Origin: Basidiobolus meristosporus CBS 931.73
Taxonomy: Eukaryota > Fungi > Basidiobolomycota
Length of the DNA: 64,000 nt
Assembly (NCBI GenBank): GCA_002104905.1
Contig: MCFE01000442.1
Coordinates: 10,231 to 74,230, forward strand
Reading direction: 5' to 3'
The translations under genes were made by a program, and so were the position numbers. Of this stretch, positions 1-64,000 are shown in pieces (positions within the stretch are counted from its first letter, which is position 1; the number at the start of each line of letters is the position of its first letter). The notes under the pieces are model-generated. The model worked only from the letters and a program-made list of their open reading frames with translations, was not told the DNA's origin and did not search any database.

Positions 1-200
1 TCAATTTGCGATGGGGAAAATTTCCGATCCCCGTTTCAAACTAAAAAAAACCTTTTACGTGTAACAATATGCATTCCAAATCCAGTGTAGCGGCAAGGGA
101 ATGGTTCGTGTGTATATTTGGATGAAAGTTGAAGAGATGCATCATTATATTTACAGAAGGTTTAGGGAAAGCATGCTGGGTTATGGCTAACTCTATGCGC

Positions 201-3200
201 TCATTCACCATGAACTGAGGCTTTTCTCGACGCGTTACGTCCTTGGAAATGGGTCCCAAACTCTCGAATCAATCTTCGTCGGTTGTGGGAATTCCATATC
301 CAGTCAAATAATATCTTTGCAGTCCAGCGTTCCTCTGGGTTAACTGCCAGACATCCTAGCAGAAGTTCTCTACATTTCATACCCTTGATTGATCTGCATA
401 TTTCCTTGTGCATTCTTTCTTCGTTTCCAACTATTTCTCGCAGCCCACGGATATCCTCATCAAAAACCCCCGGCCAAGGGTTCTGTTGAGACAACGTCCG
501 CCAAATCAGAATTCCTAGCGAGTAGACATCTTCGGCAAGGGGGTCGACAGGGTAGGGAAGCACGTCGTGGTCCTGCTTATGCTTGGGTAGAGTACAAATG
601 GATCTTTTATGAACGTGGTTAGCGCAGCATGCTAGGGGTCATGGGTAGAATAAAGGCCTACCTATATCTCTTGTAGCCGTGATCAGGCGCAGTGTAGATT
701 TTTGGTAGCAGTTTCAGCTCCTCCAGGCCGTATTTCCGCGTGCTCCATTTGGAAACATCTTCCGCTCTAACAAACAAAGCTCTCCCAAAATCAATGATCA
801 CTGCTTTGGGTCTAAGGCTGTTGTCTTTCAGCAATGACCCAGGATTCACATTGACCATAACGTTGATCTCCGAAAGATCTCGATGGGCAATTCCATTCTC
901 GTGCATTACCTTCACTGCAACGATCATGTCTCTTATGAGCTTGTATTTTTGTTGAGGTGTAACCTTATGTCTAGTATGTAGGTAGTCTTTTAAGGTTTGC
1001 TGGCATCTGCATGAAGCACGTCAGGAAAGTTCAAACTGCCAGCATGGGTTAAATGAGGAGCTCGTACCTGAGCATGGTTAACCCACCAAGCTGGTTGGAT
1101 TCATCCTCCAAGATAGACATGATCTCGCCAATTCGCTTAGTGCCTTTGAGCTTGCTGGATGGTTGTTCAGCTGGTGTGTGTTTAATTCAAGGTGGCTGCT
1201 GGAGATTTACTTACGTTAGACATAGGACCTCCATCAAGCATGCTTGGAACGATGCTTCATTTATCTCCTTGTAAAGCTGAATCACCACATCTGGATTGTG
1301 GATATGCCCATGCACAGCCTTGAAGAATCCATTCACCGCGTCAGAAGACAACACGCTTCTGTAATTAGAATCTAGTTTTTCCACCTTAACTCCATGGTTA
1401 TAGGCGACTTCAAATATGTGGTAAGTAAGCCTGATCACTGAAGAGAGCAACGACATTTGATTTACATATTTTAAAATGCTGATAAATTTCCGCAGCTGAT
1501 CGAGGTTGCGAGATGTCCAGGTTGTATTCTTTAGAAGCGAGCGTAAAGGAGTAAGCGGCACGCCTTGATTCCACATTATATTCATTCGACACTTACTGTA
1601 TGTGGGCCTTTCGTCCGCTTCTTCAATCGGTCTGTCCAGTTCCGTGCTAAATTTGGCTGATGCGATAGGGATAACTCTTTTATCGTTGTTGCTTCTGTCA
1701 ACGTTTTCGGTGCGGCCTGTCGCATGAGGGTTTTTGGGTGATGTTTCTTGATTCACAAGGTCGGTTGTCTCGATCTGTACCATGTTTTCATCATCAGGTC
1801 GTGAGTCAGGTCGTGAACTTTCCCCAGTCTCGTGGGACATCGAGTCTAGGACAAGAGCTTCTTCCAGGTTCACCAGCGGATTGTCGCTACTCAAAAACAA
1901 AACGGGCGTGATGGATCTTGAGAGCTTAACCGGGACAATTTCTTCGTCAAGCCCCGTGTCGCTCACTATAGGCGAGGTCAATCGAACCAGAGGGCTATTC
2001 ATTTCCCTCTTGGGTATTGGTGATTCTGGGGTTGGAGTTGAAGTCCCAGGCGAGTTAACAACAACTGGTGGTGTGTGTTGGGCATCCACCATGTTTTCTT
2101 CCGAATTCGACATCTCCTTCGCCTTCTCCGATACGGATTGTTGAGATGAAGCTTCAGTTTGTTGTTCAGCTGTTATATTCGATGGAGGGGTTGAGCTGGG
2201 AAGCGTACTCTCAATGTCCTCGCTTGTCTCAGATGTATGATGCGGATCGGGATTGTCAAGCTGTGCTGGTGCAAAACGTAACAGCTCTTTAGCAAAATAT
2301 TCTCGGAGTATATCGGATTTAAGGGGAAATGGCTTGAATGGCTTGTTCAACTGCGTTCGAGTGGAGTTTGTAATTTCTATTTCAAGCTTGACAATCTTGA
2401 TTACCAGTACCTTTATCCAGGTTTTGGTAGAATCCAAGCTCTGCAAAACCTCCACTTCATCAAGGTCATGCCTTTCCCCAAAAGGCTTACAAACGAAGCA
2501 ATCCCCCTTCAGTATAACCGATTTCTTATTTCCTGGGATCTTTTCGTACTGAATGCTTGACATCACGAGTAACAGTCCATTGGGATCATCTCTGCACGTT
2601 TCAAGTATCGTTCGATTCTGAGCGACAAAGAGTCGCACTATCTGGGGTCTGAAGGGATAGTTGGGTAGTTCCAGCAAGGGGGAATGGATGGACTCGGTAA
2701 TTTCTTTAGCCAACAGCCCCATGTGGCTTTTTTCGGCCTCCTCTTGGTTGAGTACTTTTACAGCGTAGAGATTCTCAACGTTACCGAAAATCAATGTTTC
2801 CCAGTGTTGTTGGAATTCCATTTGCAGCTCATCGATGGAGGTCCTTGTATTCATTTCGCTGATTATATCTGCCAATGCCTGTGTATAATCCTTAGCCACG
2901 AAGAATACCACATCCGTATCGTCGTACGTTTCTTGCACAATTGAGGCTACTCTGGCTAGTTCATCAGTAAACTCCTCCAAGCTTGTATACTTCCCTTCCC
3001 ATAGCCCTCTCTCTATCCTCGCCAGGTTGAGGGCGGGCTCACGTGGGGTGTACAGCCTGCTGGTCCCGCGAGAAGAAATGAAAGCGCGACTACAGGATAA
3101 AGGAAATAATCGATCTAAAATGTGTGCGGCCTGAAAGAATACATCCCCCATAGCAAGGGCCGAACTAAGAATTTTTCGGTGGATGCTAATAAAGTTGTCT

Positions 3201-4996
3201 TCACTTGAAGGTAATAGCACCCTGTTTGGTTGCGATATTGTTGGAGACACGGGTACTTCTCTAATGGGAACATCATCCTGCGGTGACTTTGTTTGAAGGG
3301 TTGGTTGTGTGGGCTGGATCGAATCAGTGGTCAAAATCGGTTGCAAGGAAGTTTCATCGCTCATTTCTGCTCCCTGAGATATTGGCGAAGCAACAGGTGA
3401 GTCCATCAAGGGTGATGGGCTTGGGATGTTATCGGGAAATGTATTCAGGAATTGTGAAGCTTGCTCACTTCCAGAAGTCTCGATGGGAGGCTTTGAGGTG
3501 TTCTGCAGCCCTGTAGCTTTGCGAGCTGATTTGTCTTTTGTTTTGACTGAAAATACATCTCTTTGATCTTGCGAATTTTGCAGGCCATAATTCAATGAAG
3601 TGGTTGCGGTGGGCCTCTTGAAACTGCTAATAACCGGACCAAGAGAAGATGCTCTCTCGTGAGTTGTATCGGTATGAGGTGGTTGTTTGACCAGTGGATA
3701 TCGTGACACCGCTTTCGAAGGAGTGGCTGAATGGGATGGAGTAAGAGGGTCTTCATGGGAGATATCCATTTGGACTCTTGGACTTTCGTAGCATCTCGGA
3801 CTCATCTCTGTCGGTTCAAAAAAAGTTGTGAGCTCGTATGGCGTAGAAGTTGGTCTTTGCGCTATATTCTTTAAAGCGCTTCTAGAAACAGCTCCTGAAG
3901 AAACGGATTCAATATATTGACAAAGGTACAGATTGCAAAGAGAGCTTACCCTGATTGAATAAACCCTTGCCTGTCGTGTTTTCGGATAAGGTGCCGGAGA
4001 CGCTGGGGCGCTCAACTCCCTTTCCTTTACGAGCATTCAACGGATTACTGTTACTTGGTAAGCTAGTAGTAGGTCGCGGAGGAGTGTACAAGTTGTTTGG
4101 AGATGGAGCTAGTTCTTTCTTGGCTGTCGGGTTTAGTGACCGTTTGTCTAGCCGCAATTTAGGTATATGTGTTTTGGGCTGGTTGAGGTTTGTCGCTGAC
4201 ACTAAAAATCCCCGGGATATATATGGTTATTAAATTACGCTACTGGTATGTAAGAATGGATGAGTTTGTGCGTACCATTTTTCGAGCATTCATAAGAATC
4301 CCCACTTCCTTCTTTGCCCTTTTTGCTCAGACGCGACTTTTTTAGTGGAGGACTCGAGGTCTCATTCACCTCGGGGGATGTAGCTTCTTCGAGAGGTAGA
4401 TGGGATTTGTCCTTTCTTGAATTGGAAGGGGGTGTTTCTTGCAAAAGAGATTTTTTTTCCGGCGAAATGTACACCGGCAGATTCAACTCGTGTGAGTGGG
4501 TGATTTTCGTCAAATTTTGCAACACGCTATGCTGGCTCAGGGAGGGGCTAAAATTGGAAAGCTTAGCTCCTTGAATGTAGGGGTTGACTTTTTGTGTGGT
4601 GCCATAATCCATAACAAAGGAGCGTTGACGCTTTGAAGAAAAAGTTGGTGAAGGTTTCGGGTGACCTTTGAACAGACTGCGGGCGTCTTGGCTGATGTTT
4701 CTGGCGTAATGCTAACTTGTTGCGATCTGAAAGTAGAAAATCCAAATGAGAACGCGAGGATTCCTCGAGTAAAACTAACGTCCAAAGCAACAAGGTGAAA
4801 ATACTTACGGGTTCCCCAAGTCCGACACCCCATTATGTACGTGTATAGATCGTTTTGCGGGTGTGATTGTCTGGTTGTGGGGTGAGTGTATAAATTCCTT
4901 TGGGGACTTTTTAGAATAAATTGGGGATTTGAGTTTTGACACGTACAAAACGGACAAGTCGGAGGGCTTTTGCGCCCTGTTGGTTTCCTCCATCAT
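201..4996 (-). CDS. Multi-exon atypical protein kinase with S/P-rich regions, a bromodomain-like segment (~2860-3130) and a C-terminal kinase domain (~201-1380)
   Basis: Splicing by eye (e.g. intron 604-661, exon 662-1006) joins NGFFKAVH..VVIQLY..MEVLCLTKL..MLRCQQTLKDYL..IAHRDLSEINVMV..AVIIDFGRA..EDVYSLGILIW..LLLGCLAVNPEERWTA, i.e. kinase subdomains I-XI. LNLARIERGLWEGKYTSLEEFTDEL resembles bromodomain helices A/B. The 5' exons (3909-4996) and introns near 1430-1600 are approximate. Confidence 0.8.
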
Positions 4997-5316
4997 GCTG
5001 CCTAGTCAACTTTCGTGGAAAAACTTCAAAAGTTGTTGGTAAAGCGTACTTCGAAAGTGATTGTTACTACGGCTGATTCATCGATTTTTTTGATTGCTCA
5101 CTTAAAATGTGTTCTTTGATGTTTGGTTAAGTAAGCTATTAATCAGGGCGTTGTTTCATTTCAAAATTGTGTTCTATTTTAGCTGGCTCCTAGTCCATAG
5201 TGGTTTTCTAAAGTGATACACATAGCCTTACCTTCCTTCAGCATTGAATTAATAAATGTGACCGAGGTACTCTGTTTTAGGATAATTCATTTCTGAATAT
5301 TTAGAAAACATCTATT

Positions 5317-5331
5317 TTTCTGGAAATTTCC
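5317..5331. promoter_or_regulatory. Perfect three-unit heat shock element (nTTCnnGAAnnTTCn)
   Basis: TTTCTGGAAATTTCC lies about 130 nt upstream of the Hikeshi/OPI10 ATG and matches the HSF consensus. Confidence 0.5.
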
Positions 5332-5459
5332 ACTGTTTCCACAATACGATAAATATTACAATGATGTCACGTAGCAAATTTACTCCACGAAGTTCTGAAT
5401 TTAGTACGATATATCAACGTACCTCTATCAAGTTCTAGGTATTCCTTATTCTCAAAAGT

Positions 5460-6126
5460 ATGTTTGGCTGTATAGTAGCTGGTAGACTTGTAGGTATTGC
5501 TTCAGAAGGCCCATTGATTCTAAGAAATAGATGCTAACTTTCAGCGCGCATAAGGTTCAAACCAACCTTCAACAAGTTGATGTGAACAAATACGTGTTCG
5601 AGCTAACAGATGCTCACAACATCAATCATGTGATTGTCTTCTTGTTAGGGACTATTCCTTTTGAGCCAGGTTTTGCTGCTACCGTGCACTTTTTGTGGCC
5701 CAACAAAAATTGGCAGATGTTGGGGGTGTAAGTATTTTGTGCTGCCTCTCGTTCTTCTCCTTGAACTCACCCGAAAACTATAGATTATCCAATGACAAGC
5801 CTTCAGCGGTATTTCGACTTCAACCTGGAGCGAACAACCAACCAGTGCCCGGGGTAACCGCCACTCTCGGAATATCAATCGAGCCCATCAATCTAGTGGA
5901 GCAGCAATATCAGGCTCATTTACAGACCGCCTCAAATAACAAGACGGTGCCCTCACCCATCGTCATCGCGGAAAGGATTCTCAACCAAGTTTACAATTTT
6001 GTGACGTCCTATGTTAGCGGAGGCAGTAATGACATGATTCCATTGAAGGCGTTTGAGAATTGGTACCAGACAACTCAGCGGAAAGTGAAAGCCGACCCCA
6101 GCTTTTTACTTAAGAATTCTGAATAA
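5460..6126 (+). CDS. OPI10: Hikeshi/OPI10 family protein (Hsp70 nuclear import carrier), 3 exons
   Basis: MFGCIVAGRL|VQTNLQQVDVNKYVFEL..INHVIVFLLGTIPF..ATVHFLWP..WQMLGV|LSNDKPSAVFR..ATLGISIEP..FENWYQ..KVKADPSFL are hallmark Hikeshi/DUF775 motifs. Both introns are GT-AG. Confidence 0.93.
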
Positions 6127-6299
6127 GGGGTGTGTTGTTGTATATTCTTGCCATTCCCAATAAATCATTGCCACATTACTATGGTTGATAGTTCACTACA
6201 ATACATATGTACTATTCTACCAACTTCAGGGTGTTTACACCAGCTAGATTGGCGGTAAAGGTTATGTCTAGTGCCAATATGGCCAGATTTGCATCAAAT

Positions 6300-7214
6300 G
6301 GTATGTTCACTAGCATAGTGATTTGAGCAGTTCACCATATCTTGGAGTTCCAGGATCCATTCACATGGCTCAGGCATTTGCCCTAATCCCAACCAACCTA
6401 CCCTAGCAAGTAATATTCTACTATGCCAGCGACTGTTCAGGCCAATGCCCACCTTTCACCTACATTTCGGATACCTCCCAGCATCTTTTTGGCTTTAGTA
6501 GAATACATATATGTAGATTCGGTATCAAGGTTTACTCCAACCTCTACAGAGCCAAGTGTGGGTAAGATTAGTAGAGAAATTGGCAACCTGATAATGGGGC
6601 ATTGACTAATGGTCATATTAATAATGCAACCATTTTTCACTATCACTATTTATGTATAGCAAACACTCCCATAGCAAACTAAATGACTTTATCTACTTGC
6701 TGATTGAAGCTAATTGGAAGTGAGGAGATATCCACAACAAGGAAGAGTATTTACTCTGGCAACAAATCCTTCGTTAACCAATCTCATACCCATTTAATGT
6801 GCAGATTGACCATTTCTGATGATCCAGCGCCAATTTAACCATGTTGAGCCTCCATAAAAGCAGAGAATATCGGCAGAACGCTATATTTAATTACCATATT
6901 AATCTTGATGGAGTGGGTGAGGTTAGTGGGAAGGGATGTTCAGAACAGGTAGTCCAGAATGCATCGAAGAGAACCTTCCAAACAGGACCCATTATCGGCA
7001 GATCCATATTCAGCAATGCAGGTGAGAATTTTATGGGGCACGTAGCGCACTGCCGATGAGCTGAGACATCAGTTATTACGTACCACACCGCTTCGACGCT
7101 CATGTGGCGGGAGCATGGTAAATTAGCGACTCCATCCAATATCAACAACAGTGAGGGATTGTCATGATTAGAATACTTGTCTGGGTGGTGATCGCATTGT
7201 GGATTGGATCTCAT
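6300..7214 (-). mobile_element. Highly decayed Ty3/gypsy gag and protease remnant
   Basis: PDKYSNHDNP...WKVLFDAFW resembles retrotransposon gag. VNLDTESTYMYS resembles the aspartic protease LDTGS motif. Many stops are present and similarity is weak. Confidence 0.4.
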
Positions 7215-7541
7215 GTGTTTGGGTGGAAGGTAATCCTAGATATGTCTCAAACTAGGAACAAGCCTAGTCCAATTGGAGGTACGAGAGACCTTAATGTGTT
7301 GTGTTAAAGGAGAAAACAAACGCACTGAATCATTTTGCCAGGTCAATTTAACTTGGCAAATTCTCCAAAAATGGTTTTGATAGATCATACTGGGTAAATG
7401 TGATCAATCCTGTCCGATTGAAAATTCCCTCCTGATATTGATTATACTTATGGACGCGCCACACACCTTCCCATCCTTTTAAAAAGCCGCGCCATGCCGC
7501 CGAGATTCATAGCCTCGTTTCATTGATAGCATACTATACTT

Positions 7542-8027
7542 ATGTCATCTCTTGTATTAGACATGATACAACCTATCTCTCGTCGAAAACAACGCCGCGA
7601 TAACATTTGCGATATTTGTCAGAAATCTTTTGGCCGCCTTGATAACCTCAAGCGCCACTATCGGACACATACAGGAGAGAAGCCACATCGTTGCACATAC
7701 CCTGGGTGCACCCAGAGCTTCCCAAGAAGCGATCAGCTGAACCGCCACTTCAGCATGCACTCTGCCAGCCCCACCCTCAAGAAGAGGAAGCTAAGCATCG
7801 ATAGCGATCATGGTCCCTTCTCCCACTACCAACAACAGCCAACCTACAGCTCATCCATCCCTTCCACGCCAGACTCCATATCATGGACCCTTTCCAGTAA
7901 CAAAAAGTTCACGCCTATGGGCATAGACCAAATCCAGACCATTCTCAACCTCACACCAGTACATTTAGTCGTTGCTCCAGAGGAGCCCAAACCATCCCGC
8001 ATGGAGCTCGCCTACCTCTTGAATTAG
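7542..8027 (+). CDS. Two-finger C2H2 zinc-finger transcription factor (Nrg1/Mig1/Egr-like)
   Basis: [51 protein letters not shown], with a basic NLS-like KKRK. Single exon. Confidence 0.92.
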
Positions 8028-8279
8028 TTCCCACTATCACCTGTTATCTCTGTGTACGTCGCTTTCCCTATGTATATTTCCAGTGTGTTCCTTTGTTTCA
8101 ACGGAGTGATCATCGAAATGGCCATCCACCAGCCAACCTGTACATACTACCTAGTACCAAATAGAAATCTCGATCACTTGAAATGATGTTTAACCCGTAC
8201 GAGATCAAATTAATTTAATCACAACTATAAAGGACCATTCGGCCAAACTGATCCCATTAGGCTGTATTCGGGATTTCTT

Positions 8280-11200
8280 TCAGTTTACTATCAATCGATC
8301 CGTAGGCCTATTCCACGTAGCCACATGGAAGTGAGTGTTGTTAGCGGCACGGGAAATGTTCAAATTACAAGCCAAATAATATATATTAGCGTCCAAAGTA
8401 CATGGCCAACTGAGTGATGGTATACCCAGCACACCCTGGGTCGATGAAAATGTCAATGAGGGGAACGAACCATGATCCTGTAGATAACTAGCTGACGGGT
8501 TCGGCAAATCTCATTTCTATGGAACACCTGGTACGAACTGTATACGGGTTGGAGTCAATGAGTGTAATTATAGCAATCACCTGCGATGGGAAATTTCCGT
8601 TTATGTATGTAAGTACTCCCTGTTTTCAATCGAAGGATAATTTATCCAGCAATGGCTAAAGTCCAGCATAAAAGGCATCTCACTCCAATTGGCAAAAAGT
8701 TCTTCCTGGGATGCGAGTGTCCAGGAGACGTCCAGTATACCCTAAGGCCTAGACTCGCAATGCCAAGTCCCGCTTCGAATCAAAGGAGGCCAATTTGTCT
8801 GTTTTGACCCGATGGTAAAGTCGACGTGTCACGAGTATCTGTCAAACGTCTTAAGCTTAGGCCAGGGGTTGTCTCACATGCTATCGCGCGGCGCTAGTCA
8901 GCATGATGTATTTCCCGCTGCTGGCATTTATTTGTATTGGGATACCTAATATAAGGTTGGGGATCAATATTCCAATCTAAGGAAATCAAACCTTGCTTTA
9001 AATGGCAGACGACCTAGCAAATAATCGGGCCTTACCAAGGGCACAGATACTACGAGAATAGTCAGCACTAGCACGTTTTCTAAATTGATTCCTAGGTGAG
9101 GTCGGCCAATGAACAGGCTCCAACACTCGGTCAATGTTTTTCAATATTTTGGAGGGTTTGCAAACATTACCTACATCTGAATCAGCTCATTGAGTGCTCG
9201 TCACCGCCATGTTGCAAATTGGAGGTTTGTCCGTTTGTACGTTTGTACGCCATACGCTAGGATTGGATCGTCAAGCGGTTGCGTAGATATGGTTGTGCTG
9301 ATCGTTCAGGTGGTTGGGTACATGGAGATAGGTGGCATATGCCATCACAATTGTCCACCATCTGATTGGTGATCGCGGGCTGGGTTAGCGCTCTCGGGAC
9401 AGAGGGCAGCGTTCTAGACTACGGGAGGTACATTCAAGTGAGGTTCCTGTCTTGCGGGCCAAAACCCGGCCTAGCACGGTATGTGGAATGATATCATTGT
9501 GCATGAGTGCGAAATGGTCTGTGACTCCATCGGTAGTTTGATCTTCAATGGCTGTTGCTTTCGCTCATTAGAAATCCGACTCAATGTTTATTCCGTGGTG
9601 GTAAGTGATATCATGTTTGACGAGAAACAGTTTTATCCCACATGGTGCCTCGTGGTGAGTGGTTAATCTATGCAGAGTGGGATGTTTTGTACTAAGCCAG
9701 CAGGTAAATGATGTTCTACTGCCCAGCTGCCAAACCAGGCAACAATTAATGGCTCGGTAGATCCCATTTCTAGGTGATACATATCTGCATGAAAGATCAA
9801 CCTATCGGTACCACTGATCTTTGAGGGATCCTTCGCGAAGTACGTCATAGCGTAGTCGAATATTTCATTTTGGATGATTCACACTTGCACCTCTGACATA
9901 ATTGTTTCGCCAGGTATTCTCAACTCAGTCACCCACTGTGTGTTGCATGACCCGCTGAGCTGAAACCATCGACGACTAGCTCTTACCTCTCCCCTCATTC
10001 CCCTCGATCTCCAAGAAACATTCTCGTTGGAGTTCACCTAGTGGCAGTCTGAAGATGTCTGCGATTGGATTCACGGCATTTGAATTCGTTCTGAACAATA
10101 TGGGTGCTTTTTTAGTACTTGCCTTCATCCTGATACGTGCCTCGGATATTCTGTGGAGTGCGATGAAATCCGAGTTTCCCATTATTGTTGTGTGGAAGTC
10201 TATTACTATTTGGAGGTTATCTCGAGATTTTGGGAGTGACCTTCATGATGCGGTCGAATGGGTAATCTTTTGAAACAAGCGGAAAGCACACTTCCAAACC
10301 GGCCCAGGTGCCATTTAAGTATGCCGAACAACGGTTAAGTGATGATAGGCCCATTTCATTTGGATTTCCTTTACCTGGGGTTGATTGCAGTCGATTTTTG
10401 GTTCAATCTAGCTTTGGAATTGGTTTGTCGGTTCGAAATATCTGTGTTACCGGATTTCACCAACGACTCCATGATTGTATCATCCAGCCCTAACCCCATA
10501 TATCCCTTCGTTTCCAAGCCTGCTACAGTCCAGAGTTTCTTGGATTGGTATCGAAGTCATAGATACATATTGGCAGTCTCATGAACCCTTTTTGAGGAAA
10601 CCATGGCTGACAAATACGCATTTCCCAATACGAAAAGAAATACTTAGCGGCGTTGTTGCTGAGGGTTTTACACTGGTGGTGCCTCGATGTCCAATAGTGA
10701 CTATTTGTTGGAAATACTAGGTATTGGTGGCAATTCTCTTGGTTATTTTTGACCAATCATTGGATACGTCTTGAAACTTCATGATGAGATGAGATCGAAA
10801 CACTTGTCCTTGAAAAGTGGATCCCCTTCAGTGCGTGGTTGGCCCACGAGCAGCGTTCAAGTGACCACGCAGCGACTCACAAATCGAATGTCTGGTATAT
10901 TGGCAAATATCCCTTTGGTAAAATCTCAAACATGGATGTTTGCTGGTTTTCCGCTGGTGTTTCTACCATCGTTACATGACATCATAATGGTATTTTACCA
11001 CGCTGATTGAAATGTATGCCGGATTACTTAAGGAATGCGAGGAAACCAGTGGCTAGATTTCTAGTTTTGCACCTGAGGATGGATGGAGGTTCGCATATCA
11101 CTTTGAGTATTGTACCTGGAGTTAGATTTTTGCGGATATCCAAATGGTATCCTGATGGCATCCTTCGGAAATTCCTACTGGGGTTAGTAAATCCATATGG

Positions 11201-11300
11201 GAGCAGCACTTATGCTTCAACATTCCAAAGTCATTCTAAATTCCCTACTACTATTAGCACCATACTATGTATCCCAAGCTGGTAGCTTAAATTATGCTGC
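8280..11300 (-). mobile_element. Decayed Ty3/gypsy pol remnant (RT, then integrase)
   Basis: LPYGFTNPSRNFRRM (~11200) resembles RT MPFGLxNAPATFQR. HNNGKLGFHRTPQNIRGTY (~10170) resembles the integrase zinc-binding region. DMYHLEMGSTEPL (~9770) resembles AYHPQTDGQTERL. YYLACNL..NTHFHVAT (~8340) resembles YRLxLP..HxVFHVS. RT-before-integrase order indicates gypsy. Many stops and frameshifts. Confidence 0.7.
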
Positions 11301-11883
11301 TAAATAACCCCTAGTAAATATTTGCAACTTACATTCTTGTTAGGTTTTTGGTTGGTATTCACATCCTTTCACTATGGGCTTGTGAGCACACTTCACTCCA
11401 CTAATAATCAATCACTCCCTCATACCCATAGCCTGCGAGAAAGTCAAAGACTAGGTTCTTTAAATTGCACATGGAGATGGTATTTAACGGCCTAGATATA
11501 GTTGCAGATATCTTATTTATACCTAAATATCTACCTTAACTTGGTTGCTTACACCAGAGTTTTGGTCATGCCAGAAGTTGCTGGGGGAACTAATAGATTA
11601 TGCAGCTCTCACTTTACTGTTTGTTGGATGTAAAAGTGGTAGTGATACTTGTAAATTTTGTGATTACACCTAAATATTCACTTGACTTGGTCACTTAGAT
11701 CATAGTCTGCTAAACTTAGAGAACTCTGCTCAAATCCCTTGTTGGGATTTACTTATCAATTTTTTATGTTCTGGATACCTGGTATTTTGGTGAAAAGATT
11801 CTAAGTTATGCAAACAGCCCTAAGACTTTGAATACATGCTGTTGAGACCTTCTGTAACATATTCTGCGTGTTTGATTTGCCAG

Positions 11884-12556
11884 TGTAGTAAGAGTTTTGG
11901 GGATATTGAAGTGATTGGGAGAACAAGTAGATTATGTGGTTTGCACTTATGATATATTAGCTGTAGAAGTTAACCTTATACTTTTACATGGTATTGGCAT
12001 AGAAAACATGTAGAATATGTCCCAAGTGTTGTAAAAATTTGTAATTCTACCTAAATATTCACCTAACTTAGTCACTTAGATCATTACCTCCAAATCCTAG
12101 AGAATACTGATCAATCTCCTTGTTGGGATTTACTTAGAATATTTACCCAGAACATGAAAATTAGATAAGTTGTCCAAACAGCCCTAAACCTTGCACACAT
12201 GTTCTTGGGATCTTTTTAAACCTATTCTATGCGTTTGTTATGCCAAGGCCATGTAAAAGTATAAATACTACTTTTGCAATCAATAAATCATTAAGTGAAA
12301 ACCACACAATCTACTTGTCCTCCCAAATCACTTCCAGTATCTCCAAGACTCTTACAACACCAAGAACATGTGTGTGGAGTCTGGGGCTGTTTGGACAACT
12401 TTAAGATTTCTAATATTCTGGGCATCTGATATTTGGTGAAAATAGTCTAGGTAATTCCCAACAAGGAATTTGGACAGAATTCTCTAAGATTTGTAGCTAA
12501 TGATCTAAGCAACCCATTTAGGTGAATATTTTGGTGTAATCACAAAACTTACAACA
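11884..12556 (-). mobile_element. Copia solo LTR inserted in an older LTR and itself interrupted by a younger LTR
   Basis: TGTAGTAAGAG...CTTACAACA. Flanks GCCAG/GCCAA form a 4/5 TSD inside a + strand host LTR that starts near 11646 and resumes at 12557. Confidence 0.8.
12027..12359 (+). mobile_element. Copia solo LTR, short subtype (17-nt deletion)
   Basis: TGTTGTAAAAATT...CTCTTACAACA with a perfect 5-bp TSD, CCAAG (12022-12026 and 12360-12364). Confidence 0.95.
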
Positions 12557-13026
12557 GCCAAGACTATGTAAAAGTGGTATTTATAATTTTACACAGTATT
12601 GACAAAAAACCACATCAGATATGCTCAGGAAGGTCTCAAAAACATGTGGACAAAGTTTGTGGCTGCTTAGACAACTAATTGACTTTCATGTTCTGGGTGC
12701 CTGATGTTTTGGAAAAAATATTTCAAGTAAATCATGACAAGTGATTTGATCAGTGTTCTCTATGAATTATGGACTGTAACTTAGGTGATTAATTTAAGGG
12801 AATATTTAGGTGTAATTACAAACCTTACAACACAAGCCATGTTGCATAATTCTTGCTGATGTAAATGTTGTAAGTGTTTTGGACATATTGGAAGTGATTG
12901 GGAGTACAAACAGATTATGCGGTTTTCACTTGATGATTTATTGAATGTAAAAGTAGTATATATTATTATTTAGGCTTTTATCAAAATGCTCCTACTACAT
13001 TTTTCAAAATAATCAAGGATGTATAT

Positions 13027-13230
13027 AATTAGGTGTAAATCCAACTCTTCATGCTAGGACTAAATACATAATGATTAGACATCATTTCATACAGGACGCT
13101 AAATAGATTAACTTAGTTCACTGTCTTTCAGATGAAATGATTGCAGATATGTTCACCAAACCATTAGCTAGAGGCAAACTTGAATATATTAGATCACAGT
13201 TGGGCCTAGCTAATACAAATATTTAGCTGT
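13027..13230 (+). mobile_element. Decayed copia RNase H C-terminal fragment
   Basis: Nucleotide similarity by eye to the end of pol in the full element (CCAACTCTTCATGCTAGGACTAA..GATGAAATGATTGCAGATATGTTCACCAAACCATTAGCTAGA). Confidence 0.8.
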
Positions 13231-13302
13231 ATTTACAAAATTTACATCAGAAGGTACCACCAGAATAGCACTTCAATTCCAGCAAGATTTCATACAAGTT
13301 AC

Positions 13303-13634
13303 TGTTGTAAAAATTCGGAATTCCACCTAAATATTCACCTAACTTAGTCACTTAGATCATTGCCTTCAAATCCTAGAGAATACTGACCAAATTCCTTGTT
13401 GGGATTTACTTAGAATATTTACCCAGAACATGAAGGTTTGATAAGTTGTCCAAACAGCCCCAAACTTTGCACACATGTTCTTGGGACCTTCCTTAACCTA
13501 TTCTACGTGTTTGTTATGCCAAGACCATGTAAAAGTATAAATACTACTTTTACAATCAATAAATCATTAAGTGAAAACCACATAATCTACTTGTCCTCCC
13601 AGTCACTTCCAATATCTCCAAGACTCTTGCAACA
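13303..13634 (+). mobile_element. Copia solo LTR, short subtype (17-nt deletion)
   Basis: TGTTG...CAACA, 332 bp, with a perfect TSD, GTTAC (13298-13302 and 13635-13639). Contains TATAAATA (13536) and AATAAA (~13558). Confidence 0.95.
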
Positions 13635-15018
13635 GTTACAAGATTGAGATCTTTCACAGTGATATAGTAGCTTTGCAAAGTTAGTGGTCTGTTGCCTTTG
13701 TAGAGATCTTAAGAGTTAAAAGTGGTATTCTCCAAATGGTGTTGGTCTTTATCTCTAAATGTAGTGCCCAACTTCAAGTAAATAGCAACTCCTAAGTATT
13801 TAGAAGTATTTTGGATATCCATGGGAAATTTGCTGTATAATGAGGTAAGTGAGGCTCAAAAGTGATCCATAATATTAGAGCAAGTTGAGTAGAGATATTG
13901 TATTTATTCCTTGTGAAAAACAGATAATAGTTATGTATTTGAAAAAACCCAAAGCCCAACAAGGATGCATGCTAAGTATGATATCACGTCTAAAATTCAG
14001 AATATTGGGTGAGAGTTCCACCAGAATTGATATTTAAGTATATATCTAGCACGCCGTACCTCACAAATCTTATTACAAGAAGCCCGTCCGCACTCAAGGA
14101 TTAAATATTTATTCACACCACAACGTTGAGGAAGGACTAATGCAAATATTTGATTGTGAATCAACCACATTTCCTACTACAATATAGCATGGTACACTGA
14201 CCACCAAGCCAGTAATTTATGTGCTCATATGTCTTTGTATGAAAACGAGTGATTAGTATGGCCTTGGAAGTGATTTGACGCGCATTTCTACAATTGCTAC
14301 AAGATCTTTGAAATAATATTGGTATTGACCATGCGCGAAATCTTGGAATCACTAGGAACACTACACATTGTTTGTAACATTACATACCTATTCAGTGTTT
14401 GTAGATATCCGAAGTGCTGGCCCATAAAGCAGCAATTTGACGTGAATTGAAATGGCCTCGTAGAATCGACGTTTAAAAGGATATGTGCAACGTCTAGAGG
14501 CAACACAATCCCAAAACACATTGATTAAATATGAACAAATAATAGTTATACAACAGCTCAAGGCAGATAAACACTTGCTTCCTGTATAATATTCCCACCA
14601 GCAATGACACCAACTGAATAAATAACCCGATGTTGCAGATTAATAACTACACCTTGTTGAAACACGTGTTTTATTTAACTGATTTGACTGTTCAAGAATA
14701 TTCACTAATCGGTTGGAAATTTCCCGATCCTGGAACCATCGTCTTTTAGTCTAGATTGCATAATTTCGTCGTATCATCATTCTGATTCCTTGGTTTGACT
14801 CCTTTATCATCTAAAATCCCATCGAACTGTGTCACATCCTTGTCATTCACGTAACATTTCCCTCTTCCAGCCTGGTTTCAAGTTCTTCATTTCCAAGAAC
14901 ATTGAACATCAAAGTGTATTCTTGCATTTAGATATCGGCTGACTCTTTCAGCTGCTGCATTTTTTCGCACTAGTCCCCTATTCTCCTACATATCCCTTTT
15001 GTGAATATCATCGAGCAC

Positions 15019-17883
<2,865 letters not shown>

Positions 17884-18329
17884 AGCACATTATTTACCCA
17901 CTGCACACATTTACCCCCCCCCCGCACTCGCCTCCGTCATCAGCATGCTTGGTCTAATGGGGACTTCTCGATTTTTGAAACGGCTTCTTTATTGATTTTA
18001 TCTTTTGAATCACCGCGCCTCCCACAGCCTCTGGGACAAGCGACGATGTCTGTGTACATTCAATAAACTATAATGAAAAGTCCGCCTCATTCTGCACGGT
18101 CTAGTCTATCAGCATCAAAGGCCCACCTCATTTACACGGTCTAACCCATCAGCTTTATATCCATCAAGTTAAAGGTAAAGGGTGGTGAAGATTATACACA
18201 AAAGGGACTATGGTCAGGTGCGGGTGCTCTGTAAGGTGGCCATTAGTGTGACGCTTGGGGACATGAGTGATAAAAATATTCGTAATATGTATATATATAT
18301 ATTGATCTATCATTGAATGGAATTTCATA

Positions 18330-19949
18330 TTAATCACAGCAGGCCCGACACGTAAAGACGTCCATGACAGTCGACCAAAAGTCTTTTCTCGGCTCAACAT
18401 TTGGGGGGTTGTGAGGCGGTGGAATATTTGGTGTTTCGTGCTGTCGTGGTGGAGTTTGGATATTTGCGCTGGTATTGTGAGAGTATCCTCGAGGCGTGCG
18501 CGATTCCTTTGTCTAACAAGATTAATTAATGGTGTGTCAAGCATTACGTGAACGCTCAAAGTGTACATACCAAGCCGTGGTCTTGTGATACCCAGTCATA
18601 CATCCCATCATTACGCTGCCCCATTTTCTCCAAAACCTGTTCGAATAGACCCCGGAGGCGTTTGTAGTCGGGTTTATCCTCGAAGCCAAGGGTACGAACA
18701 TAGTTCATATACTGTGCAAACTCCTCTGCATTAAATGAAATGATTTGAGTTGAACGTCATCGGAAACCCACCGACCCAACCGGTTCAATACCTGGAAACC
18801 CGCCACATAGTTCTTTTATGGATGTTGTTTGCTTTTTCTCACCAATCTTCGAGTATTTCTGCTTGGCGTTGGCGGCCTTCAATCCTTGCCACGGAAGTGA
18901 CCCACGAAGGAAGTACATGAACACGTGTCCAAGCGATTCAAGATCATCTCTTCGAGATTGCTCTAAGATGCAACGTTAATGACGGGTTTCGAAATGTCCG
19001 GGAAATAGCGCGTCACTTACCTCTGCCGAGATGTGTATTGATACTCATATAGCGAGCGGTTCCGGTGAGGCTTTTCCGCTCTCTGAATGGGATGTGCTGT
19101 TTGGTTTTGGGGTTGATGTAGTACTTTGCCATTCCAAAGTCAACCATGTAAACCGATGTTTCATGGGAGGAGTTGGGGCGGCCGAGTAAAAAATTATCTG
19201 GTTTGATGTCTCGATAAATAAGCCCATGTTCGTGGACAGACTGAATACGCAAAATCTAAGGTTTCACAGGAGTTAATCCAGGAGAAACATGGTGATACCA
19301 TGGCGTTGCTTCCGTACCATCTGAATAGCCAACATAGCCACTGTCTTGACGCTGAATTTACGATGGGATTTTTCAAACACATCCTCCAGGCTGGGCCCCA
19401 GTATGTCAATCACTAGCACATTGTAGGCGCCCTCTTGGCCAAAGTAGTAGGCAGAAGGTATGCATGCTTGATGGAGGTAAACTAGTTTAATCTGGAGCAC
19501 CGTGAGCAATAAACAACCAATTGACTTACAAACACCACTGAGTATTTTGTAAACTTTATATTCATCCCGGAGTTGAGGGACTGAAGCTTTTCGATTTTCC
19601 TAAGGCTGTGATCAAGGGTAATAACCATCCAGGGGGATGCGGGAAGGAGGCAAGAAAAGTGAGGCATGTTAAGGATACGAATTTGAGTGCGACGGCCTTT
19701 TTTCGGTTGAGATCGGTGCCTGATGTTCAACGTCAAGGGTTGTGAGACGATGAGTATGGGGTTCAGTACAACCTCAGTCACCTACTGGAGGTATACGTCA
19801 AGTGTGGCTATAGGAAGAGAAGTACCTTCAAAAATAACACCAAAACTTCCTTCACCAATTCTACGACCGACACGATATTGATTCCCTACCACACCGGGGA
19901 TCTCTCTGTCATTGGAGGAATCGGGGATGCGCGGGTTTCTAGGAGACAT
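18330..19949 (-). CDS. Casein kinase I, Yck/CK1-gamma type, with C-terminal cysteine cluster (CRACCD*)
   Basis: [65 protein letters not shown] and LPWQGLKA. All introns can be read in frame. Confidence 0.95.
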
Positions 19950-20555
19950 CTACCAACAGAAGTGAACTAAGACGAGGGGAAAAGAAAGAGGACCGAACAC
20001 ACCCAGGCGTCTAATAGTGTATTCAATTTAACCAAGATAAAAAGCTACGAAAGTACCGCGGAATTGGCAATGTATAGGACTATTAAATAATCAGCACTGA
20101 ATCAAAATCAGCAAAGATAAGGGAACTGCACAAACTGATCTAGAAATTGCATTGAAAATAAGTTGCTCTCAGAAGCAACCTAAAAAGGGGATTGCTTCTC
20201 TTTGTTCCTTTTTTGAGGGAGTCGTGCTCCTTGACCTGTCCCCTTTATGTATCCATATGTTAGGTGTACAAAACAGAATTGCTTCCTAGATACAACCCAA
20301 TCAAGTGCGTATTGCTTTTTTGGGATTCTCAATATGGTGCGCGAGTCGATGTCGCGTAGTAAGGACAGTTGGAGGTAAACAACCTGGCGTGGATGTGGTG
20401 TGGATGGGCTGTGAGTATTGGGGGTAAACCAAGTGTGCCAAGTTCCTCTGCACACACATGCAGTCGCTTTATTCCAAGGATCAGTGTTGCATATTATATT
20501 ATATAGATTAGGCGTTTGTTAAGGCGGTGAGCTAGACTACTGAGATTGGTTTCGG

Positions 20556-22353
20556 CTAATCCACAAGATCAGCGTCTTCGATTTCCTTCCTATTCAGATT
20601 CCCATCAACACACCACGCCAGCACGACTCCCGCCACAGTGAACCCAATTAGAATCCAGTTGGCTGCCTTCATCGGATAGCTTTGCTTCTCGTTCTGGAGG
20701 AAATCCATGCCCACGATAAACAGGATCCCAAATATCTGCGCCGCCGAATTTAGCAGCCCGGCCGAGGTGGTCTCGCTGAGCGGATAGTAGAGCTCTCCTG
20801 CGTATTGAAAAAACCCAGATATGATGGCTGTGGTTGAAGGATGTGAGTTGCTATCGGTCAGAACCATTGCTCAATAACCAGGTACCTGATGAGAAGAAGC
20901 CATACGCCAAGCTGCGGTCGAAAGGGGTGGTTAGCAATCGGCCAGTCAAGAGAATAGAACTCGTCCGGCACTCCACCTGGAACCGAACACAAGCGCGAAG
21001 CTGCCCAACTCCACGATCAGATGGAAGCCAAGTAAGGACAGTAGTGTCCCGACAAACAAAAACCTACACATCTCCCTGTATCTGTAGGTTTGATCCAGAT
21101 ACAGTCCACACAGAATACTACTGACGACTCCAGCAATGATGAACCAAAACCCTATCTGTCCTATCGCTGACTTGAAGTGGGCTTATATTAGCTGCAGGCC
21201 TTAGACGTGAGTGTGTGCGTGAGTGGGTGTTCTACTACCTCTGTGTACGTAGGATGCATAGGCAGAATAATCTGAGCCAGCAATGTACTGACGGCATACT
21301 GTCCACCTACAACAATGCCATATGCCATAAATAACAGAATAAAGCTCCATTGACCCAGAAGGATCTTTATCGACTGGATTACTGCATGTGGATTCTCAAG
21401 AACAACGGAACAGCTACCTCTGCATTAGATTTCCCGGTTTTCGCGAGCCTGCAATCGAGACATACCTTGGTGGAACCTTCGGCCTGGAATCGAACGTGAG
21501 GACAACGAATATCAAGATCAGCCCACAGAATAGGAACTGCCGTGAAAACATCATTAGCAAGATCAGTGCTACGACCATAGACCGTGGATACCGATTACTT
21601 GATACAACAGGTATTTTGGGATATCATCGAATGCCGTTCCATCGCGAATAAATACCGGTGAAAGCAGAAAACTGGAATGATCAGGTCGAATTACTAAACG
21701 CTGCTACATGCAAAAATGGTGAGATATAAACCCTAGAGCAACACCAAGATTGTTTGCGGTGACCCCTATAGCGCTAGCTGTGTTCCGTTCATGAGAGCCG
21801 AACCATACACTTGCAAGTCTTGGTGGGATACCTAAAGGGGAGAGAGGTTATGGTTTGTGCAGAGCGTATGCGGCTTGTCAGTTTTACCTAGTATAAATAC
21901 TTGGCCCGCGGCCGCTAAAAACTGTCCAAAAAACAGAACCCAGAAATTGACAGCCCAACCTCCGAAGAAGCGAAACAAAGCACCTAGACAGTTGAGGAAT
22001 GCGCCCACCAAAATCACTTGCCTAAGACCACCACCGTGGCTAACATCAGCAGATTTCCCTAATTCAAACACCCATAAGGAGGGTAAAAAAAGAATCGGGT
22101 ACACCACCAAGTAAATGGTGGACAACGAGTTGATGTAGAACGTGGACGACTGGCCAAAATACTCCATGAATACGCCTTGACAGGGAGCGAACGTTATCCA
22201 CATGGCCGCCGACGAAAAGGACAGGATAGAAAAACCGAATAAAATTATCCAGCGTTTAGGCTCTAGGGCATATTGAGGCCTCTGCCCTTTTAAGAGTGGC
22301 TGTTGTTGGGCATTTTGTACTTGCGATGTTGACTCTACAGCAGCTTCGATCAT
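20556..22353 (-). CDS. Major facilitator superfamily transporter, FLVCR/DIRC2-like
   Basis: Y..PKRWIILFGFSILSFSSAAMWITFAP, FFGQFLAAAGQVFILG and AGELYYPLSETTSAGLLN match FLVCR-family motifs. Multi-exon; internal exons not fully traced. Confidence 0.88.
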
Positions 22354-22582
22354 CAAGTTCTTGGCTTGAGAAATTACAAGGACAAAGAGCCTTGTGAGAC
22401 TTTTACCCCATATATCATCTAAATGTGAACACTCTGCATTTAGACTGCTATTAAGCGTGAATTAAGCAGTAACCACTCAGTATTGAAACTATAGAAGATT
22501 TATTTGGATAAAGAATTACTACTACATTGAATTTTGAAATAGATGATTGTAAAGGTAATCCAGTCTATTTGATTCACTGATC

Positions 22583-23376
22583 CTAATTTGCTTTCTTCGA
22601 TGGGGCATCAGTAACAGCAGCTGTTTGATTATCAGCGGCAGCGGGTGCGGCCTCATTGGTGGGTGCTGCTAAATTGCTGTTTTGATTCAAATATTAAGAT
22701 AAATCCTTCGGATATGATGGCATCATAGCACTTACCCGAATGGGGATTCGACCTTCCAAGGGCGCTGCAAATCGCCCTCAGCGGGCTTGTTGAGAATGTG
22801 AACCTTGAACAACTTGGTCTCACAAGCGCTCTTAAGGGGCAAGATGGATTGAAGGAACAAAGGTTGGATATAGCCCCACTTGTAGTGAATGAAGCCCAGG
22901 ATGGCAACAGAGATGAGGGTTTGTTTGACTTGCTTTTGGAGCTCGCCAAGATCGTAGTCACGAACAGTGGTGGTAATCTCGGTTTGTCTAGAAATCGACG
23001 TTAGTATTGCCACATTGATGAAATTGCAGCTGTATACATACTCTTGAGCCATAGGTTTAGGTTCGGTGTATGTTAATGGAGTGGTATCTATCGTTCAAAC
23101 ACATTAGGGAATTGTCAAAGCAAAAGTGGCTAGATGATCTTACCATTCTTGGCCTTGATGCGAGTCATAATAAAGAAGCTCAGTGCAAGAATGAGGGCGT
23201 TCGAGGTGACATAAGCCATTTGAACATATTGCTTATTGCCTTCATCCTCCAGGTTGAGCTTTCTGGACACTTGTACAAGTACAAGCACCAAACCCATGTT
23301 CAGTAACTAAAAGAAGAATCCATAAGTATCACGCTAGCGGAATTTCAAGGCATCACAAGCATACTTGAGAGTTCAT
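22583..23376 (-). CDS. PHO88: Pho88/Snd3 ER membrane protein
   Basis: MNSQ|LLNM..VQVSRKLNLED..IKAKND..TTVRDYDL..MH/IHYKWGYIQPLFLQSILPLKSA..VHILNKPAEGDLQRPWK. Confidence 0.92.
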
Positions 23377-23942
23377 ATTGGGCAACACGATAGAATGAAC
23401 GTTAAGAAAGAAACGACTCAAAGATACAGGTAATCATCCACTTCAATTTAAAGCAACATCAAATCCTTCTACCATGGAAAAAACCATGGAATCCCTATCG
23501 TGTGGTAAGTTGATTGGAGCTAACCAAAGAATTGTGTAAATGATGCAAATTGTCCCACTAGAATCCAAGATGCTCTCATACAATAAGCATGCTAACGTAT
23601 CATCAATTATTGGACAGAAATATGGCAATTACGCGACACTGTGAAGAGTGGTTGGATGGTCTCCATAGTATCGGCACACAGTGCAATGGAGACTGATATC
23701 ATTACCCATCAGCATTGGAGCATCCAATCATTGTGAGCCTGAAAAAAAAACCCTTTTTTTTCATATTGGGATTCGAAGGAATTGAATAAATTCCCGGAAG
23801 ATGGAATCGATGTCCTTACTACACTCTCCCACCTACTGTGTACGTATTTACTTGCCTGTATGACTTTCGTTGACCAAGTGCTAATCGACTGAACTTCATT
23901 TTAATGAATTAAATGTAGTGAGGACGTCTGTTGGCAATTACC

Positions 23943-24374
23943 ATGTCCGCCGAAAACCAAGAAATCCCCCAAGAAGTCGAAGTCGCCCCTGAGGCCGCTC
24001 CTCGCGGACAAATGTCTGTTGAAGAGGCTCTCCAAGAAGTCCTCAAGAAGGCTTTGGTCCATGATGGCCTTGCCCGCGGTTTGAGAGAGTGTGCCAAGGC
24101 CCTCGACAAGCGTCAAGCCCACTTGTGCGTCCTTGTCGAAACCTGTACCGAGAAGGAGTACATCAGACTCGTTGAGGCTCTCTGCGCTGAGCACAACATC
24201 AACCTCATCAAGGTTTCTGATGCCAAGAAGCTTGGTGAATGGGCCGGTCTTTGCAAGATCGATCGTGAAGGTAGCGCTCGCAAGGTCGTTGGCTGCTCTT
24301 GCGTTGTCGTCAAGGACTACGGAGAGGAATCCGAGGCCTTGAACGTCCTTCTCGAATACTTCAAGTCTCATTAA
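23943..24374 (+). CDS. RPS12: 40S ribosomal protein eS12. CDS has no intron; probable 5'-UTR intron at 23840-23918 and 3'-UTR intron at 24383-24555
   Basis: [72 protein letters not shown]. Confidence 0.98.
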
Positions 24375-24414
24375 ATACTATGGTAAGTAGCTTTGAAATA
24401 TTGAAATCATATTC

Positions 24415-24496
24415 GGCGATGATGATTTTGGTCTCCCTCTTCTGAATCTTGTTGAGGAAAATTTACCAATCCGGAATCATATTATACGTCTGAGCC
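24415..24496 (+). ncRNA. Intronic box C/D snoRNA, SNORD100-like, predicted to guide 18S 2'-O-methylation
   Basis: Terminal stem GGC/GCC, C box ATGATGA (24419), D' box CTGA (24442), C' box TTGAGGA (24452), D box CTGA (24490). The D' guide CTCCCTCTT is complementary to conserved 18S GAGAGGGAG, and TCCGGAATC (24470) to the adjacent GATTCCGGA. It lies inside a GTAAGT..CTAAC..CAG intron. Confidence 0.85.
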
Positions 24497-25345
24497 TACA
24501 CATGAATATGAAAATTACTTCTCTTGATAAGTCAGAATCTAACCAACTTTCACAGGACTTGTCCGTCGTATTTTATGTACATTAATAAATTCTTTTGAAA
24601 TCAATTCCTCGTCTACTTTGTTGCTCTCCACAGGATCTACCTACAGAGTACAGTAACCGACTGTATCATTGCATATCTATATTTAGCACGTCGAACAACG
24701 ACTAATGCTTGAACCGTTAATGCATGGACATTCATTAATTTGCATAACACACATCTCTATGAATGCGAGATCGCTCTGATCTTCAAGCTCGTTCATGTGG
24801 CAGTCGAGTGATTTTATTTCACTTGTCACATGCACAAGTCAGCCATGTATATAGTTGATCAGATTGAATATCTCAGAATATGTACTGTTTCCCTGCATTT
24901 ATTAGCTGCAAGAGCCACAGAGCAAACCCAGAGTACAACTCCTAGCTTTGGTCCCCTTGCTTGGTGATTGGTGCCTCATCGGTCACTCGGATCGTCTATG
25001 AAATTCGTGCTAGGAGTATGCCTTTTGATTATATATTGGCGTGACTATTCTGAATATAGTATGTAAACGCATAGTCGTCTAGCAGATATTGTGCATGCTC
25101 ATGGGCACTTAGTGTACTCTTATAAAGCGCTCAATGTCGGTTGAATTATTTGTCAAGATATCTTCAACGAGCTTCAGTACGTTAAACCTCTTCCAGGCCC
25201 TTGTATCAATCCCATTGTGCTGCCATAGACCGTTTACAACCCAGATATTGAAGAGCCTATTTCCGGCCGAAGAATCATTGCATTTGTAGATTAATTTCTC
25301 GCTTCAGAACTCATTCCTCCAACTCAAAAGCATCAATTGCCAGCC

Positions 25346-27005
25346 ATGCTCGTCAAGTCATTCATAAAATTGTTTTCTATTCTTCAGTTTTGCGGTTTGT
25401 TGTTCCTGGTCAACGGTCAGGCATGCACAAATCCTAGGGTTCGCAAAGAGATCCGGGAGTTGACTGCCGAAGAATGGAACACCTACATCGACGCCGTCAA
25501 CAAATTGCACTCAGGTCCTCCGCCCACCATTTACGATAGAATTGTAGCTGTTCACCTGAAGTACGTTGTGGAAGCGCATAATGTCCCATGCTTCTTCCCA
25601 TGGCACAGAAAATACATCCGAGAATTCGAGTTGGCTCTGCAAAGCATCAACAACACCATCACTTTGCCCTACTGGGATTGGAGCATCGATTCCCAGGCTC
25701 CTGAGACTAGTGCGATCTTCAAGCCTGAATACTTTGGCGCCAGCGGAGAGTCGGAATGCATTACTGAGGGGCCTTTCAAGGATTGGAAAATGTATGTCCC
25801 TACCCCCCATTGTTTGAAGCGACAGTGGAGCAAAGGTGATAAGATCAGCGCATTATATCCCCCCGAGTTGCTAGCAAAAATCGTCACTGGCGCCAAGTCC
25901 TACAACGAATTTCGCACGGCGATTGAAGCAGCCCCTCACGCACTTGTTCATGTCAACATTGGTGGTAAGACGGGGGATGTGGGAACCATGTGGAGCCCGA
26001 ATGAGTAAGTTGTCTTAAATGTACGTATCGGTGGTTTTGCATACTAATTTATTTCTTGATAGCCCACTCTTCTGGTCTCATCACGCATTTGTTGATAAAA
26101 TTTGGGCCGATTTCCAGCTTCTAAACCCGCATTTGGCAACCGATTACCAAGGGTTGGATTCCAACAATGCCACTGTTTCCGCAGAAGACGAGATCCCTCC
26201 ATTCAGTGCCACTGTAGCCAGCACCTTTAACATCGCCGATCCGTCCCTTTGCTATGCCTATTCCAATGCCGGATTTTTGGCGAAAAAACCGCTAGCTCAT
26301 CCCGCCAAACCCGCCGCAGCGAATAATCACCCTCCGGTCCCTCGAGCTGTTCGTCGTAGCAATGTACGCCGCGGCAACAGCTTCTATTCCGTCAAGCCCC
26401 ACCCCCTGCCGGCTCCAATGAATCATACCAAGGCAATCAGGAAGGATTGCTATTTGGACGCCGATGATCGCGAGAATATGAAGGAGCTACGTATCCCACC
26501 CCCGATTCCTGAGGCTTGGGCGAAAATGAACGGATATAGCGTCAACCAGATCCGCTCCTACGAGCATGAGTACTCCAACTTCATCGCCGACATCAACAAG
26601 GACCCCAACTATGTCTCCCCGGCATCCTTGGAGCGACACGGAGACATCGTTCGAAACTTGGTCGAAGGGACTTTGGATTCCCTGGGGCTGTTCGATGGAC
26701 TAGATCAAGTGCCGTTGTTGAATTTAGAAGCGCCGCTGAAAGTTGTCGATAATCTGGTCAACACCGTTGCTGATGTCATCGACGATGCGCTGTCACCCAT
26801 CCTCGGAAAGAACAATAATCTTATCCACAATACTGTAGATGGGTTATTGGAACCCATAGTGGGGCCGAATAAAGACGGAAAAGGAGGGCTATTGGGTGGT
26901 GTGGCCAAAACGGTCGGCGGGATACTGAGCCCTTTGACTGGAAAAAAGATCACCAACAATGAACCGAAACAACGAGTAAGAATAGGTGGTGTTGGATTAC
27001 TTTAG
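25346..27005 (+). CDS. Secreted tyrosinase (di-copper centre) with long C-terminal extension, 2 exons (intron 26005-26062)
   Basis: Signal peptide, then RVRKEIREL, CuA histidines (VAVH..AH..FFPWHR), LPYWDW, and CuB histidines (PHALVH..SPNDPLFWSHHAFVDKIW). Confidence 0.93.
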
Positions 27006-27498
27006 TATACCTCGGGAAAATCAGTGCAGAGCAGATCCGCTGCTACTCTCCATTAGCATTGTCCATTCATTCATTGATTCTATTATTGGGAAATAAATAA
27101 TACATTTACAAGCGAGACATCCACACTACACGGCTTATGACTAATAGAAGATCGATCTAGAGTGGTTACCAGGTTTGGATAAATTCCGTCAAAATCCAAA
27201 TGCCGGATCCAGTGACCGCACTTTGATCCAGATGCCATCTATTTTTGCCACTCTCGACCCATTATTAATCGGCCACGATAGCAGTCAGCGATAAGCGCCA
27301 TTATTTTAGGAAAATGAGGTTTATTATGGTTGCCGGGATGGCCAAGGTTCCGTATTATGATTGATATATGTACACGTTGCAAACTTTTCAGGGAGAATGC
27401 CTGGTATTAAGGAATGCTGACTACGCAGATGTTAAATTAGTGGATGTGGCGGAGTTTCTTGACACTGCCAATGTATGCTTCTAATGATAATGCTGCAC

Positions 27499-28062
27499 CT
27501 AAAGGCGACGATATCTACCGATAGGATATTGACAGTTCGGACACACGTGGACAACATCTATTTTTTTTGTGAGCAACTTGCCCAGAAACATCGAAACCTT
27601 TCTTTTGGAGCTTACCTTTGCACATGTGGGTGATGAACGGGACCCAAAAGAAAATACCAGTGAGCATGAATCTAATCAAAGTTGGTAAGCCATTGTACCG
27701 ATCGTACGAATCTCTGGAGGTATCACTTACAGTCCTAGCGAACTCAACCACACAGCTGAGCCATTCTTGAATTTCAGATTGGTGGTGCAATAGTTGTGGC
27801 AACCGGGGCATTGAATCCGTAAGGGTGAGTCGCGAAGCCGAGTCTTACACAGACTGTGAAAACGACGCAGGCTTGGCGGGAGATCAGTTTCCAGAGAAGG
27901 GCGTGGTGGGGAGATAGTCTCGTAGTGATGTTTGAAGCTGGACAATCTTGAGTCAGATATTCCTTGTTCGTAGAACATTGATTGGGGAGGGATTGGTTGT
28001 GCTGGAAGGCTAGCGGAGGATACTGATCTCATGAGTGGATCCTTGTAGTAGGTGCTAGGCAT
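27499..28062 (-). CDS. LITAF-like zinc-ribbon membrane protein, 3 exons
   Basis: Proline-rich N-terminus, then IQCPGCHN, a hydrophobic stretch (GSAVWLSSLGLFMLTGIFFWVPF) and DVVHVCPNCQYPIG. Confidence 0.88.
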
Positions 28063-29237
28063 TATTCAATGGAGGTAAGTGCGAAATCGCTAGCTTGGAG
28101 TTGGAGCAATATTGGGTTGGTGGTGTTGAGCTACTAGATGATGGTCAGGAGAGTGAAGGAACTGGGAGGTTATTTATATGGAACCGACGACTTCAACAGG
28201 TACGTAATGTTTCAAATTGAGCTTATTCCTAATTAATATTGATCTCTGCTTCCATTAAAAATCCAATGATGCCGGTAATACATTTTTCGCATTGTGAACT
28301 GAAAATCTCCGATATGTGTTTCTGCGAAACACTGATCTGACTTCACCCAAATAGGCACGCCCTACGTATAAATAGAATAGCAGGGGGAAAACGATAATTT
28401 CATCTGTTGAAAATAGAAGAAATCTTCTGATCGATACGAAAAAATCCCCATTCCCAGTCCCACTCCCCAAGTCTTGTACAATTCAGCATGTTCTAATATT
28501 GTACTACATATATTTGATGGTGTTCCAGCGACCTAATCCTGGAAATGAATCATTAGGATGGGGAAAATACCTTGGTGTGCAACGAAAAACTTTTTTCCTT
28601 TTTTGCTGGAAGAACATGATCGCGCTAAACCTTATAGTTGGAAGCCTAGAGGGATTGCTCATCAATTCCAGTAATGGCCAGTTTTTTTCCAATCACGAAC
28701 GCTTGTCCAATAGATGGATGCTAGAGCCTTCTCGACAGCAATTCCATTCCTATAATGAGGAGGAGTGCCGGAGACTTGTCATGAGACTTATGCAAACGCA
28801 ACCATTGCGAAGTCAATTTTAACATTGAAAATAATGGATCCCATCAGAAATATTTGGAAGAATATTCTTTCTAAATTGGTTTTGGGATGGATTCATTATC
28901 TAAAGATCCAATCACATCGAATGCTTGGCCAACCTGAGCCAATAGTAAGGCTCATTCCAACATTATACTGGAGAGGTGGCTTTAAGGTGAAGCGCGATCC
29001 TTCATTTATCCATCTATGGTATTGGCACTTACGCAGCCTAAAGGTAGCTCGATGCTTGCCTACTCGGCCACTCGGGATGGAGTGTTGATCGGATTTTCAT
29101 CCAACAATCCTAACCGGATGTATACAAGCTCGCAGGATCAGTTTTATAGGACAGTGTTGAGTAAAATGTACACGGAATAGAACATGAAAAGTGAGGAAAA
29201 TGCATACAGAAAAACGAAGTATGCCCACAGTATCTAT

Positions 29238-30623
29238 CTATACGGATTCCAACTGATTCGAATAATTGTTGGACCAGCCTTTGTGATGAAGGAATCTTGG
29301 GAAAGTTTGCTGGAACATCATATCGGTCACTTCTGAGAGTGCCCGATCGAACAGCGTGCTCTCGACCTTTTCCTGCGTAAGATCATGGCTGATTCTTTGA
29401 TATGTCTCGCCACGAATATTGATTTCGAAGTCAGCATTTCGGGCTATGAAGGTTTGAAATATTTCGTACGCCTCCTTGTGGAGCTTGGTACGCATAAGAG
29501 GTGTGCATTCGCTGCTTTCAAGGTCCTTCATATCATGGATCCATTGATTCACTCGGCGATAAAACAGCGGGTTCTCTACGCTGAAGTCGCGAACGCTAAA
29601 TGCATGGAACTCTTGAAACAGAGAGGAATCCTTCAGGATGTCTTCAAACAAGGGCTGTGCTCCATCTCGCGTCGGATATGATGCCAAAAAACGGCGTTTC
29701 TCGCAAAAAGGAATGGCTACCGCAATGCAGTACATAGACATACACATTAAGGCGTTCCACATTTGGTTTGGAAACAATCGAAGGAGCGTTTCATTGTGGT
29801 TCAATTCGGTGGACAACAGGCATGCAATAGTGCTGACAGCTCCGATGCAGATGTCCCAGAGAACTTCTACCTTTATATCGTAGGCGTCCCTAACGCCTCT
29901 CAAATAGTATAGCATGACAGGCAGGAGACCCAATGTATAGAGGATGAAGATACCTAGGACAGGGGACCAATACCAACCATTAATGCATTCAGCAATAACG
30001 ATGGTATATTGAGCGCTTTCTTCCGCGTTAAGCAATTGATAATGTATGGCAACAGTCAGGATGACGTGTGGTACCATCCATAAAAGAATGCATATAACAT
30101 GGGCCTTGGAAGTGAGCAGGCAGCGTAACCAGCTTCCTTTGGGGAATAGGCTGCGATTCAGGGCTTCTGTAGTTGTGTTCAAGTATGAGTTTTTCTTGTG
30201 TTTTGACTCCTCTCCCAGCACCATACACTCGGGCGAGTATGCGAAGAGGATTTTTTCGGCCCCAAAGCGGTACAGAATGATTAGTCGAATGTGCTTCACA
30301 AGAGTAGTAATAATCCATAAGGGAAGAAAGAGGTACAGCTTCCAAAGGTAAGCAACACACGAGTAATGAGAGGATAAGGGGCCAGACAGTAAAACGTTAA
30401 GAGTCACTATAAGGTTCGATGCCGCATTAACACAGAACAGGGGAACACTGCGATATCGAATGCTCGGGTAGTTGCGATTTTTTATGAACACACAGGCAGT
30501 GGTAAGGACAAATAGAGTCCATACGCATGCTATAATGAGGTATACTATTTGCACCACATCAAAGTTCATTGAATGAAAGAAATTGTGGTAGTGTAGAGAA
30601 CGGGGGTGTAATATGTCACGCAT
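29238..30623 (-). CDS. Seven-transmembrane protein fused to a C-terminal RGS domain (GprK / class VI GPCR-like), single exon; likely start at 30569
   Basis: Seven hydrophobic segments precede FEDILKD..FHAF..FSVENPLFY..IFQTFI..FEINI..FDRA..EV..MM..FPRFL, an RGS signature. Confidence 0.9.
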   Translation of the reverse strand: MRDILHPRSLHYHNFFHSMNFDVVQIVYLIIACVWTLFVLTTACVFIKNRNYPSIRYRSVPLFCVNAASNLIVTLNVLLSGPLSSHYSCVAYLWKLYLFLPLWIITTLVKHIRLIILYRFGAEKILFAYSPECMVLGEESKHKKNSYLNTTTEALNRSLFPKGSWLRCLLTSKAHVICILLWMVPHVILTVAIHYQLLNAEESAQYTIVIAECINGWYWSPVLGIFILYTLGLLPVMLYYLRGVRDAYDIKVEVLWDICIGAVSTIACLLSTELNHNETLLRLFPNQMWNALMCMSMYCIAVAIPFCEKRRFLASYPTRDGAQPLFEDILKDSSLFQEFHAFSVRDFSVENPLFYRRVNQWIHDMKDLESSECTPLMRTKLHKEAYEIFQTFIARNADFEINIRGETYQRISHDLTQEKVESTLFDRALSEVTDMMFQQTFPRFLHHKGWSNNYSNQLESV

Positions 30624-31389
30624 GCCGTCATTCTTTATATAGCCTAGTTATGTTGCAGATCAACCAGTAGCCGTATTTGAATGTAGAATGATGCAATACA
30701 AAAAGTTAAATTGTTGGCACCGCTTTCTCCGTCAATAAGCACTTTGCTGAACCACATGGCGATCGAGTACAAGCAGCACAGCTGGAATTGGAAGAAATTA
30801 AAATCTTCACCTAGGAATGGAAATACGAGAAATAGATTTCCTGAGTAAAGTGGGATATAACGTGTAAAGTTTCCGACTGTATCACTAGTCATGAGTGAGG
30901 ATGTATAGACGACATCTGATAGCCCAAGTGGTGTTAAAAATCACGAATGAGATCATACGAGTCCATCAGTGGAATATAGCCACAATTTGAGGCCTAGAAT
31001 CAGTGCCACCCTATATCTCTAGACACTTGGAAACATCGATATTTTCCCCCAATCCACTAGGATTCAACCGAGTCAGCCGGGGAGAATCCTCGGGGTTTTT
31101 ACTAGGTTACACACAAGAGAAAGCACTTCAATATATCTATTTGCACCCAGTCTAGTATTCTTGATTACTATACTAAGCTTCGCTAACTTTATACAAAATT
31201 GGGATGTGGTCGCTTAGAGTAATGCTGGTTTCTTGCTCAGAATTCGACATATCGTAAGCAATTTACCCACAATTCGTTTATTCGCGAATATCTTTTCTTT
31301 TTACCCAAAATAGATGAATGCTACCCTATGTTTATTAAGCCGAATTTTCTACCCGTTGCCTTTTCATATTGTCCAACTTCTACAGCTAC

Positions 31390-34300
31390 ATGGAAGGCTC
31401 ACATCCAGAAAAAATTGCTGATCGTGAGATAGAAACCCCACCAGTGGGTGTCATTCCTCCACCTGAAAACAGCAATTTGGATGGCCAACAGGCAGCTTCA
31501 CACACTGAAGGCGATTCAAATCAAGCTGTGGATGAGGAAACACTCAGACATTTGGAGCGCATAAAGAATGGAAGAGTTCTCTCCTTGGAAAAGAAGATTG
31601 CTGCAAATTCTTTTGACACTGAAGCGTGGCAATCATTGTTGGCTGAGGCCCACTTAATTGGCGATATTAAACTGATCAGAGATTGTTACGAACGTTTCCT
31701 GAAGCAATTTCCAACTTCGGTAAGTCAAGCGCTCACTTTGGTGAGAGTCATAACGTGTATTTCTCGAAAAAAAATAAATCACTGTTGGCTCCCTACGGCT
31801 GAAACAGTAGGCGGTTTAAACCCAGACTTGTCTAGTTGGTACACTTTAAAATACTACACAATTGTTTTACCACATTTCCGAGAGTAGACGCTTATTAGCA
31901 CATGCAGACTTGAGCTTTTTTTAGTAGAGATACACTTGCACGTTATGATTCTTACCTGCCTTTCTTACACTCTCCAGCTTTCCACCGGGACCTTTTTCTA
32001 ATCCGTGAATTTTATTCTTTCCTAGTCTCGCCACTGGATCACCTATGCCGAATTTGAACTTAACCACAACAACTATGCCAACGTGGAATCCATCTTCACA
32101 CGCTGTCTTAGATCGGTCCCTTCGCTTGACTTGTGGAGGTTTTACCTGAATTATATACGTCGCATGAATAGTGGAGAAAACGGCTCCGCAGCTGGGCCTG
32201 ATGTCAGAGCTGTAGTGGGGAAAGCTTATGAGTTTGTTTTGCAGCATATCGGGATAGACAAAGAAGCAGGCCCTATCTGGAGTGATTATATTTTTTTCCT
32301 GCGCACTGGAGAGGTATATTCTCTTGTGTCGGACCCAGTGAACTTCTTCGTATCAACTCTATTCTTTCTAGACACACAACACTTGGGAGGAGCAGCAAAA
32401 GATGGATCTTATGCGTAAAACCTACCAAAAAGCCATTGCGATCCCGTTGGTCAATGTTGAACACATTTGGAAGGAGTACGACTCGTTTGAAAACGGACTT
32501 AACAAACTTACGGTAATGTCATAATCAGTGAGGATCGGTGGGACTCTTTACTCATTGATCTATATCACGATCGTAGGCCAAAAAATTCCTTGCCGAAAGA
32601 TCTCCGTCATATATGACTGCGAGAACTGCGTTGCGAGAAATGCGCACCATCACCGACACGTTTGCTAAGAACGTTCTTCCCCAACCTCCTCAATGGACCG
32701 ACAGAGAAATCCAACAGGTAGTCTTGGAATATTGGCGGAACAAGCACTCTTTACTGAAAACCCTTTAGTTAGAAGCATGGAAACATTACTTGACTTGGGA
32801 GCGATCGAATCCACTACAGTTGGAAGACAAGGGTGCCTTGAGTGCCCGTGTCATATATGCCTACAAACAAGCACTCATAGCATTGCGGTTTTATCCCGAG
32901 ATATGGTAATATCCATTCACTCCTAATTGGGTATGCCACTTTGATCGGTAACATTAAGATTCCTCGTACCCCAGGTATGATTTGGCCATTTACTGTGCTG
33001 AGAATGGGAAAACCGAAGAGGCGATAACGCATCTAAAAGCCAGTATCGAGGTTATACCCACTAGGTAATGCGAATATGTAGAAGCGTTTGAGCGCAATGT
33101 TATTGATAAGCTCCTTTTAGCTTGCTGCTACACTTCGCGTATTGCGAGCTAGAAGAGTCCAGGAAAAACAACGCGCGAGCTCGGGAACTTTACGAGGCGC
33201 TATTGAAGAACATTGAAAAGCATATGGAGGAGATTCGTGCTTCTGGAGCACAGGAAATCAATGCACTGGTTCAAACACTTGCCTCTCAGGGTAATGAGAT
33301 TGAAGAAGATACCGAAAGAGAGCGGGATGGTGAAGATAGGGAGCGGTTAAGAGTAAAGGAGCGTAACACCGAGAAACAAAAGGCAAAAGTAGAAGCCCGG
33401 GTAGAGAAGGCTCTGCTAAGTGTGAAGAAAGCCTATACACTAGTGTGGATCATGTTCATGAAATACGCTCGTCGTGCGGAGGTACCTATCTTTGATAAAG
33501 TATGCTATGACCTAAGTAGTCTAAACAACCGGCTGCCTTCCAGGGGATCAAAGCAGCCAGACAAATCTTCAGCCGAGCCAGAAAGGCAGCCGATACCACA
33601 TACCATTTATTCATCAGTTCCGGTATGTTGAGCCTATGGTGATGTTTGGAAGTCTGATGAATTGACTCGATTCATATAGCACTTATGGAGTATTACTGCA
33701 GTAAGGATCAAAATATTGCAGGCAAGATCTTTGAGCTTGGGCTCAAAACTTATGCCGTTGAACCGGGCTACGTACTTCAGTACTTGGAATACTTGATACA
33801 AATGAATGATGATAACAGTAGGTCACCTTCATGACAAACCATCCACCACACCCTACTGATCGATGCAGATATTCGGGCTTTATTTGAGAGAGCGCTTACA
33901 TCATTGTCTTCCGAACAAGCTGTGGACATCTGGAAAAAATTCACCGACTATGAAAACAAATATGGCGATTTAACCTCGGTGCAAAAGATCGAGCGGCGTA
34001 TGACTGAAACGTATACTTCTGGTATGAGTCCAGTGCGACCTTAGTTCGATACTCCCCATCATTGATGTTTGCGATAATTCAGAAACTGCGCTCGGGAGGT
34101 TTGTTGATAGATATAGTTACTTGGATATCAATTACATAACCGAGAGTGAACTGGGAATCAGTAAGTGAAGCACTATCTACTTCTCCCGTCATCCACAGTA
34201 TTTATCAGTTACTTTTAGTGCCCGGCGATGACAAGAAGAGCAAATCACGAAGCCTCTTGTTGAAAAACATTGAGCCTATGATGGTCGAGCGATCAAAGGA

Positions 34301-35089
34301 CCTCAATGCACGACAGCATGGTAGAAGGGCATTGCTAGATCCTATCCATCCAGAAAGGTACCCACGTCCGGACTTCAATCAGTGGACATCATACAAGCCA
34401 CCTGTGGATTCGCTACGCCGTGGACAGTCTGGAGCCAGGGGTCAATCGCCACTACCCACTGCCCCTAGTGGCGCGTCAGCACCTGCGGGCAATTCTGCTC
34501 GTGCAGTTATTCCACCAGGCGTACCTGATGCCGTTGGGTATTTTATGGCCCAACTCCCACCTGCTCAAACTTACAACGGTATGATTGCAAGGGTCGGTCG
34601 GTGATGGAATTTGTGCTTACTAATATGTTCAAATAGGGCCCATAATCAATGTTGATGATCTAATGAATTTAATTCTCAACACTGTTATTCCTGGTCAATT
34701 AAATCCACCCACTGCACCAGCCCATATGAGAGGCGCAACACCTCCAACCGGACCCGCTGGACCACCAACTGGGCCAATGTATGCTGGCAGAGGTGGACGT
34801 GGTGGCAACTTTTCCAAAAGAGTAATAGGTTCTATGCTATGGGATGTCAGCATTGCTAGATCACTCACCTGTTACATCTAGGGCCGTGGTGCCGGACCAG
34901 CCTCAGGTGGCATGAAACGAAAGCCATTAAGAGAACCGGAAAGTAATTATGACGGACCGGACATGTATGGTGGTAAGTACACTAATTTGCAATTAGATTT
35001 ATGGCCCCGCTGACATACCTCCACTATTAGGAAAAGGACCGCGTCAACCCCCAACGAAGCGTCACCGTGATGGACCAGATATGATATAA
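31390..35089 (+). CDS. RNA14: Cleavage stimulation factor 77 / Rna14 (HAT repeats, Suf)
   Basis: [11 protein letters not shown]|[83 protein letters not shown]. The exons checked splice in frame. Confidence 0.95.
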
Positions 35090-36770
35090 AATGTACACAA
35101 AACAAACCTTCCAACATAGCTGATTCACATGCTTTGATAGAGTTAGAGTCTACCGACACTCACTTTACAAAATAAACCAATCGGTTGAAAAAAGCCAGCA
35201 GCCAATTTAGCTCAGATAAGCAGAGAATGAAAGGATCTAAAGAAACCACAAACAAACTTAAAAATATCAATCAATCAATCAATAAGGAAAAAAAAGATTG
35301 GATGTCAACTAAAATTAAGACTACCGTGAATATGAATGGTCTCCTTTCCCAATGTAAACGAAAATACTCCGACTGATTGGTGAGTTGGAATGAATTCAAA
35401 ACATATAAATAATAGCCAATTAGTAAAGATTCTACCGTTTGATTCTAATTCTAGACTCTCCATCAGAAACTTCATACTCTTTATAGAAGAGCGTGGATTG
35501 ATCGAAAGATTTGCGATGTTCGGCAAGCTTACATCTGATGCACTTGGTCAAGTTTGTTTAGTGCCTTCCCAATCAGGTCCAGTGGTAAGTATAAGCCACG
35601 TTGGGCGAGACGCAGAGAAACGTTCATTCATGGATTTCCATTTCGTGTTACATACTGCATATTTCTCGTATTCATTTCCAGTATTCAATGGAATGTATGT
35701 TGTATGGTATCTTCAGAAGATCGTGTGTAATTTGTTAACTAACCAAAGATGGTTGAGTTGTTCAAAATTAGCTGTCCTTGTGCACGGGATCTTCGATTAG
35801 ATTTGCCTAGTATGGATGGAGGCTTTAAGCTATGTTGACAGCAAAATTCCTTGGAATCCATGATATTTGCGCTGATTACTTACTACTTCGATCAGGAGTG
35901 TACCACCGGCCCTACTCTGTCCTACGCACAAATAATGTGACAATCTATCCAAACACAATGTGGTTTGTTTCCTATAACATTTCAGGCGACTGATAACAAA
36001 TAGCACTCCAATTGACAATGAGTTATTTATTTATGCTTTTCGTTTGTTTGTGGTGATATCAAGTTTATCTTACTTCTTTAGTAGGAAGTCCACCCGCGAT
36101 TTTTGGGTAATCTATTGGGGGTTGAGATTCATTGGAAAAACCAATGTCACAATGAATAAAAACATCGATTTCCAGGAATTTTTTGGCCTTTCTGGATACT
36201 TCAACTGGCCCGATTAGAGCAAAACCTTGGCGTCCTACATGTATTTCCGGGGAAAGTCTTGAGCCAGACAGACTTAGGCCTCCCTGTTCACTGCATCAAA
36301 GAGCCTGTCGTTATCTACAGACCTGGGGTATGCAGCGTGAGGGCACGTCGACAGTTCAAGCATGTAGATAATACAAAGTACAGTGCTTCGTAATTGTTTC
36401 TGACGAATGGTCAGAGATCACCATACGAGGAATTGGATCCATCATCATTGGTAAGGAACAATCACGTAGCGTTCGAGTGCCATCGTTAACATCGCATTTT
36501 TTCCTTTTCCATCGACCATTTCTTTTTATGTCCATATTCGTACAAGAAGTTGTTTCTAGCAAGATTTATATCAGAGCTAGTAGATGACCCGACATATAAA
36601 AGGGCAGACATCCGTTTCTCAATGTTTGGAGTAGGCCGTCATAGACTCAGTATATTTTCCTTCATATAGACCCTCTGTTCGACACATCAGTATATTTGTT
36701 ATCAGCATTGCTTACCTAATTCACCGCCATTATACCCTTTAATAAGTAACTCTCCCACTTTCATACAATC

Positions 36771-39700
36771 ATGGCTGCTGACGAAAGCTCCACACCAAAT
36801 GGTTCGTCCAGGCCTCCATACCAAGAGTCGTATCATATGCACAATTTCTCTACCGCCGAGGATGGCCATGGAAGCTATCACGAAGAGCACTCGTATAGAA
36901 CTCCAGAGCCCAATTACTTGACATACCTATCGGATGATTCGGACTCTGATTATTCCTCAAGTCACATTGCCCCTGTTGATGGCGAGAGCTCCGTAGTAGG
37001 AGCGCTACTGGATTCCCATGAACATCATGTACCTAAGATACCCGCACACATGTCCTATGTAAATAGCGGTAGCAGCAGTAAAGCTGCTAGCAAAGAGAAG
37101 CTCTCGTATCATAGCGATTATGATTCGAATTCTGCCTACAGCGATAGCCTCTATAATGCTAGATCTAATGGCCCAGGTGCCCGCATGCAAGGCACAAGTA
37201 TAGACTCGTATAGTGCACCTAGACACGGCACTCTCGGAGATAGTAGATACGCCAAGTACGCACCCTCTTGTGATTCTCTCGTTGCTCTGCTGGAGACCAA
37301 GAAGAACAACCGAAATGAATCCTCTACTAGTATCAATAATTCCCGGAGTTCTTCACGCAACATGTCTCGAAGCAACTCCTGGTTCTCTGGTGACGGCACG
37401 CCTCCACCTGCATTTGATTACAACAACAACTCCCTACCCAGACCTTTCTTTAAGGACGATCCTTACCCATCATGGGCCGTCAACCGACACTTGCCAGTGT
37501 CCCGCGAGGAAATCAAAGAGATCTTCGCCAGAATGCAAGAATGCTTCGGCTTCCAGGTGGACAATATGCGGAATCAGTATGATGCCTTAATGGTAATGCT
37601 GGATTCTCGCGCATCTCGAATGGCTCCTTATCAGGCGTTGGCTACTGTCCACGCCGACTATATCGGTGGTGAGAATGCCAATTACAAGAAATGGTATTTC
37701 TGCGCACATCTGAACAGGGATAACCCAGAGGAGCGGTCCAAGAGACCCCAGGAGACGAAGAAGAAGAAGAAAATGGCTTTCAAAAAGCGGGCGGAAGTCT
37801 TTGATGGAGATGACATTGAGGCTCAGGATTCCCACGAGTGTGCCGAAGAATCTTGGCGCATTAAGATGGCCGAGATGTCGCAGCATGATCGTGTTGGCCA
37901 GCTTGCTTTGTACCTGATGATCTGGGGTGAAGCGGCCAACATTCGTTTCGTGCCTGAGGCGATCTGCTTTATTTTCAAGATTTGCTGGGATTATTACAGC
38001 AATCTACAACTCCAGGGCCTAACAACCACACTCCCGGAGGGACATTTCCTTCAGGAAGTCATCACTCCCTTGTACACATTCATCCGGGACCAATCTTACG
38101 ACGTTATCCATGGTAAATTGGTCAAGAAAGACAAGGACCACTCCACCACCATCGGCTACGATGATGTGAATGAGTTTTTCTGGACGTCCGAGGCGCTCGA
38201 GCGGATTGTTCTTGACGACAAGAAGACCGTCCGACTAATGGATTTCTCTCCCACCGAACGTTTCATGAAGCTGGGTGAGGTCAAATGGGAGCTTGTCTTC
38301 CGCAAAACGTACAAGGAGCGTCGAAGCTGGAGTCATTTGTTGGTCAACTTCTCCCGTTTCTGGATTCTCCATATCGTCATGTTCTACTTCTACACCATGG
38401 GCAATGCTACCTGGCTATACACTAAACATGATGAGAAATCCACTCCTGTTGGTGTTCATCTAGGCATTGTTGCATTTGGTGGTGCTCTTGCAAGTTTCAT
38501 TCAGCTTTTGGCCGCCATTTGCGAATATTTCTTCATCCCCCTTCAATGGGTCAGCTCGAAAATCCTGCTCAGACGAATCGGATTGATTCTTGCTATTCTC
38601 ATTTTGAATTGTATTGCTGGGGCATACACCGTGATTGTCGACCGCGCTTCACCGATTGCTACCGCCGTTGGCGTGGTAGGCCTCATCATCGCTGTTTTTA
38701 CCTTTTGCTACTTTGCCATTGTCCCCAGTAGCCAACTTTTCGCTCGTTTCAACGACAAGGGAAACACCAAGAACTTCACCAACCGCACCTTTACTAGCAA
38801 CTTCCCTCGACTCAAAGATGTGGATCGCATGATGTCGATTGGATTGTGGGCCTGTGTGTTCGGATGTAAATACATCGAAAGTTACTTCTACTTGGCCCTT
38901 TCCTTCAAGGACCCTCTCAAGCATACTGGCCAATATGCTATGGCCCAATGTGCCAAGACCGATACCATGCTTGTTTGTCAGATTATGAACGGGATCACCC
39001 TCTTCTTCATGGTGTTTTTGGATTTGATCCTTTTCTTCTTGGATACTTATCTGTGGTACATTATCATCAACTCGCTCTTCAGTGTGGCCCGCTCCTTCTA
39101 TCTTGGCGTTTCCATCTGGTCGCCATGGAGAAACGTTTTCTCTCGTCTCCCGAAGCGTATCTACACCAAGATTTTGTCCATTGATGATATGGAGTTGAAA
39201 TACCAACCCAAGGTGCTCTGCTCTCAGATCTGGAATGCCATCGTCATCTCGATGTACAGAGATCACTTGCTCTCGGTTGAACACGTACAGAAGCTCCTCT
39301 ACCAACAAGTAACCAGCAGTGAAGGCGGCCGTTCCACTCTGAAGGCGCCTAGCTTCTTCATCTCCCACGAAGACACCTCCTTCAAGACTGAATACTTCCC
39401 CAAGGGTAGTGATGCCGAGCGCCGTGTGAGCTTCTTCGCCCAGAGTTTGTCGACTCCACTACCAGAGACCATCCCAGTCGAGAACATGCCCACCTTTACT
39501 GTGTTTACTCCTCACTACAGCGAAAAGATCATTCTTTCCCTGCGTGAGGTAATTCGTGAGGAAGACAGAAACTCCAAGATCACCCTGTTGGAATACCTGA
39601 AAAAGCTTTACCCTGCCGAATGGGAAAACTTCGTCAACGACACCAAGGTGCTTGCCGAAGAAAATAACATGTACCCCTCTGATAACGAAGCATCCTTCCA

Positions 39701-42449
39701 AACCAACAAGAGCACGAGCAAGCGAAGACTTGAGGAATTGCCACTGCATTGTGTTGGATTCAAGACCTCTGCCCCCGAATACACTCTGCGTACTCGTATC
39801 TGGTCTTCCCTTCGCTCACAAACCTTGTACCGTACAGTCAGTGGCTTTATGAACTACCATAAGGCTCTCAAGCTGTTGTACCGTGTAGAGCATCCTGAGT
39901 TGGTCCAAGGGTACGGAGGCTTTACCGAGGGGCTCGAACGGGAGTTGGACTCCATGGCCCGCCGCAAATTCCGATTTGTCGTGAGTATGCAGAGATACTC
40001 GTCGTTCAGTCAGGAGGAGATGGAGAATGTCGACTTCCTTCTTGAGGCATACCCCGACCTTCAGATTGCCTATCTTGAGGAGGTGGCCAGTGAAGCCGAA
40101 AACGGCGATTCCAAGAAAATCTACAGTTGCCTGATCGACGGAAAATGCGAATTCGACGAAAATGGCAAGCGCATTCCCAAATTCAGAATCCAGCTTCCAG
40201 GGAACCCGATTCTGGGTGATGGTAAATCCGATAACCAGAACCACTCGGTAATCTTCACCCGTGGCGAGTATCTGCAGTTGGTCGATGCCAATCAGGACAA
40301 TTACCTGGAAGAGGCACTGAAGATCAGAAATGTGTTGGCAGAATTCGAACAATATAACGTGGATGAGGTGTCTCCATATTCAGAGTATCCCAACCCATCC
40401 CCTCCTCCAGTAGCCATTGTCGGTGCCCGTGAATACATTTTCTCTGAAAGTGTCGGTATTCTTGGTGACGTTGCTGCCGGAAAAGAAGCCACCTTTGGTA
40501 CTCTCACTCAGCGTATCATGGCCAAGGTTGGAGGTAAACTCCATTACGGACATCCGGATTTCCTCAACTCCATCTACATCAACACCCGTGGTGGTGTCAG
40601 TAAGGCCCAGAAAGGACTCCATCTGAATGAAGATATTTACGCTGGTATGAACGCTTTTGAGCGTGGTGGTCGCATCAAGCACACTGAGTACTTCCAATGC
40701 GGCAAGGGTCGTGATCTTGGTTTCTGCAGTGTACTCAACTTCGTCACCAAGATCGGAACTGGTATGGGCGAACAGATGCTGTCGAGAGAACAGTACTACA
40801 TTGGAACTCAGCTTCCCTTGGATCGCTTCCTCACATTCTTCTACGCCCATCCCGGTTTCCATATCAACAACATCATGATCATGTTGGCTGTTCAGCTGTT
40901 CATGGTTATGGCCATTTGCGTTGCCTCACTCACCAAGATTCTTACCACATGTAAATATGTTGAATTCCCCGCCCCGCACGCACCACCCACCCCCGCCGGC
41001 TGCTACGACATCTGGTCGGTCCACGGATGGATCCACCGCACAGTCCTCTCGATTCTTATTGTGTTCGGTATTGCCTTCATTCCTCTGTTCCTGCAAATTC
41101 TGACCGAGCAAGGAGTTAGCCGCAGTTTCACTCGTCTTGCCAAACAATTTGGCTCCATGTCTCCATTGTTTGAGGTGTTCCTTACCCAGATCTATGCCAA
41201 CAGTTTGATTCAGAACATGAGCTTCGGTGGGGCCCGTTACATTGCCACTGGCCGTGGCTTTGCTATCACCCGCGTCTCCTTCCCTGAGCTCTATTCGCGA
41301 TTCGCCACGTCCAGCATCTATCTGGGAGCCCGAATCATGATTATGCTTATCTACGTTTGCATCAGTGCTTATCTGTCGGACTACATCTACTTCTACTTCA
41401 CTGCGTTGGCGCTGACCATCTCGCCGTTCCTGTTTAACCCACACCAGTTCAAACTGCAGGACTTCCTCGTCGACTACTATCAGCTTCTCCGCTGGTTCTC
41501 CATTGGTAACAGCTCCTCCGAACCCAAATCATGGATCACCTTCCGTCGTATGGATCGTATCAGAGTTGTTGGTTCTAAGCGCAAGAGAATGCAAGATCCC
41601 GAAAACAAAACTGCCAACTACGTTCCTCGTCCGCATGTTCTCGGAATGCTCTTCTCCGAAGTGTTTGTGCCTGTCATCATGGCAGCGGTGATGGCCTGTA
41701 TTTTCGCCTTCAACAGCACCCACACCAAGGGGTTGATCAAGAACCTTATCCATCTTGCCATCATCTCTTTGGCGCCTATCATCCTCAATGCCGGCTTCCT
41801 AATGGGCTTCTTCTTCGTCTCTCTATGTATGGGACCAATGTTCTCCTCATGCGGTAGGAGATTCGGAGATGTCATTGCTGGTATTGCGCACGGGTGGGCT
41901 GTGATCAACTACATCCTCTTTTATATCGTGGCTGCACTGATTGAGGACTGGAACATTGCCAACGCCATTCTGGCCATGATCGCCACCAGCTATATCCACC
42001 AAGCGATCTTCTCGGTGATATTGATCTCCACTAGTCGCGAATACGGCGGAGATGAAGCTAACTTAGCCTGGTGGACTGGCAGGTGGTACAGCCACAACCT
42101 CGGCTACATGGCCTTCACCCTGCCTCTTCGTGAGTTCCTATGCAAACTTCAGGAGATGTCCCAGTTTGCGACCGACTTCATCATCAGTCATTGTATTTTA
42201 TTCCTTCTGTTCATATTCTGCTTGATCCCATACTCCGACAAAATCCACTCCACCATGCTGTTCTGGTTCCGCATTGACGACCACATCCGCCCATCCATCT
42301 ACAGCCCCAAGGAAATCAAGCAGCGCAAGCTGCAATCAATTCTCTATGGAATTCTCCTGGGTGTGATTTTCATCATCTTCCTGGTGGTCTTTATCTTCCC
42401 AACCTTCGGGCACACCTTTATTTCTTACACTCCCTCTGGCTTCCTTTAA
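36771..42449 (+). CDS. FKS1: 1,3-beta-glucan synthase catalytic subunit, single 1892-aa exon
   Basis: FGFQVDNMRNQ, WGEAANIRFVPE, GYDDVNEFFW, RTRIWSSLRSQTLYRT, GDGKSDNQNH, IDA/VDANQDNYLEE, GAREYIFSE, LHYGHPDF, LNEDIYAG, QCGKGRDLG and YAHPGFH. Confidence 0.99.
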   Translation: MAADESSTPNGSSRPPYQESYHMHNFSTAEDGHGSYHEEHSYRTPEPNYLTYLSDDSDSDYSSSHIAPVDGESSVVGALLDSHEHHVPKIPAHMSYVNSGSSSKAASKEKLSYHSDYDSNSAYSDSLYNARSNGPGARMQGTSIDSYSAPRHGTLGDSRYAKYAPSCDSLVALLETKKNNRNESSTSINNSRSSSRNMSRSNSWFSGDGTPPPAFDYNNNSLPRPFFKDDPYPSWAVNRHLPVSREEIKEIFARMQECFGFQVDNMRNQYDALMVMLDSRASRMAPYQALATVHADYIGGENANYKKWYFCAHLNRDNPEERSKRPQETKKKKKMAFKKRAEVFDGDDIEAQDSHECAEESWRIKMAEMSQHDRVGQLALYLMIWGEAANIRFVPEAICFIFKICWDYYSNLQLQGLTTTLPEGHFLQEVITPLYTFIRDQSYDVIHGKLVKKDKDHSTTIGYDDVNEFFWTSEALERIVLDDKKTVRLMDFSPTERFMKLGEVKWELVFRKTYKERRSWSHLLVNFSRFWILHIVMFYFYTMGNATWLYTKHDEKSTPVGVHLGIVAFGGALASFIQLLAAICEYFFIPLQWVSSKILLRRIGLILAILILNCIAGAYTVIVDRASPIATAVGVVGLIIAVFTFCYFAIVPSSQLFARFNDKGNTKNFTNRTFTSNFPRLKDVDRMMSIGLWACVFGCKYIESYFYLALSFKDPLKHTGQYAMAQCAKTDTMLVCQIMNGITLFFMVFLDLILFFLDTYLWYIIINSLFSVARSFYLGVSIWSPWRNVFSRLPKRIYTKILSIDDMELKYQPKVLCSQIWNAIVISMYRDHLLSVEHVQKLLYQQVTSSEGGRSTLKAPSFFISHEDTSFKTEYFPKGSDAERRVSFFAQSLSTPLPETIPVENMPTFTVFTPHYSEKIILSLREVIREEDRNSKITLLEYLKKLYPAEWENFVNDTKVLAEENNMYPSDNEASFQTNKSTSKRRLEELPLHCVGFKTSAPEYTLRTRIWSSLRSQTLYRTVSGFMNYHKALKLLYRVEHPELVQGYGGFTEGLERELDSMARRKFRFVVSMQRYSSFSQEEMENVDFLLEAYPDLQIAYLEEVASEAENGDSKKIYSCLIDGKCEFDENGKRIPKFRIQLPGNPILGDGKSDNQNHSVIFTRGEYLQLVDANQDNYLEEALKIRNVLAEFEQYNVDEVSPYSEYPNPSPPPVAIVGAREYIFSESVGILGDVAAGKEATFGTLTQRIMAKVGGKLHYGHPDFLNSIYINTRGGVSKAQKGLHLNEDIYAGMNAFERGGRIKHTEYFQCGKGRDLGFCSVLNFVTKIGTGMGEQMLSREQYYIGTQLPLDRFLTFFYAHPGFHINNIMIMLAVQLFMVMAICVASLTKILTTCKYVEFPAPHAPPTPAGCYDIWSVHGWIHRTVLSILIVFGIAFIPLFLQILTEQGVSRSFTRLAKQFGSMSPLFEVFLTQIYANSLIQNMSFGGARYIATGRGFAITRVSFPELYSRFATSSIYLGARIMIMLIYVCISAYLSDYIYFYFTALALTISPFLFNPHQFKLQDFLVDYYQLLRWFSIGNSSSEPKSWITFRRMDRIRVVGSKRKRMQDPENKTANYVPRPHVLGMLFSEVFVPVIMAAVMACIFAFNSTHTKGLIKNLIHLAIISLAPIILNAGFLMGFFFVSLCMGPMFSSCGRRFGDVIAGIAHGWAVINYILFYIVAALIEDWNIANAILAMIATSYIHQAIFSVILISTSREYGGDEANLAWWTGRWYSHNLGYMAFTLPLREFLCKLQEMSQFATDFIISHCILFLLFIFCLIPYSDKIHSTMLFWFRIDDHIRPSIYSPKEIKQRKLQSILYGILLGVIFIIFLVVFIFPTFGHTFISYTPSGFL

Positions 42450-42895
42450 TTCAATCTTGTTCTTTGCTCCTCATTGTTCATTGTTGTTAATAAATAATAA
42501 ATCCTTAGATAACCTACCCTAACCCTACCGAATGATGTAGTTGCTGAAAAAAGATTAATATGAATGGAGAATGCGTTTTAAAATTAATTCATTAGTTTGT
42601 GGCAGAATTTGTTGCCAATCATGTATGCATTTTCTTATGAATTCGTTCACACAGACATAGATAAATGAGAAGATATTTTTGGATCTGAGTGTGGGATGAT
42701 AATGGCACATAATATGTCATCTAAGAGATAATGGGATCAGACGTTTTTTTGTCGGCTGAGCATATGGTTATCAGGTGATCATCGAATGTTTTATGGTTTA
42801 TTTCGTGTAGCGATTAATTGTCATGAAAACTGCAAAATGTCGAGGAGGTCTAGTTGGCCAACAAAACAACCTGAATCTACTTTAATTAAATTAAA

Positions 42896-44221
42896 TTAAA
42901 TCAAATCAGCGACGTTCATGGGCATCTCATCGATTTGAGTGTTGTAGAACTTCTCGATGTCACGGAGCATGACAACATCGTCGTTGGTGACGAAGTTGAT
43001 GGCAACACCCTTACGACCGAAACGACCACCACGACCAATACGATGGATGTAGTTCTCACGGTTGCTGGGGATGTCGTAGTTGATGACCAAGGACACTTGT
43101 TGCACATCGATACCACGAGCCAAAAGATCGGTGGTGATCAACACACGGGAGGATCCGGAACGGAACTCCTTCATGATGACCTCACGCTGCTCTTGCTCCA
43201 TATCTCCGTGCATGGCAGAGACAGTGAACTCGCGCTCGTGGAGCTTCTCAGTGAGCCAGTCGACCTTTCTTCTGGTGTTACAGAAGATGACGGCCTGGGT
43301 GATGGTGACAGTCTCGTACAAATCGCAGAGGGTGTCGAGCTTCCAGTCTTCCTTCTCAACGGCAACGTAGAATTGCTTGATACCTTCGAGGGTAAGCTCA
43401 TCACGCTTGACCAAAATACGGATGGGGTCACGCATGAACTTGGAGGTAACCTCAAGGACGTCAGCGGGCATGGTGGCGGAAAGAAGGACAACTTGGACCT
43501 CGGTGGGGAGAAGTTGGAAGACTTCGTAGATTTGGTCCTTGAAACCACGAGAAAGCATCTCATCGGCTTCATCAAGAACGAACATCTTGAGGTGGTCGGT
43601 CTTGAGGGCACCACGGTTGATCATATCGTAGACACGACCGGGGGTACCGACAACAACGTGAACACCAGCCTCCAACTTCTGGATATCCTCGCGGACAGTT
43701 CTACCACCGATACAGGCGTGACTCTCAATGTTCATGAAGTCACCAATGGCCATAAGGACCTTTTGGATCTGTTGGGCCAACTCACGAGTGGGGGCAAGAA
43801 CGAGAGCTTGGCATTGCTTGATGGAAACATCAAGAGATTGGAGGATGGAGATGGAGAAGGTGGCGGTTTTACCGGTACCGGATTGGGCCTGAGCGATAAC
43901 ATCGTGACGCTTCAAGACAGGGAGAATAGCACGCTGCTGAATAGCAGATGGGCGTTCGAAACCGTAGGCGTAGATACCACGGAGCAACTCGTCACGAAGG
44001 TTCATGTTATCGAAGTTGTCGACAACCTCATCCCAGTTGGTCTACATGAGGGCAGAGTTGAATACTTGGTCCAGGAAAGCATGATGTTTGAAAGAAATAT
44101 ACCTCAATCTCACCACCAACGTCGTTCAAAATCTCAGAGTCTCTGTAGAAGGAAAACACAGTTCAATAAAATGATCACAGATCGGCTAACCAGCGAGAAA
44201 CACCTACCTGTTGTCAGCCAT
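42896..44221 (-). CDS. TIF1: Translation initiation factor eIF4A (DEAD-box helicase), 3 exons
   Basis: [45 protein letters not shown] and [13 protein letters not shown]. Two short 5' introns give MADNR|[13 protein letters not shown]|TNWDEVV. Confidence 0.98.
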
Positions 44222-44998
44222 GATGACCAATATGTAAGCAAACTAGATAAGCTGTGCTTTGAGAAAAGAAGGTATAACAAAGAAAAGTCGGCTAGTTTTG
44301 GGCATATCGGTGAAATTTTGTGATTGGACCGTAGGAGTTCCAACTTGGGTGGGCATACAAAAAAATGAATTTTTTGGGGATAGCCCAGGTCATATATGGG
44401 CGAATCATGGGCGATTCGATGGTGACCAAAGCAATCCACTAATTTTTTTTATTGGGAAAAAAAGCCAAAAATCCGAGAAGTGCGTCGAATGGTCAACAAA
44501 GAGGATAAAACAAACAGCAACTTGGCCAAATAAATGCAATGAGCTATTCAAATCACTGGGAAATTGACTATGGAATAGATCAATCTGAAGTCAGATAATT
44601 GGTTTTGATGTGGAAAATTTACCAAGTCTTGTTACGAAGCAAGGTTATATCAGTCCCTTGTTTCAATCGGCATTGTACTAAAGCGTACAAGTGCTCTTTA
44701 GTTTAGGTCTTTTTGGTTCAAAAGTTCCCAGACCGTTCAGCGTTGATATCCTTGGCGATTCGCTTTTGTCGAGTTTTCCTGCGTTGAATTTTTCAGAATT
44801 AACTCCCAGCTCAAGTTCAGTGGATGCTTCGATTACTCCTATCTTTTCCTTAGCCAATCTATCCAGCCACCCATTTAAACAGTAGTTTTTTATTCGATCG
44901 GCCAGTCACGCTTCTCCCTTCAGTAATCCCTTATTTCTTGCGATCACTTTTGTGCATTCTTTTCCCAAATCTTTCTCTAGCCGTTTCTCCATTTCTGA

Positions 44999-47760
44999 AT
45001 GGGGGTAAGTTCTCCTCGCAAGTTCTCCTTTGAAGCATTGACCAATTCTTCCCTTCCCTTCCAGCCCTCCACTATGATCAATAGCTCTAATGAAGATCAA
45101 ATATCGAATGCTCCAGCGAGTACTCAAATCCTCACCGAGGAAAACCCCACGACTGTTTCCAAAGATAGAAACCCGGCAATTCAGGAGGGCAGAAAGATGA
45201 TTCTTCTAAAACGACCTGAGCCGATTGTTCCTGCGGCCGAACCAGATCCCATAGAGGCTCAGCCAACTGAGGAGAGTTCAAGCGTCGAGTTGGAGGAAGA
45301 TAATGAACTCGACGAAAATGAAGTTCCGAGTAACAACGAGTTGGACGGGTTTCTGCTGGCTGCCCTGAAGAGCCCCAAAGATAGACTTTTGCTGTTGAAG
45401 CTGGATCAGGAGATGGAGAGGTTCATCAACGATCCAAGGTAACTATCGTGTTGTTGCGATCAGCACTGCTGCTCGGTTCTAAATGGCGTTTTTTCTCTTT
45501 GGAATAGTCGTAATCGCTTGGAGTTCCCCCAGATGAATGCTTACCAGCGATTGATCGTTCATCGTGTGGCACAGTACTTCAAACTCTCCCATGTCGTGGA
45601 TTCGTCCAAGAAGGCGGTCATCCTTTACAAATCTCCAGAAACTGAGATGTAATTAACACTACAGCAAAGTGATCAATCAAACCGTGTTGCTGATTTTTCT
45701 TGACTTGATTTAGACCTATACTTCGGTTTATGGACTTGCTTGAGCAGGAGGAGGAGCCCGCACCGCAATCATTGAAGATTATGCGTAGATCAAGCAACAC
45801 CAAATCTGTACAGAAACAAGGATCTAATGACGGCAATGGAAGTGGATCGGACGTGGACAAACGGATGATGAGCATCGAAGAGCGCGAAGCAGCTTACCAG
45901 AGGGCCAGAGCCAGGATCTTCCAGGAGTCCGAGGAGAAGAAGCCTACCGTTTCACAGAGCTCAGAGGCTAGCAACGAACCAGTCACACAAGAGCCAATTG
46001 ACTCCCAGCAATCCCCAATCCATAGCGACTCCGAGTCGAGTAAAGGTAGAAGCTCCACTGCAAATAAACCTAATAGCGGGACCTTCGTTAAAGGGGGGAA
46101 GAGCAGCCAGATTCGTGGAAATAATGTCAACATCAAAGCAGGCTCGCCTAGACCTGGGAATCAGAACCAACGCTATCCTCGGAATACATTCAACCCCCCT
46201 ACTCCTGTGAATAATTTCAACAACGAATGGACACGAAACGCCGCGTTCCCTTATAACAATGGTCTTTCCGGAGGCAATGCATATTCCTCCAATGCTCATA
46301 TGTATCAAGCTAACCCTGGATTCATGAATCCCTATGAGCTCCCTGCTGCCTCATCTCAAGGCCGCATGAACGACAGAGCCACGGGTAATATCTCCAACAT
46401 GAATTACAATATCCCTTCCAGGGAGTGGAACCCTAACATGGGCCCCTACCAGAGCGCGCCTGGTCTTTGGAATACGCCAGACGAGGCACCCAACGGATTC
46501 TTCTATAACCCACAGCAAGGCCCTCAATATCCAAACCTTGCCAATGCCAATGCCAACTCCAATCCCAACATGCCTCGAGATGACCCCTCGTTTTCAGCTC
46601 AGGGCCGACAAGCTGGTACGTACGCGCATCCTGGGCGTCCGGGCCCTGGGTACAAGGAATTCCCTCCACACAACCCGATGTATGCGGACAAAAACAGAGA
46701 CAATTCGCACCAGCAGCTCTGGGGGAACAAATGGAATGATTACGGCGGCAAAGAGGCCGGAATCCAGAGCCGTCAAGAGTACCAGTCTGGTGGATTTATG
46801 GCCAAGAACACGCTTGACAATAATATGATGAATACTCCACCAACAGAAAACCCCGAAAAGCCCTCTTCGAACGTCAAGCCCCCTACAGGGCAGCCAAGTA
46901 TCCCTGGCCACCCGTTCAACCACAACTGGGTAGGCCCAGAAATGATGGGTTATGTTCCTCCTCAGGGCCCTGGCTCAGAATATCCTATACATCCGCAGCT
47001 TGCCGGAAACTCGGCACCACAAGGGAATCCTGCACTTGGTCCTCCGATTGGATTCCAGCGACAGAAGTCGCCGGAATATATGCATATGTCAAGGATGAAC
47101 ATGAGGGGGCCCATGATAGGCAATCAATTCATAAGCCCGCACGTATCTTCTGTATATGACGTTGAACGTCGTCCGCCTAAAACCAAGGAGCTTTTTGATC
47201 CCAACAATCCGGCGGCGTCATCTACGAATCCGCAGAACAAGTCACTGGGGGTTAAGGGTTATGGAAATGCGCCATTCCGAGGCCCTCGTCGAGGCCCAAA
47301 CGCCGAGGTGGCTTCCTTGGAGGCGGGCATGAAATCGATATCTATCGCGCCTTCTCGGAGTAATTTCCAAGGATCTCGGAATAGGAAAGAAAACCAACTA
47401 CTGTTTGATTATACCATTCAGCCTTACGAAGGTGTCAAGCCAACAGACCAGCCACACAAGCCAACCCATATCCTAGAGATTCACGATATCGTTGGAGAGC
47501 CTAACTGGAGTGAGCTACTTCCAAGCGCTACCATCAAGTTCATTGCCAAGGAAAACGTTACTTTGGCTATATTCAAGAACTCGCAGGTCGCCAGAGAAGT
47601 GCTGGAATCCACGGAGAATGGTGACTTCAAGTTGAAGCCATGGTCCCCGGTTGTGCTCAAGATCAACGCAGCCAGTAATTCCAGCTCCCCCAAATCCGAG
47701 AATTCCTCTGAGGAACCAACAGCGCCTCAACTTGATTCAAGTGACATTGAAAACGCATAG
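44999..47760 (+). CDS. R3H-SUZ RNA-binding protein (Encore/R3HDM/Rbs1-like) with N/P/Q-rich region and C-terminal RRM-like domain
   Basis: DRLLLLKLDQEMERFI, LEFPQMNAYQRLIVHRVAQYF (R3H), KIMRR..SIEEREAAYQRARARIF (SUZ) and ELFDPN (SUZ-C-like). Confidence 0.9.
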
Positions 47761-47802
47761 AGTTTATTTTTGAACCATCATCTTCTCCCTGTGTACTTTT
47801 CT

Positions 47803-47826
47803 ACCCTTACCCTTACCCTTACCCTT
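47803..47826. repeat. (ACCCTT)4 hexamer microsatellite in a 3' UTR
   Basis: Four perfect tandem units seen directly. Confidence 0.9.
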
Positions 47827-48244
47827 CACCATCACTTACACTTTATGTCGTCTACCAACTATAGTTTATTTTGTTAAGTTATACGAGACCTGATGTATGC
47901 TTGTGAGTCGGTCATGTTATCGTGGATGTTTCAACTCACACTTAGGCTTTCTTTCCCCTGGATTCTCTCTACCAAGTATTTCTCATCGTGTACCTGTATG
48001 TGTATGTTCCGCAACATCAATGCTAAATCTCTACCTTGTTACCCATCGATTAAGCTAATAACAAATAAGCAAAAGACTATCATTCCTCCCTTTGAGAATG
48101 CTGAAGTGTAGGTGGTGTGGCCGCAAGATTCGGATGTTGATGAATAATCATTCGAAATCTTGGTGCCCATATCACGTGATGCATCACCATTGAAAGCCTT
48201 ACACAAAACAGTTCCGGCTAGCCAACATTGTTATCCGCGGCAGA

Positions 48245-49638
48245 ATGTCAGCCGTCACAATGAGAAGGAATGGTGCCAAACCTGGCAAGACCACTTTCAC
48301 GGACAGCAATCATTTCCAGGAAGAGAATGCCGTGTGCCCTGTGTGTAAGAGTGATCGTTACCTGAATCCAAACATGAAACTGCTTGTCAGCACATGTTTC
48401 CACAAAATGTATGTGCGTTACTGGCGATGCATTCTTTTCAAGCAACCAGCGGTTAAAAGTTTTCGCTTTCCTACTTCCCATCGGTTCTCTGTGGGGGTAT
48501 ATTAGGTGTGAATCATGCATAGATCGACTCTTTACCCAAGGGCCGGCTCCTTGTCCCATTTGCCAACAAGTATTAAGGAAAACGAACTTTGCCTCGCAGA
48601 CGTTTGAGGACTTGCATGTTGAAAAGGAGGTCAGAGTGCGTAAGAGAGTTGCCAAATTGTAAGTATCCGGAGAATAGCTCTCGATTGTCCGTGCTTACTG
48701 ACTGCGTGGTTCGTAGCTTCAACAAGCGACAAGAGGATTTTCCAACGCTGCGGGCATACAATGACTATCTAGAGGAGCTTGAAGAAATCAGTGAGTCTTT
48801 TTGACCTCCTCAACAGGTTCTTTATCAGATAGTAATGCGAGTCCCGAATTTTCGTAGTCTTCAACCTGATCAACGAGGTCGATGTGCAGGAAACGGAAGA
48901 GAAAATCCAGCGATTTGCTGATGAAAACAAAGAAAGCATCTCCCTGAATGCTGCTCGACAGTTGAACGAAGAAAGATTGGCTCAGTACAAGATGACCCAG
49001 GAGAAGAAGGAAAAGCAACTCCAACGTGAGGCGTATCTCCAGGAAATGACGGAGGAGGAGAAGTTGAAGAAGATCGAGAAAGAGGAAGTACTCAACCAAT
49101 TGGTATCTCTCCCCTGACAAATTACCATTGTATGAGGGACGTACTGAATTCAATTCTACCCGATGTGTAGGCTTCATCCGACAAGTCTGCCCAGGATATT
49201 CTTGCTAGCAGAGCAGCGTTAGCGCTCAAGAAGTCCTCTATGCGTAGACAAGATTTCACCAACTCGCGAGCCATGCCCAATCAACAGAATTGGTTTCTCT
49301 TTCATAACGAGGATTTGGCTGATGAAGTGCTAGATGATTTCGATTCAGTGGACACCGAGTACGCCGACGTTACCAACTTTACGCTGCAGGAGCAGTACTA
49401 CGACCCGTATCCTTTATTTTCTATATTCCAATGCCAAGTCACCCTTTCCATGATGGCCCATTGTTCTTAACTCTATACTAGCCTGGTGCAACCAGCGCAG
49501 AAGGAAAAGATCGCCAAGGCTGGTGGCTTTTTAGTGAAATTCTCGTACCATCGAGACGTCGAATCCGCTTTCAACGGACTTCTACTTGAGCCGGTTCCTA
49601 ATGAGGAGCCCGTGGATACGCCGATGGACCAATCTTAG
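48245..49638 (+). CDS. TFB3: CDK-activating kinase assembly factor MAT1 / TFIIH subunit
   Basis: RING domain [17 protein letters not shown]|[16 protein letters not shown], then [31 protein letters not shown]. Confidence 0.95.
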
Positions 49639-49779
49639 GTTTAGACTTCAACCCACGTTTCTCTTATTTGCCTATTGAGAGGCACACGGACCTTCCATGA
49701 TGCTACACAGGCAGCCTTACCATTATATTTATTATTATAATTCTTAGTGGATTCTAAAATATACATGAAGGACGCTTCT

Positions 49780-51010
49780 TCAACTTCTAGATTGTTGAAG
49801 CTTTGGTCTGGCTTCATCCCAGGGGCCATGGATCTCGCTGTAATAATAAAAAGCAATCGAACATTAGATCGGGTTAGATGGAAGCGAGTCCCGCAAATGC
49901 ACATACTTCTTGTATTTCTGAATCCAAATCAGCCAAAACGGGCACCCGAAAGTGATGAATCCCATGGCTATGATGTAGAAGGTGGCCAGGGCTTTCGAGA
50001 TGAAGTAAAAGAGCCCAGCTGCCGAGCAGAACAGCACGCACGATAGGATGATGTTGGAATGGCTAGAGAGACTCTGAGAAATGGGTTAGCACAATGCTTG
50101 GATCCGCCCTACAGATCGGCTTACCTTGATATGGCGTCTAAAGATCGGGAACAAAGCGAACCATTCTACGGCAAATGACATCAGCCCAAAGACCTCCATA
50201 TTCGATGGTAGACGAGAAGCTAGCAAGACTGACGCGAATATGGCCGCGTTTGTTGATAAAGAGCTGGGAAACCTGCACAATAAGTCATGTCAGTTAGTTC
50301 TGCTCTCGAAGGGCTCACTGGAGAAATTCGGGGACACTTGCTTGATATTGGTTCGGTTTCCGGACCCGTAATCGTGCAAAAGCATATTTACCAAGAACAA
50401 GCAGACCGTTACTGCCCATATCGTGTCACTGCTGGTATCCTTGGTCAGCGTTTTCAAAATTGGCGAGAATCCTAGCAAAGCAACAAACAGAAGTACTGCA
50501 CTCTTGGTGGTCTTCAGCCCTGGGAAGGACGCATCTATTTAGCGATACTTCATCAATACCCGAGATACACACTTGATATTTACTTTTGTGCTGGTAAAGC
50601 GGGTCGGTTTTGCTAATGCTATAGTCCCAGTATATATACCCAACTCCCGTAGATAAAGTACCGCTCCAGATCAACGTTTGTGCTGATAATACTTTATGAT
50701 ATAGCCAAATAAACACCGCGACAAAGATAATGATACTGCTGATGTGTTGCGTTATCACCGTAGATTCACGAACCACTGTCCAGTAATCGTAAGATCGCAC
50801 ATTGGCTGCATCGATGGTTGATTAGAGGGTGCCAATCTGTATGGTCTGCAGAAAAATATGTACCGTTCTTCTGCATCTCTTCAAGAAAAGAACTGTCAAC
50901 ATAATTGTCGGGGTACTCTTGCTTGACATACAAAAGCTTTTGCCATTTCTGTTTGGGTGTAACCGGAAGTTGTTGACCCCTGGCTCTTTGTTTTATCTAA
51001 AGTCGTGGAT
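49780..51010 (-). CDS. GPI2: GPI-GlcNAc transferase subunit PIG-C/Gpi2; apparent -1 frameshift at 50910-50912; start codon not located
   Basis: WQKLLYVKQEY(P)DNYVD..FL, LGFSPILKTLTKDTSSDTIWA, SLSTNAAIFASVLLASRL and EIHGPWDEARP. Confidence 0.9.
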
Positions 51011-51558
51011 GAAGAGGTAAGCCCGTTTCAGTATTGAATGTCGACAAGCCTATTTCAAAGATTCGGTATATACCTTAGTTGGGTCCCTTTTGTAGGGTGG
51101 ATTCAAGTTGGTGTCAAGGAAATGGTGAGACTAGGGCTAAGTTCGCGTTCACGCAAGAAGGTGGTAATTCCTATTTACCTTTCGACTTGAAACACACCGC
51201 AAAATGACTCTTCTTGAATATACTGCTTTCCGTCATTAGGGGAATACGTCAAGGTCATTTATATGGTAGATGTGGGCTAGAAGAAAGGCTAACGAGCTCT
51301 TCCCAGGAGTTATAAAATACAATAATAATTGTGGAGTGTCCACTGGGTAACTTATTGTTGGGCGAAATATATATTCTGGAATTAAGGTTTCCGGAATCAG
51401 CTAGCTTGATGCTCATGGCGGTCCGAAAAATTTTGTTTTTGAATATGATTGCCTGTATCAGATTTATTTGACGAGCTGAGCCTGATTCTTCCAACTCTTA
51501 GAGCGTGTGGTCTTAAGTGTCTCAACTACGACCTATATACCAATTCGAAGCTACTGAA

Positions 51559-52363
51559 ATGAACGTTTTACTCAGAACTCAAGCTCCTCGTGCCTTCTCT
51601 TTGGCCAAAGCAGCCCAAGGTATGTCTCACCAGCCGCTATAAATCCCAGTTTTGCCCACTTTTGTAACCGTTGATACTATCCATCTAGCCAATTCACGAG
51701 TCTCTTCCGCTCTTTTCCACACAACCACCTCTCGCTGGGCTCAGGAGGATGGAAAAACCATTTACGGAAAGGATTTGACCCCCAGCTCACCCCAACTCAA
51801 AAAGTTCAGCGACAGAATCAGCGTCAAGTTGGACGACAGCGAACTCTTGTTGCAATCCATGACCCACAAGTCTTTTGATCACGCCAGAGTCCCCACTAAC
51901 GAGCGTCTGGAATTTGTTGGTACGTACTTTCCGGACTAGAAAGTAACAACCATGCCTGTTCTCACCCGCCAGTTTTGTATAGGTGAAAAGGTGCTGAACA
52001 TGTATGCCGCTCAACACATTTTTGAGAAGTTCGCCGATATCGATGCCCAGCAATACGAGGATCTCTTGGAGCAATACATCGGCAAGGATGCGCTTGCCCA
52101 ATTCGGTCTTGATAATGGAATCGAGGAAGTTATGAGATGGAAGCCTGCATCCAACCAGAAGGACAGCAAGATTGGCTTGAACACCGTATCCGCCAAGGCC
52201 GTGAGTGCCTTGGTTGGGGCCGTGTTCCATGCGCAGGTAAGGGGAATTTTTGTGGAGCCCATCCCAACCCACACTAACCCTTGGTCCATCCCAGGGTGCC
52301 AAAAACGCCAAAGAAATCATCCAAAAGCATTTATTAGCCAAGAACGTAGAGCTATCTCAATAG
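51559..52363 (+). CDS. MRPL15: Mitochondrial ribosomal protein mL57 (RNase III-like fold)
   Basis: N-terminal transit-like peptide, then QSMTHKSFDH..PTNERLEFVG and MRWKP..AVSALVGAVFHAQ|GAKNAKEII. Confidence 0.8.
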
Positions 52364-52700
52364 ATAATTCTCGCACATTTCCCACATCTCTACATTTCTC
52401 GACTTGGCCATCTCTAATTGCATTTTATAAACTGAAAAATAAATTTCCTTGTCATATGAACCTGGACCAATCAGTGGTGGTGGAAATTGCTAGTGCCTGC
52501 TCTAACTATTCTCTGAGCACCGGCATGGAATATTTACGTACCAGGAAATTTGGTTTGCCGTGTCCCTCATTGGTGGAAATTGCTTTGCTGGTAGGAAATG
52601 CTCAATAGAATTTGGCCTCAATAAAACCCACCTGGAAACTGGTCTTTTCGTTTCCCTATCTTGTTCAATTGCTTCGGTGTCCGCCTTAGCTTAATATAGT

Positions 52701-53782
52701 ATGTCAACTAGACCAGCAGCTCCTTCATCGCTCGTTGAGCGCCTCAAGCCATTGGCCCTCGTAAGTGACCCATCGTGTATGTTTGTTCGAGTGCAGGGTT
52801 GATTTACCGTGTCTTTAGTCTCCTAGATTTGCTTGGTGGGTTGGTCACTGCATCATCACTCTCGGCTCCTTCTTCTACTTCTTCAACAAGCTCTTTGGAT
52901 CCGCCGCTTCTGCCCAGAGCTGGTACTATAGAGTGTATGTCGGTGTACTGCTCAGTTACGGTATCACCGTATGGAAGACTTACGGTGTAGGTTTTCTACA
53001 GTAACGCCTTAGTTTCGTAGTCCTTTCACTCAACCCGCTTCCCTTTCGTTAGATGCCCCAATTCAACTCTGCCTTCTTGCAGCGTATCTTCATGGACGAC
53101 AACGTCCACTATCTGCTGATGGGTCTCCTGTGGTACGTCTCTCCCCCACTCTTCGGTAAGTGCTTCAGCACCTGAGCTCGCATAACGCTTTCGCATAACA
53201 CGTGATTCTTCTCAGTTACCATTATTCCCTTCGCCGTCTATTCTCTCTTCCATGTGATCGATTTCGCTCGTGCTACCCTCCTCCCAGCCATCTTCCCTGA
53301 CTTGAACTCTGCCACCCGCTCCCCTGGAGCCACCCAAGCTGCCAACATCGCTAAGGGTATCAAGCGCTTCAAGGACACCTACTATGATGCTGGTATGAAG
53401 AGTGTCGCCAAAGTTGAGGTTATTGGAGTAATGGGACTTCAATTGCTCGGTGCTATCACGTCAGTATCAATCCATGAACTGTGTCGAACCCCTTGTCCAA
53501 CCAACATGGCTTATTAACCCGCATCCAACCTCTTCTAGATTCCAATTGTCCCCCCTCGGTACCCTCTTCTACGCCAACTTCCTCCGCATCCGCTACCACC
53601 TTTCCCCTCACATCCGTCAAACCTTTACCGAGGTTCGCACCTTCTTCGATAACCACCTTGTCTCCCCCAACGCCAACCCTAAGATCCCCGCCATCGTCGG
53701 CAAGGGTTACGTCATGATCCGGGATGGCATTATCTCCTACGGACAGTCCATCGTCCGTCAACCCACTGCTGGTGCTCAATAA
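52701..53782 (+). CDS. POM33: TMEM33/Pom33/Per33 family ER and nuclear-pore membrane protein
   Basis: FAWWVGH, YRVY..LSYGITV, MDDNVHYLLM, IIPFAVYSLFHVI and LFYANFLRIRY. Confidence 0.88.
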
Positions 53783-54734
53783 GCCACCCCATTCAGAGTA
53801 ATATATAAACCAACCAACCGCCCAAAATTTTTTCTTGTGAATGCCGGTCTCCCAAGTTGATCTCTTACCACGGAGAATGGATTGAGGGACGGGATGGTGG
53901 GACTATTGCTGGTGGTGGGTAACGTTCCCAATCACTGGTCACTACATCAATTTCCATTTCAACCTCGGATGACTACCAATCGGGCACCGTCTGGTTTCCA
54001 TCCTGAATAAACTCAGAGTTCCTTTCGAAAGATTCCCCAGGGATTTGATGGCTGCGCGTGCATATGTGGTTGTATTTTCTGGCTCCCGGGTCGGCAGAAT
54101 GTGTAGCGATAGTGAAGGGATTTGTTTTGCAGGGTGCGTGCGTGTGCAGTGTTGCGAGTTACCACTACTAACCACAATGCGGCATTGCATAAATTCAATT
54201 CGAAGGGACCCGTTCCCAGATCAAATCTTCAAGTGATCCAGATGCCTGTTTGAGTTGGTTGCGGAAAACCAATTGAACTTCGAGTTGCGTTCTTTTCAAT
54301 GGTCTTACCGCCGGAATGAATCTTGGTCGGAGTTTATCAAGCCAATTGATGCCTTACCACATATCTGCACATGATTGTACCAATCGCTGCCAATTTCAGA
54401 CACCAATGTTATGTTGTCTATTTTGTGACAAGACTTTGAGGAGTGTTAAAAACGACCAGGGAATAAGATGATTTGCTGCATATTCATTTGTTTAGTTGCG
54501 TTCAAATAAATCTTCAATATAAGTTTACAATACAAATAATTCATTAATAGTTTATGAAGAGCTTGATAATACTGGGAACAAGAATGCTACAAGGGTGGAC
54601 TAGGACAGGGTGCCCAAAGCTTTAGGTTCACTAGATGAATTTGAAATTTTGGAACCTTACTGAGCTCAATAACTGGTCAATTGGCAAATGTTTGCTATTA
54701 GAGTCATGGAGATAAAGGAAGTAATTAGGATAGC

Positions 54735-55051
54735 TGTTGTAAGAGTTTTGAAGATATTGGAAGTGATTGGGAGGACAAGTAGATTATATGGATTTAACTT
54801 GATAATTTATTGAATGTAAGAGGAGTATTTATACCTTTACATGGTCTTGGCATAACAAGCACGTAAATAGGATTAGGAAGGTCCCAAGAACATGTGTGCA
54901 AAGTTTGGGGCTGTTTGGACAACTTTGAGAATTTTCATGTTATGGGTGTCTGATATTTTGGTGAAAATGCTCCAAGTAAATCCCAACAAGGAATTTAGTC
55001 AGTATTCTCCAGAGGTTGTAGGTAATGATCTAAGTGACTAAGTTAGGTGAA
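54735..55051 (-). mobile_element. Copia LTR, truncated, fused head-to-head to an RT fragment
   Basis: TGTTGTAAGAG.. runs to GGAAATACAAAT, lacks its terminal ~10 nt, and abuts + strand RT sequence directly. Confidence 0.9.
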
Positions 55052-56366
55052 TATTTAGGTGGAAATACAAATAGAGACTAAATCCAGCCTATCTAAGGAG
55101 TTCAAGATGTCCAATCTAGGAGAACTCAGTTACTACTTAGGGATTAAGTTCTCCATAGACAGAAGTACCCAGACTATCACCCTAAGTCAGTCCAAGTATA
55201 TTCAAGATATACTAAAGAAGTACCAAATGGAAGACTGTAAACCAGCAGCTACCCCAATGGAGACAAACCTTAACTTGGTCAAAGCTCAACCAAATCAAGA
55301 GAGCTTGGTGCCATCTGAAAGCCCTGACTTTCCTTATCAATCTATGGTTGGCAGTCTGATGTATATCATGCTTGGAACATGTCCAGATATCTCATAGTCA
55401 GTGGGAGTTGTCAGCCAACATAATCAGAACTATGAATCTGATCATATTGCAGCAGTTAAGCGGATTTTTAGATACCTAAAAGGAACTGCTGATATCTGCT
55501 TAAGATACACTTATAAGGATTCAGAACAAGATCTTGTGGGATACTTTGATGCTGATTGGGGACAAAATTTGGAAGACAGAAGATCCACCACAGGATACAC
55601 CTTTCTTTACTGTAAAGGAGCAATTTCATGGAATTCAAGAAAGCAACCAGCTGTAGCACTTTCCACCACAGAGGCAGAGTATATGGCAGCATGTGAAGCT
55701 ACAAAAGAAGCAATGTGGTTAAGAAAATTTTTTACAGATTTAGGCCTATGTCAAAAAACACCTATTACTTGATTTCAAGATAATCAAGGATGTAAATAAT
55801 TAGGTAGAAATCCAACTTTTCATGCTAGAACTAAGCACATAGATATTAGACATCATTTCATATGTGAAGCTATAGAGAATAACTTAGTTAGCTTAGTTTA
55901 CTGTCCTACAGATGAAATGATTGCAGACATATTTACCAAACCATTAGCTAGAGACAAGTTTGAATATCTTAGGTCAAAATTAGGACTAGTCAGTATGAAC
56001 ATTTAGCTGAGTCGGAGTGTTGTAAAAATTTGTATTTCCACCTAAATACTCATCTAACTTAGCCACTTAGATCATTACCTTCCAATCCTAGAGAATACTG
56101 ACCAAATTCCTTGTTGGGATTTACTTAGAATATCTTCACCAAAATACCAGGTACCCAGAACATGAGAATTCCCAAAGTTGTCCAAACAGCCCCAAATTTT
56201 GCACACATGTTCTTGGGACCTTATTTAACTTATTCTACGTGTTTGTAATGCCAAGACTAGGTAAAAGTGTAAATACTACTTTTACATTCAATAAATCATT
56301 AAGTGAAAACCACATAATCTACTTGTTCTCTCAATCACTTCCAATATCTTCAAGACTCTTACAACA
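55052..56366 (+). mobile_element. 3' part of a copia copy: RT end, RNase H, polypurine tract and 3' LTR (56018-56366)
   Basis: KEFKMSNLGELSYYLGI..YQSMVGSLMY..DADWG..EAEY, with in-frame stops. GAGTCGGAG precedes TGTTG..CAACA. Confidence 0.93.
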
Positions 56367-56653
56367 CCTCTATGGCTGGTTGCTTTCTTGAATTCTACAA
56401 AATTGGCTCCTTTGCAGTAAAGAAAGGTGTATCCAGTCGTAAATCTTCTGTCTTATAAACTTTGTCCCCAATCAGCATCAGAGTATCCCATAAGATCCTG
56501 TTCTGAGCTCTTATAGGTGTACCTAAAGCAGATATTAGCTATTTCTTTTAGGTATCTAAGAATCTGCTCAACTGCTGTAATAGGAGAAAATCCATAGTTC
56601 TGAATATGCTAGCTGACAACTCCCACTGAATATGAGATATATGGGCATGATCC
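56367..56653 (-). mobile_element. Older, decayed copia RT/RNase H fragment
   Basis: Aligns by eye to 57760-58035 with many substitutions. Confidence 0.8.
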
Positions 56654-57043
56654 TGTTAAAAAGTTTGTAATTCCACTTTGATATTCACCTAACTCAGTCA
56701 CTTAGATCAATACCTACAAATCTTGTAGAATACTGACCAAGTTTCTTGCTGGGACTTATTTAGAATATTTTCACCAAACATTAGATACACAGCACATAAA
56801 AATTCCCAAACTTGTCCAAACAGCCCCAAACTTTGCACACATGCTCTTGTGAGCTTTCTAAGCCTACTCTATGCATCAGCTATACCAAAATTATGTAAAT
56901 GTATAGGCACTACTTGTACATTCAGTAAATCATTGAATGAGAAGCATATCATCTACTTGTTCTCCCAATCACTTCCAAAAACTCCATGACTCTTACAGCA
57001 GATTGTGAGCCCTAAGCTGTCACTCTTGGCAATATCTAATACT
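56654..57043 (+). mobile_element. Old copia 5' LTR (56654-57000), decayed PBS and start of gag, interrupted by the full-length copy
   Basis: The LTR is followed by GATTGTGAGCCCTAAGCTGTCACTC, a decayed GGTTATGGGCCCCAAGCTGTCACTC. The gag sequence resumes at 61725. Confidence 0.85.
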
Positions 57044-57404
57044 TGTTGTTAGAGTCTTGGAGATATTGGAAGTGATTGGGAGAACAAGTAAATTATGTGG
57101 TTTTCACTTAACAATTTATTGATTGCAAAAGTAGTATTTATACTTTTACCTGGTCTTGGCATAACAAACATGTAGAATAGGTTAAGGAAGGTCCCAAGAA
57201 CATGTGTGAAAACGTTTGGGGCTGTTTGGACAACTTTGAGAATTTTCATGTTCTGAGTACCTGGTATTTTGGTGAAAATATTCTAAGTAAATCCCAACAA
57301 GGAATTTGGTCAGTATTTTCTAGGATTTGAAGGTAATGATCTAAGTGACTAAGTTAGGTGAATATTTAGGTGGAAATACGAATTTTTGCAACACTCCCAC
57401 TCAG

Positions 57405-60400
57405 CTAAATGCTCATACTGACTAGTCCTAGTTTTGACCTAAGATATTCAAACTTGTCTCTAGCTAATGGTTTGGTAAATATGTCTGCAATCATTTCATC
57501 TGTAGGACAGTAAACTAAGCTAACTAAGTTATTCTCTATAGCTTCACGTATGAAATGATGTCTAATATCTATGTGCTTGGTTCTAGCATGAAAAGTTGGA
57601 TTTCTACCTAATTGTATACATCCTTGATTATCTTGAAATAAAGTAATAGGCGTTTTTTGACATAGGCCTAAATCTGTAAAGAGCTTTCTTAACCACATTG
57701 CTTCTTTTGTAGCTTCACAGGCTGCCATATACTCTGCCTCTGTAGTAGAAAGTGCTACAGTTGGTTGCTTTCTTAAATTCCATGAAATTGCTCCTTTACA
57801 GTAAAGAAAGGTGTATCCTGTAGTGGATCTTCTGTCTTCCATATTTTGTCCCCAATCAGCATCAGAGTATCCCACAAGATCCTGTTCTGAATCCTTACAA
57901 GTGTATCTTAAGCAGATATCAGCAGTTCCTTTTAGGTATCTAAAAATCTGCTTAACTGCTGCAATATGATCAGATCCATAGTTCTGATTATGTTGGCTGA
58001 CAACTCCCACTGAATATGAGATATCTGGACGTGTTCCAAGCATGATATACATCAGACTGCCGACCATAGATTGATAAGGAAAGTCAGGGCTTTCAGATGG
58101 CACCAAGCTCTCTTGATTTGGTTGAGTTTTGACCAAGTTAAGGTTTGTCTCCATTGGGGTAGCTGCCGGTTTACAGTCTTCCATTTTGTACTTCTTTAGT
58201 ATATCTTGAATATACTTGGATTGGCTTAGGGTAATAGTCTGGGTACTTCTGTCTATGGAGAACTTAATCCCTAAGTAGTAACTAAGTTCTCCTAAATCAG
58301 ACATCTTGAACTCCTTAGATAGGCTGAATTTAGTCTCTTCCATTATTTCTAGGTTATTGGCGGCTATAATAAGATCATCCACATATAGAGCTAATAGAAC
58401 TGGATTTGCTCTATCTGGCTTATAGTATATACTATAGCATTACTTCTTTTGAAACCCAAGGATTCCAAATAAGAATCTATCTTGCAATTCCAGGCTCTCG
58501 GTGATTGTTTGAGACCATATAGTGACTTTTTAAGCTTGCAGACCAAATGGGAGTTATCTTGGTCAGCAAACCCATCAGGCTGGTCCATATACACGTCCTC
58601 ATCAAGTTCTCCATTCAAAAATGCAGTTTTTACATCCATTTGATGAACAAAAAACTTATATTTGGCTGCAATAGCCAATATTAATCTGATGGAATTAAAT
58701 TTGGCTACCGGTGCAAAGGTCTCAGTATAGTCAAGTCCTTTTGTTTGAGAGTATCCTTTGGCTACAAGTCTTGCTTTGTATCTTTCAATTGTACCATCAG
58801 CCTTGTATTTTGTCTTGAAGACCCATCTGCATCCAATTGATTTTTGGTTGATTGGTAATTTGACTAAGTCCCAAGTTTGATTTTCCATCAGGGCCTGATA
58901 TTCCTCAGTCATTGCAGATCTCCAAAACTTTGTCTGAGGGCTATTTAGGGCCTCTTTTACAGTCTGGGGCTCATCAATATGGACTGAATAGGCATAGGCT
59001 AAGTTTGTACCCTCATTGATATAGTAATTTGGGCTATTTCTTGTCCAATTTGATCTCCGGGCATTTGATACTGGAATGATCACTTCTGGGATATTCCAGG
59101 GCACTGATTCTGGCTGAACCATGGTTGTAGAGTCCTCTGGAGTGAAAAAATTTTCATTGTTTTGCTCTGATTCAATCCTGACAATTGGTGGACTTGAGAT
59201 CAAATTTTCGTCATCATCTGATGTCATTTTTTATGAAAATTTTGAATTTTCATCAAACAACACATCCCTGGACTTGATAAGCTTCTTTGCTTTGGTATTG
59301 TAGAGTCTGTATGCCTTACTCTCATTACAGTAGCCCAAAAATATGCATTTTACACTTTTTGGCTCAAATTTTGACTGATTTCCGGCCAGTTTTTTAGCAT
59401 ATGCTGTACACCCAAATATTCTTAGATGTTCTGCACTTGGTCTGTATCCATGCCATGCTTCAAATGGAGTAGAATCACAAAGTATTCTGTTATAACTCCT
59501 ATTTTTAAGATATACAGCAGTGGCAACTGATTCCGCCCAAAAATCATAGGATAATTTTTGATCATGGATCATAGATCTTGCCATATCAATTATTGATCTG
59601 TTAGCTCGTTCTGCTACTCCATTTTGCTGTGGGGAGTATGGTACAGTAGTCTCTTGCTTTATCCCATGAATTTTGCAGAAGTGGATGAAGAGTTTTGAGG
59701 TATATTCTCCACCATTGTCAGAGCGTATTTTCTTGATTTTTTCACCAGTTTCTCTCTCCAGCATGGCTTTGAACTCCCTGAACTTAGACAGAGCTTCTTC
59801 CTTTCTCTCCATGAAGTAGACCCATGTATATCTTGTATAATCATCAATCAAAGTGATTAAATACTTCATCCTGCCTAAGGATAAAATTTGCATAGGTCCA
59901 CACAGATCTGAGTGAATTAGATCTAATTTTTTCTTAGTTTTGATTAACCCAGAGCTCTTGAATGGTTGTCTGGCTTGTTTCCCATATATGCAGGCTTCAC
60001 AGTGCTCCAAATTAGCTGGGGGATCAATTTTTACTCCAGAAATTAGCTGATCTTTGATCATTTTGCGCGAATAATCAAAATTGATGTGCCCAAATCTCCT
60101 GTGCCAAAGCATTGGTGTTTCTTCATTTAAGGTACTTATATTGGCTTCCAGATATGATGGAATATAAGTCAACTTGTATAGATTCTGATCTCTGATGCCT
60201 AAAGCAATATGGGCACCATTTTGATTAGTGATCCTGCATCCACAATTGTCAAAACTGAAACTGAGTCCTTCTGCTGTGGCCTTGCTTACAGAGAGTAGGT
60301 TCTTGGCTATTTCTGGTACATAGAGTACTTCTTTAAAGGTCAGTGTATGGCTTCCTTCACTGCTTCTAATGTTTACTTGGATAGTTCCTTCTCCCACTGC

Positions 60401-61371
60401 ATCAAGTGTTCTATAGTCACCCATGAAAACCTTCGTAATTGGAATTTCTTGATATTGGGTAAAAAGTTCTTTTTGGTGTGTAAAGTGTTGAGAAGCTCCA
60501 GAGTCAATATACCACGTCTGAGAATCCTTGTTTGTGGTCATATTTAGTGCAGATATGAATAGTCTATCTTCAGTTGTTGCAGCATTTCCATATTCAGGCT
60601 TCTTTTGCTGATAATCTCTCTTTTTGAAACACCGGTCTGATGTGTGTCCTTTCCTTTTGCAGTAGTTGCAAAATAGGTTGCTGTTGCCTTTGTAGGGTCT
60701 TGGGTACCTCCTTTGTTGGTTATCATTGCTTATTAAAGCATTTTCTTCTTCCTTCTTATTGGCGCTTGATTTTCTTAATTCTTCATCCAGGAGCCTTCCA
60801 TATACGTAATTTAAGGTCAAATCTTCAGTTCTGGACTCTAGGGCTGATACAAGGCCCTGAAACTTGTCTGTCAGGCTATTCAGGATGGTAACTATAACAT
60901 CCTCATCAGTAGTTGGTTTGCCCACAGATTCCATCTCATCTACCAGCAGGTAATTCTGTTAATTAGATTTTTCATTTCTTCTCCTGGCAGCATCTTTGTA
61001 GTAAAGAATTTTCGTCTCAGATACATTTTCTTAGCAGCTGAACATGACTGGTGGGTGTCCGCTAATGCTTTCCAGGCATTCTTTGCCGTTTTTGCTCTTG
61101 AGCATTGAATTAGTAATTTGTCCTTGACATTAAGGCAAATGCAGTTAAAGGCACTTTGTTCTTTCTTCTGGTACTTTAAGGCTTCCTCTCCCACGTTTTT
61201 AGGAGGGCATTCTTCTCCCATGACAATATCCCAAAGGCCTCTTTCTTGTAGCAGCATCTTCATCTTCACCTTCCACACTTGGTAGTTAGATCCATCCAAC
61301 TTTTCAGCAGAGGGAAAAATTCCAGTAATACCAGTAGTAGACATTGCAGAGAGTGACAGCTTGGGGCCCAT
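57405..61371 (-). pseudogene. Copia gag-pol with three lesions: 1-nt deletion ~60950, CAA to TAA at 59231-59233, and a 3n+1 deletion at 58435/58436
   Basis: LDGSNYQVWK (gag), CNYCKRKGHTSDRC (zinc knuckle), WYIDSGASQH (PR), LWHRRFGH, HSDLCGP..IRSDNGGEY..PQQNGVAERANR (IN), QMDVKTAFLNG..SLYGLKQSPRAW..YVDD (RT) and YSDADW..KHIDIRHHFIRE (RH). Confidence 0.95.
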
Positions 61372-61375
61372 AACC
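61364..61375 (-). promoter_or_regulatory. Primer-binding site GGTTATGGGCCC (copia/Ty5 type, internal half of initiator tRNA-Met); overlaps the gag ATG
   Basis: Directly abuts the CAACA end of the 5' LTR and matches the PBS known from Drosophila copia and Ty5-like elements. Confidence 0.85.
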
Positions 61376-61724
61376 TGTTGTAAGAGTCTTGGAGATATTG
61401 GAAGTGATTGGGAGAACAAGTAGATTATGTGGTTTTCACTTAATGATTTATTGATTGCAAAAGTAGTATTTATACTTTTACCTGGTCTTGGCATTGCAAA
61501 CATGTAGAATAGGTTAAGGAAGGTCCCAAGAACATATGTGCAAAGTTTGGGGCTGTTTGGACAACTTTGAGAATTTTCATGTTCTGGGTACCTGGTATTT
61601 TGGTGAAAATATTCTAAGTAAATCCCAACAAGGAATTTGGTCAGTATTTTCTAGGATTTGAAGGTAATGATCTAAGTGACTAAGTTAGGTGAATATTTAG
61701 GTAGAAATACAAATTTTTGCAACA

Positions 61725-62663
61725 CTACTACTAATACTGGAATTTTTTCCTCAGCTGAAAAGTTGGATGGATATATCTAGCAAGTGTGCAAGGTGAAGAT
61801 GAAGATGCAGCTATAAAAAGGTGTTGTAAAGATTGGGATCTCCACCTAAATACTTACCTAGCTTAGTTGCTTAGATCATTTTCTCCAAATCCTAGAGAAT
61901 ACTGACCAAACTTCTTGTTGAGATTTACTTGGAATTTTTTTTACCAAAATATCAGGTACCCCAAAACATGAAAATTAGATCAGTTGTCCAAACAGCCTCA
62001 ACTTTGCACACATGCTCTTAGTGTTGTAAGAGTCTTGGAGATATTGGAAGTGATTGGGAGAACAAGTAGATTATGTGGTTTTCACTTAATGATTTATTGA
62101 ATATAAAAGTAGTATTTATACTTTTACATGGTCTTGGCATTGCAAACACGTAGAATAGGTTAAGAAAGATCCCAAGAACATATGTGCAAAGTTTGGGGCT
62201 GTTTGGACAACTTTGAGAATTTTCATGTTCTGGGTACCTGGCATTTTGGTGAAAATATTCAAAATAAATCCCAACAAGGAATTTGGTCAGTATTCTCTAG
62301 GATTTGAAGGTGATGATCTAAGTGACTAAGTTAGGTGAATATTTAGGTGGAAATACAAATTTTTACAACACTTAGGACCTTCCCAAACCTATTATATATG
62401 TTTGGTATGCTAAGACAATGCAAAAGTATAAACTACTTTTACATTAAATAAATCTTTAAGTGAAAATCACATAATCTACTTGTCCTCCCAATCACTTCCA
62501 ATATCTCCAAGACTCTTACAACAGGCTATGTGCCCCAAGCTGCTACTCTCTGCAATGTCTACTAACTGCTATTACTGGAACTTTTTTTTTTGCTGAACAG
62601 TTGGATGGATCCTAACTACCAAGTGTGGAAGGTGAAGACAAAGATGCTGCTACAAGAAGAGGC
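61725..62663 (+). mobile_element. Gag stub, then an LTR (61822-62523, interrupted), decayed PBS and a second gag stub
   Basis: Both stubs align to the first ~138 nt after the LTR of the full element and stop at the AGAGG of gag. Confidence 0.85.
62022..62370 (-). mobile_element. Copia solo LTR (349-bp subtype) inserted in another LTR
   Basis: TGTTG..CAACA with a perfect TSD, CTTAG (62017-62021 and 62371-62375). Confidence 0.96.
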
Positions 62664-64000
62664 TAAGTTAAGGTTTGTTTCCAATGGGGTAGCTGCCAGT
62701 TTACAGTCTTCCATTTGGTACTTCTTTAGTATATCTTGAATATACTTGGATTGACTTAGGATGATAGTCTGGGTACTTCTGTCTATGGAGAACTTAATCC
62801 CTAAGTAGTAACTAAGTTCTCCTAGATTAGACATCTTGAACTTCCTTAGATAGGCTGGATTTAGTCTCTTCCAATGTTTCTAGGTTATTGGAGGCTATAA
62901 TAAGAACATCCACATATAGAGCTAATAGAACTGGATTTGCTCTATCTGGCCTATAGTATATACTATAGCATTACTTCTTTTGAAACTCAAAGATTCCAAA
63001 TAAGAATCTATCTTGCAATTACAGGCTCTTGGTGGTTGTTTGAGACCATATAGTGACTTTTAAGCTTGCAGACCAAATGGGGGTTATCTTGGTCAGCAAA
63101 CCCATCAGGCTGGTCCATATACATGTCCTCATCAAATTCCCCACTCAAAATGCAGTATTTACATCCATTTGATGAACAAAAAACTTATACTTGGCTGCAA
63201 TAGCCAATTTTAATCTGATGGAATTAAATTTGGCTACTGGTGCAAAGGTCTCAGTATAGTCAAGTCCTTTTGTTTGATTGGTAATTTGACTAAGTCCCAA
63301 GTTTGATTTTCCATCAGGGCCTGATATTCCTCAGTCATTTGCAGATCTCCAAAACTTTGTCTGAGGGCTATTTAGGGCCTCTTTTACAGTCTGGGGCTCA
63401 TCAATATGGACTGAATAGGCATAGGCTAAGTTTGTACCTTCATTGATATTGTAATTTGGGCTATTTCTTGTCTGATTGGATCTCCAGGCATTTGGTACTG
63501 GAATGATCACTTCTGGGATATTCCAGGGCACTGATTCTGGCTGAACCATGGTTGTAGAGTCCTCTGGAGTGAAAAAATTTTCATTGTTTTGCTCTGATTC
63601 AAACCTGACAATTGGTGGACTTGAAATCAAATTTTTGTCACCATCTGATGTCATTTTTTGTGAAAGTTTTGAATTTTCATCAAGCAACACATCCCTGGAC
63701 TTGATCAGCTCTTTGCTTAGGTATTGTAAAGTCTGTATGCCTTACTCTCACTGCAGTAGGCCAAAAATATGCATTTTACACTTTTTGGCTCAAATTTTGA
63801 CTGATTTCCGGCCAGTTTTTTGGCATATGCTGTACACCCAAATATTCTTAGATGTTCTGCACTTGGTCTGTATCCATGCCATGCTTCAAATGGAGTAGAA
63901 TCACAAAGTATTCTGTTATAACTCCTATTTTTAAGGTATACAGCAGTGGCAACTGATTCCGCCCAAAAATCATAGGATAATTTTTGATCATGGATCATAG
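62664..64000 (-). mobile_element. Partial copia copy (integrase end to RT) running off the window, with internal deletions
   Basis: Colinear with ~58130-59570 of the full element, with a ~100-nt deletion near 63280 and several small frameshifts. Confidence 0.93.

Follow-up and report, generated by a model that had tools for sequence, protein, structure and literature searches.

Two copies of a copia retrotransposon of Basidiobolus meristosporus inserted at the same five bases of older LTRs of their own family

Introduction

Targeting of retrotransposons to safe havens is known from a few yeast and amoeba elements, which reach them via Pol III genes, silent chromatin or promoter-bound factors. 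Ty1 and Ty3, like the TRE and DGLT-A elements of Dictyostelium, form stacks of nested solo LTRs at tRNA genes. We know of no such targeting system described in early-diverging fungi, and when we searched the literature for work naming both Basidiobolus and retrotransposons, neither word appeared in any title among the matches listed.

Tf1 of Schizosaccharomyces pombe integrates at promoters with near single-nucleotide precision, guided by Sap1, a DNA-binding protein that also binds inside and beside Tf1 LTRs, so that old LTRs draw new copies (PMC7175516). Tf1 belongs to Ty3/gypsy and mainly hits host Pol II promoters, whereas the family described here is of the copia type and all of the targets that we see belong to the family itself. 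Among nested LTR retrotransposons of plants, insertions are not spread at random over the element that receives them, and palindromes are weakly preferred (Jedlicka et al. 2019, PMC6911290). The B. meristosporus family shares this non-random position along the host element; however, plant autoinsertions prefer the 3' UTR and do not commonly hit LTRs, whereas the preference here is for the promoter region of the LTR and for the 250 nt that follow the 5' LTR, and the exact reuse of one 5-bp site that we report is not described in that study (PMC6911290). Ty5 of Saccharomyces, which is copia-type as here, depends, for its targeting to silent chromatin, on a hexapeptide that the C-terminus of its integrase carries (PMC7459421). 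It is not known to reuse fixed bases in its own LTR.

Results

A very abundant Ty1/copia family of B. meristosporus

The window, a 64-kb stretch of B. meristosporus DNA, contains a full-length copy of the family on the minus strand (57044-61724), with three in-frame breaks and LTRs that are 96.8% identical. From 61503 to 57405 on this strand, DUF4219 and Retrotran_gag_2 are followed by Pol_BBD, gag_pre-integrs, rve and SH3_retrovirus, and then by RVT_2, which is the Ty1/copia (Pseudoviridae) order of gag, protease, integrase, reverse transcriptase and RNase H. The LTRs are direct repeats of 349 bp with the Ty1/copia-type ends TGTTG...CAACA, and perfect 5-bp target-site duplications (TSDs) surround the LTRs that we call ins1, ins2, c13303 and L003c. 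Directly after the 5' LTR stands GGTTATGGGCCCCAAGC, and directly before the 3' LTR stands GAGTGGGAG, at the positions of the primer-binding site (PBS) and purine tract; the PBS may be complementary to the anticodon arm of the initiator tRNA, a feature also of Ty5. Matches to the family were found in 146,044 of the 1.76 million contigs of run X1 (Logan contigs).

Two insertions at one 5-bp LTR site

Positions along the LTR are given relative to the 5' LTR of the full-length element (window 61376-61724, minus strand), in which nt 195-199 read CTTGG. Two solo LTRs, ins1 and ins2, sit at exactly these nucleotides in older LTRs of the same family, host1 and host2. Ins1 (12027-12359, plus strand) is 333 nt long, has TG..CA ends, matches the full LTR (nt 1-349) and belongs to a subfamily with an 18-nt deletion. 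It splits host1 (11884-12556, minus strand), of which 12556-12360 corresponds to nt 1-199 and 12026-11884 to nt 195-349, with a 10-nt deletion. The left TSD of ins1, CCAAG (12022-12026), equals nt 199-195 of host1 and is repeated perfectly on the right (12360-12364). Ins2 (62022-62370, minus strand) is a complete solo LTR, 349 nt long, that shares 96% identity with the 5' LTR of the full-length copy; it splits host2 (61822-62523, plus strand). The host2 version of nt 195-199, CTTAG, is present in both the left TSD (62017-62021) and the right TSD (62371-62375) of ins2. At both sites, the insert is opposite in orientation to its host. Thus, as a preliminary description of this DNA had proposed from the TSDs CCAAG and CTTAG, two copies of an abundant copia family used the identical five bases of older LTRs.

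Other elements of that description were also reproduced. The inserts are of different subtypes, with the 18-nt deletion in ins1 and a complete LTR in ins2, and the host-specific base occurs in both TSD copies. A third insertion, reported at 11884, is real: host1 itself lies within an LTR, 'A', at nt 233-237, with TSD GCCAG/GCCAA. The insertion sites had been put at roughly 15-55 nt upstream of the LTR sequence TATAAATA (nt 252-259); the distances measured here are about 55 and 17 nt.

Independence of the two events

Host1 and host2 are 78% identical, whereas ins1 and ins2 are 91% identical. In a tree of the LTRs, host1 is on its own, ins2 pairs with L003c, and ins1 falls with c13303 and host2. 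Because the hosts are more diverged than the inserts, and because the inserts fall in different subfamilies, the two events are independent in origin, as the preliminary description had argued. A single ancestral LTR-in-LTR composite, later duplicated segmentally or propagated as a composite LTR, would account for the identical position and relative orientation at the two sites, and the two composites are indeed mirror images along the contig. Such a duplication, however, predicts equal divergence of hosts and inserts, which is not what we see. Moreover, ins2 is closely similar to the full-length copy (the 96% given above), ins1 has its 18-nt deletion in common with the solo LTR at 13303-13634 and not with ins2, neither the hosts nor the inserts pair in the tree, and each site has its host-specific base in both TSD copies. 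The present sequence data already contradict descent from one composite, which we consider highly improbable.

Layers of the two nests

All 17 LTR pieces of the window fall in two nests, and none is isolated. The family makes up about 18% of the window, yet holds every insertion except the founders.

In the first nest, the LTR 'A' that hosts host1 (11647-11883, plus strand) comprises nt 1-237 in sense orientation, with TSD copies GCCAG at 11879-11883 and GCCAA at 12557-12561 and a small internal inversion at 11752-11808. It appears to have inserted, at about nt 250, into 'Y', a very decayed antisense LTR fragment (11556-11648, minus strand) that spans about nt 342 to 250. LTR 'B' (12566-12832, minus strand; nt 270 to 2) stands head-to-head with the stub of 'A' at a TATA palindrome. 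The closest relative of ins1 is the solo LTR c13303 (13303-13634, plus strand, TSD GTTAC); its insertion site is downstream of the end of pol in Z (12968-13302), a decayed element. In the stack X, Y, A, host1 and ins1, every newer LTR lies inside the preceding one (p about 0.04), the pattern expected if a hit destroys its target and leaves the newcomer as the sole intact one. Junctions of layers X, Y, B and C, which are 64-77% identical to the reference LTR, are placed to about 5 nt only, and several nested events have a single visible junction each.

In the second nest, host2 is the 5' LTR of an element, E2, whose PBS and gag start follow at 62524-62663. An older element, E1 (56653-57043, plus strand), consists of an old LTR (c56659), PBS and gag start. 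The full-length copy inserted in it at element nt about 388 (TSD ATACT/CTACT); E1 resumes beyond this insert at 61725-61821 and is cut at element nt 483 by host2/E2. On the minus strand at 54693-55072, the LTR c54735 (54735-55072, nt 349 to 11) abuts the 42-nt end of an older LTR (54693-54734, nt 349 to 308); this one-sided junction is a nested insertion at nt 308-312 in the same orientation.

Where the family inserts into itself

Paralogues of RGS led to five more B. meristosporus loci (92 kb) with 7 LTRs and 3 nested events, which together with the 64-kb window form a sample of 156 kb. RGS-paralogue loci from other assemblies or a metagenome had no LTR of the family, a 941-aa ORF gave no matches as a source of paralogues, a database look-up for the SUZ-domain ORF found no entry, and the 90% clusters of FKS1 and RGS contained no sister copies. 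Comparison of the family's transposon proteins with the protein collection revealed no close relative from B. meristosporus, the best matches being 81% and 73% identical and from short ENA contigs. A conserved LTR 16-mer had at least 119 chance matches in a metagenome scan, none of which was a real LTR by profile search.

Twelve insertions of the family into itself were mapped in the 156 kb, two of them at LTR nt 195-199. The ten others are at LTR nt about 55, 233-237, about 250 and 308-312 and, beyond the LTR, at element nt about 388, 421-425, 479-483, 577-612, about 975 and in the 3' region of element Z. Of the 12 events, ten struck the LTR or the about 250 nt that directly follow the 5' LTR, a zone that amounts to 41% of the family's DNA in the sample (p = 0.003). 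Four of the six non-LTR events are in these 250 nt, where 10% of the internal DNA is found (p = 0.0013); the target lengths used are the present-day ones, not those at the time of insertion. Among LTR hits, five of six fall within nt 195-312, a zone of 118 nt (p = 0.019). Thus, in this small sample of 12 events, insertions into the family's own DNA show a regional excess over target length, and the self-nesting claimed earlier is borne out, with LTR and leader struck far more often than length predicts. The best reading is that integration prefers, on a regional scale, the zone made up of the family's promoter and leader, in which some positions are local hot spots. Over all 12 events, eight inserts are opposite to their host and four have the same orientation (p = 0.39). 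The precisely mapped targets (CTTGG, CTTAG, GCCAA, ATACT, AAAAG and GTTAC) have no evident motif in common, and the insertion positions have no obvious 10-bp or nucleosome-length periodicity.

Near-random integration could also produce nests if, in a region as compact and gene-rich as this one, the insertions that survive are solely those into dead copies; we regard this account as possible but the less probable one. Selection alone can restrict survivors to old copies where genes are dense. Given thousands of copies, an exact same-site pair would arise somewhere by chance and then be picked out; the family is indeed huge, as its share of the run X1 contigs indicates, and the ten other nested events lie at other sites. 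However, selection for dead hosts gives no reason to favour LTR and leader over the coding region, or the leader over the rest of the internal DNA, and both of these biases are seen above; in addition, the two events at nt 195-199 agree in orientation, not in position alone. We infer that target choice by the integrase, guided by local DNA structure, by how nucleosomes are arranged or by a bound protein, is the source of the bias, and that post-insertion selection is not.

Tests of strict site specificity

For six LTR-in-LTR events, one exact coincidence is expected by chance with p = 0.043; requiring the same orientation as well lowers this to 0.022, and with hits confined to the 118-nt zone (5/6 events) the values become 0.08 and 0.04, respectively. 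All are nominal and uncorrected for the pair having been picked out of about 1,700 windows. Values of 0.02-0.08 speak for chance and selection, as does the absence of an nt 195-199 joint from the best 15 of 2,412 genome-wide contig joints (Logan contigs; some joints uncounted), among which the best inverted LTR-LTR joints were at nt 312 and 293. The 7 extra LTRs from the five loci beyond the window held no further hit at nt 195-199. The preliminary description had suggested a single fixed target at these bases, which would draw a large majority of events to one position; with 2 of the 12 mapped events there, 10 elsewhere and no such joint among the best 15, this suggestion is not upheld. These events fall short of proof that the family homes to a specific site.

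The stacks of Ty1/Ty3 and TRE/DGLT-A are anchored by a Pol III gene. No tRNA gene or Rfam family was found in the 64-kb window, and because it has no Pol III gene, Ty1/Ty3-type targeting does not explain the nests.

Chromatin targeting of the Ty5 type, in which the integrase tail binds a heterochromatin protein and thereby reaches silenced nests, while LTR-positioned nucleosomes expose the same bases, agrees with the confinement of every LTR of the window to nests. Furthermore, the integrase tail contains LISSPP (window 59183-59200, minus strand), also found in a second copy at 63.2-64 kb. This motif resembles LDSSPP, the Sir4-binding hexapeptide of Ty5. However, six matching residues may arise by chance in a tail rich in Ser and Pro, LISSPP is missing from the older copy in L003, and the insertion positions have no obvious periodicity of the kind that nucleosomes might impose. 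Sir4 is, to our knowledge, restricted to budding yeasts. Targeting of this type seems unlikely to us.

Discussion

With moderate confidence, we regard a self-nesting family with a promoter-leader bias and hot spots as the best explanation of these nests. The nests have grown by repeated integration of the family into older copies of itself, and the insertions are biased toward a zone that starts ~60 nt upstream of the TATA box in the LTR and reaches about 250 nt beyond the 5' LTR. Some positions in this zone may act as hot spots; LTR nt 195-199 was used twice, independently, each time by an insert opposite to its host. Both inserted elements were later reduced to solo LTRs via LTR-LTR recombination. 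A promoter-bound factor might tether the integrase, as the preliminary description had proposed; the one lead to a tether, whether of the Tf1-Sap1 or the Ty5-Sir4 type, is LISSPP in the integrase tail.

If true, targeting of the family's own promoter and leader would be a simple means by which a transposon becomes very numerous among densely packed genes and yet spares its host, and it would also account for contigs of the assembly that end in nests. The family supplies thousands of natural insertion events. Should the preference be borne out, its small target zone would give a direct handle on the guiding factor in an early-diverging fungus.

The reference LTR contains a 15-nt inverted repeat (nt 132-146 and 190-204; 61521-61593, minus strand) that is 87% complementary across a 43-nt spacer, and the target at nt 195-199 lies within its 3' arm. 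As DNA, it folds better than shuffled sequence (-10.9 kcal/mol, z -2.4), and the place of the target in such a repeat supports the explanation given above. A host- or element-encoded protein on this U3 repeat might dock the integrase and make the element home into the family's intact LTRs with base precision and in a fixed orientation, each hit destroying the site, so that Russian-doll stacks arise and dead copies serve as safe havens; we consider homing of this kind doubtful.

We considered RIP-like hypermutation as an origin of the parallel G-to-A change that both TSD copies carry, and rejected it: variation in the family is dominated by transitions of both kinds, and the ages of host and insert suffice to explain the change.

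The retrotransposon family and its copies

The window is the final 64 kb of MCFE01000442.1 (GCA_002104905.1; record position minus 10,230 gives window position). Genes lie densely in its middle part, among them those for FKS1, a HECT ligase and an RGS protein, and all copies of the LTR family lie within two nests, one at 11.5-13.7 kb (cluster 1) and the other starting at 54.7 kb and reaching the end of the contig. No tRNA genes or Rfam families were found in the 64-kb window. The nests are repeat-rich sequence at a contig end; complete LTRs with flanking target-site duplications (TSDs) are unlikely to be products of misassembly. The Basidiobolus assembly GCA_040143965.1 (locus L004, JASJQH010007138.1) keeps the window's FKS1 - RNA14 - RGS - LITAF order, and family LTRs are absent from the 17 kb of that locus.

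The full-length copy at 57044-61724 (reverse strand) has its domains in copia order (gag, protease, integrase, reverse transcriptase, RNase H), in a reading frame broken at three places. Its two 349-bp LTRs are 96.8% identical. Positions are counted on a ruler that is the 5' LTR of this one copy (61376-61724, reverse strand), not an element consensus. On the ruler, LTR nt 252-259 are TATAAATA, within a palindrome with 11-nt arms, and AATAAA lies at nt 273-278. The primer-binding site (PBS) at 61358-61375 (reverse strand), GGTTATGGGCCCCAAGC, is what we take to be the complement of the initiator tRNA-Met anticodon arm; half-tRNA priming, known from copia and Ty5, would apply here if the two pair. 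In the stretch 56596-57043 of the second nest, another LTR (c56659) is preceded by an internal-region 3' end and followed by a PBS and gag start, and thus belongs to two tandem elements at once.

Two insertions at the same five base pairs

Two solo LTRs, ins1 (12027-12359) and ins2 (62022-62370), both have their full length with TG..CA ends and are flanked by perfect 5-bp TSDs, CCAAG and CTTAG, respectively. Each splits an older LTR of the family (host1 and host2) at ruler nt 195-199 (CTTGG), and each lies in inverse orientation to its host. When the junctions were re-mapped on the ruler, the coordinates, TSDs, subtypes and TATA-box distances of the preliminary description all proved correct, so that the same-5-bp observation is confirmed. 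The third insertion it listed, at 11884, is that of host1 itself into LTR A, a still older fragment, at nt 233-237 (TSD GCCAG/GCCAA).

A single LTR-in-LTR composite, later duplicated, would predict equal identity between hosts and between inserts; instead host1 and host2 are 78% identical and ins1 and ins2 91% (ins2 against the ruler: 96%). The solo LTR at 13303-13634 has the same 18-nt deletion as ins1. A maximum-likelihood tree of 18 LTRs pairs ins2 with L003c, an LTR on another contig, groups ins1 with the 13303 LTR and host2, and leaves host1 apart; the hosts have terminal branches of 0.14 and 0.11, the inserts of 0.046 and 0.024. These comparisons contradict the duplicated composite and show, as proposed earlier, that the two events are independent. 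Both TSD copies of ins2 carry an A, since the change of CTTGG to CTTAG in host2 preceded its arrival.

Distribution of insertions into the family's own sequence

This genome's transposon proteins were not found in the protein collections searched, and paralogues of the RGS gene in the window therefore served to find further loci. This added five loci of the same assembly (92 kb), two of which (L003 and L007) hold family LTRs. Window and added loci together gave 12 mapped cases in which the family had inserted into itself. Six hit an LTR: Y in X, two cluster 1 fragments (~nt 55, opposite orientation, decayed); ins1 and ins2; host1 in A (opposite); A in Y (~nt 250, opposite, one junction); and the LTR starting at 54735, in a 42-nt older LTR end (nt 308-312, same orientation, one junction). 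Four lie just after a 5' LTR: the full-length copy in E1, an older copy of the second nest (element nt ~388, opposite, ATACT/CTACT); L003c (nt 421-425, same, AAAAG); E2, the element whose 5' LTR is host2, in E1 (nt 479-483, same, one junction); and L007b (nt 577-612, opposite). The remaining two are L007a (nt ~975, opposite) and the 13303 LTR, in the 3' region of a decayed element (same, GTTAC).

The family DNA sampled is 34% LTR, 6.6% the first 250 nt past the 5' LTR and 59% other internal sequence. With p values that come from a small sample and partly decayed junctions, 10 of 12 events fell in the LTR or the 250 nt past it (p = 0.003), four of the six non-LTR events in this leader/gag-start zone (p = 0.0013) and five of the six LTR hits in nt 195-312 (p = 0.019). 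For two hits at exactly the same site, a pair picked from ~1,700 scanned windows, p is 0.043 (0.022 if orientation is counted too), rising to 0.08 (0.04) when only the 118-nt zone is taken as open to hits. The five U3 hits all run opposite to their host; over the 12 events, 8 opposite vs 4 same is not significant. In cluster 1, every newer LTR lies inside the preceding one (chance ~0.04 if layers were equally available). Within copies of the family, insertions thus cluster in the promoter-leader zone, and these statistics support a regional preference much better than the single fixed target of the preliminary description, 10 of the 12 events being at other sites.

E1 and E2 are both broken after element nt 483 (...AAGAGG|, gag start; 61821/61822 and 62663/62664), a second same-position coincidence within one nest. 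E1 is broken there by the 5' LTR of E2; E2 joins antisense internal sequence (element nt 3590), not an LTR end.

Genome-wide joints

The genome-wide comparison aligned Logan contigs from the source sample (X1, X2), from one further sample and from one relative to window 57394-61724 (4,331 letters). The family is enormous, with 146,044 of 1.76 million X1 contigs matching. Changes between copies in these contigs are mostly transitions of both kinds, and hence carry no RIP-like signature. Among the best 15 of 2,412 joints, with some joints uncounted, none links an LTR end to nt 195-199, which is mild evidence against that site as the dominant genomic target; the zone preference is outside the reach of this check. 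The top inverted LTR-LTR joints among these 15 connect the LTR 3' end (61376) to 61413 and 61432 (nt 312 and 293), a short way past the TATA box and AATAAA. The former matches the window junction at nt 308-312; nested insertion and fold-back are indistinguishable in the joint table, and both joints may reflect either nested insertion that recurs at these positions or fold-back products marking the ends of R. Tandem joints in direct orientation between LTRs (61724 to 61376) are present as well.

Possible guides of target choice

The TSDs and complete ends show integrase-type insertion, followed by solo-LTR formation. The self-nesting and promoter-leader bias are probably real. Selection after insertion could in principle produce such clustering; in dead host copies, however, selection should have no cause to prefer hits in the leader to hits in the coding region, and target choice would therefore be the likelier cause. 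Candidate guides are DNA structure, positioned nucleosomes or a bound protein. The Sir4-binding hexapeptide of Ty5 is LDSSPP, and the integrase tail here has a similar LISSPP (59183-59200, reverse strand), also present in the copy at 63.2-64 kb and not found in the older copy of L003. Ty5 integration uses a hexapeptide in the integrase C-terminus (PMC7459421), and LISSPP hints at a Ty5-like route here. In mechanism, the nearest model is Tf1; Sap1, the protein that guides it, has binding sites inside Tf LTRs as well (PMC7175516). We regard a strict site-specific, tether-driven system as a minority possibility.

Nt 195-199 lie in the 3' arm of a 15-nt inverted repeat (nt 132-146 / 190-204; 87% complementary; 43-nt spacer), a region whose single-stranded DNA fold has -10.9 kcal/mol (z = -2.4). 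The TATA-box palindrome, ATGTAAAAGTA-TAAATA-CTACTTTTACAT (nt 243-272), is a breakpoint in four cluster 1 LTR fragments (12557-12600, 11640-11650, 12955-12965), comprising the head-to-head join of A and B and the ends of Y and C. Plant LTR retrotransposons weakly prefer palindromic targets and make same-family 'autoinsertions' (PMC6911290), which makes a DNA-structure hot spot plausible here.

At position 3121 of L007, a 5' LTR in antisense orientation breaks off at LTR nt ~183 against unrelated DNA; the 195-199 site lies 12 nt away and is intact in that LTR. Another inverted repeat, with arms at nt 106-121 and 146-161, borders a stretch that LTR A carries in inverted form (11752-11808): ~50 nt, LTR nt ~112-158, with ACTTAGAAT and ATTCTAAGT as the short inverted repeats on either side, so that a profile search matches both strands.

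What the first reader, a model, noticed from the sequence alone, without database searches (positions are those of the whole stretch)
24383..24555. SNORD100-like C/D snoRNA in a 3'-UTR intron of RPS12
Seen: an intron starts 8 nt after the RPS12 stop and is two to three times the usual length. It contains a complete C/D'/C'/D snoRNA with a terminal stem. The D'+5 rule points to the first G of GGG in 18S GATTCCGGAGAGGGAGCC. A second element, TCCGGAATC, pairs with the adjacent rRNA bases. Established: vertebrate RPS12 introns host SNORD100, which guides 18S Gm436 in this same rRNA motif. Inference: an ancient host-gene/snoRNA linkage kept in a fungus whose RPS12 coding region has no introns, with a UTR intron retained as the carrier. 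It is close enough to the stop codon to avoid EJC-type NMD.
Basis: partly seen in the sequence, partly recalled or inferred. Interest (0 to 1): 0.75.

Follow-up and report, generated by a model that had tools for sequence, protein, structure and literature searches.

The report
SNORD100-type snoRNA in fungal RPS12 intron
A Basidiobolus fungus carries, in an intron just after the stop codon of its ribosomal protein S12 gene, the small RNA that guides one sugar methylation of 18S rRNA, and animals keep the matching RNA in the same gene, so the pairing probably predates the fungus-animal split.

Summary
The intronless RPS12 (eS12) reading frame, 23943-24374, is followed 8 nt later by a GT..CTAAC..AG intron (24383-24555). 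That intron holds a complete box C/D snoRNA at 24415-24496.

- **Target:** the D' guide sits in the same register as Rfam SNORD100, so it points at the 18S G equal to human Gm436.
- **Second element:** TCCGGAATC is complementary to the 18S bases just 5' of the target. This matches the "extra base-pairing" published for HBII-429/SNORD100.
- **Rfam:** SNORD100 is the best family but scores 32 bits, below its 58-bit gathering score. Animal RPS12-hosted homologues from metagenomes score the same (27-37 bits).
- **Conservation:** the same layout occurs in B. meristosporus and in an uncultured fungal lineage (L039, L132). The snoRNA is conserved while the intron flanks are not.
- **Distribution:** a chytrid has the snoRNA 2.4 kb from RPS12. 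Seven other fungal RPS12 loci lack it.

The SNORD100-RPS12 link across animals is already published (Perina 2012). The fungal extension and the 3'-UTR intron carrier appear new. This scan had already noted the same thing on another piece of this genome (s1-212457). Expression, splicing and methylation were not tested.

The parts
23840..23918 (+). putative 5'-UTR intron of RPS12 (GTACGT .. CTAAT .. TAG, 79 nt)
   Evidence: Read from the sequence. The B. meristosporus copy has a similar GTATGT..CTAAT..TAG intron just before its ATG. No transcript evidence.
23943..24374 (+). RPS12 (eS12) coding region, 143 aa, no intron, stop TAA 24372-24374
   Evidence: ORF list. Pfam PF01248 at E 1.7e-27. 96% and 95% identical to B. 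ranarum and B. meristosporus eS12. It falls in the Basidiobolus clade with 100/96 support.
24375..24382 (+). first 8 nt of the 3' UTR, between the stop codon and the intron
   Evidence: Read from the sequence.
24383..24555 (+). 3'-UTR spliceosomal intron, 173 nt: GTAAGT 5' splice site, CTAAC branch site 24539-24543, CAG 3' splice site
   Evidence: Read from the sequence. The same signals flank the snoRNA in L003, L039 and L132. Splicing itself was not tested.
24415..24496 (+). box C/D snoRNA, 82 nt, SNORD100 / snoR30 type (Rfam clan CL00073)
   Evidence: Rfam best hit SNORD100, 32.4 bits, E 2.5e-5. Own model R1 gives 68 bits and no other hit in the window. 80% identical to the L003 copy, against 51-57% for the intron flanks.
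24415..24417 (+). 5' half of the terminal stem (GGC), pairs with 24494-24496 (GCC)
   Evidence: Homologues form stems of different sequence, mean 5 pairs against 1 in slid controls.
24419..24425 (+). box C (AUGAUGA)
   Evidence: Read from the sequence. Aligned to box C of SNORD100.
24430..24441 (+). D' guide GGTCTCCCTCTT. The fifth base upstream of D' (24437) pairs with the first G of GGG in the 18S motif GAGAGGGAG.
   Evidence: Same register as the SNORD100 consensus. Duplex of 9 pairs, one mismatch, then 6 pairs, -19.6 kcal/mol.
24442..24445 (+). box D' (CUGA)
24453..24458 (+). box C' (UGAGGA)
   Evidence: Aligned to UGAGGA of the SNORD100 consensus.
24470..24478 (+). accessory element TCCGGAATC, complementary to 18S GATTCCGGA just 5' of the methylation target
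   Evidence: Duplex -19.8 kcal/mol, reached by 4 of 1000 shuffles. The core CCGGAAT is kept in the long-type homologues and in the chytrid copy. The 18S motif is printed in PMC8472038. Extra base-pairing is reported for HBII-429 in PMC3116282.
24490..24493 (+). box D (CUGA), 49 nt upstream of the branch-point A at 24542
   Evidence: Read from the sequence. The same 49-nt spacing is found in L003.
24494..24496 (+). 3' half of the terminal stem (GCC)
24584..24589 (+). AATAAA, likely poly(A) signal of the RPS12 mRNA, 29 nt into the second 3'-UTR exon
   Evidence: Read from the sequence. Not tested.

Best explanation
This is a working box C/D snoRNA, the fungal counterpart of animal SNORD100 and plant snoR30 (Rfam clan CL00073). 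It is carried in a spliceosomal intron that begins 8 nt after the RPS12 stop codon.

**How it most likely works.**
- RPS12 is transcribed and the 3'-UTR intron is spliced out.
- snoRNP proteins assemble on the C/D and C'/D' motifs, and the lariat is debranched and trimmed to the 82-nt RNA.
- The D' guide pairs with 18S 5'-GAGAGGGAG-3'. Fibrillarin then methylates the 2'-O of the first G of GGG, the G equal to human G436. By my own count from a remembered yeast 18S sequence this is about G388 in yeast.
- The element TCCGGAATC pairs with the adjacent GATTCCGGA as extra base-pairing, which should stabilise a short 9-bp guide duplex.

**Shown here:** the motifs, the complementarity, the conservation, and the host-gene linkage in two fungal lineages and many animals.

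**Inferred:** expression, splicing-dependent processing, the methylation itself, and descent of the RPS12 linkage from the common ancestor of fungi and animals (my estimate about 0.65). Escape from EJC-dependent NMD through closeness to the stop codon is also inferred.
For: - **Anatomy and Rfam:** all motifs are present. SNORD100 is the best family, aligned through C, guide, D' and C'.
- **Same family elsewhere:** the metagenome pattern scan plus tblastn found sense-strand SNORD100-like snoRNAs inside RPS12 in 10 loci. All have SNORD100 as best Rfam hit at 27-37 bits. A plant cluster matches snoR30, of the same clan, at 80-83 bits.
- **Fungal copies with the same layout:** L003 of B. meristosporus, and L039 and L132. 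The L039/L132 clade lies inside fungi with 100/100 support and is sister to Furculomyces with 98/87 support.
- **Selection:** snoRNA identity is 80% against 51-57% for the intron flanks. For L039 against L132 it is 80% against 43%.
- **Structure:** terminal stems differ in sequence but stay paired, mean 5 pairs against 1 in controls.
- **Spacing:** box D to branch point is 49 nt in both Basidiobolus copies and 24 nt in both L039 and L132.
- **Pairing to 18S:** duplex energies are given and the 18S motif.
- **Published support:** extra base-pairing for HBII-429; the animal-wide RPS12 linkage.
- **Chytrid:** a chytrid snoRNA lies 2.4 kb from RPS12.
Against: - There is no transcript, small-RNA or methylation data, so function is inferred.
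- Rfam's gathering score for SNORD100 is not reached (32.4 against 58).
- The guide has a U opposite 18S C at guide position 10, leaving only 9 continuous pairs.
- The terminal stem is only 3 bp.
- Seven named fungal RPS12 loci lack the snoRNA within 2.5 kb: Conidiobolus, Lobosporangium, Piptocephalis, Rhizopus, Rhizophagus, Furculomyces and three B. ranarum copies. The linkage within fungi is therefore patchy.
- The snoRNA sits in different introns in different lineages. Positional homology of the intron is not shown, and repeated capture by RPS12 cannot be excluded.
- The Basidiobolus 18S sequence itself was not available.
Confidence: 0.78

Rival explanations
1. The snoRNA is real and targets the SNORD100 site, but RPS12 hosting arose independently in fungi and animals. 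Under the 'constrained drift' idea, snoRNAs hop between broadly expressed genes, ribosomal protein genes are the favoured landing sites, and the shared host is coincidence or repeated colonisation.
For: - Hoeppner and Poole 2012 found that intronic locations of old snoRNAs are generally not ancestral.
- Perina 2012 speaks of a 'tendency to colonize' RPS12.
- The snoRNA sits in at least five different places in RPS12: after about aa 56, 66, 95 and 124, and in the 3' UTR.
- Most named fungal RPS12 loci lack it.
- In plants it sits in a polycistronic cluster.
Against: - The same snoRNA landing in the same one of roughly 80 ribosomal protein genes in two kingdoms is unlikely by chance.
- The same 3'-UTR layout occurs in two distant fungal lineages.
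- A chytrid keeps the snoRNA within 2.4 kb of RPS12 although it is no longer inside the gene. By chance this would happen in about 1 in 10,000 cases for a single-copy gene.
Confidence: 0.25
2. The snoRNA is made, but not from a spliced intron. It would be cut out of the unspliced 3' UTR or read-through transcript, or transcribed from its own promoter, and the GT..AG signals would be incidental.
For: - Splicing was not observed here.
- Fungi and plants do process some snoRNAs from non-intronic precursors (general knowledge).
- The Cladochytrium copy looks like an independent gene, with a TATAAAA about 190 nt upstream.
Against: - A consensus 5' splice site, branch site and 3' splice site flank the snoRNA in all four fungal loci, although the flanks are otherwise unconserved.
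- The box D to branch-point distance is fixed within each lineage, at 49 and 24 nt.
- AATAAA follows the 3' splice site, not the snoRNA.
Confidence: 0.1
3. It is a dead relic or a chance look-alike, with box-like motifs but no function.
For: - Sub-threshold Rfam score.
- A 3-bp terminal stem.
- One guide mismatch.
- The three B. ranarum RPS12 loci have no recognisable copy, so copies can be lost.
Against: - Conservation of boxes, guide and accessory element against diverged flanks.
- Compensatory terminal stems across homologues.
- The accessory element always matches 18S, even where its extent differs.
Confidence: 0.03

Closest known systems
SNORD100 / HBII-429 (Rfam RF00609), hosted in animal RPS12 introns
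   Same: - Box order C, guide, D', C', D.
- Guide core CUCCCUCU at the same distance from D', so the same 18S target (human Gm436).
- Extra base-pairing next to the target.
- Host gene RPS12, sense strand.
   Different: - Fungal, not animal.
- Sits in a 3'-UTR intron of a gene with no coding introns, rather than in a coding-region intron.
- About 82 nt, with a long C'-D spacer carrying CCGGAAUC.
- U in place of G at guide position 10.
- Scores 32 bits against Rfam's 58-bit cut-off.
Plant snoR30 / Z108 (Rfam RF00046, same clan CL00073)
   Same: The same D' guide and register, and an accessory element complementary to the 18S bases 5' of the target (L021).
   Different: - Plant copies lie in polycistronic snoRNA clusters, not in RPS12.
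- The accessory element is shifted a few bases (GAATCGAACC).
Fungal intron-hosted snoRNAs kept in intron-poor genes (snR59/snR39 in RPL7, snR191 in NOG2)
   Same: An intron retained in a ribosome-related gene, apparently because it carries a snoRNA. Some paralogues have lost the intron and the snoRNA (PMC8476143).
   Different: Those introns interrupt the coding region and their positions are conserved across most fungi. Here the intron is in the 3' UTR and the distribution in fungi is patchy.

Membership tests
Box C/D snoRNA | Box C (RUGAUGA) near the 5' end and box D (CUGA) near the 3' end, brought together by a terminal stem | tested here: met
   AUGAUGA 24419-24425, CUGA 24490-24493, stem GGC/GCC. 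Homologues keep stems through compensatory changes.
Box C/D snoRNA | Internal D' and C' boxes with a guide of at least 9 nt directly upstream of D or D' | tested here: met
   D' CUGA 24442-24445 and C' UGAGGA 24453-24458. The guide forms 9 continuous pairs plus 6 more after one mismatch.
Box C/D snoRNA | A stable RNA of about 60-100 nt bound by fibrillarin, Nop56, Nop58 and Snu13 | not testable with these tools
   No expression or protein-binding data are available.
SNORD100 (Rfam RF00609) | Score at or above Rfam's gathering score (58 bits) | tested here: not met
   32.4 bits. Animal RPS12-hosted homologues from metagenomes also score only 27-37 bits. The model evidently does not reach beyond vertebrates.
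SNORD100 (Rfam RF00609) | D' guide selecting the 18S G equal to human G436 by the D'+5 rule | tested here: met
   The guide aligns column for column with the SNORD100 consensus. The SNORD100 target Gm436 is given in PMC3511168 and PMC3412847.
SNORD100 (Rfam RF00609) | Hosted in an intron of RPS12, sense strand | tested here: met
   Intron 24383-24555 of RPS12. It is a 3'-UTR intron, not a coding-region intron.
SNORD100 (Rfam RF00609) | 2'-O-methylation present at the predicted 18S G | not testable with these tools
   Needs RiboMeth-seq or primer extension.
Extra base-pairing snoRNAs (van Nues et al. 2011) | A conserved element outside the guide, complementary to rRNA next to the methylation site, with an overlap of 0-2 nt allowed | tested here: met
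   TCCGGAATC against 18S GATTCCGGA, overlapping the guide duplex by 2 nt. It is conserved in homologues, and its extensions always follow 18S.
Extra base-pairing snoRNAs (van Nues et al. 2011) | The element stimulates methylation | not testable with these tools
   Needs a mutational assay.
Spliceosomal intron | GT-AG ends with a branch site 15-40 nt upstream of the 3' splice site | tested here: met
   GTAAGT .. CTAAC (13 nt before the 3' splice site) .. CAG. Equivalent signals occur in L003, L039 and L132.
Spliceosomal intron | A spliced junction seen in transcripts | not testable with these tools
   No RNA-seq access.

The most novel reading that the evidence does not exclude
The SNORD100-RPS12 pair was already joined in the common ancestor of fungi and animals. 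That would make it one of the oldest snoRNA-host gene partnerships, and a counter-example at that depth to the view that intronic snoRNA locations are not stable. The snoRNA has stayed with the gene while introns were lost around it. In some fungi a 3'-UTR intron held within 2-22 nt of the stop codon is the last refuge that keeps co-expression without triggering EJC-dependent NMD.
Probability: 0.55. Interest if true: 0.6.

Novelty: new member of a known kind. Interest (0 to 1): 0.5.

Why it matters
SNORD100 living in RPS12 was known from sponges to mammals. Finding it in the same gene in early-diverging fungi pushes the partnership back to about the fungus-animal ancestor. A published survey of 44 eukaryotic genomes concluded that such locations are not evolutionarily stable.

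The finding also gives a clear case of an intron kept only as a snoRNA carrier, placed right behind the stop codon. It predicts an 18S 2'-O-methyl-G that budding yeast has no recorded guide for. Both points can be tested with RiboMeth-seq and RNA-seq in a culturable fungus.

The covariance model built here (R1) could be used to annotate this snoRNA across fungal genomes.

Tried and rejected
- **Rfam at gathering thresholds:** no hit in the 64-kb window. Only the permissive search shows SNORD100.
- **MFE fold of the snoRNA alone:** not informative, z = -1.1, as expected for C/D snoRNAs.
- **Decayed snoRNA copy in B. ranarum L004:** the MAFFT alignment suggested one. I rejected it because local alignments, even with lenient scoring of transitions, score no better than shuffles, and model R1 finds nothing.
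- **Synteny:** there is none between the window and the four Basidiobolus RPS12 loci beyond the gene itself.
- **Intron-length census of the window:** the pattern-based version was too noisy to use.
- **18S reference:** a viral-contig scan for the 18S motif found nothing. I took the motif from printed SSU sequences instead.
- **A second methylation guide upstream of box D:** rejected, because that stretch is not conserved between copies.
- **Papers:** The fungal snoRNAome (PMC5824354) does not mention SNORD100, RPS12 or Basidiobolus in its main text. The Neurospora snoRNA paper (PMC2780460) has no RPS12 or HBII-429 entry and no 18S-Gm3xx/Gm4xx target.
- **Bacterial promoter and terminator scan:** irrelevant for this eukaryote.
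- **The search of earlier findings by sequence:** blank.

Full report
**What is in the window**

The ORF 23943-24374 (+) encodes a 143-aa eS12/RPS12 without coding introns. It matches Pfam Ribosomal_L7Ae at E 1.7e-27. Its closest proteins are B. ranarum (96%) and B. meristosporus (95%) eS12, and a maximum-likelihood tree puts it in the Basidiobolus clade with 100/96 support.

Eight bases after the TAA stop a GTAAGT begins (24383). A CTAAC branch site lies at 24539-24543 and CAG ends at 24555, giving a 173-nt intron. AATAAA follows at 24584-24589.

Inside the intron lies a box C/D snoRNA at 24415-24496:
- terminal stem GGC (24415-17), pairing with GCC (24494-96)
- box C AUGAUGA (24419-25)
- guide GGTCTCCCTCTT (24430-41)
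- D' CUGA (24442-45)
- C' UGAGGA (24453-58)
- TCCGGAATC (24470-78)
- box D CUGA (24490-93)

**Is it SNORD100-like?**

At Rfam's gathering thresholds the window has no hit. A permissive search of 24350-24600 makes SNORD100 (RF00609) the best of 4227 families, at 32.4 bits and E 2.5e-5 for that 251-nt search. The next family scores 20.7 bits.

The alignment runs through box C, the guide core CUCCCUCU, one base, D' CUGA and C' UGAGGAAA. The guide core therefore lies at the same distance from D' as in SNORD100. The D'+5 rule then selects the same 18S nucleotide, human Gm436 (target named in PMC3511168, and PMC3412847).

The score is below the 58-bit cut-off. The cut-off appears too strict for anything beyond vertebrates: all RPS12-hosted homologues I recovered from animal and fungal metagenome contigs score 27-37 bits with SNORD100 as best family. 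A plant cluster (L021) matches snoR30/Z108 at 80-83 bits, and snoR30 belongs to the same Rfam clan CL00073.

**Pairing with 18S**

The 18S motif GGGTTCGATTCCGGAGAGGGAGCCTGAGAAACGG is printed in published SSU sequences.
- The D' guide forms 9 continuous pairs with GAGAGGGAG, then one U/C mismatch, then 6 further pairs (-19.6 kcal/mol). The fifth pair falls on the first G of GGG.
- TCCGGAATC pairs with GATTCCGGA immediately 5' of that (-19.8 kcal/mol, reached by 4 of 1000 shuffles). It overlaps the guide duplex by 2 nt.

This is the "extra base-pairing" arrangement of van Nues et al. 2011. They showed that it stimulates methylation, that overlaps of one or two nucleotides occur, and that HBII-429 (SNORD100) is among the human snoRNAs that have it (PMC3116282).

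Across homologues the core CCGGAAT is kept in the long-type copies. Where the element is longer or shifted it still follows 18S: CCGGAATCGA in L095 and Cladochytrium, GAATCGAACC in plants. The stretch directly upstream of box D is not conserved, so there is no second methylation guide.

**Related loci in fungi**

B. meristosporus L003 has the same layout. An intron starts 22 nt after the stop, and the snoRNA has identical guide, boxes and accessory element. Identity between the two copies is:

| Region | Identity |
|---|---|
| Coding region | 85% |
| snoRNA | 80% |
| Intron flanks | 51-57% |

The distance from box D to the branch-point A is 49 nt in both.

The scan's own index lists a 177-letter finding of the same kind on "another piece of the same genome", with a follow-up naming B. 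meristosporus. L003's intron is exactly 177 nt. The window copy and L003 are therefore probably old paralogues in one genome rather than orthologues. In the tree the window copy branches outside the B. ranarum + B. meristosporus group.

The three B. ranarum RPS12 loci (L001, L002, L004) have no recognisable snoRNA.

A pattern scan of metagenome contigs for box C + guide + D', followed by tblastn with the window's RPS12, found L039. It has an intronless RPS12, an intron starting 3 nt after the stop, the snoRNA, a TACTAAT branch site and a CAG 3' splice site. Its 87% relative L132 has the same layout, with the intron 2 nt after the stop. Their terminal stems differ by compensatory changes (TGTTTG/CAAACA against AAACTTG/CAAGTTT), and both have 24 nt between box D and the branch point. 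This clade sits inside fungi (100/100) as sister to the harpellalean Furculomyces (98/87).

A sequence-only covariance model built from seven long-type copies (A3, R1) found one further fungal copy, in Cladochytrium replicatum. It has box C, the guide, D' CCGA, CCGGAATCGA, box D and a TACCGC/GCGGTG stem of six pairs, one a G·U. It lies 2.4 kb upstream of RPS12 on the opposite strand, in an intergenic region with a TATAAAA about 190 nt upstream.

No copy lies within 2.5 kb of RPS12 in Conidiobolus, Lobosporangium, Piptocephalis, Rhizopus, Rhizophagus or Furculomyces, with filters off.

**Related loci in animals**

Nine further metagenome loci carry the snoRNA in the sense strand inside multi-exon RPS12 genes. 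The introns fall after about aa 56 (L083), 66 (L091), 95 (L015, L045, L076, L090; two copies in L015 and L090) and 124 (L017, L095/L126).

Their exons match animal eS12 best. L017 matches insects. L083, L091, L095 and the L015 group match various invertebrates.

I analysed these genes exon by exon only and built no joined protein. I took none of the fetched contigs for human.

This agrees with Perina et al. 2012, who reported SNORD100 in RPS12 from sponges, Trichoplax and Nematostella to vertebrates, with loss in intron-poor animals. Mouse Rps12 hosts Snord100 in intron 4.

**Mechanism and rivals**

The best reading is a functional methylation guide released from the spliced 3'-UTR intron. Expression, splicing and methylation are inferred, not shown.

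Splicing-dependent processing is supported by consensus splice signals in four loci whose flanks are otherwise diverged. It is also supported by the fixed spacing between box D and the branch point within each lineage. From my own knowledge (Hirose and Steitz 2001), mammalian intronic C/D snoRNAs are processed best about 50 nt upstream of the branch point.

The NMD idea fits the fact that all four fungal introns start 2-22 nt after the stop, well inside the 50-55-nt rule. It remains an inference.

The main rival is independent capture of the snoRNA by RPS12 in fungi and animals. It is favoured by the varied intron positions, the patchy fungal distribution and the "constrained drift" model of Hoeppner and Poole 2012. 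Against it stand the same host in two kingdoms, the same unusual 3'-UTR layout in two fungal lineages, and the chytrid's residual proximity. I put ancestral linkage at about 0.55-0.65.

**Novelty**

The snoRNA family, its target, its extra base-pairing and its animal-wide residence in RPS12 are all published. I found no paper describing a fungal SNORD100 or an RPS12-hosted snoRNA in fungi. Hoeppner and Poole list no yeast counterpart for this site.

This is a new member of a known kind, with a noteworthy evolutionary extension. The scan had already recorded it on the paralogous locus (s1-212457).

Noticed in passing
window 23840-23918; L003 about 2909-2990: RPS12 also seems to have a 5'-UTR intron of about 80 nt just before the ATG: GTACGT..CTAAT..TAG in the window and GTATGT..CTAAT..TAG in L003. 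The gene may keep introns in both UTRs and none in the coding region.
   Followed up: partly
L127:46-138 (-) = L131:3546-3638 (-): Cladochytrium replicatum has a SNORD100-type snoRNA with D' CCGA and a six-pair terminal stem (one G·U). It lies 2.4 kb from RPS12 on the other strand, between a pantoate transferase gene and a peptidase M13 gene, with a TATAAAA about 190 nt upstream. It looks like an independent gene that stayed near its former host.
   Followed up: partly
window 24493/24542; L003 3569/3618; L039 1805/1829; L132 546/570: The distance from box D to the branch-point A is exactly 49 nt in both Basidiobolus copies and exactly 24 nt in both L039 and L132, although the sequence in between is not conserved.
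   Followed up: yes
L001, L002, L004 (B. ranarum GCA_040143965.1): Three RPS12 loci of B. ranarum lack a recognisable snoRNA. L004 still has a GTAAGT about 21 nt after the stop, possibly an intron that lost its snoRNA. Its resemblance to the snoRNA is not above chance.
   Followed up: partly
L028:3569-3659 (-) and 4434-4520 (-); L015 and L090 (two copies each): SNORD100-type snoRNAs occur as tandem pairs in some organisms. L028 has two copies 0.8 kb apart with no RPS12 on the contig. L015 and L090 each have two copies within one RPS12 intron.
   Followed up: no
L021:2667-3695 (-): A plant-type polycistronic snoRNA cluster on a metagenome contig: Z107/R87, two snoR30, snoR31 and snoR31/Z110, all above Rfam gathering scores. 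It shows the plant arrangement of the same guide.
   Followed up: no
L046 (ERZ888423 contig, 4.2 kb): A SNORD100-type snoRNA lies in a cluster with weak U14-like, snR61-like and H/ACA-like hits. This is probably a snoRNA cluster of an unidentified protist or animal.
   Followed up: no
P0268 (named Ectocarpus sp.): This eS12, labelled as brown alga, falls inside the animal clade in the tree. It is probably a contaminant sequence in that record.
   Followed up: no
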